Shown here piece after piece: positions 1 to 64,000 of a stretch of DNA of 64,000 bases. The notes beneath the pieces were generated by a model. It had not been told where the DNA came from. It did not search any database and saw only the letters and a program-made list of their open reading frames with translations. Position numbers and translations under genes: made by a program. Position 1 is the stretch's first letter. Each line of letters begins with the position of its first letter. The stretch comes from Geosiphon pyriformis uo1 (lineage: Eukaryota > Fungi > Glomeromycota). The stretch is taken from the NCBI GenBank assembly GCA_016748015.1, contig JAAOMT010000201.1, positions 504,224 to 568,223 on the forward strand. The letters are read 5' to 3'.

Positions 1-1559
1 CTGATTAAGTCCCTTTTAATTAATTGGGTATATCATTTATTTCATTGATAAACTCTTATTATTAAAATAAAAAAGGTATGTTTGTTTGCAGAGCAATTTT
101 TTTTATGGATTTGTTTTCTATTACCCAAAATCTCAATCTTTTACTAATAGACACTTGAAAATTCGAATAAATCTATTATAGATGTTATGAAAAAGACACG
201 ATGGAAAGATCGCTATAACGTCTAATTACCTTTGATATTTCCTTTTGAAGCTAAGGAAACTAGCCTATTTAAATCCTCATTAATTTGAAAAAGATTAATA
301 AGAAAGTGACATACTCTGCGAATAATTTCCCATGCTCAATTCTTTTGCCGAATTTCTATTTTTATTCTGTATTTACCGCTGAAACTAAATTGAAAATGTA
401 ATATTCAACAGAATTATTTTTTATGCTATTTCTCTAACTAGAAAACTAATATAATTAAATTTTATTCCTATTTGATTAATGGAGGATATAATCATTGGAA
501 ATCATCGATCATTGTCTTACTCTTGCTCAGAATAAATTTGCTTTCACATCATTTCTTATATTATTAACAATTTAGTAAGAAATTTATACTCCTAAATACA
601 AACCCAACTTGAAAAAGCAGTTTCAATGGAAATAATAAAGAATTTCATTTGCGATTAGCCTCGAAAAATTATGCTTTAAATATATCATTAGTACCTATAA
701 TTTTACATTTTTATTCTCTAATTACATGCCACAAATTTTAACTACCAATAGTCTTCCATCACCCAATTGATTATTCAAAGGGTGTTGGATAAATTAATGA
801 ATAGCGGCGTTCAAGCCCACTACACAGATCGGTCATTCTTATGTTGATAAAATTCGGCAAAACAACCACTTTCAGATGTTACAACAGATGGGTTATTTTA
901 TGGGTTTATGTATTTGCATCTGAAGTTTATAACAGTGATGAATAGTGCTTTTAGGTTGGGGAATATATTTTAGATGTCGAATATAGGATTCATCACTTTT
1001 TTGAAGATAGGTTTGGCTATCAGTCAAATTTACCATTTTTTGCAGAATTTATAATTTTTCCCGGTTTAAACGAATTTGTTTGATAAAAAATTGAAAGCTT
1101 TTAGTCTAATCCATATTTGTAGGAAATGAGTTTTCGTCCATCAATGAAATATTATTTCAACTTATGTTACATTTTATCTTTGTGACCTATAATACATAAC
1201 CCCAGGAAACAAAACATTAAGCTACAAAAGATAGCCTGAAAATTAGAAAAAACTATACAATTGATATCGAATAAGTTGGAATTTTAGCCGAAAACATATT
1301 CATTTGAAATCAGGCCAGAATTCTGATTTTTGTAAATATGAGCCTAGGCATCGTTAATAAACGGTTAAAAGTAACCATTTTTATTATTTATATCGGAGCT
1401 TGAATTTATTATTTGCTAACTTAACCAAAAACCAAATCTAAATCTGAAAAAAAGGCTTTTATTTTAAAAAAAACTCATAAAGATTAAATAATAATAAATG
1501 AAAAGCTTACAATTTGTAGAAAATGTAGTTTCGGGAATTATTTGACTTTTTATACCTTT

Positions 1560-1930
1560 TCGTGTCATGGATAGTTTCTTGTATCAATTTTTCTTGTCCT
1601 AAAATGAAAATTTTTCACTATCCCAGTTAACTTTTTTAACACTACCAAATCCTCCTTCTCTAACTTTATCGTAAAATTCAATTTCGCCGAGAGAATTTCA
1701 TTCCAAGCAGCCACAAAAATTGACTAGGTATGGTTTATGTAATAATTTAAATAAATAAATATTTAGAAACTGCTTAATAAACTTAGTCAATAAATTATTA
1801 CAAAAATGCTAAACCTCAATATTACCTTGATATTCAGACCAAAATCGTTAAACCTTTAAATTTTCAACTTTTTTAGTTGTTTTAGGCGTCCTTCACTTTG
1901 CAAATATTTTGTGCATCGTTGCCTTGAGAT
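1560..1930 (-). pseudogene. TKL-type protein kinase N-terminal relic
   Basis: Minus strand translates (with stops/frameshifts) to LE*...EFYDKVREGGFGSVKKVNW, matching the EW...GxGGFGxVyKaxW N-lobe of Glomeromycotina kinases; preceded by a Cys-containing segment (QRCTKYL). Confidence 0.6.
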
Positions 1931-2844
1931 TGAGTAAATAATCAATTTTAAAACAGATTATAAAATTTAATCTATTAAGCATAGGATAAAAAATATTTTG
2001 GGTCTAATGAAATAATCAGTAGAATAATTCCAAAGAGATAAAAGGGGCTTAAGATAGTGCTACAAGATATAAAAGTCAATTAATCTCAAACTCTACATTT
2101 CAATAAATATAAAACTTTTATTAATAATATTTAATGGTCAAGAATTTTTTTAATTTAAATGCCTTTTTCCAGTGATATTTACAACAGTTATTCAGTAAAA
2201 ACAGACTTGACAAAATTATTAAACACTTTTATTGATATTTAGCTATAAAATATGAAACAGGTGAATAAATTGACCTGAAAAATGTTTGTTTATAATAATG
2301 TTTAAGTTATATAACATATTTTTATTCCTGGTTTTATATTATTTTTATAGTAAGTTAACATGAATCTATAATTCTAAATGGGATAGGGACCACCATTATT
2401 TTATCCAAAAAGCTCCCTTTTTAAGCTCTATAGATTTAACAACTCTCTGAATTAAAACATCATTAAGGAATAAAATTGATCAAAGCAATGTTAAATCAAA
2501 TAAATATTTTTTGATATGACTATTTATTAATATAAACTCACCATAATTTCTACTAAATAGATTTTCGAAGGGAGCTTTGTGAAGATGATTTAATTTCCTG
2601 AAAAGATAAATGTTGTAAAATAAATTATAAGTTCACACAACATTTAAATCAAAAAAATCTAGAGATAACTATAATAACACAAGTCGTAAATCCACCAAGG
2701 AATCTTGTGTTGTAGTCAATCTGTGAGATCTAGCTTATCAGATAAAATCAAATTTCTATAACAGTGAAACCTTTTTTGATTTTATTTAGGAATTTTTAAA
2801 AACCCCAGATATTTTTTCGAAATTTTTAGATGTAAAATACTGTA

Positions 2845-5800
2845 ATTTATTTGTCGATAGTTAGATTTAACTATATTCTTATTTTATTCTTTTCCATTTA
2901 AATGAAATTATGATTGATACCATTTACGATTCTTAAAGAAAATATGAAAAGCTTATAAACTAATTTCAATCTTTAATTACTCAGCCAAGCTAAAATCTGT
3001 TACCAAAATTGTCTGAGATTTTAGAAAATAGAATTTTTTTTCTATTAAGAGTAAATAGAAATTTTTTATATTTTCTCTAATTTAATATAGAATATAATCA
3101 TGTTCTTTAAATTGTTGTTTTCGACCTAAAAAGTCAATAAAGAAAAAATTGAAGCTTGCTAAAAAATGGGGTAATAAAAATTATTTTAAATTAAACGTTG
3201 AACCTTAAAATTTTTTATTTTGCAATATTTATTGTTATCGAAAGATAAAACATTAAATTAAAGAAAAATAAAACTTTTATTTTATTTTAAAAAAATAACT
3301 TTCAAATATTTTTTCAATCAATGAAAGTATAAGAATGAAAGTTTAATATTTGATTTTAAAACAAAAGAGATATTATAATATTGCTATATATATATATTTT
3401 TCTATATTCAACTAATTGGAATCAGTATATATAAAAAAATTCAGAATTAAATTTTAAAATATTGTGACATTATTGAAAACTTGAAACAATCTGTTGATAG
3501 GCAAATTTTTGTTAAAATCATCAATGGAAATATCGTTTCAAGTTTTCTTTGAAATGCCATTTGAGCTTACAAAGTAATTGAAGATTTTGGTTTCAAAGTA
3601 CCATACAAAAATTGTCATATCAGCAACAGTATAAAATGGCCGTTTTCTTTTTAAAAAAATTTATGACTAAAATTGATACTGAAAATAACCTTTTCGGATC
3701 ACGGATAATTCTAAATATTATTATTAGCAATTTTTAAAGGGCATTTTATCAATAAATAGAAGAAAAGTTTAACGTTTTCCAGAAATTGTAGTAATCTCTA
3801 AAATCACGACCATCATAAGCTAATGAAAGTACCAATAATATTTATATTATATAAAAATTTTCGTACAAACAAATAGTTAGAAAATTAAAGGCTTGATTAA
3901 ATACATGAATAAGATGTAAAGCAAGAATTTCAATTTTTTTATCATTTAAATAATTTCTTTTAGATCATATTTTATTTGAAAGTGTATCAATGTTGCCTCA
4001 TGAAAAAAATTTTTCTTGTCATTTGGTTTATTATCCTCAGATTTCTAGTATGATAGAAAGTTTCTAATTTTTGTTGATTCGACAAAATATATTATTTATA
4101 ATCAAAAAATTGTGGATCAAGCTTTTAAAAGTTTTCTTTCGAATAAAACTGAATTTTTTATTATTGACCAGGTTCAGAACATAACGAATTTTTGTTTATT
4201 TGGAAAAATGACATTTTGTTTTAAGGGAGGCTCCACAATTTTAATAAACTATTATTCAAATTTTGAATAACAAGATGAATATTCATTTAGAAAATTGTTT
4301 GTGCGAACCTTTAAATTTAATTAAGCATTTTCAAAAAAATTTGAAATTTCATTATACTACGTATAATACTATTTTGAATATCATAATAAAGTGAAAGAAA
4401 TTGTGCCAGTGACAATTAAATTCCAATTGATTCTGCAAGACATATAAAAATTTGATTTTTTCACACACATTGGCTATGAAATCAAATATTTTCCTAAAGA
4501 AACAACAAAAATCCGAATAAATATTTGGTAAATCAAAGGCACACGAGAATACTACAATATTGCTCCTATCCCCTCCTATCAATTAGAACAAATATTATTT
4601 TGAAAGTCAAAATAAATGGCAGATACTTTAAGAACGATATCAATGAAGTTTTTATAACGTTTAAATTTGTTATTTTATTGAAAACTAATCTTCAAAAAGG
4701 CATGAAATTGAAACCACAATATTCCCTGCTTAATAGCCCTTGTTTTTATTGAAGTTGTTGAATTTTAATTAAATATAAAATTCTTTCTCACTTTCATCAT
4801 GATCAAAATGAAACCCAATTTTTTCAAATATTTTTTTTTCATTTTTGTTATTTCCGGTTCAAGAACTTTGCATGTTCAAACAAAGCCTATTTATGAAAAT
4901 TCGGCTAATAACCTTGAACAGAATACCATTCCAGTTAATTATTCTCTTGAGCCAGATACTGAATTTCCAAAAGAATTGGACACTAATAACGGTTGGATCC
5001 TAAACGAATGAACTAACTCGTTCATATTTCATTAATTTGACCATTTTCATATGAAGATTAAAAATTTTGTACACTTTTAGAACCATTAAATTCTTACGAC
5101 AATCAACTTGGGTTCAATGCTGGAATTCCTGATGATGTTGCATTCACACCATCACTATCACTTTTCAACCAACTCGATCAAGAATTCAGTAACACTTTGC
5201 AACCGCAGACTGTATCCGACAATTTGTTAATGCCTTCTATCATGGCTTCCCTCGTTGATGAAGGAAGGGAAAGTCAAGTTTCAAAACAGCCTAAAGATAG
5301 CTCTACATTTACCGTGGAAAATGGAAGCAATGAATTGAACCAAGTCTCTTTTTCGCAAGATAGTTTACCAAATATAGCAGGTAAGGCTCTAAGTTATCTG
5401 ATGAATTTAATTAGAGAATGCAATTTTTAAATACAGTTATCAATTTTGCCGCAACTTTGAAATTTCCTCGATTCAGAAAGCTCTTTTACAGAAAATGAAA
5501 CGGGACCTGTGGCATTGAATTTCGGGGAACTCAAGAAGAATTTGGGTGAATTGTACCACAATTTTAGAAAAGATCGAGATCTATTGAAAAATGATTCAAA
5601 GGAAGTTCGAGATTTAGGAAATTATGCACTCATGGCGAATGCTGCATACTGCAATTCTGGACGTATTCCAATAGAATATCGTAGTAAGATTTTATCAAAA
5701 TCTCATTTGTTTTATTTAAAGGTATTAATCAGATATTTTAAGCTAATTTAATTGATCCATTTCTCAAACCAGTCAATCAAAACTTCAATTATGTAGAGAT

Positions 5801-7215
5801 CGCAGTTATATTTGCTAGCTACCAAAGTTCATACGATAGTTTAATGAAGAACTATGACGAATTCTATGTGCCGTACCCAAAACATCTAGATGAGATAAAA
5901 TTTTTACAATCATTTGGAAAGGATAAAAATATATTGGTCAATTCAGAATTTTATCAGGATTGGTTAACGGTGCAAGAAGGCTTTCTTAAGAAGATTAGCG
6001 AAATGACAGTTGGGAATCCGCTTGCTGTTATTCGATTTATCGGGCATGGTGTCGGTGGAGGTTTGTTCTCAACTTTAAAGTCAGTTAGAAATTTAAACTT
6101 TTATCATTAAAAATGAAATTATTATCCTCTAGTCTACGCAATGTTTGCGTCTTTATCATATCTTGCAAGATATGCTGAAAAGGACATTGCGGTATATACT
6201 TACGGCCAACCACGAATGGGAAACGGTAATTTTCGTACTATAATCGATAAAATCATATACCATAAAAAAGGGAAATATCAAATATTTCGTGGTACTCGAT
6301 CTGATGATCCTGTTGTTCATTGGCCGACTAATTACGAGTCCGATCCCGGTGCGCCAAAATCAAGTAAAGTGAAACCTTATACGTTTCTTCATCATCAAAC
6401 CGAATATTTTTTCGAAGAGGAAACTGCCCGTGTGTATAGGTGTAAAATACCATGGTTCAAAAATGAAAATGAAGTATGTATATTTATCACTTTTGCGTCC
6501 GGGTTTAGATGATTTTATAAAGATAAATATAAATTTCTTGAAATGGTTTTTTTTCTTTCACTTTTAGTCTTGTGCCAACGGGAAAAAACTGGACCCTAAA
6601 GTTGACAAACATAATGGGCCTTATTTTAATGTTACAATGGGCCAATGTGTACCCTATGAAAGTCCTTACGGCATGAAGTCAACTAAATATTTTGCATGAA
6701 TTTATTTATTACTAATTTTATCAGGTTGAGATTTTTTTCAAGACAATAAATTTTATGAAACAAATATTTTAATATTAGCACTAATGAAAATTTTCTCAAT
6801 CCTTTCAGCTTACAAATCACCATCAATTTCTATTGAGAGAAATCATGTTTAACCAAATTAATATTTAAATATTGCGCTAACAAATTCTTCTTCTAAATTT
6901 ACTCTAGTTTTTAGCAATTAAATTTTTTACGAAAAAGTTTATTTGTCATAAAAGAGGTTATAATAATGTCAATTTTACCTTAAACAAATTCTATTTTATT
7001 TTATAGATATATTTCTTTTATCAAATGAAATATTTGGCCATATGTTTATAAAGATTTTAAAAACTTGAAATATTAAATTGTAGGATAATAAATTTAATCT
7101 AAAGTATATATTTATTCTTTCTTCGATCTAGAATCAGTTTAAGGTCACAAATACATTTATTTGCCTATACAATATAAAAATATATAAAAGTTCGGTGTAT
7201 TTGATCAGAATTCAA
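2845..7215 (+). repeat. Segmental duplication unit 1 (lipase-like gene A with flanks)
   Basis: Flanks align with 11555-16100 (direct) and ~25300-29113 (inverted), e.g. ttactcagccaagc...gtctgagattttagaaaatagaa near 2977 and 11561; aaggtcacaaatacattt near 7141 and 16014. Confidence 0.85.
4799..6699 (+). CDS. Secreted class-3 lipase-like protein, copy A (~486 aa), predicted catalytically inactive (GHGVGG)
   Basis: Exons 4799-4991, 5081-5380, 5477-5683, 5773-6060, 6133-6473, 6568-6699; all introns GT-AG and frame-preserving. N-terminal hydrophobic signal, long acidic linker, then Lipase_3 motifs: ANAAYC, FIGHGVGG|VYA, YTYGQPRMGN, DDPVVHWP, LHHQTEY, CANG...DKHNGPYF...GQC. Confidence 0.9.
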
Positions 7216-8789
7216 AAATAAGAAAACACCGACAATCACAATCAAAAAATGATTAATAAATTTTATCATAAAAATCAAAACTCGTAATATAAGAAAAGGT
7301 TTTTAAATATCATCATATTATTAAAAATAATTTATTTGAAACTGATTTTATAATGTAGTTACCAAAGTTAGACACAATATTAATTAATATTTTCTTTTTT
7401 TTTTAATATAAATGTTGTTATATTACTAAAATTTTTATAATGACTTTTTACTCAATTACATAATTTGAACGAAAATTAAAGTTTTCACCAGCTAATAATT
7501 GTTCATAAGATATTTAAATAAATTAATTATTTTTAACTCAAGTCAAAGACTTTTTTTTATTTTTCTGAAACAGGAAATGTATATAAGAAGATACTCATTT
7601 TCTATTTTCATCTTTAAAGTAATATTATATGATCTGAATCAAATTTTCCTTTCATTATGAATATTATATGACTTTATTTACTGTTTAATAATAATTGTAA
7701 TTGTAATTTATTAAATATTTGCAATTAAATTCTTAATTTGCTAGAATATATTAATTGCAAGCAAAAAAAATTATTTTGATAATTTTCAAAATTTTATTGT
7801 TTAATGAATTGGAAAAATTTTTTTATATCTAATCCAAAATAATAAATAGTCTTATTTTCAAAAATAAATTTCAAACAATTGTAGCAAAAGACTTTTCCCT
7901 AAATTAACAATTATTCTTTGTTAATAGTTTTTAATTCTTTTAAAATTTATAAAAGGTTATATTATTACAATAAAAACATTTACTTAAAAAATTAGATATT
8001 ATTGTCTTTCAAATATTTATTTATAATTTGAAAAACTATTTCGAAATATGTTGTCTATTAATCATTTCTATTTAATTGAAATTAAGAAAGTTCATTAAAA
8101 AGACAAGCATATGCTGTAAGATTTGAAGCTTTCGCTCTTCTTTTATCAATTAAATTTTAGAAGTACTTTTAAAAAAATGCATATATGATTAAAAATAAAT
8201 CACATATTAAAATTATAACTTAATATGAATATTATAAATTTGCAAAAAAGAATGATTGACTTTTAGCAAAAGCTTTAAATAATAAATATATTATTTCAAT
8301 TTTTGAATTTTTACAAAATAATTGATTGGATATTTTCTTTCAAGTTTTTGCAATAGTCTTACAAATTAAATTGAATCAAATATTGAATAGTTGTAAGCTT
8401 TGGTTTTATTTCCATAAATTTTTTTACTTAAAAAGCTAACTTTGGTTAAATCAAATGATCGAGTCATCAAATGGTTGCTAGTAATTAAATATATTTCTCA
8501 TTAAAATCAAAAGAATACTTTTTCAAAATAATTTCGAAGTTCCACAGAAAAATTTCACTTGGATTGAATAGTTAAAAATTAGCATAAATCACAACAAACC
8601 CAGATATGTTTTTAAAAATTAGCGATTGATTGGAAAAATTTTGTAGAAACAAATTTAAAGCCCAAAAACAAAAAATAAATGCTATTATTCATTTTTTTTT
8701 AAAGCGATTAAAATTTTTATATCAAGTATTTTGTGTGTTTCAGTTTTATGTTGGATAAATATCTTTTCAATACAAAAATTGTTTTAAAT

Positions 8790-9260
8790 AAGCATTCCAA
8801 AGGCTCAAAACTTGGACTTGCAGCCACTTTATTCGGTTAGAGATAAAGAACGGTGAAAGAGTGTTTAAAGAGGTAAAGAAAATATTATTATTTATATTTA
8901 TATTTATATTTAATTCATATTTAACTATAATCTATTTACTTAATTTATCATTTTTACACTGTTGATAGTTAAATATTCAAAGAACTATGTTTATTAATAA
9001 CTGTGAGCGACTATTTAATGTCTCTTAAATGTATGGGATTACCCAAAATGCTGAAACACCCGAGTATGAAATTGTGATGGATTTTGCCAAAACATGAAGA
9101 TAGCAACAATCTTTAATTCTAATGTTAAATTATCGATCACGGATTATATAGCTATTGGACTTGATAACATTCTGCTGGTATGGTTCATCTCGGCAACATC
9201 CTGTAATATTATGAACAGTGAGTAGATATTGAAGACCTTGGAATATGTCAAGTTAATAAT
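8790..9260 (+). pseudogene. TKL-type protein kinase core relic
   Basis: From 9029 reads MYGITQNAETPEYEIVMDFA, then AIGLDNI..AGMVH..GNIL and DLGICQ (subdomains IV-VII) with deletions and stops. Confidence 0.75.
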
Positions 9261-9959
9261 TACATATTTAAAAACTAACATTTGATTGTATTAAAAACAT
9301 TTCACTTCAATTAATTTATTATTTTATTTTCCATTTTTCAAAAAAAATATTGTTATTAGATGTGAAGAATATTTTTTACAATAAATTAAAAAAGTATATA
9401 TGGTGCAGGCATTCTAAAGACATCTAGTACTTTAAAATATAAAAGCTCTATAAATAAAAACATAATAATAATAAAAAATGTATTATTAAATAGTCTTTAA
9501 TAAGATCTATAAACTAATGGATTTTCTATAAAAAATGTTTTAGAAATTTATTATGTAATTAGATTTTTCTGTAGACACTTTAAATAAAAGCTAATAGAAA
9601 ATAAAGTGAATTTTTGACATTTAAAAAGACATTTCTAATTGGCTAAATTTCACATATAGTCATATGTATTTAATAAAAAATAATAATTGACTTATAATTA
9701 AATTGAACAAAACCTCAAAGAAACCCATACTAATAATTTTATTATTTTATTATTTTATTATTTTATTATTTTTATGCATTATTTAATGCATTATAAGGGT
9801 TACAGTCAAAAATAATAACTGTTATTTTTATATAAAAAGAGAAAAAAAGGAAGAAAAAATATTACTACTAAATACAAACTCTATTTTTTGCTAAAATTAC
9901 ATCCTAAAATATTCTCAAATTAATCAAACCTTAATACTAATTTATATGACCAAACTCTT

Positions 9960-11550
9960 GCAAAACATTGTCTAGAACTCGACAATATAATGTATATTTT
10001 TTGACAGCAAAAACAGCAGCTTTGTCCAAGAAATTTTGTATATAAGTACTCATATATCAAGCAAATCAACGTGTATAATAATAAATATTAACAAGACCAG
10101 AATATAATGTCAGCAGAACAATTGTTTTGAGACTTTTACATGAATAATTACAATAAAAACATGCGTATTACCTTGCTTTACCCCAAAAATAACTCAATAA
10201 ATTTGAGACTTTAAATTGAAAATACACATATATTTAGCTGTTTCAATAATCTCTTATAAGTGGTTTTTTTGAGAAGTAAAATCAGATTAATGAGCAAAAA
10301 TTATACTTGTATAACATTAAAAATTCATTGGATTGAAAGCATGTAATTTGCAAGTGTTATATTGCTTTGTCAAATGGTTTAATCATAAGCCATATTCTTC
10401 TAGAATTTATTTATTACTCTTTTATTTTATTATGTCATTAATACCAATAAATATCAGATTGTGTAAAGATTTATTAGGCATTTTGCCATTGCAAAGAAAT
10501 AATTGCTTACTACCATCTTTTAAATTTATTTGTGAAACTATGAGAGCATTTTTAACATAAGCCTTATGGTTTCAAGTGTTATTAAACATGAAAAGTGCAA
10601 TTTTTTTAAGTGTATTCATTTAAAAATTAGAATAGTTTTATTAATTACTTGGCTTATAAGATCTTGGTTTGTCTACTAGCCATTTTGATTGAAGCCTGAA
10701 TGCATATTAGCACAAGATTCAATATTAAAAAGTCAATTATCCTTAGAAAGCAAATTATAGCTAATTTTTTTCTTTTTAAAAAGATGAAAACGCCTAATTA
10801 ATTTACAGATAAACTCATTTACATAAATATTGAGCCCTTGTGACTTGTGATGAAGCTAGTTTTTTTCTACTGAACCTCAGATCTTATTAATTTCATCGTT
10901 GACATAAAAAATAATTCATCATAAATAATTGAAACAAGTTAAAAACATTTGGTAAGAATATTGGCAAAATGTTTTTGTTACATATTCTGTACTTTATATA
11001 CTGCAATCTGAGACTATAGATTGGTTATTTGTTGTAAGAATAAGCCACTATATCTTCACATTTACAACCATTAAAATAAATGTCTTTTAAATAATTCTTA
11101 TAATTCCAACCAAGGTAATGTAGCTATTTTCAAGCCATTTTTTTAGTAATTGTTTCTCGTGTTTCAATTCCAAAAGAAGAAATGGCTTTATTCTCAATAA
11201 ACTTAATAAATTGTTGAACAGTTATGATGAATTTGTTTGTCTGCAAATATTGAGTAACACACAGTTTGAAACCTTCATCGAATAGAAGTGACTTAATTTT
11301 AGAATGTTATTCTCGACATAATGTAATTACCTCACCTTTTTTTGACCATTGTTTGGCCCATGAACAAATAATCTGTGCATGCCATAGACCCTGATGGACA
11401 AGTATGTTACTAACAGAAAGCTTAAAAAACCCTTGATCTTGAATGAAGTGAAGAAATTGAATCATTATTCAAAGCTGCACATTGGAGTTTTTCTTAGTAA
11501 GATATTGAGAGATGCTAAAGTAAACAAATTATCTTTTTCATCGCTTGATT
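9960..11550 (-). mobile_element. Decayed Tc1/IS630-like DDE transposase of the fungal family with WLxxLG / DGHERxDV / HDE / FDN motifs
   Basis: Minus strand: HSKIKSLLFDE...LHYLGWNYKNYLKDIYFNGCKCEDIVAY...IYDELFFYVNDE...KSQGLNIYVNEF...ALFMFNNT*NHKAY.KNAL...DF.SQK..L.EII; many stops, mostly from G>A/C>T changes. Confidence 0.8.
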
Positions 11551-11554
11551 CAAT

Positions 11555-14500
11555 TTTTAATTACTCAGCCAAGCTCGAATTGTTTACCAAAAATGTCTGA
11601 GATTTTAGAAAATAGAAATTTATTATTATTAAGAGTAAATAAAACCTTTTTTTTTGATTTACTCTAATTTAATAAAAGGTAGAATTATCTTCTTTTAAAT
11701 TGTAGCTTTTCGACCTAAAACAAAAATTGCAGCTTGCTAGAAAATGAGCACCAATAAATATTATTTTAAATAAAAATTTGAAATTTTGCAATATCGAAAA
11801 TAAAACATTGCATTGAAGAGAAAAAAATATTTTCTAAAGATTTTATGCATTTGTCAAAGTGAAAAGAAATTTGTATAAATAAATAGCAAACAAGCTATTT
11901 GTCAGATTTAAATTAACTTTCAAAATTTTTTTCAATCAATGAAAGTATAAGAATAAAAGTTTAATATTATAAAAGATATATTATAATATCGTTATATATA
12001 TAAATTTTCTATGATGAATTTAAGAATCTGGTTCCAAAGTGCCATAAAAAATTGTTATATCATGCAACAGAATAATAGAGTCGTTTTCTTTCTATAAAAT
12101 TTGTGGCTAAAATTGATACTGAAAATCACCTTTTCGGATCACGGATAAAAGGAATGAATTCTAAATAATATTATTAGCAAATTTTTATTAGGAATTTTAT
12201 CAATAAATAGAAGAAAAGTGTAGTAATCTCTAGAATCACGTCCATCATGAGCTAATCCTCCTCTCATAGTACATTAATGAAAGTACCTATAATATTTAAA
12301 TTCTTTGATAATTTCCTTACAAACAAAAGGTTTGAAAATTAAAAGCTTGATTTGATACATGAATAAGATGTAAAACTAAAAAGCTTCAATTTTTTTATCA
12401 TTTAAATAATTTCTTTCAGACCATATTTTATTTGAATAAGTATCAATTTTGCCTCATGGAAAGATTTTTTCTTGTCATTTTGTTTATTATTCGTCAGTTT
12501 TTTAGTTTGATATAAGGTTTCTAATTTTTGTTGATTCGACAAAATATATTATTATAACCAAAAAATTGTGGAACAAGCTTTTAAAATTTTTCTTTCGAAT
12601 AAAATTTTTTTTTTCATTATTGCATTGAGAACATATCGAATTTTTGTTTATTTAGAAAAAATAAAATATTCTTTTAAGAAGGACTCCACAATTTTATCTG
12701 AAGTTTTATTTGAATTTTTGAAGAACAAGAGGAAAATTTTTTTACAAAATTGCTTATGCGAACCTTGAAATTCAATTAAATTTTTTTAGAGCTTATCTAA
12801 TTCCGAAAATTTTTTTACCAGGTTGTCGCATTATTTTTATAGTTTAATTAAGTGAATGAAATTGTGCGAGCGACGATTCAATTCCTATAATTTGGCAAGA
12901 CATAAAAACTTGATTTTTTCACACACATATCGGCTAGAAAATCCTAAAGAATCAACAAAAATTCGCATATTTTTTAGTAGATCAATCAATTTAGAACAAA
13001 TATTATTGTGAAATGTCAATATAAATGGCAGGAACTATAAGAACGATATGAATGAAGTTTTTATAACGTTTGAGTTGGTTATTTTCTTGAAAACTAATCT
13101 TGGAATCTCATATCTCATCTTCAAAAATGACATGATATAATTTATATTTGAGACCTAAAAATTCCCCTCTTATTTTAATTGAAGTTGTTGTATCTTAATT
13201 AAATATAAAATTCTTTCTCGCTTTCATCATGATCAAAATGAAACCCAATTTTTTTAAATATTTTTTTTTCATTTTTGTTATTTCCGGTTCAAGAACTTTG
13301 CATGTTCAAACAAAGCCTATTTATGAAAATTCGGCTAATAGCCTTGAACAGAATACCATTCCAGTTAATTATTCTCTTGAGCCAGATACTGAATTTCCAA
13401 AAGAATTGGACACTAATAACGGTTGGATCCTAAACGAATGAACTAACTCGTTCATATTTCATTAATTTGACCATTTTCATATGAAGATTAAAAATTTTGT
13501 ACACTTTTAGAACCATTAAATTTTTACGATAATCAACTTGGGTTCAATGCTGCAATTCCTGATGATGTTGCATTCACACCATCACTATCACTTTTCAACC
13601 AACTCGATCAAGAATTCAGTAACACTTTGCAACCGCAGACTGTATCCGACAATTTGTTAATGCCTTCTATCATGGCTTCCCTCGTTGATGAAGGAAGGGA
13701 AAGTCAAGTTTCAAAACAGCCTAAAGATAGCTCTACATTTACCGTGGAAAATGGAAGCAATGAATTGAACCAAGTCTCTTTTTCGCAAGATAGTTTACCA
13801 AATATAGCAGGTAAGGTTCTAAGTTATCTGATGAATTTAATTAGAGAATGCAATTTTTAAATACAGTCATCAATTTTGCCTCAACTTGAAATTTCCTCAA
13901 TTCAGAAAGCTCTTTTACAAAAAATGAAATGGGACCTGTGGCATTGAATTTCGGGGAACTCAAGAAGAATTTAGGTGAATTGTACCACAATTTTAGAAAA
14001 GATCGAGATCTATTGAAAAATGATCTATATTTAGGAAATTATGCACTCATGGCGAATGCTGCATACTGCAATTCGGGACGTATTCCAATAGAATATCGTA
14101 GTAAGATTTTATCAAAATCTCATTTGTTTTATTTAAAGGTATTAATCAGATATTTTAAGCTAATTTAATTGATCCATTTCTCAAACCAGTCAATCAAAAC
14201 TTCAATTATATAGAGATCGCAGTTATATTTGTCAGTAACCAGAAGTCATACAATAATTTAGTGAAGAACTATGTGGAATTCACTCATATGTCGTACCCCA
14301 AACCTCCAAATGAGGTGAAATATTTCCAATCATTGGAAGAAAATGTATTGGTCCATGCAGAATTTTATCGGGATTGGTTAACGGTGCAAGAAGGCTTTCT
14401 TAAGAAGATTAGAGAAATGACAGTTGGGAATCCGCTTGCTGTTATTCGATTTATCGGGCATGGTGTCGGTGGAGGTTTGTTCTCAACTTTAAAGTCAGTA

Positions 14501-16100
14501 AGAAATTTAAACTTTTATCATTAAAAATGAAATTATTATCTCCTAGTCTACGCAATTTTTGCATCTTTATCATATCTTGCAAGATATCCTAAAAAGTACA
14601 TTGTGGTATATACTTATGGCCAACCACGAATGGGAAACGAAAATTTTCGTGCTATTATCCATAAAATCATTTACTTGAAAAAAGGGGCATATCAAATATT
14701 TCGTGTTACTCGATCTGATGATCCTGTTGTCCATTGGCCGACTAATTACGAGTCGGATCCCGGTGCGCCAAAACCAAGTAAAGACGTTGCGGTAAAACCG
14801 TATACGTTTGTTCATCATCAAGCCGAATATTTTTTCGAAGAGGAAACTAACAATGTGTATTTTTGCAAAATACCATGGTTTAAAAGTGAAAATAAAGTAT
14901 GTATATTTATCACTTTTGCACGTGGTTTAGGTGATATCATAAATATAAATTTCTTGAAATGGTTTTTTTCTTTTACTTTAGTCTTGTGCCAACGGGAAAA
15001 AACTGGACCCCAAAGTTGATAAACATAATGGGCCTTACTTCAATGTTACGATGGGCCAATGTGTACCTTATAAAAGTCCTTACGGCATGAAGTCAACTAA
15101 ATATTTTTCATGAATTTATTTATTCAGGTGGAGATTTTCTAATATTAGCACCAATGGAAAATTTTCTAAATCTTTTCAGCTTACAAATCACCATCAATTT
15201 CCATGGAGAAAAAGCATGCCTAAATAAAATCAATATTTAAATATTGCACTACTAAAATATTTTTCTAACTTTACTCTAGTTTTTAAGCAATTAATTTTTT
15301 TCCAGTTTTAATCAAATATTTCGTGATTTTAATAATAATGGTCATATACGCATAAAAAATGATATTCATCACAAAATTTTGCAATTTATCTTTTGACCTG
15401 AAAATATATGATAAATACGAATAGAAAATTTATAAATAAAGTAATATCATGTATGTCTTGAATGAATTTATAAGTTCTATAGTTTGAAGCAATTTTATGT
15501 TGAGAAGCTGAAGATAGTCTTTAGAGATGGAAAATGAGTCTTGCCAGTCATTCTAGTTATTTAAACTAAGAACCGTGAGATATTAGGATTTCAAAATATT
15601 TTGTTCGAACTCGATTCCGATTTTCCCATGTCACTCTATTTATATGTGGAAGATTTGAGATTACTCTAGGCTCTCAAAATCACTATATGAAAGAATCCCT
15701 TTTAAAGATATAAGAGTTATCTTTAAGCAACATTGTGAAAATAATATTTCATTTTGCTAGCTCAGTATTATAAAAAACATGAGAACCATTTTGAAAAATT
15801 TATAATATAAATAAAATCTTTGACATATCATTTTATGAAAAGTCTATGTCCTATAGCAGAGGTTATAATAATGGTCAATTCTTAATTTGAATAAGTGTCA
15901 TTTGGTTTCATAGATACATTTCCTTTATCAAATGTATATTTGGCTATTATTTGAAATATGATTACAAAAATTTAATGATATTTTAAATCAGTCAAATATA
16001 AATACTATAAGTTAAGGTCACAAATACATTTTTTTGCCTATACAATCTGAAAAAATATTAAAAATATATAACAGTTCGGTGTATTTGACCAAAATTCAAT
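11555..16100 (+). repeat. Segmental duplication unit 2 (lipase-like gene B with flanks)
   Basis: Direct copy of unit 1 at an offset of 8430 bp in the 5' gene part; homology starts right at the edge of the transposase relic. Confidence 0.85.
13229..15113 (+). CDS. Secreted class-3 lipase-like protein, copy B (~484 aa), predicted catalytically inactive (GHGVGG)
   Basis: Exons 13229-13421, 13511-13810, 13906-14100, 14190-14474, 14547-14896, 14982-15113; same intron phases as copy A, open frame to TGA at 15111-15113. Confidence 0.9.
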
Positions 16101-16926
16101 AAAAAATTTAAAAATACTATAACTTAAAAGAATGTTTAAAGAAACTTAAAAAAAATTTTGCTTTTAGCATTTTTTGTCTATTAAACAGTCAACTATAATA
16201 TTCTAATTATAAATTTTTTTACTTATTTTATGGATAAATAACAACATTATTTATTGAAGCCATTTTTTGAAGAAATAATAAATGCTAACTATAAAAACAT
16301 TTTGTAACAAAAACTTGATATGATTTTATATTTTTTACAAAAAGTATAAATAATTGTTTACAAAAAGATAAAACAGTTTTAAGAAAGACTCAAAAACAAA
16401 AAAACTTATAAAACACTTTGCTAAGTATTAGTAACTTAGTTTTTAATATCAATTTAATTAAAGAAATGTTTTTGGTCATAAATTTTCAAGTCAAAAGAAA
16501 AAACTATTTATTATTAACAAACTATTAAACAAAAAATTTATATCTTGTAAAATTAATATAAAAAAATATTTTATAATTAACTTTTTTATAGATACAAATT
16601 AAGAAAATACTACAAAAAACTTGAATTGTTATCAGTTGTTATAATACTGTAATATTAATTAACAAATTACCAAAACATATATAAGTAGTAACATTGCAAT
16701 TTTAAAACAAAAATATATTTTTAATCAAATATACAAACCATTTTTTATATTTTTTACAAATATAAGACAAAAAATTATCCGAATGCTTTGCTTTTCATTA
16801 AGAAAAATCATTATAAAATATAAATTAAAGTATATTCTTTATAAATCCAAAAAAAATTGTTATAAAGAGAGAAAAAATTGGGTGTTTTTTCTTATGATTC
16901 AGTGAAAAGTGTGACTAGTCAGTGTT

Positions 16927-17040
16927 GTCTTGACTGGCCCAGGTGGGTGGTCACATGTAGAGAGTGCGTGAGCTGCTTCTAATACGTAATGAAAAATTTT
17001 TTCGATTATGCATAATTAGGTAGTGGTTGGTTCATACTTA
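16927..17040 (+). repeat. GC-rich dispersed repeat motif (TTGAYTGGCYYAGGTGGSTGGTCACRYGTAG), copy 1
   Basis: Matches 59553-59630 and partly 61779-61797; embedded in extremely AT-rich DNA. Confidence 0.55.
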
Positions 17041-17239
17041 GTGAATGCATTAAATAATATAATAAAAACAAAAATAACAATTACAAGAAAAAATATCTAA
17101 ATATTCTACAATGTTAATTACAACATTATTAATTTTATCAAAGGGAAATGAATTATGAATTAAATTTTAATTATGGTTGGACAAAAGAGATTTGTTTTAA
17201 TAAATTGTATTTTTCCTTTTTTAACAGTTTTTTAAAATC

Positions 17240-17550
17240 TATTTGAGTCCTTGAATGGTGCTTTGTCAGAACTTTCATTTATAAAAGATTTTCCTCAAAT
17301 TTGTTTGCCAGTAGGACGGTTCAATGGATTGGCATCCCAATACTTTTCAATGAGTTCAGCCATTGAACCTGAAATAAGAGGTGAGCTAAGTTCGAGTTTT
17401 TTACTATTCGGAATAGCCATTATGAGATTTTTAGAATGAGGATGAAAGGCAGGCTTTCTTGTTACAATTCCCATAATAACATTTCATAACTATAAATATC
17501 ATCTAATTTTTTATTCCAAAAGAATTTTATGATATATATTTTCGCATATC
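17240..17550 (-). pseudogene. TKL-type protein kinase C-lobe relic
   Basis: Minus strand: DDIYSYEMLLWEL/TRKPAF...MAELIEKYWDANPLNRPTGKQI* (subdomains IX-XI) with a frameshift. Confidence 0.8.
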
Positions 17551-17936
17551 TTCAAAATGGTTTACTTTGATTATAACCAAATTAACAAATCAAATATTAA
17601 ATTTGGAATTGGCATATTTCGCGATTTTACTTACATCATTTGCTTAAAGATGGCTCGCCTCTAATTTTTGAATTTTAAATATCTTGTAAATCTTATCGAA
17701 TTTCGTCCAATTCAGTTTTTGGAAGAAATTAAGGGAATTTTTTTTTTACTTTGGCTTTAAATACGAACTTTCATATTTGGAAGGAAGAAAAAAGATTAAA
17801 CCTTATATCCCTATTATTAAAAGAGATTTCTAATTTAATATCAGATCACCTGTCGATCATATGTAGTATAAAACTCAGTGCTGAAAGACTGCAGATTGAA
17901 ATATCAATATTTCAAAGCTTTTTATACATTTGACCA

Positions 17937-19446
17937 ATGGCACCCCTGCAATTCTTTCAGGCTTTATCCGATGATTTTGGAAATTTACTGGATAGCCAAA
18001 ATTTTTCTGATGTTAGGATTGTTATTGGAGAAGCGCCTAATATTAGAACTTTTAATGCTCATTCACCAATTTTAGCAGCAAGATCTCCATATTTTGCTGT
18101 AGCACTCTCTAGTAATGGGATTAAAAGAGAAAATAATGCCATAATATTCGCTAAACCTAATATTTCTCCTAATATTTTTGAGATAATTCTCAGGTAAAGG
18201 TTTTCATTTCCTTTAAAGTATTTTGGCCAAAATAAATTTATATGTTTTATTTCCTGTACAGATATATTTATAATGGCGAGATTTCTCTTGATAAACATGG
18301 AATACCTACCATTTTAGAATTGCTTGTTACCGCTGACGAGCTTATTTTAGAAAACTTAATTGAACACCTTGAAGCCTATTTGATTGAACATCATGTAAAA
18401 GAGCTAGAAGAAAATTTCGCCATTTTGCAGAAAACTTCATTTATGCATGATTCTTTCAAAAAGTTACAAAATTTCTGCACCGAAATAGCTGCTAACAATC
18501 CAGCTATAGTCTTCAACTCGCAAGATTTTACCTCCCTTAATGAAAATGCACTTTCCTCAATTTTAACTCGGGATGACCTAAACATAGAAGAATCTGAAAT
18601 ATGGGAAAAGATTGTGGAATGGGGAGTTGCTAAATTGGATAACAATATTCAGACGAAGAACGCTCTTTACTGGACAGATGAAAATTTCAACGCCTTTAAG
18701 GAATCCATTGAAAGACTTTTACCTTTAATCCGGTTCTTTAACATATCTTCAGTTAACTTCTATCACAAAGTAAAACCATTTGCGAGAATCTTACCTGGAA
18801 CTTTATATGAAGATCTTTTACATCATTATCTCGTACCGGGCAGTTATCAAGAGTCTGTAGACGCTCAGCCATTACGTTGTTCTCGATCAAATATTGATTC
18901 AAAGATTCTTCAATCGCATAATATAAAACAGCTAGATCATTGGATTCAGGGCAAAGACGAAAATACCCCTTTTGAAAATCAACTTGGAAATGATTTTCAA
19001 TTGTTACTTCGAGGCAGTCGAGACGGATTCACTCCAGCCGATTTTCATCGATTATGCGATGATAAAGGAGCAACAGTTACCGTAATCAAAGTGAAAGGAA
19101 CTGGTCAGCTAATTGGCGGCTATAACCCACAATCTTGGCACTCTCGGGATGAATATTTGGAGGGAAAAGGAAGTTTTATTTTTTCCCTTGGAGATGGCAA
19201 AGCTGGAAATGGTAAACTTAGCAAATTTATTGAAGGACATGGACCTTATGGTGGGCCAAGTAATGGACCCTATTTTGGATTGGGCAGTATTGAATTGTCT
19301 GGTAATGACTTTAAAGTAGTCCAGGGTGCTATTGTAGAAAAACAAAAGAATATGAGCATGTTATAATGCCTGGAATGGAAAATCACCCGAGGAAGTTTTT
19401 TTCCGAGGAGTATGAAGTTTTTCAAATTATAAAAAGAAAAATTTAG
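17937..19446 (+). CDS. BTB/POZ-BACK-TLDc domain protein (~480 aa), apparent 1-nt frameshift near the 3' end
   Basis: Exon 1 17937-18193, intron 18194-18261, exon 2 from 18262. Motifs SDV.IVIGE..FNAHS.ILAARSPYF, LRYIYNG, IWE..VEWG, LLLRGSRDGF...FH..CD.KG.TV..IK, GGYNP..W. The canonical TLDc end (EEYEVFQI..*) lies in another frame after ~19315. Confidence 0.88.
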
Positions 19447-20289
19447 TTTTGATAACTTAATCGAATGAAGTTCCTATTTTTTATTAAATCTAACATGAAT
19501 TTTATAGTCACTAAATTCTCAGTAGATATTTTTTGAGAATGTCTTTTTTTGAAAGAAATTCAGAGAGCTTTTAAAAAGATAAAGCATTATTTACATATAA
19601 TTATTCAAAAGCTCTTTTAGCTTTGTGATACATTTTATTGCAGATGAAAATTGTAAAATTTTGAATTTCCACAATTGTCTAGAATTAGTTAAGAAGCACT
19701 AGAAATAAAACTTATTTTAGATATAGCGTTGAAATGCATTGTTTTGCTTCGTATTAGTTGACAGCTATGTAATAAACAGAACTTTAAATTAAAGTGAAGA
19801 TTAGAAATGAATTTAATCTTTATTGATAATGGCAACAAAAAATGAAACTCTAACAAAAAATTAAATTCTTATTATTAAATGTTGATGGTTATTTATTAAA
19901 TGTCTAAAATTTTAATAACTATAATTTCAATGATTTAAGTAATAAATAATTCATAAAAAATTTTTTATTTTGAATTAATGTTTAAATTTTACAAAAATAA
20001 TATTCAAAAAAAATAAATTACAAATATTAGATTTTTGTATTTTCTTCAACAATTTTTACATTAAAAGTTTTTTGTCTTATCATTTTACAATTTTTGAAAA
20101 TTGGTATTTATTAATTAAAATAAAGCTGTAAAACTTTATGTCTTTTTAAGTCTTAGATTTGTTGTTTAAATTTTAAGAGCATTAATTAAGACATAGAATT
20201 ATAATAAACTACTTCTTTATCTTTAGTTTTTTCTGAAATATTAGGAACTGTGATATTAAAACTGATCACATTAAAATATGTTTCTTACA

Positions 20290-20925
20290 CATTCAATTTA
20301 CTTTATTTTTTCATGAAATTAATAAACAATTGTCTTGCTAACAATATATTTATTCTTAATATAGTCACAATTATTGGACTTAATCCAATATTCCACCATG
20401 GGAGTGCAAATAATCCTCGTTTTTGGTGTAGACCATCATTCGGAAGATTCACCACAATATCATTTTTGTAAGTAACTCGAGCATATATATTTGTGGCTTC
20501 ATCCAGAGCTTGAGAAAAATTTCAATTCCCTAATTCTTGACTGGCCGTAAGTAAATAGCTGTAATGAAATATGTGGTGTTCATTTAAATTGATAAAACTC
20601 ATGAGCAGCAAATGCTGTATAGACTACAAGATTAAAAAAGCAATTTTGAGCTTGGAAAGAATATTAGAAATCATCAAAATAATAAATCACCAGCACTCAT
20701 GCCATGTACAATAAAAGTTGCTGTGGGAATAGCATCGAATCTTTGTTTCTCTATTTCTTCTAGGATACTTGAAAAATGATAATGAAAATGCTAGTATTGA
20801 TCTAAAAATATTTTATCACTTTGCTTTTGCATATAATAGATATGCAGATATCTGTTCAGATGATAATAAGAGATTGTTTCAGAAGTAGAGAATTTGTTTA
20901 TGAAGACCTCCAATTCTATTTGATG
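20290..20925 (-). pseudogene. Old class-3 lipase-like pseudogene (not in ORF track)
   Basis: Minus strand: ..FIVHGMSA | intron 20690-20624 | VYTAFAA...LFTYGQSRI..NIYARVTYKNDIVVNLP...DYLHS.VEYWIKSNNCD; same intron position after the elbow as in the other lipase-like genes; stops and frameshifts. Confidence 0.75.
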
Positions 20926-23099
20926 CTAAATAAGTGAATATAATTTAGAATTTTGTCTATGGAAAAAACTTGAACTATATTCTTTGATTTAAGTCAAAAA
21001 TTAAAATGATAATTGAAATAAAAATCTTGGCAATTAATCATATTTATATATTAGCTACCTATAATGAATCTTCTAAAGAATAGGCTAATTTGGCATACGA
21101 GGCATATTTTTAAAAAAGTTTTTAGTATCAAATGTTATATAATTCTTCACAGAGCTTAATTTTTACTTTTATATTTTGATTTCATTCGTACCCTTCCAGG
21201 CCCGAAAAAAATCACAGAAACCTCAAATACCTCAAGAAATTTTACAATTTTATTAAAATATGTTGAGAAATCTCCTAGATTCTCTCATATTTAACATAAT
21301 AAAAATATGTTAGACCAGAGGCTGATATTTCCTGAGAAAGTAGACAGAGCTGTAGATAATACACTAAAGAATTTTCAAAGATATACATGGTATGCAATGA
21401 ATCTTATTGTTTGAAAGATGATATGGTAAAATCTATCAAATTTTGTCGATACGTTGTTAGAAGGTTTATTAGATTATCGAAAAAACTTTTCTATTAAAGC
21501 TGCAATAAAATTGATTGGATCTAAAATAATTTTTATAGATCGTGAAGAATCAATAGATTCGAAAGATTTTAGCCTCATCATAAAAACAAACTTTCGAATA
21601 TCAATATACAAAAGAGGCAAAAGTATATAAACTATTTTTTTAGAATGATATATTTAATTCTGCAAGCCATCAAACTAACTGATATTCGAGATATTGTAGC
21701 TATTTGGGACCAGTTTGTATCCAACTATATTTCTTTAAAAATTTTATTTGACTTTTGAAATTCACACAATAATCTATGTCACCTTAAAAATCCTGGAATT
21801 AATTACTCTTCCATTAAGTCTTTGACCCCAAATTGAAATCGTGGGAAATCGGAAGTTTGCACAATATGTGAACTACCTTTACACACAAAAAAACATACTA
21901 TCTCTTGCCATGACAAAGATTATCAAGCTTAAATTGCATTTCTTCGGAATTAATAAGTAGATTGAAAGTAGATTATATTATTTATGAGGGTCATTCTACT
22001 GGAATAAAAGTAATTTATGATAGAAAATGCATGTGAAAAATGTGAGACACTTAGATTCATTGTATTTTAGAGTACTTGAACTTAATCAAAAAGATTTTAT
22101 TCAGGAAAGTGAGGTACTTTAAAATTTCGAAAAGAAAAAATTTGTTTTTATAAACTCATTTGGAAATCTTTATTTTAAAGGAATGTAATAATAAGTTTAA
22201 TTTTAAAAATTTTCTCCCTCACAATAAAACTTATTAGGGTGTTATGATGAAAAGATGCATCAATTCGTGCCACCCATGGAAACAGTTGGTATAACATGAA
22301 TAGAAATTTGAATACATTTCATATAAATTTTATTTAAGAACTTTTTTTCACATCAAGTACTACTGGATCGCGAGAAAAAACTTTATAATTCTTTCAATCG
22401 ATTTGCTTAATTTAATATTCAATAGATCCTGTTTTTTGCTAGCACAACTCATACGAAACTTTTATTATATAAATAAAAAAATGAATGTATCAGCTTATCT
22501 GAAAGTATTGCCCATTAAAAATCAGCTCTCATATAGGTATAATAATTATTAAAATATTATTATATTAAAAGTATTTTTTTTGGTACAAATATCAATTTCA
22601 CTTTCTTAACTATTTTATAAGCAATTACATGTTTCTTCTAAAAAAAAAGTTTACCAATGTATGCTGAAAACCAGTTACAGCAGCAAACAATGGTCATTAC
22701 ATCTTACCTGTACTAGTTTGAGGTAAAACTATATTCAATTCCATTCCATTGCAGACAATATTAACCCACATTTAATAAATATTGATGTGGGAATCTAACC
22801 TTTATAAAGTAAGTTAATAATTTCTTTTATATTTAAGCGTTCTAAGCTTAGCCCTTTCGGGAACATAATTTTTGACAAAATTATAGATTGGGCTCAGATT
22901 TAAAAGCAAGATCTTTCTTTCTTCCCTTACAAAATATTCAAAACTTGATAATCCCTTAATCTTGTTTGAAAATTATGTCTCTAACTTCATCAATTGAAAA
23001 CCAAACTTCACCTTTGACTTGATTGAAGGAGAATTTTTCGGAATTCTTATTCATCAAAAGTTGCTGAATTGATGAAAAAATATTTTAAACACAAACAGA

Positions 23100-23400
23100 A
23101 AACACCTAAAGAATTATTCAAGTACAGGAACAATAAATTTTTAAAGTATTCGATAGACCATGTTTTGCTTGGGTTTTCTTTAGAACATGGGATTGAACCT
23201 TCCCAAGCCGATTAAAGCATTTTTAGAATTTGAGAAAGCGAATGTAGAAGATTCTTTTGGATATTTCTTTTTAAGTCATTATTATAATAATGGAAGAAAC
23301 AAAGAAAAATCTAAAAAAAACGTTTGAACTCTATTCAAAAGCAGCAAAGGCAGAAAATACATGTGTATAATATAGCCTTAAATGTAATGGGCATTGAGAA
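23100..23400 (+). pseudogene. Sel1-like repeat protein relic
   Basis: Reads HVLLGFSLEHGI...KAFLEFEKA...GYFFLSHYYNNGR...FELYSKAAKAEN, i.e. degenerate Sel1 repeats with frameshifts. Confidence 0.65.
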
Positions 23401-25831
23401 AAGTAATTAATTAGAAATATCTAAGTTTACTTAAACATTGAAAAACAATTAGCTCACTGGTTGAATTATTTCAGTTTGATGAATTCCACAGTAGAAAAAA
23501 ATAAAATAACAAAGTTAATTGAAATCTATTTTTGTCAATTAATTTTTTCTCTAAAAAAATAGTGGTTTATTCGTGTAATTTCAAAATTCAGTAGCTTTTT
23601 ATTGATACAATTTCTACTTGATAGCTTTTATAAAAATGGTTTTATTAAATTAAATGCTATATCGAACTATACTATCAACATGCTTTTAATTTATTTGAAG
23701 CCAAACTTCTAATGAAATTATTCATGTGTTTTTTAATTAATTAATTGGAAATAAAATGTGAGTTAAGGATTTTTTATTTGATAATAATAATAATAATAAT
23801 AATAATAAAGTGATTTAATGTGAGTTTTTGGAATTTCACGTGATATCAAGTAAATTAACCTTAGGAAACAATCACAAGCCAAATAGTTTAATTGGTAAAA
23901 ATACAAATTTTGCAAAAATTTTAACTTGCGGGTTTGTTAATTAAAAAATTCAACAACGTGACTTTGAAAAATTTTATAAATTTTCATAATAAAACAATAT
24001 ATTTCTTTTAGTTTGAATATAGCTTTTTATAAATCCGACTTGAAATAATATTAGTCTTCTTTTAAATCTATAAAATTACCGATAATGTTAACGGAAAAGA
24101 ATTATGAAAAGAAATTAAATATAATTTATGACACTTTATATTCTGAAACATTTCTAAAATATATTAATAATCAGAAACAAAAATATATGTATCACATTAT
24201 GAAATAGAGACTTGGAGTAGTCAATAAATAAAATAAAATAAACTAAAAAAGATAGAAAAATGGTATTCCCATTCGCAATTCACTTCAATTCAATTCATAA
24301 TTTACTTTAAAAATCTCAAGTCTTTTTCAAAAAAAACCGACTGTAAAATTGAATAAACTTTACTTGAAAGACATTTATTTTACTTTTTTTAAAATTTGAA
24401 TTTTTGGACTATTGTTTTTGCATTTTAAAAACTTGTACAGATACAATATCCAAAAAAAGTTCAATTGTAAATAGCAAAAACTATTTTTACTTTTAAAGAA
24501 TTCTATTAAATAAATAAATATATATATATATACAGGATATAATTTATTAACATTATGCTCGTATCAGAGAGTCTTATGGTACAACCATTTTACTTGTAAT
24601 AACAATATTCAAGTAGCTAATCGAATTTATTATAGTATTATTGGGTTAAAAATTTAAAATAAAATAAGTGGAAAAACTATTGAATTGTAAAATGAGAATT
24701 AATAAAAGTCATGTTTAATTTTGGCAAGTTTTCAATGAAAACAGAATACTTATGGAATTCAATATTAGGATAATGGTATTTTAAATTTTAATTTGATACC
24801 TTTTAAGAGAAATTTCAAAAAATTGCTTATTTATTAAAAATGAATTAATATTACCTGGTTATTCAGATTAACTCAATGAAGCTAGTCAACTGAAAATAGC
24901 CTTTTTTTTAATGTATGATTTAATAGATATTTAGTCATAGAAGATGGATGAATTCAAGTTTTCTTTATGTGCACAATTTCAATTTTATATTGATGAAACT
25001 AAATTTCAATCGTACGTTAATTATCATTATTAAAAAATTAATATACAAGAATTTGCTTGATTATTGGACAAAAATTTGTAAATACGCGAAAATTAATGAC
25101 CATATCTTAATTCTAGCTTTTACTTTTTTTAATAAGCTTCTTGTTATTGTTTATCACAATCAGTCATTAAGTAGCCAGAGTAAGATCCAGCATGATTTTT
25201 AGGATCAAGTGACGATTAATTATTAGTGGAAAGCTGTTTTCAAGTAATGAGAAAGTTGAGGATAGTAAAATTTTTTAAAAAATTAAGTTTATTTCGTTTA
25301 TTTTAATAAAATATCTCACGGTTCCTAGTTTAAATGACTAGAATGACTGGTAAAATTCATTCACCATATCTACAGACTATCTTCAAGTTCTCAAACATAA
25401 AATTATTTCAAACTGTAGAACTTATAAATTTATTAAATCGATACTTGATATTGATTTATATAAAAATTTTATATTCCCTTTTATCATATATTTTGAGCTC
25501 AAGATTTTGTCATTAAGATTCATGTTTATACGTATATGAATATTTTTTTAAAATCACCAAATATTTGATTAAACCAGAAATATATATCAATTGCTTAAAA
25601 ACTAGAATTCCTAAATACATGGAGCTCTTTTATCTCATTTATCTGGATGAATTTGATGAGCAAAGTTAGAAGAATTAATTTGGTAGAGTACCATATTGAT
25701 TTGAATAAAAAAGTCTTTAGAAATAATTTTCTCAATTAAAATTGATGGTAATTTGTAAATTGAAAAGATTCAGAAAAATTTCACTAGTGCTGATATTAAA
25801 ATATTTTGAATAAAATCTCCATCTGATAAAA

Positions 25832-27623
25832 TTAGTTATAAACTGACTTCGTGACATAACAACCTTTGTAAGTTACACATTGGCCCATTGTAGCATTAAA
25901 GTAAGTTCCATTATGTTTGTTAACTTTAGGGAACAGTTTTTTCCTATTGGCACAAAACTAAAAGTAAAAGAGGAAAAATCATTATATTTATCTTTAGGAA
26001 ATCATCTAAACCTGGTGCAAAATTGATAAATATACATACTCCATTTTCATTTTTGAACCATGATTTTTTGCAAAAATACACATTGGTAGTTCCCTCTTCG
26101 AAAAAATATTCGGCTTGATGATGGACAAATGTATACTCAAGTCTGCACCTGGATTTGGCGCGCCAGGATCATCAGCTCGAGTAACACGAAATATTTGAAA
26201 TGTCCTTTTATCATCGTCAAGAATTTGATCGATAATGGCACGAAAATCTTCGTGGTTGGCCGTAAGTATATACAGCAATGTCCTTTTTAGGATATCTTGC
26301 AAAATATGATAAAGATGCAAACATTGCGTAGACTAGAGGATGATAACTTTATTTTTTAATGATAAAAGTTTAAAGTTCTAAGTAAATTTAAACTTTGAGA
26401 ACAAACCTCCACCCAATAAATCGAACATGAGCATACTGATTCGAAGCTGTCATTTCGCCAATCTTCCGAAAAAAGTCCTCTTGCTGCATGGACCAATAAA
26501 CCTTCCCCCCTTCCAAGTTTTTGTAAAAATATTACCTACTCTGGAGGTTTGGGATAGCCCATCTGATCGACTGTATAGTGCTTTATTAAACTATCGTATG
26601 ACCTTTTGTCACTGGCAATTATAACTGCTATCTCTATATCATTTAAGCTTTCATTGACTGGTTTTAGAAATTAATCAATTAAATTAGCCTAGAATATCTG
26701 ATTAATATCTTTAAATCAAATAAATATGATATTAATAAAACTTACTACGATATTCTATTGATATGCGTCCAGAATTGCAGTATGCAGCATTCGCCATGAG
26801 TGGATAATTTCCTAAATCTCGAACTTCCTTTGAATCATTTTTCAATAGAACTCGTTTCTTTTTAAAATTGTCGTACCATACATCCACAGTCTTCTTGAGT
26901 CCCCCAAAATTAAGTGCCACAGGTCCCATCTCATTTTCGGTAAAAGAGTTTTCTGAATCGAGGGAATTTCAAAGTTGTGGCAAAATTGATGACTGTATTC
27001 GAAAATTGCATTCTCTAATTAAATTTATCAGATAACTTAGAACCTTACCTGCTATATTTGGTAAATTATCTTGCGAAAAAGAGACTTGGTTCAATTCATT
27101 GCTTCCATTTTCCACGGTTAATCTATCTTCAAGCTGTGTTAAATCTTGATTTTCCTTTCCTTCATCAACGAGGGAAGCCATGGTAGAAGGCATTAACAAA
27201 TTGTCGGATACAGTCTGCAGTTGCAAAGTGTTACTGAATTCTTGATTGAGTTGGTTGAAAAGTGATAGTGATGGTGTGAATGCAACATCATCAGGAATTG
27301 CAGCATTGAACCCAAGTTGATTGTCGTAAGATTTAATAGTTCTGAAAGTGTACGAGTTTTTTAATCTTCACATGAAAATGCTTAAATTAATGAAATATGA
27401 AAGAGTTAGTTCATTCGTTTATGATCCAACCGTTATCAGTGTCCAATTCTTTTGGAAATTCAGTATCTGGCCCAAAAAAATAATTAACTGGAATAGCATT
27501 TTGTTCAAGATCATTAGCCAAATCTTCATAAATAGGCTTTGTTTGAACGTGCAAATTTCTTGAACTGGAAATAATAAAAATGAAAAAAAAATATTTGAAA
27601 AAATTGGGTTTCATTTTGATCAT
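25832..27623 (-). pseudogene. Inverted class-3 lipase-like pseudogene, copy C
   Basis: Same exon layout as A/B on the minus strand, but has an in-frame TAG in exon 4, an 11-nt deletion removing HGV of the elbow (~26412), a 36-nt deletion in DDPVVHWP (~26165) and further frameshifting deletions. Confidence 0.88.
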
Positions 27624-30600
27624 GATGAAAGTGATAAAGAATTTTTCTATTTAATTGAGATACAACAGCTTCAATAAAAATAAGAGTTACTATTAAGAGG
27701 GGAATTTTTTGGTCTCAAATATAAATTATTTCATGACGTTTTCGAAGATGAGATATGGAGATTCCAATATTAGTTTTCAATACAATAGAAAATTTAAACG
27801 TTCAACCATTTATAATTATTTTTGCTGACATTTCAGAATAATATTTTTTCTAATTGATAGTTAGGAGAAAAATTAATCGAAATAATCTTTGATCTATCAA
27901 ATATTCATCCGAATTTTTTTTGTTGATTGTTTAGGATTTCCTAGTCTACTTCATGCAGAATCAATCGGAATTTAATGGGCTACTGGCACAATCTCTTCAC
28001 ATAATTAGTATATCAAAAAAATTGAATAAAAATTGTGGAGCCTTTCTTAAAAGAAAATATTATAGATACTTTCATTAGTGCAACATTAGAGGATTGGCTC
28101 ATGATGGACATGTATTTAGAAATTGCTACTCGGGAAAAAGTTGCTATTTATTTGACAAAACACCCTATGGAAATTTGTTAATAATATATATTTAGGGATC
28201 CATTCTTTTTATCCGTGATCCGAAAAAGGTGATCTTCAGTAATTTAAATGCATCAATCTTAACCACAACTATATTAAGTTGTTGCATAATATGATAATTT
28301 TCAATGATATTTTAAATTACCTATTAAGTCAAAATGGCATTGCAAAGAAAATTTGAAACAATATTTCCATTGATATTTTCAACAAAGATTTACTTATCAG
28401 CAGATTGGGTCAAATATTGAAAGATATCAAAATATATAAGTTCAATTAATATAAAAGTAATTTTTATAATTAATATACATCTTTTTTAAATTTACTGATT
28501 CTAATTAGTTGATTATAGAAAATAAATATGATATAAACGATTTTATAATATTTCATTTATATTAATATAAGATAATAAAATTTTATTTTATATTGTTATT
28601 GATCGAAAAAAATTTTGAAAACTTATTCTATTACAGAAAAATTATTAGTCTTTTCATTTCAATATTGCAAACATTTCGAACTCGCCTGGTTGAATAAGAA
28701 TAATAAGATACAAATTGAATTAAAATAATTTTTGATCAAGGTTTATTGGTTCTCATTTTTTTTTTAGCATGCTGCATATTTTTATTTATTACCTTTTTAT
28801 GTCGAAAAACCATATGCCTAAAGAAGATAATTACACTTTATATTAAATTGGAGAAAATATAAAAATCTCTTCTATTTACTCTTTAATAGAAAAAAAAATT
28901 CTAATTTCTAAAACTTCAAACATGTTTGGTAACAAATTCGAGTAATTAAAGATTGAAATCAGTTTATAAACTCATTATATTTTTCTTTAGGCGTACATGC
29001 TATCGTTCGGCAAATGGCAAATCATTAAAATAGCTATCAATCATAATTTTATTTAAATGGAAAAAAGATACAATGGGAAAATAGTTAAAACCTTAACTAT
29101 CGACAGATAAATTTCCACAAAGTAATACGAGAGATAAATAAAATCGCCATCATTCTTATTATTGTGAAAAAGTCATTTTCTTAATAGCGGTAAATAAATT
29201 CTTCCAATTCCGGGAATTAGAAAAGATCTTTGGACTGTTGATAAAGCTGAACATCCCGAGCAAGTTAATTCATTGGTACGTATGAAACAATAATACGTAA
29301 TAAAAATTGTACCACCAGAAAATGGAATTTCGTACTTTGCTGCACAACTTTTTTAAGCCTTGAAAAGAGCACAAATATATGTACATGTAAATATGAGATT
29401 GTTTCCAAAATTGGAGTCTCATTCGGAAATGCTTTTAAGAATAAAGTCAAAATCTCGGATAGGTTATTAATGAAATCAGCATTGAATATTGGGTAACGAA
29501 AACTTAGTCGATCTCTTTGGATGTTTGAAATCATCGTTTAAACTAATTTTGTTTCTCGATTGAAAAAGCTTAAATATTTAATGGATTAAAGAATTGGGTA
29601 TATATATTTCTCTCCTTGACTGGTTATTTTCATTGGTTTATTAATTATTTATTAAACGAAACTCAAGGAATATAACTTTGATTTTCATGTAATCGTTTAA
29701 AACTTTGCAAGATTAAAATTTTAACATTTGCCATAACAGTATAATTATACAGTAAGAAAAAACAATATTTATCCAAAAAAAAAACAATTATTATTATTAT
29801 TAAAAAAACACCTTAATTAGTAAAATTAAACTCTAAAAGTTTTCGAAAATCAACCTTTACATGAATCTTCTCTTTAATTTTTTATATATAAAACTTGGGA
29901 ATTTGAAACCAAAATGAAAATGGATTATTAATTTTTTTCATCAACTTGATACAATATTATGTAAACAATATTACCCTTATCAGAATTTCAAAGAGAAACT
30001 CAAAAATTAAACAAGACACAAGATCGAAGATTTGATATTTAACAGAAGTTTAGAAGATATATATATGTATAAATTGAATTCCGGAAGTTTTAAAAAAAAT
30101 CATAGATTACGGAGTATACAAATGAATTTGATAAATTTGAAACATGGTCGTACATTGATTTAATAAATAATCAAAAGCAGTATTCTTTCTTAGCAAGAAA
30201 GAAGAGAAAATTTTAGTAAATTAGAATTAATTTTTTTTTTGCCAAACGATAAAAAGTTTTTGCATTAAATATTAATCTTGCCTTCTTTTTTATAGAAATT
30301 TTATATTTTCATATTTCTCAAATAGAATACCGCAGTCATGTATTGGATTTTTCGAACTTTTTATATTTGAAAATTTATGTGACGAAATGAAGTAAAGTTT
30401 GCTTCTTAAAAAAAGTTTTAAAAACTCGATTGTCGTAATAGAATTTGTAATTTAAATATTCTATTTAACCACTCGATAAACTGTATATCATTGTTTTTAA
30501 GAGACTGTCCAATATTTGGATAGTTCTAGAATTAAATAATTATATGAAAAATCAATGATGCTTACATATTTTAAATCCTTTATTATTATTATTATTATTA

Positions 30601-31217
30601 TTATTAATCACGATAAGTAGCATATTATGGATATATTTAAAACATAACATAAATATTCAAAATTAATTTTATTCCTGTTATATTTACACGAATCTGCAAT
30701 TTAAATTGAAAAGTTCTCTATAATTAAATTCAGCAAACAAATTGTCGAAAATGCATAATCTTTGTTCCTATTAGTATCCAATCTTTCAGTATAAAAATCT
30801 AATATTAGCAAATAGATTGAATGCTAACTATGGTAATATCAAATTTAAAAAGTAATTCCATCATTTGTAAATCGGTTGAGAAGCTGTAAAGTTTATTCAA
30901 AGCTTATCTAGTTACTCTTTATACGACATCATACATCATTAAACATGCATAATATGCCACAATTTCTCTTCTCAAAAAATTTTACCGGAAATTTTTCGTT
31001 TCTTGTTGCACTCATAATTCTGTACTCTATGAGTGTGGTACTTTAGCTTGTGATCACATTTGAAGAATTAGAACATAAAAAGAGCTGTAGTAAATTAGAA
31101 AGGATTATTGAAAACTCTGAAAGAAATCTCATGAAATACTTTAACCCCATAATTGAAAATTTAATTTAATTTACTTTTCCAACATCAAAAAAATTTATTT
31201 CCAAGGTTGAAATCAAG

Positions 31218-31622
31218 ATGGAATCGTATTCAAGTCTGAGCAATATTAAAATGAAAGATGCAGTGGTAATAAATGAATCAGGAGAACTTTCGCTAGAGTT
31301 ATATGGAATGTTAGTAATTGTATTATCGTCAACAATTAGTAATTCAACTGTAACAATGATGATTATTTGGATATTGAACCAAAAGACTTTAAGAGATTTG
31401 GATAATCGATTGGTATTAAACTTGTTGGTCTCGGATTGGTTGCAAAGTTTCGGCTTTATGATGAGTTTGAATTGGATAGCACAAGGACAAATTGATAATA
31501 ACTCATTTTGTGGTCTTCAAGGAGTTATAATAAATATTAGTGACATTAGTTCGGGTATGAAAACATTCATTCGTTATAATTATTAGCAAGATGTTTTTGA
31601 TTAAGCAATAATACCTTATACA

Positions 31623-31655
<33 letters not shown>

Positions 31656-32637
31656 GTTGTTGTTGTTGTTGTTACTATGATAGGTTTTTGGGCAACAGCG
31701 ATATGCCTTCAGACTTACCTAGCAGTGGTCCACGCCTATGAGCCAAAAAACTACCTCAAATTTTCAATGATAATCATATGGTCTTTGAGCTTTTTTCTCT
31801 CACTGCTTGGATTTGTGATTGGGAATCCAGGAGATCCTTTTTATAGGTCAGCAGGAGGAATGTGGTGTTGGATCGGCGAAAATTATGCTGGATATAGGAT
31901 TGGTTTTCATTATGGAATTATAGTAATGCTAGCTTTTATCATGTCGATTTTATATGGGATCATGTTTTGGATGTTGTATCGTTATCGTGGAAGGTTGCAG
32001 GAAAAATCAGCAAACGGATTGAAGTTGCAACGAATGAAAAAGGCATTGATTTTATATCCCGTTATTTATCTGATCATAGTTTGCCCTTTGGCATCAGGTG
32101 AGCTTAAACTTTCAACTAGCTTTTATTTTATTTTACTTTCTTTTATTTTGTACTACTACAAAAAACTCCCACTAATATACGTATAATATCATTAAAAGAA
32201 CGTTTTGTAGCAATATTTGGATTGCAAGTTAGCATGACATAGTAAGTCTACAGAGTTTTTATTTACAATTTCCCCTTATTTAAAATTCCTTTATTCCTCA
32301 GCTCACTAAATTTATTTCTAGTCACATAATAGCAGGAACCATCTTTACAGGAGCCGGTCTTCTTAATAGCCTGATATATGGATATACAAGATACTTGGCT
32401 TCCTCGAAACCCTTCCTAAAACATGTGCTTAAAAAAAACTCTGCATTATTTCAAAATGATTTAATAAGCGAACCCGTCTTATCATTAGACAACAATCAGG
32501 CCTCCTCATTTTCTTATCAGGAATCTCGTTCACAGACTGACCTAAGTAGCGTGAATATTTTAGAGAATTCAGATCCGAGAATTGCGGGAGATGGAGGAAA
32601 GAATTCAAATTTATTAAATATTAATCTAAATGACTAG
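31218..32637 (+). CDS. Git3/Gpr1-like (cAMP-receptor-like) 7-TM G-protein-coupled receptor (~369 aa)
   Basis: Exons 31218-31554, 31684-32097, 32199-32241, 32322-32637. Motifs LNLLVSDWLQS, FCGLQG...DISSGFW..AICLQTY, AGGMWCWI, LYPVIY...P, GLLNSLIYGYTR; seven hydrophobic segments. Confidence 0.85.
31623..31672 (+). repeat. Compound microsatellite (ATT)n(GTT)n in GPCR intron 1
   Basis: Directly visible tandem repeat. Confidence 0.9.
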
Positions 32638-33794
32638 CTAGTTAAACATACAATTCCTTGTAAATACTAATTAAAATTAATATTAGAATTAAATATTTTT
32701 CGACATTCGTAATTGGGAATACCTTTTAAGATTTAAAGTTACATATTTGATTAAAATTTTCAGGTTTATTCAAAATAAGAATCAAGAATAATGATCAATT
32801 TTGACTAAAAATTCATCAATATTATTTAAACTTTCATTATTCCAATTTGGCCAATACGCTAATAGTATAAAAACTGGGCTAGTGGGTGAACTAGTTTTTT
32901 TTTAGACATTTGATAATATTTGAACTTTAAACATTTCAAAACATTCAATAATAATAAGTTACAAATTAAATGAACATCCTGTAAAAATAATTTATTTAAA
33001 CATTTTATTTTATCAAAATTTGGTTTAGGATTCTTTATTAAATATGGCTTTTTAGCAAAATAATTTCAAAAGAAAATTTTTACATTCATGAATAAAATTT
33101 TGAATTTTAATTAAATTGATAAAAAAAGATCTTGAGATGGTTTTTGAAAAAGGGTATAAACTTTATTTTTTTAATCAATATTTCCATTCAGTATGATAAA
33201 TTATATGATTTTTTTGACATGAGTTGAAAATCATGTGAGAATTGCAATGTCAGGATCTTGTTTCAAAACTGTAATTAACTGGCATTAAACTTAATAAATT
33301 TTTATAAAAGCCGGAAAAATATTCTCGAAATGTGTGACTTGTATTCCAAGTTGTGGTTGTTTCACAAAGATAAGAAGGTAATTAATTTAAGGATTTGCAA
33401 CCTGACTGTAAAAAATTTTATTTATATTTTTATTATAATTATTCTTAAATTATAAACATCTTTTCGGTGATCAGGTAAATATTTTTTATTTAAAAAAGCG
33501 ACTCTATATTCCAAAACATCGCTTAAAAAACTATGAAATTCATCGAGTTTTAAAATAGTTGAAATCAATTATTATTGAATGAGTCTCTGGATAAAATAAT
33601 TGTAATTTTTAAATTTTATTTTGATTTTCTAGATGTTTATAAATAATTTTAAAATTTGTTACTTACTTGCAAGAAAATTTGCCCGATCTTTTTTGTGTGT
33701 TGATTCAAATTTTCACTACATTTATCCGAAATTAATCAGGATCTTTGGCATTTATATCATTCCCCTTAATCTGACAGCATTTACCGTCATTAGA

Positions 33795-35212
33795 ATGTTG
33801 AAATATTTTATCCATAATAAAAAATCTTTTAGAACACAAGAAATCCATTCCATTCTCTTTCTTTTATTGATATTAGCGATCCCTTTTTTATTTTTTCTAG
33901 TTATCAAAAATGTAAATAAATCTCAAGATATAGATAAAACAAAAAAATTTGTAAAATTCTTTCTTAACTATTCAAACTTGCTATCTCCTGAAGGGCCTAT
34001 AAAGAAAGATAATAATTATTCTCTAAGGGCGGCAAAACGATCTAATGCCAAAAGAAAAACTCCTAACAAGCGATTATTTGAAAAAAAATGGATTGAACGT
34101 CTGCACTTTGATGTTATAGCTCAATATGCAAACAAGCCTTATTGTGTTGATAGTGCGAAATTCGCAGTCGATTTACCTGAAATAAGTGGCAAATAAATTT
34201 AACAGTGAATAAAATATTTCTTCCAAAAACCATTTAAAGTAATCGCTATGTTACTTATATATCTTTCTAGGGAATATTGAAAAAGGACCATCAATATTTG
34301 ATTTCTTTCACATTGTTGGTTACTTTCGAGGCAAGCAAATAAAAGATTTGATAAAAAAGATTGAGTTACCTCCTTTTTTATTCACTTTTTTGATTATTTT
34401 AGGACCCGAAATCGGAAGAGAGCAAATGAAAGAACTTTCAGAAGTTGATACCAAAAGATTAACAAAAGGGGTTTGGGAGGTTAATTCTAAATGGGGAAAT
34501 TTTTTAAGACTTACAATTCGTAAGGTTTTCTTTCAACAAATATTGCAGCTCATGAGACAAAAGAAACCTGAGACCCTAAATCATATTAACTTGATAGGGC
34601 ATGGTGTTGGAGGAGGTTAGTAAAACTTTTTGATATCAAAAATCAGAATTTTAGCTCAATTCCATTTTAAATTGAATTTTAGTCTATGCTCAAATCTTGA
34701 GCATCTTATTGGATGATCATTTAAGCAATATTATGCCAGGGTCTACATATCACATCTCGATTTTTACATTTGGGTCACCAAGAGTCGGAAATTCTCAATT
34801 TGCAATGACCATAAATTTGAGTAATAAAATCACTCATTTTAGGTTCACTCACTCAAATGATTTTGCACCCCATTTCCCGGCAACTACTGGAAGAAACTAT
34901 TTACATTCTGAAGGAGAGCATTGGATTGTCCCAAAAAATTGTGATTGCCCATCTGACGAGGATTATACTCTTTATAACTGTCCAGGATATTCTCGTGATG
35001 ATCTAGACTATTACGGAGAAAATTCGGTAGGTTTTTTTATAATTTCGATTGAATTTCTATAAGTATTCAAAATATTTTATTTAAAATTTATTTGCTTATA
35101 TTTCGCTTAAAATACTTTTGAAAGAGATGCAATATTGGCACATTTCGGGCCTTATTTTTCAACTACAATAGGCAAGTGTGATAATTTTTATGATTGGGAG
35201 GTACATGCTTAA
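33795..35212 (+). CDS. Distant class-3 lipase-like paralog D (signal/anchor, GHGVGG), possibly frameshifted in the last exon
   Basis: Likely ATG 33795; exons ~33795-34185, 34271-34330, 34403-34615, 34683-35026, 35125-35212. Motifs AQYANKPYC, YFRG|P, LIGHGVGG|VYA, FTFGSPRVGN, NDFAPHFP, YLHSEGEHW. CNIG and AHFGPYF...GKC are in different frames. Confidence 0.75.
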
Positions 35213-36269
35213 AATATACATCAAGATTTGGAAGTTTTCGCCACTTGCAAAACCATTTCAATTGAAGATCGGCATTATTTAAATTGGATATGTTATCCAG
35301 AAAATATATACATACTTTTTATAAAAAAGTTCATGTGCCATTAAATATAAACATTTTTCATATTTAAATAATAAATTTACAATCAATTACCTTTTTGAGA
35401 ATATTACTGAATTTATTTTAAGTATATTTTGGAAACTAATTGAAATGATTCGCTAATATTTGTGCCACTTATTAAATTCATAAATCGATTAATTCATATT
35501 TGATCTAAAACTTGTTCACCTTTATTAACTTTCTTAAAATAAATTTAATATTCCAATCAGCTAGATATTTCATATGAATACTTCTAGAGATAGTGTATGC
35601 CTATTTAGATTAACTATGAGTTATGAGTTGAACATATTAAAATAGTATTTAAAATTAAAAAAAAAGAATGGATAGAATTTTCTCTAAAACCTATCAAGAA
35701 TAACAAAACTTGTTAATAAGTTATGGATTAAATGATTAAAACAAAAATTTGATCATTATGGAAAATTAAAAAACGCAACTCATCCTTAAAAAGATTTCTT
35801 AAATTTTTAAGAGCATTAAAAGAAGTTATGGTACAAAACGAGTTTTCAATATGAGGCAGATACTATGATATTTGAATAACTGCAAAGTCTGACAAATTTC
35901 TGGTTGTAATTTTGAGAGTTTCTTGAAATCCAAGAAAAATAAATTTGCTGTTTTTGCTAAAAAAATCACTCATGACATGGAAGCTTTTGCTGGCTGATTT
36001 AAAATTTTAATGGGTGAAAACGATGAAAATTTTTGATTTCCTTTTTGAAAGTTATCTATTATTTTATCACTTAAATATTAAAATAATACAAGTTTGATAT
36101 AAAATACAGGACCCAAACACTTTCTTAATTGTCGCCTTGAGTGTTGTAGTGAATACATTTGGAAATTTTACATTTTATTTTCTAAATTTTATCAAATTTT
36201 ATTTATCCACATTCTCATGATTATTCAGATTTTATACACTCAATGGAAAACCTTAAAATTAAAAGAACT

Positions 36270-36670
36270 TGTCCAGTAGCTGATGATTGCAACCAGTGGG
36301 AATTGTGTCAAAAAAAGAATCGCGGAAATGAGTGTTCGGCATGCAAGTTCTTATTTTTTGAAAAACTATTCAAGTGGCAACAAAGTCGTCGACTAGATAT
36401 TACAAAATCCAATTCATAAATCCAAAGTCCGAATATATCATTCTGAATGGATTCTATGAAAATATTTAAATAATTTTTCCGAAGATAGGGTCAGGGAGAA
36501 TTCGTTACAGTTTACAAAGCAAGATGAATTAATGAAAATTGACTGGAGTATAATGCAATATGCAATATGAAATATAAAATAACAAAGAAACTTGGAGTCA
36601 GGAAAAGGAATCTAGAAAGTGTGCCCATCTTTCCAGAACAGTGATGAACTCTTTAGTGAAGTAATCGATT
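36270..36670 (+). pseudogene. TKL-type kinase N-terminal relic
   Basis: CxxC segment followed by NYSSGNKVVD..LQNP...EWIL*...GEFVTVYKAR*IN, typical of the SGN..ID / EWIP / GGF..VYKA.W N-terminus of Glomeromycotina kinases; disrupted. Confidence 0.65.
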
Positions 36671-37604
36671 TTTATGGATAAATCTATGTTCACTAAGAGC
36701 GGGAGAGATTAAAATCTTTGACATGTTATTATACAAAAAGTCAATTGCCATAACAGAGGTTATAATAATTCTTATTTTGAACAAATGTGATTTTGTTTTA
36801 TAAAAATATTTCTTTATCAAATGAAACGTTTGGCAATTATTTGAGATATGTTTCTAAAAATTAAATCACATGCTGCCTTAACTACTATTGTGGGTGAGGG
36901 CGATGAAGTGAAAAGAAATTTTTAAAATATAGAGAAATTAAAATATTACATCTATATAACCAAGAAAAAACTGGGAATCACATTAAAAAAAATGATGAAT
37001 TTTATTAAAAGAATCAAAATTCAAAATATATAAGCAAAGGTCAAAAATAGTTTTTTTGCACTAATTTTTCTGGTGTAGAATTATAAATGGTTGACAAAAT
37101 ATTCAATTAATATTTTTTAATAAATATTGTTTTATTATTTAAATCTAGTACTTGAATGTTCATTATAAATTTTTACTCGATTAAAATTGAAATACGAGTG
37201 AAAGTAACCACTAAAAACGAATAAAATAAAGACAAGTTGATGTAAAATTTTATTTTTTATGGTAAAAAATTGCCTTTAAAGTAAATTCCCAAAGCTGATT
37301 TTTTTAAAATATACAATGTATTAAAAGTTTATAAAATTATAATAAATGAAGTTTTTTGAAAAAAAATTATTGCAATTATGAATTATAAAAATTAAATTAA
37401 AAAAACAGTTTCAATAAAAAAAATAAAAAAAATAAAACCTAATAAGTAATTTTATAGCATTACATTGACTATTTCAAGTTTTTTTCGACAGAAAAATATT
37501 AACGATTTTCTGAATCTAATATTACCAGCCAATTTTAATTCATAAATTTACAACCTTTTGTTTGAAACATAAACCATATGCTGAATTGTTTTAAATGCTC
37601 ATGC

Positions 37605-38500
37605 TTCTTTTTTTTAACAAGTGAAGCCCAACCACTATCTGCTACAATACAACAAGATATATGTTCCAAAGTAGACGTGGTTCATGTAGTTTCAACACGC
37701 AACCACCCACTCGGCCAATCAAGGCTACACTGGACAGTTAATACAACAAAATTATTACAACCAAAATCAGAAAAAAACAAGTATCTTGACTTAAAACCAA
37801 AACACACTGCATGGCCTCTAAGAGCATTAAGTCTATGTAAAATTTTATTAATAGCAATTATCCGATCCCTAATCACATCAAGCCACTGCTTATAAGACCA
37901 CTCTTCTCATATTCTACTCCTATACATAGCACTAAGCATCTCTATGTAGGACAACCAGACTATGACAAAATTCAACCAGCTTGGCTTTCGCAGTCTTGGA
38001 ACTACCAAAAACTTTTAACAACTTATTGAACCAATTCCTAAAAACTAACTCCTTCAAATGTTTACATAGATAACATTATCAACTTCTGTATTATGTAGAG
38101 CTTAGAACACTGACAATGACCAATTACAGCAACAGCCAAAACTTTCTACTGTTCAAAATAACCACACAAGATCTCAATCTTATGGTCTTATCTTTCAGAC
38201 ATGCAAATGAATAGTTAAAACATTCAACTTCACATCGAACACATAATACACTGGAATAAAACAAACCTATAATTTTTTTCTGACTGCAACTGGCAATCTC
38301 CTGTAAACTGACTTTATAATATAAGTGTGCAAATGGCTGTGACTCTACTGGTAAAGCCAGAACTGAAATGAGAATCTGGGTGTCATACCGATGCTGTATA
38401 CAGGCAATTAATCAATCCAATATCTGTTCTTAAGTCCAGCTTGAAACCAGACAACTCGGATACATACATGTCAATGGCAACTTGACTATCTGCCACAACC
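37605..38500 (-). mobile_element. 5'-truncated, internally deleted LINE-like retrotransposon (RNase H fragment, C-terminal Zn knuckle, 3' UTR, A-tail)
   Basis: Minus strand: VVADSQVAID.YVSEL; SV*HPDSHFSSGFTS...RRLPVAVRKK...VLCVRCE; C-terminus VCFGFKSRYLFFSDF; ends gggcttcacttgtt followed by an A-run at ~37607-37615. Confidence 0.7.
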
Positions 38501-41176
38501 TGTTTTTTTAAAAAAAAACCTTCATGTTATCAAAGAATATGTCACTTAATAAATAATTTAAATATAAATCAATTTTTTGTTATTGCAAACCTTTTTTAGG
38601 CACAAAATCTGATCAGACAAACCTAATTATTTTGCTAAAAATATGTTATTATATCTAAGATTGTCCACATATCTATTTATAGGTGTATAAATTTTACCTT
38701 AAGCTTATTTTTAGTAAATACAAAAATAAAGCTAATTCATTCTGATTCATTTCTTTTAGGGCTCTTTGTGTTAATAAAACAAAAATTACCTTTTTCAAAA
38801 TATTTATATTTGATTTGTGATAGAATTTAGCAGCTAATAATCATTCTTAGTAAATTTTAAATACAGTAATTCCATTTATTTCAAGTCAAACATAGCTTTT
38901 CATTTTCCGAAAGAATAACTATGAATAGATTAATATTTACTTTATATGGTTAATCTTTAAAGTAAGAATTACGCTGTCTGTATTAGAATGTGTATCAAAT
39001 TTTTATCTCATAATAAATATTATTTGTTTTTATTAACTGTTTCCTAACATATGTAATTGCAATTTATTTTGATATTATTCAAAATTTTCTAATAACCAGT
39101 CCAAAATAATAAATATGCTTTATTTTATAAAAAAAACTATATTTGATGATCAAACAACTGTGACGAAAAAAATTTTTCTCTAAAATTGACATACATTTTG
39201 TCAAAAGTTTTTAGATTTTAAAAAAAATTGATAAAATTTTATATCTTTAAAAAAAATTTTAAATAGTAAACAATAAAAACGTTCTCTTTGAATGTTAAAG
39301 ATTACCATGATCAAAAAATTTATTATCATAAAATTCTTTTAACTGTTTTTATAAAGCTTATCCGTTTTCAAAAATCCACATTGGAAAACTTCTGGACTTT
39401 TTTTGAGTGAATTTCCTATTGACTTTAATTTGAAATTATTTCGAAAGAATTTTTTGGTTAAAGCAAAGTCTTAAACCAAACGTAAAAAAACATTATTTTT
39501 ATTAATTTCATACTATTAACATTGCAGATATTTCTGGTTTCAATTACTTGTTATCAACTTACTATTAAAATACTTCTGGTTTTGTTTTTGCAAAGCAACA
39601 AAAATATTTACTCAAAAATATTAATTTAAATATTTAATAAGTTTTGAAAAAACATTAATAGCTATTTGCGTCCTTTTTTTTGAAACAAACTATTCAGATT
39701 ATATAATCTTTTATATATTTATATGAATATGTTTAATAAAAAGTTGATTAAACTTTACTGCGATTAAAAATATCAAATATTAAAATTTTTGTGTTTCAAT
39801 TTAATAAAACTTTTAAATATATTTACTTATAATTTTTTGATGGGATTACAAATAAAAATATGCTTTTTAAATAAATTTGATATTACATTATGTGTTAATT
39901 AAACATCATATGATTTGCGCCCATTTGAATAGCCGCCTTTAGTTACTTGAATTCTTCCTTCCTTGTTTTCCAAATTAATCAATAGATCTTGTTTCAGTAA
40001 ACTCCTATCTAAACTTTATTAATGCGAAATGAAACAACTGCAAATTTTGAGGTTAAAGGCATAATTATTTAATGCTTCACCTTCAAATAGTTCGCGTGTG
40101 TGCAAATTCAGATTTACTTAAGGAAGTCATTTTTTAAAGTATATAGTCAAGAAACTTTTAGATAAAAATCTTTGAATACATGGCTCTAGTCAACGGAAAC
40201 ATTTATTTTTTTATCTTCCGTTGCAATGATCGATATGGTTTATTAATAACCCGAAAAGTCGTGTACTTCCATCTATAGCAAGATCAGTTATTAACCATAA
40301 CAAGAAATCAGATAAATCACTTGCCTATTAAGGACTGTCAAAAGTTTCAAATTGACTAAAATGGTGTAGTTGGCTATGCTCCAAAAAGAGTCGAGAAATG
40401 CAGATTATCAAGTTGCCTTCTTGTTTATTAAAATTATCAAGAAGTTTCAGTGTAATGCAAATTTTTGAATCTATGAAAACCAGAAAGTTGATGGATACTG
40501 CAGAAACTACAAAGTTTTATGGTCAACACAATGGAAAAATCAAATTTCTGATTAATGAAATTTTTAAAAAAAAAATTTTCAATCTTTAAAACGATTCTAA
40601 AATTTTAATTTCAAGGATTGTTTATTGGTTTTTTAATTTAGTATTTAAATTATTATGAGTCTTCCTTTAATCTCAGAATAGAAATTGTTTTATGAAACCA
40701 AAAATTCCAAAGATTGATATCGCAGAAGACTATAGTTTTGAAAATAGGGGATGAAACTGTTGATCAGCAAATCACGCATGCGTCATGTATCCTGTATGCT
40801 TAAAACTATTCACCATTATTAAAACCTCCTGAGTTGCAAATTTAGGGGTACAAGTTTTGCATGACTGATTTCGGCCATAGGCGCGTATCAACGCTATAAG
40901 AGGCTACGTCACGAAAAAGGTCAATTTTACGTCTTGATTAATAAGGAAATCGGCAATCAAGCCACAGGGTTAATTTCTTATATAAAAACGAAGTCTTTTC
41001 TCTGTGAATAGACATTATAATCGATTGATTCGATCAAGTTAATCCCTTAATCGTTTGTACAGTATATAGAAATATTTCACTTCAATAAAATAAAGCATTT
41101 AGAAACGAAATTTGTTGATTGAGTCGGCAATTTCAATATATTTCTGATTTTTTCAATTCAATATTACTTCCTCAAA

Positions 41177-42124
41177 ATGACACAAAAACTCATTTATATC
41201 CTTTCAGCAACGATTATTTGTCTTGCTCTCGTTTCCTCTCATCCAATATACCTCTCGTCATCTGATTCATCGTTTCTTCGAAGAGGATTAAGTAGCACTT
41301 ATCAAAATAGTCTCAATTCTAATGAATCCTATGATATTGGTAAAGAAAAGACCAAGGGTAAATCCCCCGAAAAAGCCCCCACTGCTCCCGTTAAAACTGA
41401 TCCTTCTAAACCGCTTCCAGATGTGAGCACGATTGTCCCTGAAACGAAAAATACTAGCCTTGACGATAAATCAAACGGAAAGCAGAACGGAATTGGAAAC
41501 GTTGGCCAACATAATGGTGAAAATAATGGAATTGGGAACAATCCAGAAGTTCCATTGGTAAAAAGTGATCCATCAGTAACTATTTCTGGATCTCAACCTC
41601 AACCATCAGCTTCTTCATTGAATCCTAATTCTGAACCTCAACCACCAGTTAAAACAAAAAAATCGCCAGCTAAAAAGCCATTCAAAAAATCATCTAAAAA
41701 ATCACATAATAAAAAACCAAAAAAGTCAGGAAATTCTAAATCAAAAAATTCGAAACCAAATTCATCAAATCCAATCAAAGAAAAGAACCCAATAAGTGAT
41801 CCCACTCCAAATAAAAATGGAATCGCTGGAAATGAAAACGAAAATGTGCCTATTACTCCTGAGACATCGACGGACGGAAGCGCATCTGCTACAGGCAAGC
41901 CATCTGCAAATGGAACTAAACCTATTACCCCTGATACATCTGCTAAAGGAAATGAAACTATCCCTGATAAATCTGCGGACGGAAATATACCCATTATTCC
42001 TGAGCCACCTGCAAATGGAAAAAAGAGTAAAAATGGCCAAAACAACGGCAAAGGGAATAAAGGTTTGCATAATGGAGAAAATAATGGAAAGGGAAATTAT
42101 GAGCCAAGCAGTATTTTTCATTAA
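41177..42124 (+). CDS. Secreted low-complexity protein (315 aa) with NGxxNGxGNxG repeats, Lys-rich patch and PITP repeats
   Basis: Single long ORF with higher GC than flanks, clear signal peptide (MTQKLIYILSATIICLALVSS), RR dibasic site, TATA-like tatataaaa at ~40979. Confidence 0.85.
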   Translation: MTQKLIYILSATIICLALVSSHPIYLSSSDSSFLRRGLSSTYQNSLNSNESYDIGKEKTKGKSPEKAPTAPVKTDPSKPLPDVSTIVPETKNTSLDDKSNGKQNGIGNVGQHNGENNGIGNNPEVPLVKSDPSVTISGSQPQPSASSLNPNSEPQPPVKTKKSPAKKPFKKSSKKSHNKKPKKSGNSKSKNSKPNSSNPIKEKNPISDPTPNKNGIAGNENENVPITPETSTDGSASATGKPSANGTKPITPDTSAKGNETIPDKSADGNIPIIPEPPANGKKSKNGQNNGKGNKGLHNGENNGKGNYEPSSIFH

Positions 42125-43767
42125 ATTATTTGGTACACAGCTGAATATTTCTTTGATTTAGTTGTAATTAAATAAAAATAACTACTGGGATAAATTATCA
42201 AAGTTTGATAGTTTGAGATACCCTAATAAAAAGAATAATGCTCACCAAAAATATTACTCCTATATGTAAAATATTCAAATTTTAGTATCCAGTGAAAAAT
42301 AAAAAGCTTTCGCTTCCAATTTTTTAATTTTTTAAACCAAGATTACTTTTAATATTTTTTACTGCTACTAAAAATTTTACGTCACATCACGTACCTTAAT
42401 ATTCAATTATCAGCTTGATTATGCTGAGCCTAGCTAATTTTTTGAGTTTTTCAGCTTCACATTTCTTTTTAACGTGAGTTGAAGGTTTTAAATGTCAAAA
42501 AAAATTTTGCAAATGTTTTTGGATGAACTAAAAAATGGAATTTCGAAGAATTTGGGAGAAATGGTTGTTAAAAAAAAATTGGCATTAATAAAAACCCTAC
42601 GTAATCTATTCTAAGAATTTTCTCAAATGAATTTAATAAATTCATCAAATTTATGATTCATATAATTTTGAAACCAAATTTTTTGAACCCACTAATTTTT
42701 TATAGTGAGTTTTAGTTTAAAGTTCGAAAATATAAAATTTGGAAAGTTTACAAGGGGATTACTCTCAAAGCAATTGATGATGATGGCATTACAAATAAAT
42801 TTTTTAAAATTTTCTACTTAATATTATAATTAAAGAAATTCAAATAACAAATTGGTATCATTATAACTTTATAAGTCATTGCTTTGAGATATCTTTTGAC
42901 TCTATGAATAACGTTATATATTTGCTGAAGCAGTTCCAAAATTAAGTAATTAAATAACTTTGGACTTTAAATATTAACAAAAAATCTTAGTTAATATTTA
43001 TTAAAATTGAAATGATTTATTATAAAGTATTTTTTCATTATGTTTAATATGCTTTTTAGACTGATAGAGAAATAAAAAGAAAATTTAAATCCATAACTTA
43101 AATTTTTAAGTTTAAATGCTTTTGAATTAAGTTTAATATTGATTATTGATTTTAAAAAGAAGAAATGTGAATTAGAACACAAACATTAATAACAAGGGCA
43201 AAATTAAATGGCATACGAGAATTAGTTTTTCACATATTTTGGGTCAAAAAGAAATATATTGTGATTATATTTTTCAACATTCTCATCACGTCAACTTTGA
43301 AACTGATTAAGTTTTAATAAGAATATTTTTCACTGTCTGGAGTTTTTTAACTATTTTTTAAAAAAAACAAATTATTAAAGTTATTATTTATTTTAGTTAC
43401 ATTATTATCATTTTAAATCATGTTATTCTTATTTTAATTACATTACTATTTTTCTAATTATTATTATTATTTTTTAGTTAATTAATTTTTTAATTTATAT
43501 TTTTATTTACACACATAGCATAATTTATTATTAATTAGCTATATAATTTCTTTTTCTATCAATAAATTTTTAGTTTGATTAACTTCAGTTATTACATTTA
43601 TTCTTATATCTTTTTGATCTTGTTTATTTTTTTTCTGGTTAAAACTCTGTTAAATTGTTTTAATAAAATTTTCACATTGTAGCATATATTAATTTAATTA
43701 ATTAATTTATTTATTAATTTATTAACTAATTGACTTAAATATATTGTATAAATTATTATTTTAATTG

Positions 43768-43947
43768 AGTGAGGCCCAATCACCACATAATACAATACAA
43801 CAGCTAAGTGTTCTAAACTAGACGTAACTTACACACTTTCTAGATGTGACCAACCACTCGGTGTCTTCTTAACCATGACATCAACGTCCAAACCGGAAAA
43901 AACCGAACATAACTTACGTGAACCAAATAAAATGCCACCATCTAAAA
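43768..43947 (-). mobile_element. Short 3' end of a related LINE-like element
   Basis: Shares the 3' UTR with 37620-37715 (cccaa..ca..tacaatacaaca...tagacgt...caccactcgg-like) and a related C-terminal peptide (ILFGSRKLCSVFSGL). Confidence 0.6.
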
Positions 43948-45711
43948 TTTTTTATTTAATAATAACAAAATTATTACAAATTTTTTTATAACCTTTTTAT
44001 AACAATTTTATTAAAGCAATGTTTGTTTGGTGTATTAATTTAATTAAAAATATAAATTATGAATGTGATAACATCTTCCGCTCCATCGTGTGAACTGTAT
44101 TATAAATAAAATCAAAAATTATTTTTATCTATTCTATTACTTATTGCAATGTAACTAACTACAAAATAAAATTGAAGTTAATTATTTTATCTTGATTAAA
44201 TAACCTAACTTTTTTTTCGAACTCGTTTGGGATATGTATAAAATGAAATTAGCGATAAAATAATTTGTATTAAAAAACTTTTGTTTATAGCTCTAAAATA
44301 AGTTTTAGATTTGTTTTTTAAAGGCGAGATAAGTTTTAAATCTACTTTTGTTTTTTCTTTTAGAACTCATCCATTAATAATTTTAACTTCCAACCATTCT
44401 TTTTAGTTCTTCATCTTTTTTCTTTCAAATTTAAGTCTTGTCCTGGCACTGAAAACTAATACTGGGTCAAGATCTTATTTTCTGAATCTATTTTAAAGAT
44501 AAACGTACTCAATTTTTATTTCTAAAATTTTTATTATTTTTCATTAATCTTTAAAATTCCTTCGGTCAATAACAACATCAACATCTATAAAAAATTAAAA
44601 AAGACTTTGTCAATACGATATCAGAAAAGGTTCGTTCTTGAAATTTTTTCCTTTGAAAATGAACATATTTAAACACTAATTCTTTTTACCCTCATTACGA
44701 AAAAAATCCCTGCTTCTTATAATATTACAAATATTGAAATATTTAGATTTTTCGTAGGCTAAAATATTAATTGGAATTAAAGGCATTAACTAGAATAACA
44801 TCAATGCTCAAATTATAATCAATTTTTCTCGTGACACATTATATAATTTCTCAATCAACTTATTAATAATAAATTCCATAATACACGTGTTATATCCTTA
44901 CCTTGCCAATAATTGTTCAATCTCAAAATCAATCTACTCCAGTGACTGATAGCAATTAAGGCAATTATAATTAAATCATACATTTATAGTTTTGGGATAT
45001 ATGTAGAAAAAATAGGGAATATGTAAACGAATCAAAAAATATTAGTCGCTTTAGGTTAAAGTGTGAAAAGCATTTTATAATGAGATGGTCCAATATTTTC
45101 TTAAACAAAAGCTAAATTTTTGAGACTTTGCTATATCGTAATCAAATGTAATAAATTAATTTAGAAAAAAGTATATTATTCATATCCTAAAACCGATTGT
45201 TTAAATTTTATGGATTCAAGATCAAGAGAAATTTCTGTTAAAAACTTTTATATATAGTTAAAAGAGCACAACCCAAAGTTTTTGCACCTGAAATTTTTGG
45301 GAGCAGTAAGTAGATTATCACAATTCTCTTTAATCATACAGCCTATAATTATAGCAATTGAAGAAATTAAAATGTGCTGGAAAATTTAAAGAGGAAGCTT
45401 TTTCAAATACGAATTCTTGAATAGAAATTTTTCTATTTATAGTTTCTAATAAAAATTTCTTTTTTTGAATATTTTGTCAATATATAATTAAATTTAAATT
45501 TTTAAATGTATTATATTTCAGGTATAATCTTAAAATAATTAACTTTAAATATAGCTGTTACATTAATTCAACAAATTTCTATTTTTAGCAATTTTGGGTA
45601 TCAAATTTAAATTCCAATAAAAAACACTAATTAAATAATTAAGTTTATTTATTTGACTTTTGTTTAATTAAATTCAAATAACAAGAGTTTTATTATAAAA
45701 TTATTCAAAAT

Positions 45712-45970
45712 TAGTGATTAAAACAAGTCGGGTTGGGGTCGGATAATTTTTTTCAAATTGCTAACCCAACCCGACCCGACCTGTAGCCGGATTAATTTAC
45801 TCTAGTCAGGTACAATTATATTCTCAAAGTCAGGTCGGATCGGGTTGAAATCGGGCCGGGTCAAATTCCAAAACCCTATCTGACCCGACCCGAAATTAAC
45901 GGGTCAAAGATTATATAATTCAACTCATATTTTCGGGTCGGGTTCAAATTCAGGTTTGACCCGGCATCAG
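45712..45970. mobile_element. MITE/hAT-like non-autonomous element with ACCCG/CGGGT subterminal repeats
   Basis: GC-rich island of repeated acccgacccg / cgggtcgggt in both orientations; starts TAGTGAT; 3' TIR not clearly intact. Confidence 0.5.
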
Positions 45971-47647
45971 AAATAAATGTTCTGATGGAACTGAAGTTCC
46001 TGGAATAGTTTATAACCGCCATGTTTATCATGTCATTAATAAGATAGTACAATGATTATGACACCAAAAGATTAATAGATTGTGATTTTTATAAAATAAT
46101 CAGAAAGATCATATTTTGCCATTTTAGACATGCCAAAATAAATTTGAGTTCAGTTTTAACAGGACAACTCAGGAAGATGTTTTTCAAATAGTAAATTTAA
46201 TAATGAAAAAGGTGGATTACTTCAAAAAGAATAAACTTTTGAATATATGTTTACCAAAAATTTTTTATTTGATATCATATTCATTTTTTGTTAATTCAAA
46301 TTTTCCAGACTTGAGACTCAAAGTTTTAGATGTTGGATCTGAAATATTCTTCTAATTTTGGTTTGTTTTAATGTTTTCAACAATTTGATAGGCAATTTTT
46401 TTTAAAATCAGTGTTCTTATTAGACTTTAAACAATGGTAACATTATTGAAAGAATAGAATAATAATTTCCACTTATTATAATTGTAATATGTACAAAAAA
46501 ACCCAAAAGATTGATTAAATTCTTGAATTTCTATTTTTTTAATATCATTTATAATTTTTTTTTTCATTTGTTGGATTTTTTTTAGAATGTTTTTATAGTT
46601 TCATAAAGATTAAGCAGCCAACTTGATAATAAGTAAGTTAATTACTATATCAAATTTTCGATATTCGATTTAATAAAATTATATTTTTATCTTAAAGTAA
46701 CATATTTTTGGTTTTAGTTGTCAGAATTGTGTAAATTTCTAAGATATCAAAATTTCTTATTGCTTTTATTGTCTATTAGATCTGCTAAATATTAATCGTT
46801 TAATTTTTATTTATCAAGTTCTTTTAGCCAAAAAATCTACAATGTGTTTAAATGAATGTGTAAGATTCAAGGATGTCCAAACGTTTATCTTTATTTTTTT
46901 AGTTTAAATATCACTTTAACATAACAATTGTAAACAAAAAATTCGTAATATTGTCACAGAGAATTTCGGTATTGAAAGTACTGCATGGAAAACAAAGTTT
47001 GTTCCATATAGACACAAAGACTCAGAAAAAGATATTTATAAAAATCAAATTTTAAAGATCTTAATATAAGGTTGAAGTGAAAGGCAAATCTGGTAATTCT
47101 CAAAATAGTAAAAAATTAGATTTTTACTGATTAATAAAAATTGTTCAAATTTTTATTATTTTATAGAAAAAAAACCAGAAATAATATTTAAAAGCAAAAA
47201 ATGATTACATTGAGAAAAACTATGCAGTTTTTAAGTTTTTACCAGCTAAAGATTTTTCAAAATTTAGAAAATTTTATTTCAATTATAAATTAGATGCCTT
47301 TATTATATATTTAATCCTAAAATGTTCCCTTTCAAAAAAATTAAAAATTCTAATTGTTTCTGGTTAAACCAACAATAACTTCAAATCCAAACGACTAAAA
47401 CCCTTTCAGAAATAAAAAAAAATGTAAACTATTATGCGAGAAAATTTTGACTATCACATTCTGAAACCTTTTTAACCTATGCAACGTAAATGTGGTATCT
47501 CAACACATTACTTTTTACATTATATAACTTTTGCATTAAAAAATAAAGATATCCACTCAAAATATATGTATATTCACCGGTGTCAATGACAAAAATTAAT
47601 GGATGGATTTGTAGATGGACGCTTCTCAGTGTGAATCTTATCGCCTT

Positions 47648-48097
47648 TTATTCTGCGCCATGATTAAATCCCTCAGTTTGATTAGTATCTGTACTTGGAT
47701 TAGTATTGGCCGAATTGGGAATTGCTAGAGCAGATTGATTTTGAGGGCGAACAATTATTGCGGAATTTGTGGCAACGGGATTGATAGGTAAGGCTGTAAT
47801 CTGTGTATTATGAAATGTAATATCGACAACTTGAAAAGCTCCATCATTAAAAACAGAAGACGTGTCAATTGATGAATTATTGCGAATGTTAACATTTTCT
47901 TCAGGAAATTGCCGCAATTCTTCCATATGTGAAGTTGATTCAGAAGGGATATAATGAGCAAAGAGGAAAGATAAAGGTTGATTATTGTTCACAAGAATGT
48001 GATTGTTTTGAGCGTTAACCCCATTCTGGTTAATGCTGCCGTTAATTCCAAAATTAGGGACAGCAGATAGGTTTGCGTTCGCTGATAAGTTATTCAT
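47648..48097 (-). CDS. Hypothetical Asn-rich low-complexity protein (149 aa)
   Basis: Single ATG-TAA ORF with elevated GC relative to flanks and TATAAA 110 bp upstream; no recognisable domain. Confidence 0.55.
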   Translation of the reverse strand: MNNLSANANLSAVPNFGINGSINQNGVNAQNNHILVNNNQPLSFLFAHYIPSESTSHMEELRQFPEENVNIRNNSSIDTSSVFNDGAFQVVDITFHNTQITALPINPVATNSAIIVRPQNQSALAIPNSANTNPSTDTNQTEGFNHGAE

Positions 48098-48206
48098 GAA
48101 GGGTAATCTATTTTACTATTTTTTAACGTGTATGAAAACTAAGATTTCTATGGACTTGAGACTTTTTTGATGAAAAACTGCATTTTTGGAAAAAAATACA
48201 ATTGAA

Positions 48207-48267
48207 TTTATAGCGAATCTCACTAATGCGCCCCCGCTCCCTTTCCCCGCTCCCTTTCCCCGCTCCC
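48207..48267 (-). promoter_or_regulatory. TATA box plus 13-bp G-rich tandem repeat (putative G-quadruplex)
   Basis: Minus strand GGGAGCGGGGAAAGGGAGCGGGGAAAGGGAGCGGGGG (48267-48231), then TATAAA (48212-48207). Confidence 0.5.
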
Positions 48268-48729
48268 GATCGACACAATCCATTTTAGGCAAGATAAATT
48301 GAGTCAATAAAACTTATTTAATCTTTTATTATGTTTGTACAATGTTTTTGTAATTAAATCTTGACATGTTTTTTAAAAATTATAATTTCAAGAGATAGAT
48401 GATGACAAATAAATATCGTTTGTTTTGGCAATTAATTTCAGTGATATTTCGGATTTTATTCCAAGAGTGATCTACTCCAAAATAAGGTAAACCATTGAAC
48501 AGTCTATTTGTCATAGGCTATCTAATGATTGAAAAAGGTGATTGTTCCAAATTCCCATTGAATGGTTTTGGAGGTTTGTAAAACATAAAATTAAAATATC
48601 GCAACATGATCATAATTGGTAATTTTCATCAGCCAAAAAATTAAATTAGATCAACAAGAACCAATCAATATTCTGAATCATCGTTCTTTATTTCATCATC
48701 ATCATCATCATCATCATTATAATATTTGT

Positions 48730-49080
48730 GAATTGTGTTCCCCACTTGTTTTGTTAATCAAGAATTCAGTTCGTGGCTTTCGGTTTTGGTGAATTCAGTT
48801 TTTAACTTCACTCTACATATTTTCTATTGGATTAAGATCTTGAGATTGTGGAGGTCATTCCAAGATTATTTTCGAGTTCTTTCATAAGCTTGTACTTATG
48901 GATTGGAGTGAAATATTGCTTTTTCATTAGTCATAATTATTGAATGAACTACATCTAATCTGAGGCTTCCACATGCTTCACCAGTCATATGTGAACTCAC
49001 TTTTATGACAGGATACGCGAGAATTTCCATAAGAATCATTTCTTATCTAAGGTTCGTCTGTCCAAAGATAAATCTGATAA
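48730..49080 (-). mobile_element. Tc1/mariner (DDE_3) transposase relic
   Basis: Minus strand E*PPQSQDLNPIENM*SEVKN = canonical WPxxSPDLNPIENxW motif with both Trp codons mutated to stops. Confidence 0.8.
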
Positions 49081-51139
49081 ATTTGATAATTTATCTATAG
49101 TATCATCATCAAAAAAAAAAGTATTCACTAACATAGAAAAAGGGAAAAATTTTGTCTTTGTCCAAACTGCACAGATTAGACTGGATTTGATAAAAATTCA
49201 AAAATTGTGCAGTAAAATTCATAATATTAAAAAAAGTAAAAGTTTTTTGTTTGCACTCTAAAATAATTAATTTATATATTTTTATTATCACATAATTGTA
49301 AATAAGTTGTTACATTTGGGAAAGTAATGAAAAGTAATATTTGTAGTTTTTCAAATATATGAGATATAACATTATTTAAAAGTAATAAAATATTTGTAGA
49401 ATTTTGTATTTGAATATTAAATACTTATTGTCATGAGTATGTGAAATATTACAAAAATTTCTAAATTATTCGGGAATATTCTAGATGTTTGTAAAATAAT
49501 TTGCAAGAGATCGATGATATCTAGATATAAAAAGAGAGACTGAATTTAATCCCAGCTTTTCAAAGCAAATCAACTCCAGTTACGGAAATAGCAATTAGAT
49601 TAGTCTTGTTTGATTATTTACCTAGTTTACCTTACCTGCTTCTTTTTGTCTTATTCCACTTTAAAATCTATAACCAAAACAAAAAAAATATAATTGTATT
49701 TATGCTCTATTATTTTTTATAATAGAGCTTTGTGTTAGTAATAACATATTTTAAAAAAGTTTGAAATTTTAATAAAATAAATAATATTTAAAGATACACT
49801 TTTTTCTTTTTCACATTTAATAATTTCTCTAATATTATAATGCTTTCTGAAACAAGTTAAATATTGTTGCTTTTTGAAAACAATTAATCTTTATTAATGC
49901 ACAAAATTTCTAGTTTTTTTTGAAATAAGATATATCCAGATATTGAAAAGTTTATATTATTTTTTTTATCAAATCATAATTTTTTTAACTTTTCAACAAA
50001 TAAACTTGACATGTGTTTAAGTTTTTTAAATTTTCAAACATTGTAATGTTAAAAAAAATTGAGAAAGGGAAGATTCTAGTAAATAATCTTTTTTTTTATT
50101 GAAATTTTATTTATTTATTTATAAAAAAATACATTTAAATTTAAAAACTATTATTTTAATTTTAAATTTTAATTCATTTTATTTTTCATAAATTATTTTT
50201 TTTACATTCAAAACTCTTGTAAATTTTAAGATTGATAGTTCAAAATTGGGGGGGGGTTTTTTTGATTATCGCTTCAAAATATAAATATATAATTTTTTGA
50301 AAAAAATGCAGTTCCTTTAAGTTATAACCAAAAATTTAGAATGCCAATTTTTTATGTAAGATACTTGGACTTTTAAAAAAAATTTCAAGCAAATTTTTTT
50401 AATATAATTATATTATCAATATAAAAATGTTATATTCAATAAGAAATAATTTTTTTACCCATTTTTCAAAGTCTATTAAAACTAAAAAGACCACTATAAA
50501 TGATTTTTAACCAAATTATAATTATTTTTTAAGTTATAATCAATGAAAAAGTTTCGAAATTACAAAAATAGTATATCCCATTCTAGACAACAAATTATTA
50601 TTTTACATTGATGAATAAATTTTAGAGTTTTAAAACCCAATAAAATTTTTAAAGTGCAAAGAAGCAAAGGACACAAAATGAGCAAATTCAAAAGGAAATA
50701 TTTTAAACACTTGATCTTCTTCGAAACAAAATTTCCATCAGGGAATTCATTTGACAAAAAGTTATTATCTTTTTAAATTGTTTAAACTATTTAAAGTATG
50801 ATCTGTAAAAGAAGGGTCAAGCCAAGATGGTTCTTGTATTTTTGCGTGATAAATCACATTTCATTTTATGATTAAAATTACCGGAATCAGAAAGGCATTA
50901 AAAGTTCATTTTTATTTTGCTTAATTAAGTTTCTCATTTGTATAATTTGTTTCAGAATTAATATATGCATTATGAGCATTGTAGATTCTTTGGTATAAAC
51001 AACAGGTTGATTGAGAAATCAGGTTTAATAAATAATGCGTACTGGACAAAAGAAATAGGTGATCACAGAAAATCCTGATTATCCTGTGGCTCATAATCCC
51101 GATTGCTCGAAAATTCTTCAAAAAGAGAGTGATCACGAG

Positions 51140-51690
51140 ACAACTAGAGGGAAATATTCAAAATTGACACCCGTTTTTGGCATATGATAATTATCAACAA
51201 TTTCCAGGCTATCTGATCCGAAATCAATCAATAATTGACAGTTAACATATGGATTTCCCTTTGGAAACTTCCTATACGACAGCTCTCACCAATGCTCGCT
51301 CAAAAGAGATTATAGAAGTATTTAGGAGTCAACAGAACAGGGCGATTGGTGAAAATGTGAATGCTAACTTGTTCCCCTTCCCCCCCCCCCACTGTTAACC
51401 TTCAAGAGAATTTAGGATTATTCATATCTGGATCTGTTTAAAACGAAGTTGATCACTATACACAGCTGGAAGGAAATATTGAGAAGACATACTCATTTTT
51501 GGCATATGAAAAAAATGATAATCATCCGAACCAAAATCAATCAATGGGTTCCCTGTTAGAAACTTCGTATTCGTGAAGAGAAAGTTTGGATAGTAACTTG
51601 GTTCCCTCCAATTTTAATCTTCCAGATAATTCTATATTACTCATATCTGGGTCTGTTCAAAACGATACACAGTTGAAGGGAAATATTGAC
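51140..51690 (+). repeat. Degenerate tandem repeat (~200-320 bp units), probably from a decayed coding sequence
   Basis: Three copies of acaYtRRaRggaaatatt (QLEGNI/QLKGNI) at ~51140, 51463 and 51669, with repeated blocks tttttggcatatga...aaatcaatcaat...gaaacttc and catatctgg.tctgtt.aaaacga. Confidence 0.6.
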
Positions 51691-54145
51691 ACTCTTAGAT
51701 ATATTTCATCAGCGAAAACTTTGCTCAACAATGCCTAGTCAAAAAACGAAATAATGAATGAAAACCTGTCTTTCAGTTTCAATGCTTTTGATTCTAAGCC
51801 ACAAGATCATATGGAAATTTTGGGTAACAAAGAATGCAAATATTTGAAATTTTTATTCTCTATTGATAAAATTTCTTGATTTCCAAAGAATTCACAACTA
51901 ATAATTAATAATATATATGTTAGTAACATGAACTATTCGGATGGCAAGTGTGAAAGTAATTTTTGTAATTTATGCATCATTTAACGATAATTAAATGATA
52001 AAGTGGTCTTTAATTTTCTTAGGCAAGACTTAGTTACTAAAAGTGAAATAAAAATCTTCAGCCTCGTTTATAAGAGTTCCACGAGTTTCGACGATCGTTA
52101 AAGAAAGAAAACGCGCCAGGTCTTCCTTAATGTACTCCATCTTTCTTTAGAAGAACGAGAACAACAACAACAACAACAACAACACATTTCACCCTAAAAA
52201 CAGTCATGTAAACCCAAATTCAAAATAAGATATTATGATCCAACTAGCCACATATTTTATCTTTTCCCAATTCTCTAATCACCTATTTTTAAATTATTTC
52301 GCCTCTGTAAAATCTTAAAACCAGAAAAAGTTTTCATAATGTTGGACCACTGCAGATAAGAAGCATATCGAGAAGAATACTTCAGATAATTAGGTTAATT
52401 TTTGTTACTTTTTTTATAATAAAACGAATACTTTAGGTGTTGTTTGACATTGATGTTTTGATATTTTTAATAAAATTACACAGATGATTTAACAATGCAA
52501 ATATTGTGTAAATCAATCGGATAATTATCATTCTCGATTTTCTTTTGATTGTGTTTTCCATCCTCTTTAAGAAAATATATATTTAGATTTTTTCTTGCGA
52601 TTGGTCAAAATTATCTGATCATCTAATCTTTGAAATTAATTTCCGGAAATTAATTAATAATTGAATCAATGCCATTGATTCTAAAGAATTCACCATTTGG
52701 CAATGACAGAATGAATCCTTTTTCTCAGTTGTTGTGTATTACGAGTAAGGATAGATTTTTTCTTGATGTTGGGGAACTTCTTTACCATATATGTAATATA
52801 GATATTATGAAATGTCATCTTAATTAGATCATTATTAAGAAGTTTCTGTATGAAAGGAATTAATTTTTGGCTATGGAAACTTCTGGTGTCATGTTTCGAA
52901 TTTGGCTTTCAACATTATAAATTTAATGGTCATGAAATAAAATTAAAGAGCTAATGATCTTTTTTAGAAGTTTTAATGATGCATTCAAGATTCCTTTTAT
53001 ATTATCAAAGATCTTCCATAAAAAATCTTGTTTTTATGCGACACAAGGGTGAAACTAACTGCTTATCGTTTCATTCATGATTAGTCTTTTTTATTCCGAG
53101 AAAAATTTAATATCATTTCTTTTTTCATTCAAGAATTACGAAAATTTATGGATTTGGCTATATTAAATCTGATCCAAAATGTAAATAACACAAATTTTAT
53201 GAATGAAAGCAATTAAAAACTTAAAAACAGTAATGAATAAATCAACCCATTTAAAATTTAATGATTGTATTTTGGGTAATGAGTGAATGAATGAATGAAT
53301 GAATGAATGAAGCTATTTGAAAACTTTAAATTTATATAATCACTAAATTTGATGATGATTTACCTCTTACCATTGTAACAGTTTTTGCCCTTCTCAATAC
53401 TTCTTTATGAATTTTGCAATCATTTGCAGTTTTTATTTATACCTATTCTTCACAGAATTTGGTTTTTGATGACTTTTAGCAACGGCATAAGAGGAACAGA
53501 ACTTTTGTCTAATCAAAAAGATTGGTTCGAGGGATAAATCTTTTTTCTTAATGACAATATTAGTGGTTTTACACCCCTAAAGCCAAATATTTAAAAGATT
53601 TTACAATGAGAAAGTTTCACAAATTATATAGAGTAAATGAAAGAAAAAAAAATTTGCCTAATAAAATTGAATTGCATTTAGCGATGTTTTAACGGTGTTT
53701 TTCACGGTGCTTTTTCATGGTGCTTTTAAAGATCCCTTTGATTGTTTATTTGAAATCTTTTATGCTCAGTGTTAAATAATTATCAATAATTTGCGCTAAA
53801 TGCTCAGATATTTTATTACAAAAAGCACTATGCTGTGGCAATACGAAGCCAATTCTAATTTCCTTTTTAGTGAAGAACCTTGAGACGTTGTGCCCAAGTA
53901 CCTTTTCTAAGAAATTTTGAGTCAAGATTTTTAATAGATTTTTAATGGTAAGGGTAATGTTTTTTATGACAAATAAATTTTGCATACTTTAAATGGTAGT
54001 CCACAATGAGACTTTAGATTATTCCAAACTCTTTATTAAGATACATTTGATATTCTAATTTTGGAAGTTCCCATTAAAAAAATATATTATAAAAGTACCT
54101 GCTTTAAGATGAAATTTTTTTATTCTTTGGAATTAAGAACATTAA

Positions 54146-55129
54146 ATGAACGACATTATAACCAACTCTCATGAAAAAAATATTATTCATTCTTGTTATC
54201 TGGAAGATGGTGAAATCAAAATTATAACTGAGGGAAAATGCTCCCATTTCGTGTCTTTCAAGGTATTTAAAAAAAAATTGCTAAAAATTGAAGTATTGCT
54301 TTTTCATGGTAATGCTCTCTCTGACAAACTCTTTTACAAATTATCTATTTTTTAGCTCAGAAATGTTAAAAAGGTGATTTCCAGCAATCGTGGCCAAAGT
54401 AAAAAAGCCCCTAACGGCTTTTTAATCTTTAAATCTTCTTGTCATGATTGCTTTAACGATTGGGATGAAAAATGTTCTCCTACATGTTCTTTGCCGGCGA
54501 AGAATGATGCCAAAGTAATGTCCAAATTTGCAGGGGCCGCCTGGGAATTATTGGCAGAAAAATCAAAAAAGGAGGTTTCTAAAATCTCTAAAGAGGCACA
54601 AGAAATGCTAAAATCTCAGTATATCTTTATTAAGGAAACCCCCAATACTTGCAAAAATAATTCCAAAAGAAAAAACAAGTATTCAAACCCACAAAAAGCT
54701 CCTATCCCAAAAAATTATGACAGAGCTGTTGAAGTAGAGTCAACTGAAGCCGTTGAGGAGGGTCAAAAAATGCCAGATTCATCGATTATGCCTGAAACTG
54801 ATTGGTTTACGCCTGGAGAAGATCAGTATGAGTCAACTATGCCTGGAGATGACCGGTATCAAATTATGGAAGGAACTAATCTACAATTAGAGGATTTTTC
54901 AGCCGTAAACACATTGTGGCTAGGCGTCAATTATATTTCAAGTCCTACTTGCTTTCTTGAAGATTCTTTTCAGTCTGAAGACAATTTTCAGTTTGAAGAC
55001 AATTTTCAGCTTGAAGACAATTTTCAGTTTGAAGACAATTTTCAGTTTGAAGACAATTTTCAGTTTGAAGACAATTTTCAGTTTGAAGACAATTTTCAGT
55101 TTGAAGACAATTTTCAAGGAGCTTTTTAA
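54146..55129 (+). CDS. MATA_HMG-like HMG-box protein (~296 aa) with Cys-containing insertion and EDNFQF-repeat tail
   Basis: Exon 1 54146-54262, GT-AG intron 54263-54355, exon 2 54356-55129. KKAPNGFLIFK...SKFAGAAWELL...KKEVSKISKEAQ follows the HMG-box helix pattern. Confidence 0.75.
54959..55120 (+). repeat. Coding 18-bp minisatellite (gaagacaattttcagttt) x9
   Basis: Directly visible; encodes EDSFQS-EDNFQF-EDNFQL-(EDNFQF)5-EDNFQG. Confidence 0.95.
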
Positions 55130-56424
55130 TCACTTGAAAATACCAATAGAAAAAAAAATTATTTTTCAGGATCTCTCTTCATTTTTTAAATTTTTAATTT
55201 TCTCATATTGTTAAATTTTTTTTGTTGAAATTTTTAGATCTCATTTAAAATTTTTTTTTTGAAAAACATAAGAAATATTGTTTTCATAACAAAAACTACC
55301 ATTATTCAAAAAATCCAGTTCAAGATAAACTATCAAAAGAAAGCTTCCAAGATCTTTACTTATTTTAAATATAATAGTACCCCTTTTTTTTTAAAAAAAA
55401 AAAAAGAATTTATTTCTTTGCAAAAAACATAATAAAATAATTCGATATAAAATTATTGACTTTCGAAAATAAAATAAATTAGGTAGACTATATTTACGCT
55501 AATTTTTAAGCGGTTAATAACCTTTGAAAAAAATAAATAACGATTTATGATATCAAAAAAAAAATATAATAAAAATTTGAAAAATTATGTTTCAAAAAAT
55601 TTACCAATCATCTCTTGAAGAAATTTTGTATATACCAAATTGGGGTGATATACCTTTTCTCATTTAGAAGATGAAAAAGCTAGCCATGAGTTCATTCATT
55701 TTATAAATGTGAAAGAAGTTTTTTTCATATAGAAATAATCTTATCAAAATCCCTGGTAAGCATGAACAGTAATGAATATTTATTAATATATAAATTATTA
55801 CAAAATTTTTTTTTTAAAAGTTTACCCAAAACTTGTTCAAACATTATACTAAAATTAATAAAACCATCCCAGGAAAAAAAAAAGATTGATCCGAGATTTT
55901 TCTTTCCAAAAATAGCCACTACTAAAGAAAAGTTTGTGCGTTGAAATTTAAACTTAATCATGAACTCATTTGCTAATGTACGAAAATGTTTAATATGGGA
56001 ATCAAAATAAAATGGTTTTAGGTAGAAGGATCCAACAAAGCAAGATATCTTTTTAGTTTCAAACATAATGCCATATAAAAAGTTGTACACAAGTTATTTT
56101 AGGATCTTTTAGCACACTAAATATAAATTAAAATTTGTAAAGATATAAAATTAAGTACTTAAACAGGGGACATGTAAAAGAGCAAGATTCCTTATTTCGT
56201 TTCAAAATTTAAACTGGGGTTGCTTTGTCATTAATAATAAAAATTTGTTCGAATAAACTGATTTATGCTAGGACATTGATTTAACGATATCTATTCGCTG
56301 AAACCTTACAATGGTAATTGAAAATCTTACTATTTTGGTCCATTATCATTTTTATAAATCAAATGTAAGTTAAAAAAAATGAGCTTTCACCCGCCAAAAA
56401 ACCGATTTTTCTTTGGTATTTTTA

Positions 56425-57264
56425 ATGAAAATGTCAAGTCCTGCTTCAAATTCCAAGGAAATTCCATTGACCATTAATAAAGATCAAACTTTTTTTTCAT
56501 TATCCTTAAAATGCTCCTTCGTTTCTAAACCTCATTATCTAGAAATTCCGATTTTAACAGACAATGAGATTTTTGCAAAACACCAAAGCGACCAAATATC
56601 AAACTACCATTTCATTTTCCAACTGTGCCTCTTTGATGCCTTTAATCAATATCCATGGACATGTGAAAATAAAAATTGTCCGCTTTATAATTCTGGTGGT
56701 AAAGGGATACCGAAGTTAGCAAAGGGTATTTTAGACTATGAATCCGAAAATTCTCCATCAAAACAATATCTAAGAAATATATATAAGCGGGTAAAAAATC
56801 TTAGAGATGAAAGTCGCGGTAAATTCATATGGGTCGAGGAGAAAATAAAGCAGAAGCTACTTCCTAGAGAGACAAATTGTATCGAATATTCCCGTGCCGA
56901 AATTCCTCCAAATAATTCAGATTCGCGGTCTCTATCCATACCACTGAGCGCTTATGATGTGGGACGTGAGGGTCAGCAGAACAATGACAAACCATTCTTA
57001 ACGTCCCCGGAAATTTGTTTGAACCAAGGCCAATCATTACCACAAATTTCTGATAAGCAAGTGATGATTTATACGGAATACCAGCTATCCGATTCTAGAG
57101 TAAAAGAACTCTACTGTGCATATATCGAGGAATCGTCTTTTAACTTGGAAGATAAAACTGTTTTTGATGATTTATTCAAAGATGAATCCAAACTTGACTC
57201 TTTTCCAGAAAGTTGCCGACCGGGCTTCATGTTACCTCAAGTTGTAAAAGATTATGGTAATTAA
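56425..57264 (+). CDS. Hypothetical protein (~279 aa), highly divergent paralog of the neighbouring HMG-box protein
   Basis: Long single ORF; KCSFVS...SNYHFIFQLCLFDAFNQYPWTCENKNCPL...PKLAKGIL aligns by eye with KCSHFVS...PNGFLIFKSSCHDCFNDWDEKCSPTCSL...SKFAGAAW. Confidence 0.7.
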   Translation: MKMSSPASNSKEIPLTINKDQTFFSLSLKCSFVSKPHYLEIPILTDNEIFAKHQSDQISNYHFIFQLCLFDAFNQYPWTCENKNCPLYNSGGKGIPKLAKGILDYESENSPSKQYLRNIYKRVKNLRDESRGKFIWVEEKIKQKLLPRETNCIEYSRAEIPPNNSDSRSLSIPLSAYDVGREGQQNNDKPFLTSPEICLNQGQSLPQISDKQVMIYTEYQLSDSRVKELYCAYIEESSFNLEDKTVFDDLFKDESKLDSFPESCRPGFMLPQVVKDYGN

Positions 57265-59552
57265 AAATGTAAATTTTCAAAATTGGCCACTCTTAATTCA
57301 AAAGTTATTCATTTCAGATGAAACTTTCTCCCTCAAAAATCTTGATCTTAAGGATGATATGTGAAGCAAATCAATCCAGGTAATTCTCGTCCATGTAATA
57401 AACTTTTACTTAATGAAAATAAGAGGATATATAACCTGATAATATCAAAATTTTTTAACGTTCCCCCAAGATAAACGTGACAACTCTGCGCCATCCACCG
57501 GTTTTTGAGTCAAGTCGTTGATTTACATAAGAAATAAGCTGTTGAAGTTTTGGGAAGGCATATATTTATGTATTTTATCGTTGTATTATTTACTTTGAGT
57601 TTAAAATTTTAAGGGCTAAATTCCAAGATATATCGCTTCTGGTTGGCTGATATTTGTTGTACTAGAATTGTGAAATGAACACATATTAATAAATATTCAA
57701 AATTAAAAATCAATTCTCATTGTCAATTTTGCGTACAATGTACTCCGCAGATTTAATACTATCAAATTCAAATGTTGAATCCTTCTCTCTACCAATAATG
57801 CTATGTGTGTCGTATACGATATTTAAAGTTTCCCCATTTCATACTCAAAAAGAATCCTTTTTAGTATTGTGATCAGCTCCCCATAAAAATTAAGTTACAT
57901 TTTAATTTTATAACGATCATTTGATAACTTTTACTGATTTAATCTGAACTTATGATTCAACTGAAAATATAAAGAATTCATTAAAGTCTCAAAAAAACTT
58001 TTTATTTACTAATTTTGGATTAAATATTTTACAAATACTAAATGGTTAGTTTCCTCAATAATTTTGGCTTTCTATTGACCCTTTGCCCATCCAATTAAAG
58101 ATGTATCCTCAACTAATTAGCTGATGTGAAAAATAGCCATTGGTTGCAACTGATTTAGTGACAATTTTACATTTTGATCAAAAAAATTATTATCTCTTGC
58201 TTAAAACATCCAAAAAATTCTTCAAAAAACTTTTTGTTGACTATAGAAAGAGTTAACAGATTTATTTAAAAAGCAAAAAAAAGTTGTACCATAATAAAAA
58301 GAACTAGACATTTTGTAAAACATCAATCTTTGCAACAGGAAAAAATCACTTATAAACTAATGCATTAAAAACCATCTTGAAGTTGTATATTTTTGGTGAA
58401 GTAAAATTCCTTTAATTAAAAAATCTTTTTGTTTACTCAAAATTGGTATTAGATTTCAGAAGTTTTTTGTATTCTTTTTAGGTTAGATTAAATGACTTTT
58501 GATAAAAAATCTTGAAAAAACTCGGAAGCTTACAGCGACTTGTGGACTAAGTACCAGATTTCCAAGTTATTTTGATATTATCAACGTTTAAAGCTAAATC
58601 AATTATTTTAAGATGTTAATTTAAGAGTAAAAACAAAATTTAATGCAATAATTAGCAAAAAGAGTTTAAAGGAATCAAGATCATTTTGAAATTTTTCAAA
58701 CTTGAGAGGCTATGAAAATTTTATATGTTTTTTAAAGAAAAAATGAACACAAAGTTGATTGAACTTTACTCATTCAATCTCGAACTCTACCCCACTATAA
58801 CTTACTAACACTTTTAACTAAAAATTTAATAAATGAGGTATATTTAGCAATTATCTAAAAAATGGCACATTAAATTTGGAAAAATACATGTAATTAATAA
58901 ATGGTTAAATTTTTTATTAGAAAATTAATTAAGATGTTCCAAATCACATAAAAATTATGTTTATTATTTTAAAAAAAATTTGAAACTCATTTATTTAAAT
59001 TATAAAAATTACATACTTCAAAATATTGAAACTTTAAATTAATATTAATTTATGTTATTACCAATCTTAATTTTTTTGTATTTGAATTCCATTGAACATC
59101 TTTTCAGTTTAATTTTACAATTTTCTTATATTTGTAAATTGAATGGGTAAATTTTTTTGAAATGATATAATAAAATAACTATTTCAAGATCTTATTTCCA
59201 TAAATGTAATTTTAATTTTTTTTTGATTTTTATCAGCTTGCCACTTTGATAGATTTAAAATTTTCTTGAAAAGTGTTCTTTCCAAATTTGCCTAATATAA
59301 TACACAAGATTTTTGCATCGATAATTATTAATTTTTGAAAAGAAGCTTTTTTTATAAAATAAAAATTTAATTTAATGTAAAAAATGTCGATATTATATTT
59401 CTACATAATTAGAAAAAAAATTATATATTTTTTGCGTAAACAAAAGGTTTAATTTCTAAAAAATCAATCAACACTAAAAGAGTTTTTTATAATTCATTTA
59501 GAAAGCTAAAATGGGCTAAGATGTATTTGATAATTTAATGGTCTTGTGAGTA

Positions 59553-59630
59553 GTCTTTGATTGGCTTAGGTGGCTGGTCACGCGTAGTTTGTTGCATTGC
59601 ACGAAAATAGTTGTTGGTTGGACTAGACTT
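59553..59630 (+). repeat. GC-rich dispersed repeat motif, copy 2 (partial copy 3 at 61779-61797)
   Basis: gtctttgattggcttaggtggctggtcacgcgtag...tagttgttggttg resembles 16927-17040. Confidence 0.55.
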
Positions 59631-62199
59631 GGTTTAAAAATAAATAAATCAAAAAGCTAAAACAACTTATTTTTTTATAACTAGTGTCATATAATAATAA
59701 AAATTTTCCAACACATTGAAAATTACATGTGTTTTAAAATTTGGCAATAATTGAAATTTTATTTGACAGAAATCAAAATAAAATATATCAAAGAACACGA
59801 TATATAATAATAATAAGCTTTCTTTTGATACCAAACATCCAACTATTTGGCTTAATTGTTTTTTTATCAAAATAAAATTATTTTATAGCATATTAATAAA
59901 ATAAGTTTCTCAACCAAAATAGTTAAACAATCAATATATTTAATTAATTTACTTAATAAATTATCAAATTTGAACTTGGTTTTTATTGTGTAAAAATAAG
60001 AGTTTCGGTACAAATTTTTAAGTGCTTTATAAGTTTTAACATATTACTTAATATATAATTAATAAACTTAATTTTTTCTACTACTATATTTTTATTTCTC
60101 AATTAATCAAAAATCTTAAATCGTCTAACTAATTTTCTACTCTAAAACATTAAAAATATTTATAATTTTATTTGTTAATTTTTTTAATTATTAAAATTCA
60201 TATATTTTTTGGTCAACACACCAATTGTTATGAATTTTAATTTTTTTAAAATTTTCTTTTCTAATAATTTGAATTTGAATTTTGATTTCATATCAGTGTT
60301 ATTAATTTCAATTTTTGATAAACATAATAATTTAATTATTTAACTGTCAAAAACATATTTTCTTTCTTCTTCCAAAAAACTATTTCAGAATTAAATTAAA
60401 TATTTTTTTTGAAAAAATACATATTTTAATTAATATATAGTCAAATATCATATTAGTTTTTATTAAAAATTTTATTTTTAAAATTATTATATAATTATTT
60501 ATCCTCTAAAAACCCAATTCTATATTTGCTTATAAATCAAAAAAATAAATAATTTGTTTCAACATTATATTTTTATGAGGTTTAAATTATAAATTAATAG
60601 AAAAAAAAGAATAAAAAGACCAATAAATAAAATACAGTAAAAAAGTTTAATAATTAAATCAAGTCAACAATTTTTTTTTAAAAAAAAACAAAGAATATTA
60701 TTTAAACTAATTTATAATTTTATAACGTGAAATATTTATACTTGAAGAATATTTCATATTGTCTTCCAAGGTAAAACTAAAATTAAATTAAAATTAAAGA
60801 ATTAATATTAATTTTTATTAATTATACTTGAAATTGACTAATTAATTAAAAATAATTATAAATACAATAGTAAAATTAATTAAAATAGAATCAAGTATTA
60901 AAAAAATAAAAGTTAAATTTGTCTGCAAAAAAAATTAAATCAAGTAAGAATAATATTGAACTTTTTAAATAACATTTGATGTAAATAAAAATTATTAAAA
61001 AAATTAATTTTTTTGCATATTATTTAATTCCAATTTTCTTAGTTTTAATTAATATTAATCTTGTAAAAAATTACTTATTTTTAAAAAAATTTCAAAAATA
61101 ATATATTCAAAATATTTATTATAATTTTATGAATTAAAATAACAAATTAAAAAATAGCAAAAGAAAACTGAGTAAGAGCAATAAAAAATTAAGTGAATTT
61201 TATGTGTAAGTAATTGAATTTAATGTTAATAATTAAATTATAATTAAGTTAATAAATAAATTTCAAAAATAAAGTAGTTAAAAATATTTTTTAAGTTAAA
61301 TATTCACTTGTAATACTATATTTAAAATTTGTTTTTTATTTTTTATTTATTATTTATAAATTAATTATTAATAATTATTAATTAATTTAATTAATAATTA
61401 TTTATTTATTTAAGTTAAATATTTTCTTTATATGAAGATTTTATAAATAAATTTTTTTAAATATACTTCAATGCTTATATTAAAAAAATTTAATCTATAT
61501 ATTTTTTTAAACTTTTAATATTAACATCAAAATTAAATTTATCTTTTGTTTTTTATCAGTAATCAATAACCAAATGTTTGTTTTTTATATTAGTTATTTG
61601 ATTTATCATATGTTTGTTACTTATTAAAAAAAATTCATTTTTTAAATTACATAATTAATAAATATTTATAATTACTTTAAGAAAAAATTATTCGAATATA
61701 TTTATTTTATAATTAAAATTCTGTTGTATATTAACTACAATTTTTATCTCTACAATTTTTTTCTTAAATATTGTATCAAGTGGCTGATCACGTGTAGGGA
61801 AACAAATGAGTTGCGTTTAAAATGGAATATGTACATGTCGGATGTAATTAAATAGCAGTTGGATCAAACCATATGTTAAGCAATATAAAAATTTGTGTCA
61901 AAAGTATTTTACCTAAATAATAAACTGAGCTTTATAGGCAATTTCATTAATTGTGTGTTAAAAGCTATTAAATTGTTTTTATTAACAAGTCTTGAATAAA
62001 ATTACAGTTAAAATTTAATGTATTTTAGAATTTTAAAAAAATAGTAAATAGCCCAAAAATGTGTTGTAATTGATTCTCTACCGTTTTCAATCTTTACTTT
62101 GTTCGATTCCCAACAAAAATAATTCAATTGTTTGATTTACTTTAAGCATAAATAAAATGTTTAAAATATTTACATTATAAATCGATCTATATATTAGGT

Positions 62200-63870
62200 T
62201 TAATAATGTTGACTCGGATCTTCAAATTTCAAATCTTCCAGATGATTTTCATCTCCGATTCGATTCTCTTCCTCACCATTTTCATCTCCTTTCTCATTTC
62301 CATCTCCCTGTCGATTTTTTTTCTTCCTTAAAATACCTCTTGTCCATGAACGTTCACCCAAAGTTCCACTACCCCATCGCCATCTCACATACCGTCGTTC
62401 CGTTTCCTCCTCATTTCTACAAATGATATCGGAATCACAATGACCAAAGAGGGGATCTTTCTTTCGTAATCGACCATACGTTTCTAGGCATACCACGAAT
62501 AAAGAAAGGATTGCGATTGTTAAAAGAAAGTCCAGACTATTTAAGTTTGCCAGGGGAAGTAAGGCATAGATGAGGCTGACTGAGAGCCGAACAATTATTC
62601 GTTTAACCTTTGAAAATCATTTAGAGAAAGTGATAAAGTTTAAATATTAAGTTTGGAATTACATTTGAATCTCTAAAATCTAAAGAATCCATACCTTGGA
62701 AACGCGCAAAGTATCAACCGCATCCAAACCTTTATGTAAAATCGCTATGATTCCCATACAAAACATCGTAACCGCTAATCCTCCCCCGAATAACCAAAAA
62801 ACTGAGTCTTTGAGTTCAAGTGGAGAGGAACTGACTCTTTTCTCCAGCAGATTATGTAACTTGACATCGCTACCATAGCTGATTAGGTGGTCCTCTGGTG
62901 GCATAGGAATATGATATGCACTAGTAAAGTCTCTTGCCTTGACTAGCAATGCGAGTGAGTCCCTGGAGAAATTAAGGAAAAACCTTGGTTGAAATTCTTC
63001 AATCTGATAAATCATACTTTTAAAATTTATCTCAATACTGACCCTGCAATAATCAGCGACATTGCCTGATTAATTAACAATTCCAAAAATCAATGTTTTG
63101 AAAAAGAATTGATAAAAGAATGAGTAAGAATTACTGCTACTGTTAAACTTTTCATTCTTTTTAATGTTTAAACCAAGAAAATCATACCAAAGGTAAATGA
63201 ATCAATCCAAAAAGGACTCCACTTATTACATGTCTTCGTAATGCATGTTGATACTGACGACTGGCATCCACGTCGAAATAAATCCAATGCAAGTTGTAAG
63301 CTATTAAAAGTCCTAAAAGAGCCTTTAAAAAGTTTTAATTATAATTTTAGAAAGATTTATAACGTATAAGGAAAATGAACGAAGTATTAAGAAAATTCAG
63401 CTGCACCTTTCCTAATTCCCAATCAAATTTTGAATTATAACTTGTATAAAGAATTGCAACAACCTAAAAATTGATAGGCGATATCAAATTAGTTTCGAAA
63501 ATCCAGCCTCCAACCCTGAAATTACACTCACTCACTCACTCACTCACCATTTCACCTATACTAATAATAATGTAAGTCCCCAATCTTTCACTCCAATGTT
63601 CGATATTCAATGCAGGTCTATACTCTGAAATCTTGAACAAACTAAACAAATCCCTCCATTTCCATTGATATTCTGTTCCTTTTGTTTTCATCATACGATG
63701 TGGCATCGTGGCTGCCCGACTGATTGGCTCCAGAGTTCCCCCACTTTTGGCGCCGGTCACGGGGTCAGTCAACGTATCAGCTCTTTCAAAATCACGAGTG
63801 TGAGTATGGTTTACTGGAGTTTTTGTGCCATAGCGATTGTAAATTGGAACGAAAACTTGCCAAAAGAGGT
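62200..63870 (-). CDS. LtrA (low temperature requirement A)-family multi-pass membrane protein, 3' portion; 5' end outside the window
   Basis: Spliced exons give EHWSERLGTYIIISIGEM|VVAILY...|ALLGLLIAYNLHWIYFDVD...HALRRH...LIHLPL...WLFGGGLAV..., the conserved fungal LtrA motifs; stop at 62200. Confidence 0.8.
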
Positions 63871-64000
63871 CTGAAAAATTGAGAGGATGGTTAATATGGT
63901 GGGAGCGGTAAACTTTGAGGGCAATCTAAAATCTCTGATTTTCGAGCCCTACTCTTTTAGATAAAAATCACTTTCAAATATTTACTACTTCTACTACTAC

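Follow-up and report, generated by a model that had tools for sequence, protein, structure and literature searches.

A large lipase-like protein family of Geosiphon pyriformis in which the catalytic serine is mostly replaced by glycine

The window analysed here, a stretch of 64,000 nt from Geosiphon pyriformis (GCA_016748015.1), a fungus housing cyanobacteria, contains five copies of a class-3 lipase-fold gene. Two of these are intact (A and B), one carries a late frameshift (D) and two are broken (C and a relic). Positions in the window are as follows.

4799-6699, plus strand: intact gene of copy A (G9A89_004587) for a pseudo-lipase of 486 aa, identical to P0151; PF01764 match and fold model
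4799-4991, 5081-5380, 5477-5683, 5773-6060, 6133-6473, 6568-6699, plus strand: exons of copy A
5820-5945 (approximate bounds), plus strand: oxyanion/lid segment of copy A, FAS-Y in place of FRG[T/S]
6048-6050, plus strand: nucleophile position of copy A, Gly326 (GGT) instead of Ser, aligned to GHSLGG of solved lipases
6306-6308, plus strand: triad Asp388 of copy A, kept
6610-6612, plus strand: triad His458 of copy A, kept
13229-15113, plus strand: intact gene of copy B (G9A89_004588) for a pseudo-lipase of 484 aa, identical to P0152; PF01764 match
13229-13421, 13511-13810, 13906-14100, 14190-14474, 14547-14896, 14982-15113, plus strand: exons of copy B
14462-14464, plus strand: nucleophile Gly of copy B
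20322-21152, minus strand: relic, frameshifted pseudogene, DNA 78% identical to G9A89_010732/010734
20703-20701, minus strand: Gly codon of the relic
about 25830-27623, minus strand: copy C, A-type pseudogene with patched annotation G9A89_004590, no Pfam match
33795-35212, plus strand: copy D, distant paralog with predicted N-terminal membrane anchor
33795-34188 (or 34185), 34271-34330, 34403-34615, 34683-35026, 35125 onward, plus strand: exons of copy D, the last one frameshifted
34603-34605, plus strand: nucleophile Gly of copy D
35138-35139, plus strand: site of a 23-nt deletion in copy D, from comparison with two close paralogs

The spliced models of A and B match the public proteins at 100%, and B lies in a roughly 4-kb tandem duplication that it has in common with A. 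The protein of copy A starts with a signal-peptide-like N-terminus, followed by an N/S/E/Q-rich pro-region up to about residue 195 and by the Lipase_3 domain; 28 residues remain C-terminal of the triad His. The assignment to class-3 lipases in the preliminary description of this DNA was borne out by the profile PF01764, with scores of 59.2 bits (5.5e-16) for A and 65.7 bits for B at a curated cut-off of 22, and Lipase_3 was the sole domain found by Pfam. The predicted structure (pLDDT 90) likewise adopts an alpha/beta-hydrolase fold of the Rhizomucor miehei type (Z 27.4, rmsd 2.2 Å, 233 residues aligned to 3tgl). A hydrophobic stretch lies at residues 8-18 of A and B (mean 2.25) and spans 19 residues in D (3.13), the signal peptide being judged by hydrophobicity only. 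The four Cys and the 4-6 N-glycan sequons would agree with a secretory route.

Class-3 lipases require the serine of G-x-S-x-G. As described before, the elbow reads GHGVGG at 6042-6059 (A), 14456-14473 (B) and 34597-34614 (D), and in all three copies it is spliced to ...GG-VYA via a common phase-1 intron, with 0 matches expected by chance. The xHGMxA elbow reported for the relic was also recovered, as VHGMSA at 20709-20692 on the minus strand; in G9A89_010732/010734 it is GHGMSA. The Ser of this motif was rejected as a substitute nucleophile, being located at +2 and confined to one subclade. Loss of the oxyanion motif in A and B held as well, with IFAS and IFVS where FRG[T/S] is expected (FVS-N in the oxyanion region of B), and the residue is also lost in D, which reads FRG|P across the GC-AG intron 34331-34402; the GC donor of this intron is present in paralog L009 too. 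An FRGT at 6285 in A was ruled out as the oxyanion motif, as it forms the strand preceding the Asp.

Retention of both Asp and His had been proposed for A, B and D. The Asp was found in all three (6306, 14720 and 34859) and the His in A (6610) and B (15024), but in D the 23-nt deletion that the assembly shows in the last exon shifts the His (35141-35143, AHFGPYF) out of frame if the homologous splice sites are used, and the product then ends with RCNIGT...QV and a stop codon. The first intron of D has a GC donor where the paralogs have GT. The NCBI model G9A89_004591, which joins a GPCR to the lipase and omits the strand exon and the His of D, was rejected as an annotation merge of two genes, because the receptor-like gene stops at 32635-32637 and D starts with its own anchor. 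In copy C, which was missing from the earlier list, the frame is interrupted by a stop and several frameshifts, and deletions removed the elbow (11 nt) and the Asp motif (36 nt). Thus, while the earlier claims on the elbow, the Asp and the A/B oxyanion motif stood, the claim that all frames are intact was not confirmed; only two of the five window copies are clearly intact.

The family was sampled as 127 domains, and every member looked up belongs to Geosiphon. The serine-less lipase-like family comprises more than 100 domains and is Geosiphon-restricted among the members looked up. At the nucleophile position, Gly was found in 104 of the 127 domains and Ser in only 11, compared to Ser in 53 of 55 other domains; Arg, Asp, Ala, Cys, Asn and Phe also occur. 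Most paralogs carrying GHS, an outcome that would have spoken against a serine-less family, was therefore not what the tabulation gave. Ser is encoded by AGY in 9 of 9 codons read, a single step from Gly, and Gly by all four GGN codons. The oxyanion Thr/Ser was present in 10/120 family domains versus 41/48 others (p 2e-22). The triad Asp position is acidic throughout (124 Asp, 3 Glu), and the triad His was kept in 83 of 98 domains (85%) and replaced in 15, by Asn in 11 of them, the A clade included. Near the site, Tyr at nucleophile+5 (76%) and Thr preceding the Asp (97%) are conserved in a family-specific manner, and no family-specific Ser or Cys column that could supply a substitute nucleophile was detected among the family domains.

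A single ancestral Ser-to-Gly change common to A/B and D, as proposed in the preliminary description, is likely but unproven; the A clade has a Ser-bearing sister, the tree requires at least four switches, and monophyly of the non-Ser members was rejected. Homolog and exhaustive profile searches returned no named Gly-type relative in other Glomeromycota, some hits being without species assignment. The elbow-plus-intron pattern had six matches in metagenomes, none of them a lipase, and the Atlas held generic Lipase_3 clusters only. Two Logan proteins with GHGLG (P0073, P0171) were placed outside the clade.

Compared to P0002, the core half gave a dN/dS of 0.27-0.28 (p about 1e-6) and the N-terminal half one of 1.2-1.6; the ratio was 0.26-0.42 among D-clade genes and 0.65 for A versus B over the whole gene. 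A lost catalytic residue together with dN/dS well below 1 suggests a pseudoenzyme that selection maintains. The view that Gly does not reflect decay was upheld by its frequency, by its use of all four codons and by the purifying selection that acts on the core. Where paralogs share close to 30% identity, their reading frames are still open and the intron positions, the Cys pattern and the Gly are preserved. The oxyanion/lid segment is hypervariable between A and B, with 21 of 48 amino acid differences in one 40-residue lid window (0 of 20000 shuffles match) and nucleotide differences of 27/120 in the lid and 11/429 in the introns. The lid dN/dS was about 1.1; as dS was likewise raised, patchy gene conversion could explain the variability without positive selection. 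The only indexed read run, probably DNA, contains 0.42 of the words of A and no contig across 30900-35500. Birth and death is the best reading of how the family evolves, and 64% of the Geosiphon genome consists of repeats (PMC9453076).

Because the catalytic serine was lost and selection still maintains the proteins, binding rather than digestion is most likely, and the non-catalytic binding role suggested earlier remains the best reading. On balance, it seems probable that A and B are class-3 lipase folds without catalytic activity that are secreted or anchored in a membrane and act by binding, as D would have been before the recent damage to its 3' end. Two independent catalytic parts, the nucleophile and the oxyanion side chain, are lost. 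The ligand would most likely be a lipid or another acylated molecule in the former active-site groove beneath the variable lid; judging by their titles, structures of Ser-to-Ala mutants of this fold hold oleic acid (1gt6) and ferulic acid (2bjh). Once hydrolysis was dropped, Gly may have been favoured by the strained backbone at the nucleophile position, Asp and His may have been kept for packing or to hold a polar head group, and lid variation would tune ligand choice. More speculatively, the ligands could be glycolipids or envelope lipids of Nostoc or other bacteria, which the proteins would recognise, sequester or take up uncleaved. A diversified repertoire by which Geosiphon senses or sequesters such lipid or glycolipid signatures, with the lid setting specificity in a receptor-like choice or control of the endosymbiont, is a tentative and rather unlikely extension. 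A counterpoint to the binding reading is the breakage or damage seen in three of the five copies in the window.

Cofactor-free dioxygenases, decarboxylases and lyases of the alpha/beta-hydrolase fold provide a model for His-Asp base chemistry. A serine-independent enzyme is the main rival reading. With His and Asp together serving as general base towards water or a substrate hydroxyl, and Gly leaving space for water or O2, it would suit the acidic residue in all 127 domains, the frequent His and the conserved Tyr and Thr near the site, and the nucleophile is dispensable in HOD and AqdC (PMC10548524) and is Ala in the elbow of MKS1 (PMC3531081). We nevertheless consider it unlikely: His, the only invariant active-site residue according to ESTHER, was repeatedly lost in otherwise conserved members, the nucleophile position tolerates six further residues, oxyanion loss is family-wide, and hundreds of lid-variable copies suit a binding repertoire better than a single reaction. 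The invariant acid and the 85% His, for their part, are equally expected from a catalytic dyad, which is a counterpoint to the dead-enzyme reading.

Binding could also involve proteins or surfaces, with an adhesin, lipase-inhibitor decoy or scaffold for which the pocket is unimportant, similar to neuroligins or the lipase domains of the EDS1 family. The predicted type II-like anchor of D and a variable surface that reaches past the lid are in line with this, as is the frequent use of dead alpha/beta-hydrolases in adhesion (PMC3531081). However, Pfam finds no partner domain beside Lipase_3, the A/B variation is concentrated at the pocket entrance and the Asp and His of the pocket are kept, which makes such a role unlikely as well. 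Least probable is a mostly non-adaptive origin, in which segmental duplications in a genome rich in repeats multiplied a dead lipase that now decays under weak selection; the damaged window copies, the whole-gene A/B value and the repeat content would fit, but the constrained core and D-clade genes, together with the features preserved in distant paralogs, speak against it, and dN/dS already refutes it to a large extent.

Among known systems, fungal class-3 lipases and feruloyl esterase (PF01764: 3tgl, Rhizopus 6a0w, Y. lipolytica Lip2, A. niger FaeA) are alike in fold (Z 25-28, rmsd about 2.2 Å over 230-245 residues), in the layout of signal, pro-region and domain, in the triad Asp/His, the Cys pattern and the TxGxPRxGN motif. 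The Geosiphon family differs from them in the Ser-to-Gly replacement, the lost oxyanion Ser/Thr, a mostly Asp or Asn residue for the His of VHxGF, the Tyr after the elbow, the HxGPYF tail and more than 100 copies in a single genome. Non-catalytic alpha/beta-hydrolases (neuroligins, neurotactin, glutactin, the thyroglobulin C-terminal domain, insect yolk proteins) use the fold without nucleophile, often retaining the His, as secreted or surface binding proteins (PMC3531081), as we propose here. The animal examples form small families of cholinesterase or pancreatic-lipase descent, whereas the Geosiphon family is of the fungal Lipase_3 type and has undergone a huge expansion, its copies turning over by birth and death. 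Plant EDS1/PAD4/SAG101 also use a class-3 lipase fold without hydrolysis (Z 18-20) but are structurally less similar than fungal lipases, so that close kinship is not implied. The analogy to EDS1/SAG101 drawn earlier applies to function only, as the Geosiphon proteins lack the C-terminal EP domain and are predicted to be exported instead of being nucleo-cytoplasmic. HOD, AqdC and MKS1, which keep the His-Asp pair and can dispense with the nucleophile, belong to a different subfamily, and the His of the Geosiphon family is not invariant.

Geosiphon is the classic fungus engulfing a cyanobacterium, and we know of no molecules assigned to its partner recognition and carbon transfer. Our literature search, pseudo-lipase terms included, found no paper on serine loss in this family. 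An expansion annotated as lipases would suggest lipid digestion; this is reversed because roughly 90% of the members sampled are unable to act by the mechanism of lipases. What is left is a pseudoenzyme family of very large size, in which the core is conserved and the lid varies. Its function is directly testable with natural Gly and Ser paralogs, G9A89_001456 being one with Ser, and with the near-identical A/B pair, in which the lid is the main difference.

The window contains two intact Lipase_3 genes (A and B), one damaged copy (D) and two dead copies (C and a relic), and the intact frames given in the preliminary description were not confirmed for every copy. The sequence is AT-rich and eukaryotic in character, and positions 21218-45212 match a locus on contig JAAOMT010000201.1 of Geosiphon pyriformis (GCA_016748015.1) with full identity; Geosiphon is a fungus of the Glomeromycota in which Nostoc lives intracellularly (PMC13315312).

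4799-6699, plus strand: A, intact
13229-15113, plus strand: B, intact
20322-21152, minus strand: relic, dead
27623 to about 25830, minus strand: C, dead
33795-35212, plus strand: D, damaged
2844-6928, 11549-15584 and 25310-29113: duplicated blocks of ~4 kb holding A, B and inverted C, long upstream non-coding DNA included
31218-32637, plus strand: separate 7TM receptor-like gene immediately upstream of D (Dicty_CAR 4e-9, with a weak 7tm_1 match)
34331-34402: GC-AG intron splitting the oxyanion motif of D between FRG and P

A and B each have six exons, all introns GT-AG and intact frames; their spliced models are identical to the public proteins G9A89_004587 and G9A89_004588, respectively, and both exceeded the Pfam cut-off for Lipase_3 (PF01764). 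The GHGVGG elbow described for A, B and D was confirmed at 6042, 14456 and 34597, as was HGMSA in the relic (20706, minus strand). In A, B and D the last elbow Gly is followed by a phase-1 intron and VYA opens the next exon, giving the usual elbow and helix, and the catalytic Ser of solved lipases aligns with the Gly at the nucleophile position. The loss of the FRG[S/T] oxyanion motif from A and B also held, the position reading IFAS or IFVS. Retention of the triad Asp and His was true of A and B, where both are in frame; D retains the Asp, but its His is out of frame under homologous splicing.

Two paralogs align with D exon for exon. This alignment fixes the GC-AG intron, common to D and the paralog P0030 (L009 10197-10275; GT in P0012), so that D reads FRG followed by PE and has no oxyanion residue. 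Compared to the paralogs, the last exon of D carries a 23-nt deletion between the Cys and His codons; homologous splice sites leave the His out of frame, and only weak, non-homologous sites restore it. The deletion may be an assembly error rather than a real lesion. The NCBI model G9A89_004591, a receptor-lipase fusion, was rejected, as the upstream receptor-like gene, with TTA/TTG microsatellites inside an intron, has its own stop. The public model of P0012 enters a GAT-repeat intron (L008 10972-11116), and proper splicing yields an intact His exon.

C, absent from the copies listed previously, is a pseudogene of the A type: its frame is shifted in places, and deletions have removed the elbow and the Asp motif. 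As the shared blocks span long upstream non-coding DNA, A, B and C arose by segmental duplication. Outside the window, the paralog nearest to A is G9A89_014172 (L002 9584-12183, another contig). The two have the upstream block and every intron position in common, and the annotated model of G9A89_014172 lacks the stretch encoding the signal peptide. The relic is frameshifted and 78% identical to G9A89_010732/010734, both with GHGMSA.

A search of 1.84 billion representatives with a profile of the post-elbow exon, which leaves the nucleophile out, gave one clade of 127 domains when combined with further searches, all looked-up members coming from Geosiphon. Counts represent a sample limited to the top 150 clusters rather than a complete census, and exclude one long-branch chytrid sequence nested within the clade. 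At the nucleophile position these sampled domains carried Gly (104), Ser (11), Arg (4), Asp (3), Ala (2) and Cys, Asn and Phe (1 each) and were thus not mostly GHS, compared to Ser in 53 of 55 domains outside. Oxyanion Thr/Ser was found in 10/120 domains of the clade vs 41/48 outside (p 2e-22), and in none of its Ser-bearing members. Every member kept the acid residue; of 98 members, 83 had the His and 11 had Asn instead. Arrays of 3 to 9 Lipase_3 domains (L003, L004, L005) intermix Gly and Ser members. Many public models of the family are incomplete at one end or at both; several, among them P0001 and P0003, span two or three domains, possibly through the merging of adjacent genes.

All four third bases occur among the family's Gly codons, while the Ser codons read in family members were AGT or AGC in 9/9 cases; across A, B and P0002 as a whole, AGY makes up 30/105 Ser codons. 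Most of the remaining residues at the position (Arg, Asp, Ala and Cys) can be reached from GGN in a single step; from AGY, Asp and Ala cannot. This codon pattern favours Gly as the older state and Ser as a repeated reversion, and P0031 (Ser) is nested within a supported Gly clade. The ancestral Ser>Gly change proposed earlier is likely to this extent but not proven. The tree built without elbow columns implies between 4 and 10 nucleophile changes, several Ser members lie at its unresolved base, the sister of the A clade carries Ser, and monophyly of non-Ser members was rejected (p 2.5e-43). A/B and D may also have lost the Ser separately, starting from an ancestor with AGY.

In regions picked after inspection of the data, dN/dS of A and B vs P0002 was 0.27-0.28 from elbow to C-terminus (p about 1e-6) and, over the domain's first half, 1.2-1.6, not different from 1; D and paralogs gave 0.26-0.42 and 0.53-0.69. 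Constraint on the A/B C-terminal part agrees with the suggested maintenance of divergent paralogs, although only two of the five copies in the window are clearly intact. A and B differ at 11/429 intron and 27/120 lid sites, and 21 of 48 residue differences cluster in a single 40-residue stretch, as happened in 0 of 20000 shuffles. As lid dS is also raised, lid-sparing conversion explains this contrast just as well as positive selection does.

The predicted A domain model (mean pLDDT 90) gave Z 27-28 and rmsd 2.2 A against Y. lipolytica Lip2 and R. miehei lipase, and a lower Z of 18-20 against EDS1-family proteins; four Cys coincide with the R. miehei disulfide positions. Sequons and hydrophobic N-termini would fit export of A and B and membrane anchoring of D. 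Acyl-enzyme formation in class-3 lipases requires the Ser. Here neither the Ser nor the oxyanion side chain remains while the core is conserved, and we infer that the proteins bind ligand without cleaving it. Crystals of Ser-to-Ala mutants of the same fold contain oleic or ferulic acid (1gt6, 2bjh), and dead proteins with this fold commonly keep the His (PMC3531081). In the present family, strained elbow geometry probably favours Gly at the nucleophile position. The main rival, the His-Asp pair acting as a base, has a precedent in HOD (PMC10548524) but is made less likely by the repeated loss of the His. No family-specific Ser or Cys as replacement nucleophile was found across the sampled family.

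Dead alpha/beta-hydrolases are already a known kind. No fungal Lipase_3 pseudoenzyme family of comparable size was found in the literature searched; the 2021 Geosiphon genome paper reportedly notes a Lipase_3 expansion. A link to Nostoc is speculative, its sole basis being a family seen in Geosiphon alone under thin sampling of the closest relatives.

Among the other genes, an exon at 18242-19366 (plus strand) belongs to a BTB-BACK-TLDc gene, a family typical of Glomeromycota. A single-exon 315-aa protein (41177-42124, plus strand; no Pfam match), with a signal-peptide-like start, repetitive P/S/N/G/K-rich body and duplicated HNGENNG motif, is possibly a cell-surface protein. Two plus-strand ORFs (54374-55129 and 56413-57264) look HMG-box-type by eye, with no Pfam match at 0.1; the former has a PNGFLIF motif and, at its end, tandem copies of an 18-nt repeat (FEDNFQ). 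Near the window end, 62203-63925 (minus strand) holds three open stretches of 129-138 aa with higher GC.

Follow-up and report, generated by a model that had tools for sequence, protein, structure and literature searches.

Two tandem genes in a 64,000-nucleotide window of Geosiphon pyriformis DNA raise the question of why a coding segment should vary strongly between two introns that hardly differ. The segment lies in exon 4 of genes A and B. It was originally predicted to be the hypervariable lid of a class-3 lipase, shaped by diversifying selection or by cassette-like exchange on a ligand-contact surface. This work confirms that the segment is variable and that it occupies the lid position of a class-3 lipase-like fold, and it arrives at a different cause. 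The likely explanation is concerted evolution, in which patchy conversion has made the flanks alike and the lid block remains as an unconverted, older island.

Gene models and copies of the block

The DNA of the window is AT-rich and eukaryotic (G+C approximately 26%), and its proteins match Geosiphon pyriformis. Joining the six exons of gene A gives a translation that is exactly the database protein P0024 (486 aa); the features of this gene and its copies are listed in Table 1. From its N-terminus, the protein of gene A probably consists of a putative signal peptide, some 200 aa without a family match and a class-3-lipase-like domain. Contigs from one public run, the kind of which is uncertain, lack introns 2 and 3 of A (joints 5380>5477 and 5683>5773). 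Loose contig ends from the same run are consistent with the removal of introns 1 and 4 by splicing; the one at 6060 carries on with the start of exon 5. Searches with spliced models took one exon at a time, and full-length work was performed on the database records P0024, P0025 and P0002.

Self-comparison of the window revealed a third, inverted copy, C, which is a pseudogene. Its lesions include a frameshift in exon 2, an in-frame TAG codon within the block and deletions of 26 nt and 11 nt, the second of which takes away the GHGV codons, and there are more. Public annotation still carries this pseudogene as a protein (P0026). An intact fourth copy, D (locus L003, G9A89_014172, protein P0002), which the original prediction had not mentioned, sits on another contig, and its spliced form makes up one further contig of the public run. 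Every coding indel of A, B and D is a multiple of three, so that their reading frames have been maintained, whereas C is full of frameshifts. A whole-genome DNA search (128 Mb) found the block in A, B, C and D only, and the differences among these four copies amount to 21-30%. Copy C carries a third variant of the block, as had been claimed, in what is itself a pseudogene.

Table 1. Features of the duplicated segment, with positions counted from the first nucleotide of the window
Feature	Position	Strand	Remarks
Upstream intergenic DNA			27.1% divergent columns, A vs B
Putative conversion tract 1	4770-5812	+	Exons 1-3, introns 1-3 and start of exon 4; 3.0% divergent columns
Gene A, G9A89_004587	4799-6699	+	486 aa; six exons
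Gene A exon 1	4799-4991	+	Exon translation
Gene A exon 2	5081-5380	+	Exon translation
Gene A exon 3	5477-5683	+	Exon translation
Gene A intron 3	5684-5772	+	89 nt, GT..AG; joint 5683>5773 present in contig
Gene A exon 4	5773-6060	+	Exon translation
Divergent block	5813-5948	+	136 nt; 78.5% identity to B; 26.6% divergent columns; predicted lid helix, YP strand, family-specific helix and pre-VHxGF-like strand
Putative conversion tract 2	5949-6135	+	Remainder of exon 4 and intron 4; 2.7% divergent columns
Nucleophile-elbow motif G-H-G-V-G-G	6042-6059	+	Gly (6048-6050) at the class-3 lipase catalytic Ser position
Gene A intron 4	6061-6132	+	72 nt; directly 3' of the GHGVGG codons
Gene A exon 5	6133-6473	+	Exon translation
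Exons 5-6 and intron 5 of A	6136-6699	+	12.9% divergent columns; not recently converted
Gene A exon 6	6568-6699	+	Exon translation
Gene B, G9A89_004588	13229-15113	+	484 aa; P0025; block at 14231-14359
Copy C, G9A89_004590	25658-27802	-	Pseudogene; P0026; TAG in frame within block, frameshifts, GHGV codons lost
Downstream DNA			31.2% divergent columns, A vs B

Divergence between A and B along the duplicated segment

The contrast that had been noticed between the introns and the exon segment is real. All 89 positions of intron 3 agree between A and B, as do 69 of the 72 in intron 4, whereas the alignment of the block comprises 102 matches, 28 mismatches and 9 gap columns. This corresponds to 21.5% mismatches, or 26.6% divergence when gaps are counted. 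Outside the block, exon 4 shows 98% identity between the two genes. At the protein level, the block differs by 23 replacements and by in-frame indels of one and two residues. Intron 1, like intron 3, shows 100% identity between A and B, and intron 5 shows 87%. The longest run of identical columns spans 263 columns, compared with at most 77 in 2000 shuffles, and the differences between A and B are clustered far beyond chance.

When the comparison is extended along the whole duplicated segment, it is the two near-identical tracts, together approximately 3% divergent, that are the outliers, and the block is about as divergent as the background of the duplication (Table 1). Copy D, free of recent conversion over this stretch, served as a reference. 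The block differs from D by 0.27-0.30, intron 4 by 0.24-0.28 and the remainder of exon 4 by 23-24%. Patchy mosaics also occur in introns and in other exons across the four copies, and an island of this type therefore requires no selection.

The block as lid-equivalent of a serine-less lipase-like fold

Exon 5 matches the Pfam family Lipase_3 (PF01764) with 32.6 bits (cutoff 22), and P0024, P0025 and P0002 carry precomputed PF01764 assignments. Exon 4 alone gave only chance matches when searched against solved structures. An AlphaFold (AF2) model of residues 196-486 of P0024 (mean pLDDT 71.5, pTM 0.78) has its best fold matches among fungal lipases and feruloyl esterase A (FaeA; Foldseek E down to 5e-8), which are also matched by a 14-member family profile with E down to 7e-35. 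In the model, the block takes up residues 53-100, with one helix at 56-65, a short strand where the conserved YP lies, another helix at 77-84, which is an insertion specific to the family, and a pre-VHxGF-like strand. In the profile alignment, its first half aligns with residues 68-80 of FaeA, which we take to be the flap of that enzyme. Given this assignment, alignment and model identify the block as equivalent to the lid or flap of class-3 lipases, in agreement with the predicted location, which follows the FRG strand and precedes the VHxGF motif.

At the nucleophile elbow, A, B and D carry GHGVGG in place of GHSxGG, in alignment with GHSLG of solved lipases. The GxSxG nucleophile serine was looked for in these three copies and Gly was found at that position. 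The Asp (RSDDPV) and His (DKHNGPYF) encoded in exons 5-6 appear to be kept, as they align with HSNDGI and DAHTTYF of FaeA. At the position of FaeA Thr68, the first of the stretch 68-80, A, B and D carry Tyr, Asn or Glu. Because Gly replaces Ser at the nucleophile, hydrolase activity has presumably been lost, and proteins of the A/B/D type would be non-catalytic rather than hydrolases.

Most of the paralogues retrieved contain GHGxGG. The DNA pattern for G-H-G-x-G-G occurs at 301 genome sites against 10 for its control, and the Ser-type pattern at 55 sites against 16. All 20 sampled GHG sites fall within the lipase-like domain. Relatives in large protein libraries are almost all from Geosiphon (23 representative clusters, those looked up being Geosiphon in all but one case). 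By motif and domain, A, B and D are thus assigned to a serine-less lipase-like family of approximately 300 copies in Geosiphon. The suggestion that the locus does not encode a housekeeping enzyme fits with the Gly that A, B and D carry at the nucleophile position and with the roughly 300 such genes in the genome. A literature search, which did not take in the Geosiphon genome paper, returned nothing relevant on Rhizophagus class-3 lipases, fungal lipase pseudoenzymes or lipase expansion in Geosiphon.

Codon rates and the test for diversifying selection

Codon columns from separate exons were pooled for counting only, and split codons were left out. The codon models made use of the intact sequences A, B and D, no orthologue having been found outside Geosiphon. 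Between A and B, the block has a dS of 0.24 and a dN of 0.26 (5 synonymous and 25 non-synonymous differences), compared with a dS of 0.21 and a dN of 0.078 in exons 5-6. In the remainder of exon 4, dS is 0, and in the tracts adjoining the block it is approximately 0.02. A block of the same age as the flanks should contain 0.4-0.8 synonymous differences. The five that are observed (P = 6e-5 to 2e-3) make the block older than its flanks, and it is not a segment that diverged rapidly following a recent duplication.

Diversifying selection on a ligand- or partner-contact surface would imply that the lids of A and B differ in function and that conversions erasing this difference were purged, which would leave an island. 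The coincidence of the island with the lid-equivalent segment speaks for it, as does the membership of both genes in a huge, lineage-specific and probably non-catalytic family. The point estimates of omega in the block also point in this direction. They amount to 1.08 by the Nei-Gojobori method (NG86), 1.46 (p = 0.30) with a mutation spectrum derived from the unconverted non-coding parts of the A/B duplication, 1.6 (p = 0.25 against omega = 1) under GY94+F1X4 and 2.1 (p = 0.08) under GY94 with F3X4, both of the latter for A, B and D. Compared with exons 5-6, the block has a higher ratio of non-synonymous to synonymous counts (Fisher p = 0.07). In exons 5-6, omega is 0.32 and omega = 1 is rejected (p = 1e-6); these exons are under purifying selection.

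None of the tests rejects omega = 1 for the block, however, and an omega significantly above 1 was not obtained with any of these estimates, which range from 1.1 to 2.1 (p = 0.08-0.30). Under the maximum likelihood codon model, omega is 1.6 in the remainder of exon 4, as compared with D, and 0.76 in exons 1-3. An excess of change specific to the block was not found, since the remainder of exon 4 reaches that same omega and intron 4 is equally diverged from D. The dN of the block equals, and does not exceed, the neutral divergence of introns and intergenic DNA, and the patchy mosaics of other exons and introns likewise tell against a cause that is particular to the lid. When the changes in the block are assigned to lineages, 9 are A-derived, 5 are B-derived and 14 are ambiguous. 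The lid and its neighbourhood both change at a roughly neutral rate, and the lid shows no hypervariability in excess of it. A few positively selected lid sites may nevertheless exist, the tests covering 46 codons in three intact sequences. The remaining close pairs among the loci examined, an identical tandem (L004/L005) and a pair with one broken partner (L053/L054), are not usable for a comparison of omega between lid and core.

Synonymous divergence in the block (0.24) is thus close to its non-synonymous divergence (0.26), to the dS of exons 5-6 and to the intergenic divergence. This is the outcome that the original prediction had itself named as its refutation, namely that the block is merely an unconverted tract. 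A block that lies at background divergence and is older than its flanks does not demonstrate selection for diversity, and we regard diversifying selection as an unlikely cause of the island. The further proposal that the lid has been kept different by selection, and that the former lid is the specificity-determining binding surface of the family of approximately 300 members, has in our view a slim chance of being correct. If it were, the family would constitute a repertoire diversified for binding or recognition, with a possible link to the Nostoc endosymbiosis.

Assembly artefact and cassette exchange as alternatives

The near-identity of the flanks could be false if reads of the paralogues had been collapsed or chimerised during assembly. 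Errors of this type arise readily with tandem paralogues in an assembly that is AT-rich and consists of 792 contigs, and the separate public-run contigs provide a check on A only, the sequence of B being that of the assembly alone. From exon 2 across the block and into exon 5, these contigs nevertheless show 0 mismatches to A. In addition, A and B still differ here and there within the tracts, including by a 12-nt indel that keeps the frame, as would be expected of real diverging copies. An artefact is therefore considered very improbable.

That the block of A or B was imported as a cassette from another paralogue or a silent donor, for which its sharp edges on both sides could be cited, is hardly credible and was rejected, as the 128 Mb hold no copy beyond the four, all of them 21-30% apart, and as A and B are still the closest pair of blocks (0.215), with neither of them near C or D (0.25-0.30).

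Patchy gene conversion as the probable origin of the mosaic

The preferred reading, patchy gene conversion, would have proceeded as follows. A and B are likely to be old tandem duplicates that encode secreted-looking, nucleophile-less class-3-lipase-like proteins, with a background divergence of approximately 20-27%. Recent non-allelic gene conversion would then have homogenised tracts 1 and 2, introns included, and the lid block of 136 nt would have escaped, retaining its older divergence. The escape may have come about through two separate events that omitted the block, or through one patchy event that was broken at the dense mismatches and the two indels. Substitutions in the block accumulate at a roughly neutral rate (omega approximately 1-2, indistinguishable from 1), as in the remainder of exon 4, whereas the C-terminal core is constrained (approximately 0.3). 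The near-neutral lid could reflect relaxed constraint following the loss of catalysis.

We infer conversion as the mechanism from the pattern in this one genome: the long identical run is out of the range of the shuffles, introns are homogenised like exons, and the synonymous divergence of the block resembles that of exons 5-6. The contrast between introns and block would accordingly exist because the flanks were converted, and not because the block was accelerated.

By itself the finding is ordinary, as it is the usual footprint of concerted evolution. It would nevertheless document active gene conversion within the serine-less lipase-like family of Geosiphon, and it offers a clean case in which a variable exon between identical introns is probably a conversion artefact and not a sign of selection. 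It also distinguishes a constrained part, the C-terminal core, from a free part, exon 4 together with the N-terminal half. The family is more interesting than the mosaic, with its approximately 300 copies, its missing nucleophile and its relatives almost all from Geosiphon, a fungus that hosts a cyanobacterium.

Comparison with known systems

The locus resembles concerted evolution by patchy conversion in that long identical runs include introns and the flanks lie at background divergence. It also does so in its arrangement, with tandem and inverted paralogues, one pseudogene among them, and distances that form a mosaic along the gene. It differs in that the mechanism proposed here is derived from a single genome.

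With respect to the protein, the fold matches that of the fungal class-3 lipases of Rhizomucor, Rhizopus and Thermomyces and of FaeA of Aspergillus niger. Shared features are the lid or flap position that follows the FRG strand and the conserved Asp and His; Cys pairs also occur. Unlike these enzymes, the Geosiphon proteins have Gly for Ser and Tyr, Asn or Glu at the Thr68 position. They also have a long extension at the N-terminus and, behind the lid, an insertion of approximately 20 residues that is specific to the family.

In plants, EDS1, PAD4 and SAG101 employ a class-3 lipase-like fold without hydrolysis. These three proteins are among the fold and profile matches of the Geosiphon proteins. 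The similarity is only distant and the Geosiphon proteins have no EP domain. In contrast to the plant proteins, the Geosiphon family is fungal, probably secreted and present in hundreds of copies.

The serine-less lipase-like family across the genome

Around 300 sites in the whole Geosiphon pyriformis genome assembly encode G-H-G-x-G-G (301 matches versus 10 for the control), and only about 40-55 encode G-H-S-x-G-G. The GHGxGG motif was surrounded by a class-3-lipase-like domain at 20 of the 20 sites sampled, and the sites are often grouped as tandem clusters, for example on contigs C378, C371, C376, C419 and C563. The GHGxGG genes constitute a very large serine-less lipase-like family, which is near-exclusive to G. 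pyriformis among the sequences seen.

Genomic arrangement and annotation of the copies

A further GHGVGG paralogue within the window shares 78-86% identity with L053, an inverted partner located before the window start (table). The cluster formed by the tandem genes A and B and the inverted copy C is therefore enclosed by a larger inverted pair, one member of which looks broken upstream of the motif. Copy C is kept in the public annotation as a protein of 348 aa (G9A89_004590, P0026), a model obtained by splicing past the lesions. On another contig, the exon-4-like and exon-5-like translations of the tandem copies L004 and L005 are identical; either the pair arose by duplication very recently, or the assembly has duplicated one copy.

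Lipase-like copies and the aligned codon (window coordinates unless prefixed with the assembly, G000, and contig)
Feature	Position	Strand	Remarks
GHGVGG lipase-like paralogue	33077-36177	+	within window; motif ~34597-34615
L053, inverted partner of this paralogue	G000:C541:498100-501200	-	4.5 kb ahead of window start
Copy C	25658-27802	-	decayed pseudogene: TAG in block (divergent lid-encoding patch of exon 4), frameshifts, GHGV codons gone
L004/L005, two tandem lipase-like copies	G000:C618:73094-78479		spacing 2053 bases
Codon aligned with FaeA Thr68	A 5817-5819; B 14235-14237		directly after FRG-like strand

Exon 3 and distances to copy D

Exon 3 of B carries an in-frame 12-nt deletion (SKEVRD to LY; A 5597-5610 versus B 14027-14034) within an otherwise converted tract; some change must therefore have followed conversion, or the tract itself is composite. 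Exon 3 of A has a pair of in-frame AG acceptors at its start, separated by 15 nt (5474-5492); both the contig and the public model use the first, so that the exon begins at 5477. Distances between the window copies and the intact fourth copy D (L003) are mosaic: divergence is ~10% in exons 1-2, intron 3 and intron 5, and 22-30% in exons 3-4 and intron 4. Conversion between contigs may have occurred at an earlier time. D is ended 14 codons sooner by a TAA.

Comparison with FaeA

In active enzymes, a Ser or Thr at the position of Thr68 of Aspergillus niger feruloyl esterase A (FaeA) probably helps to form the oxyanion hole. At the aligned position A has Tyr, B has Asn and D has Glu; these substitutions would be a second sign of lost catalysis.
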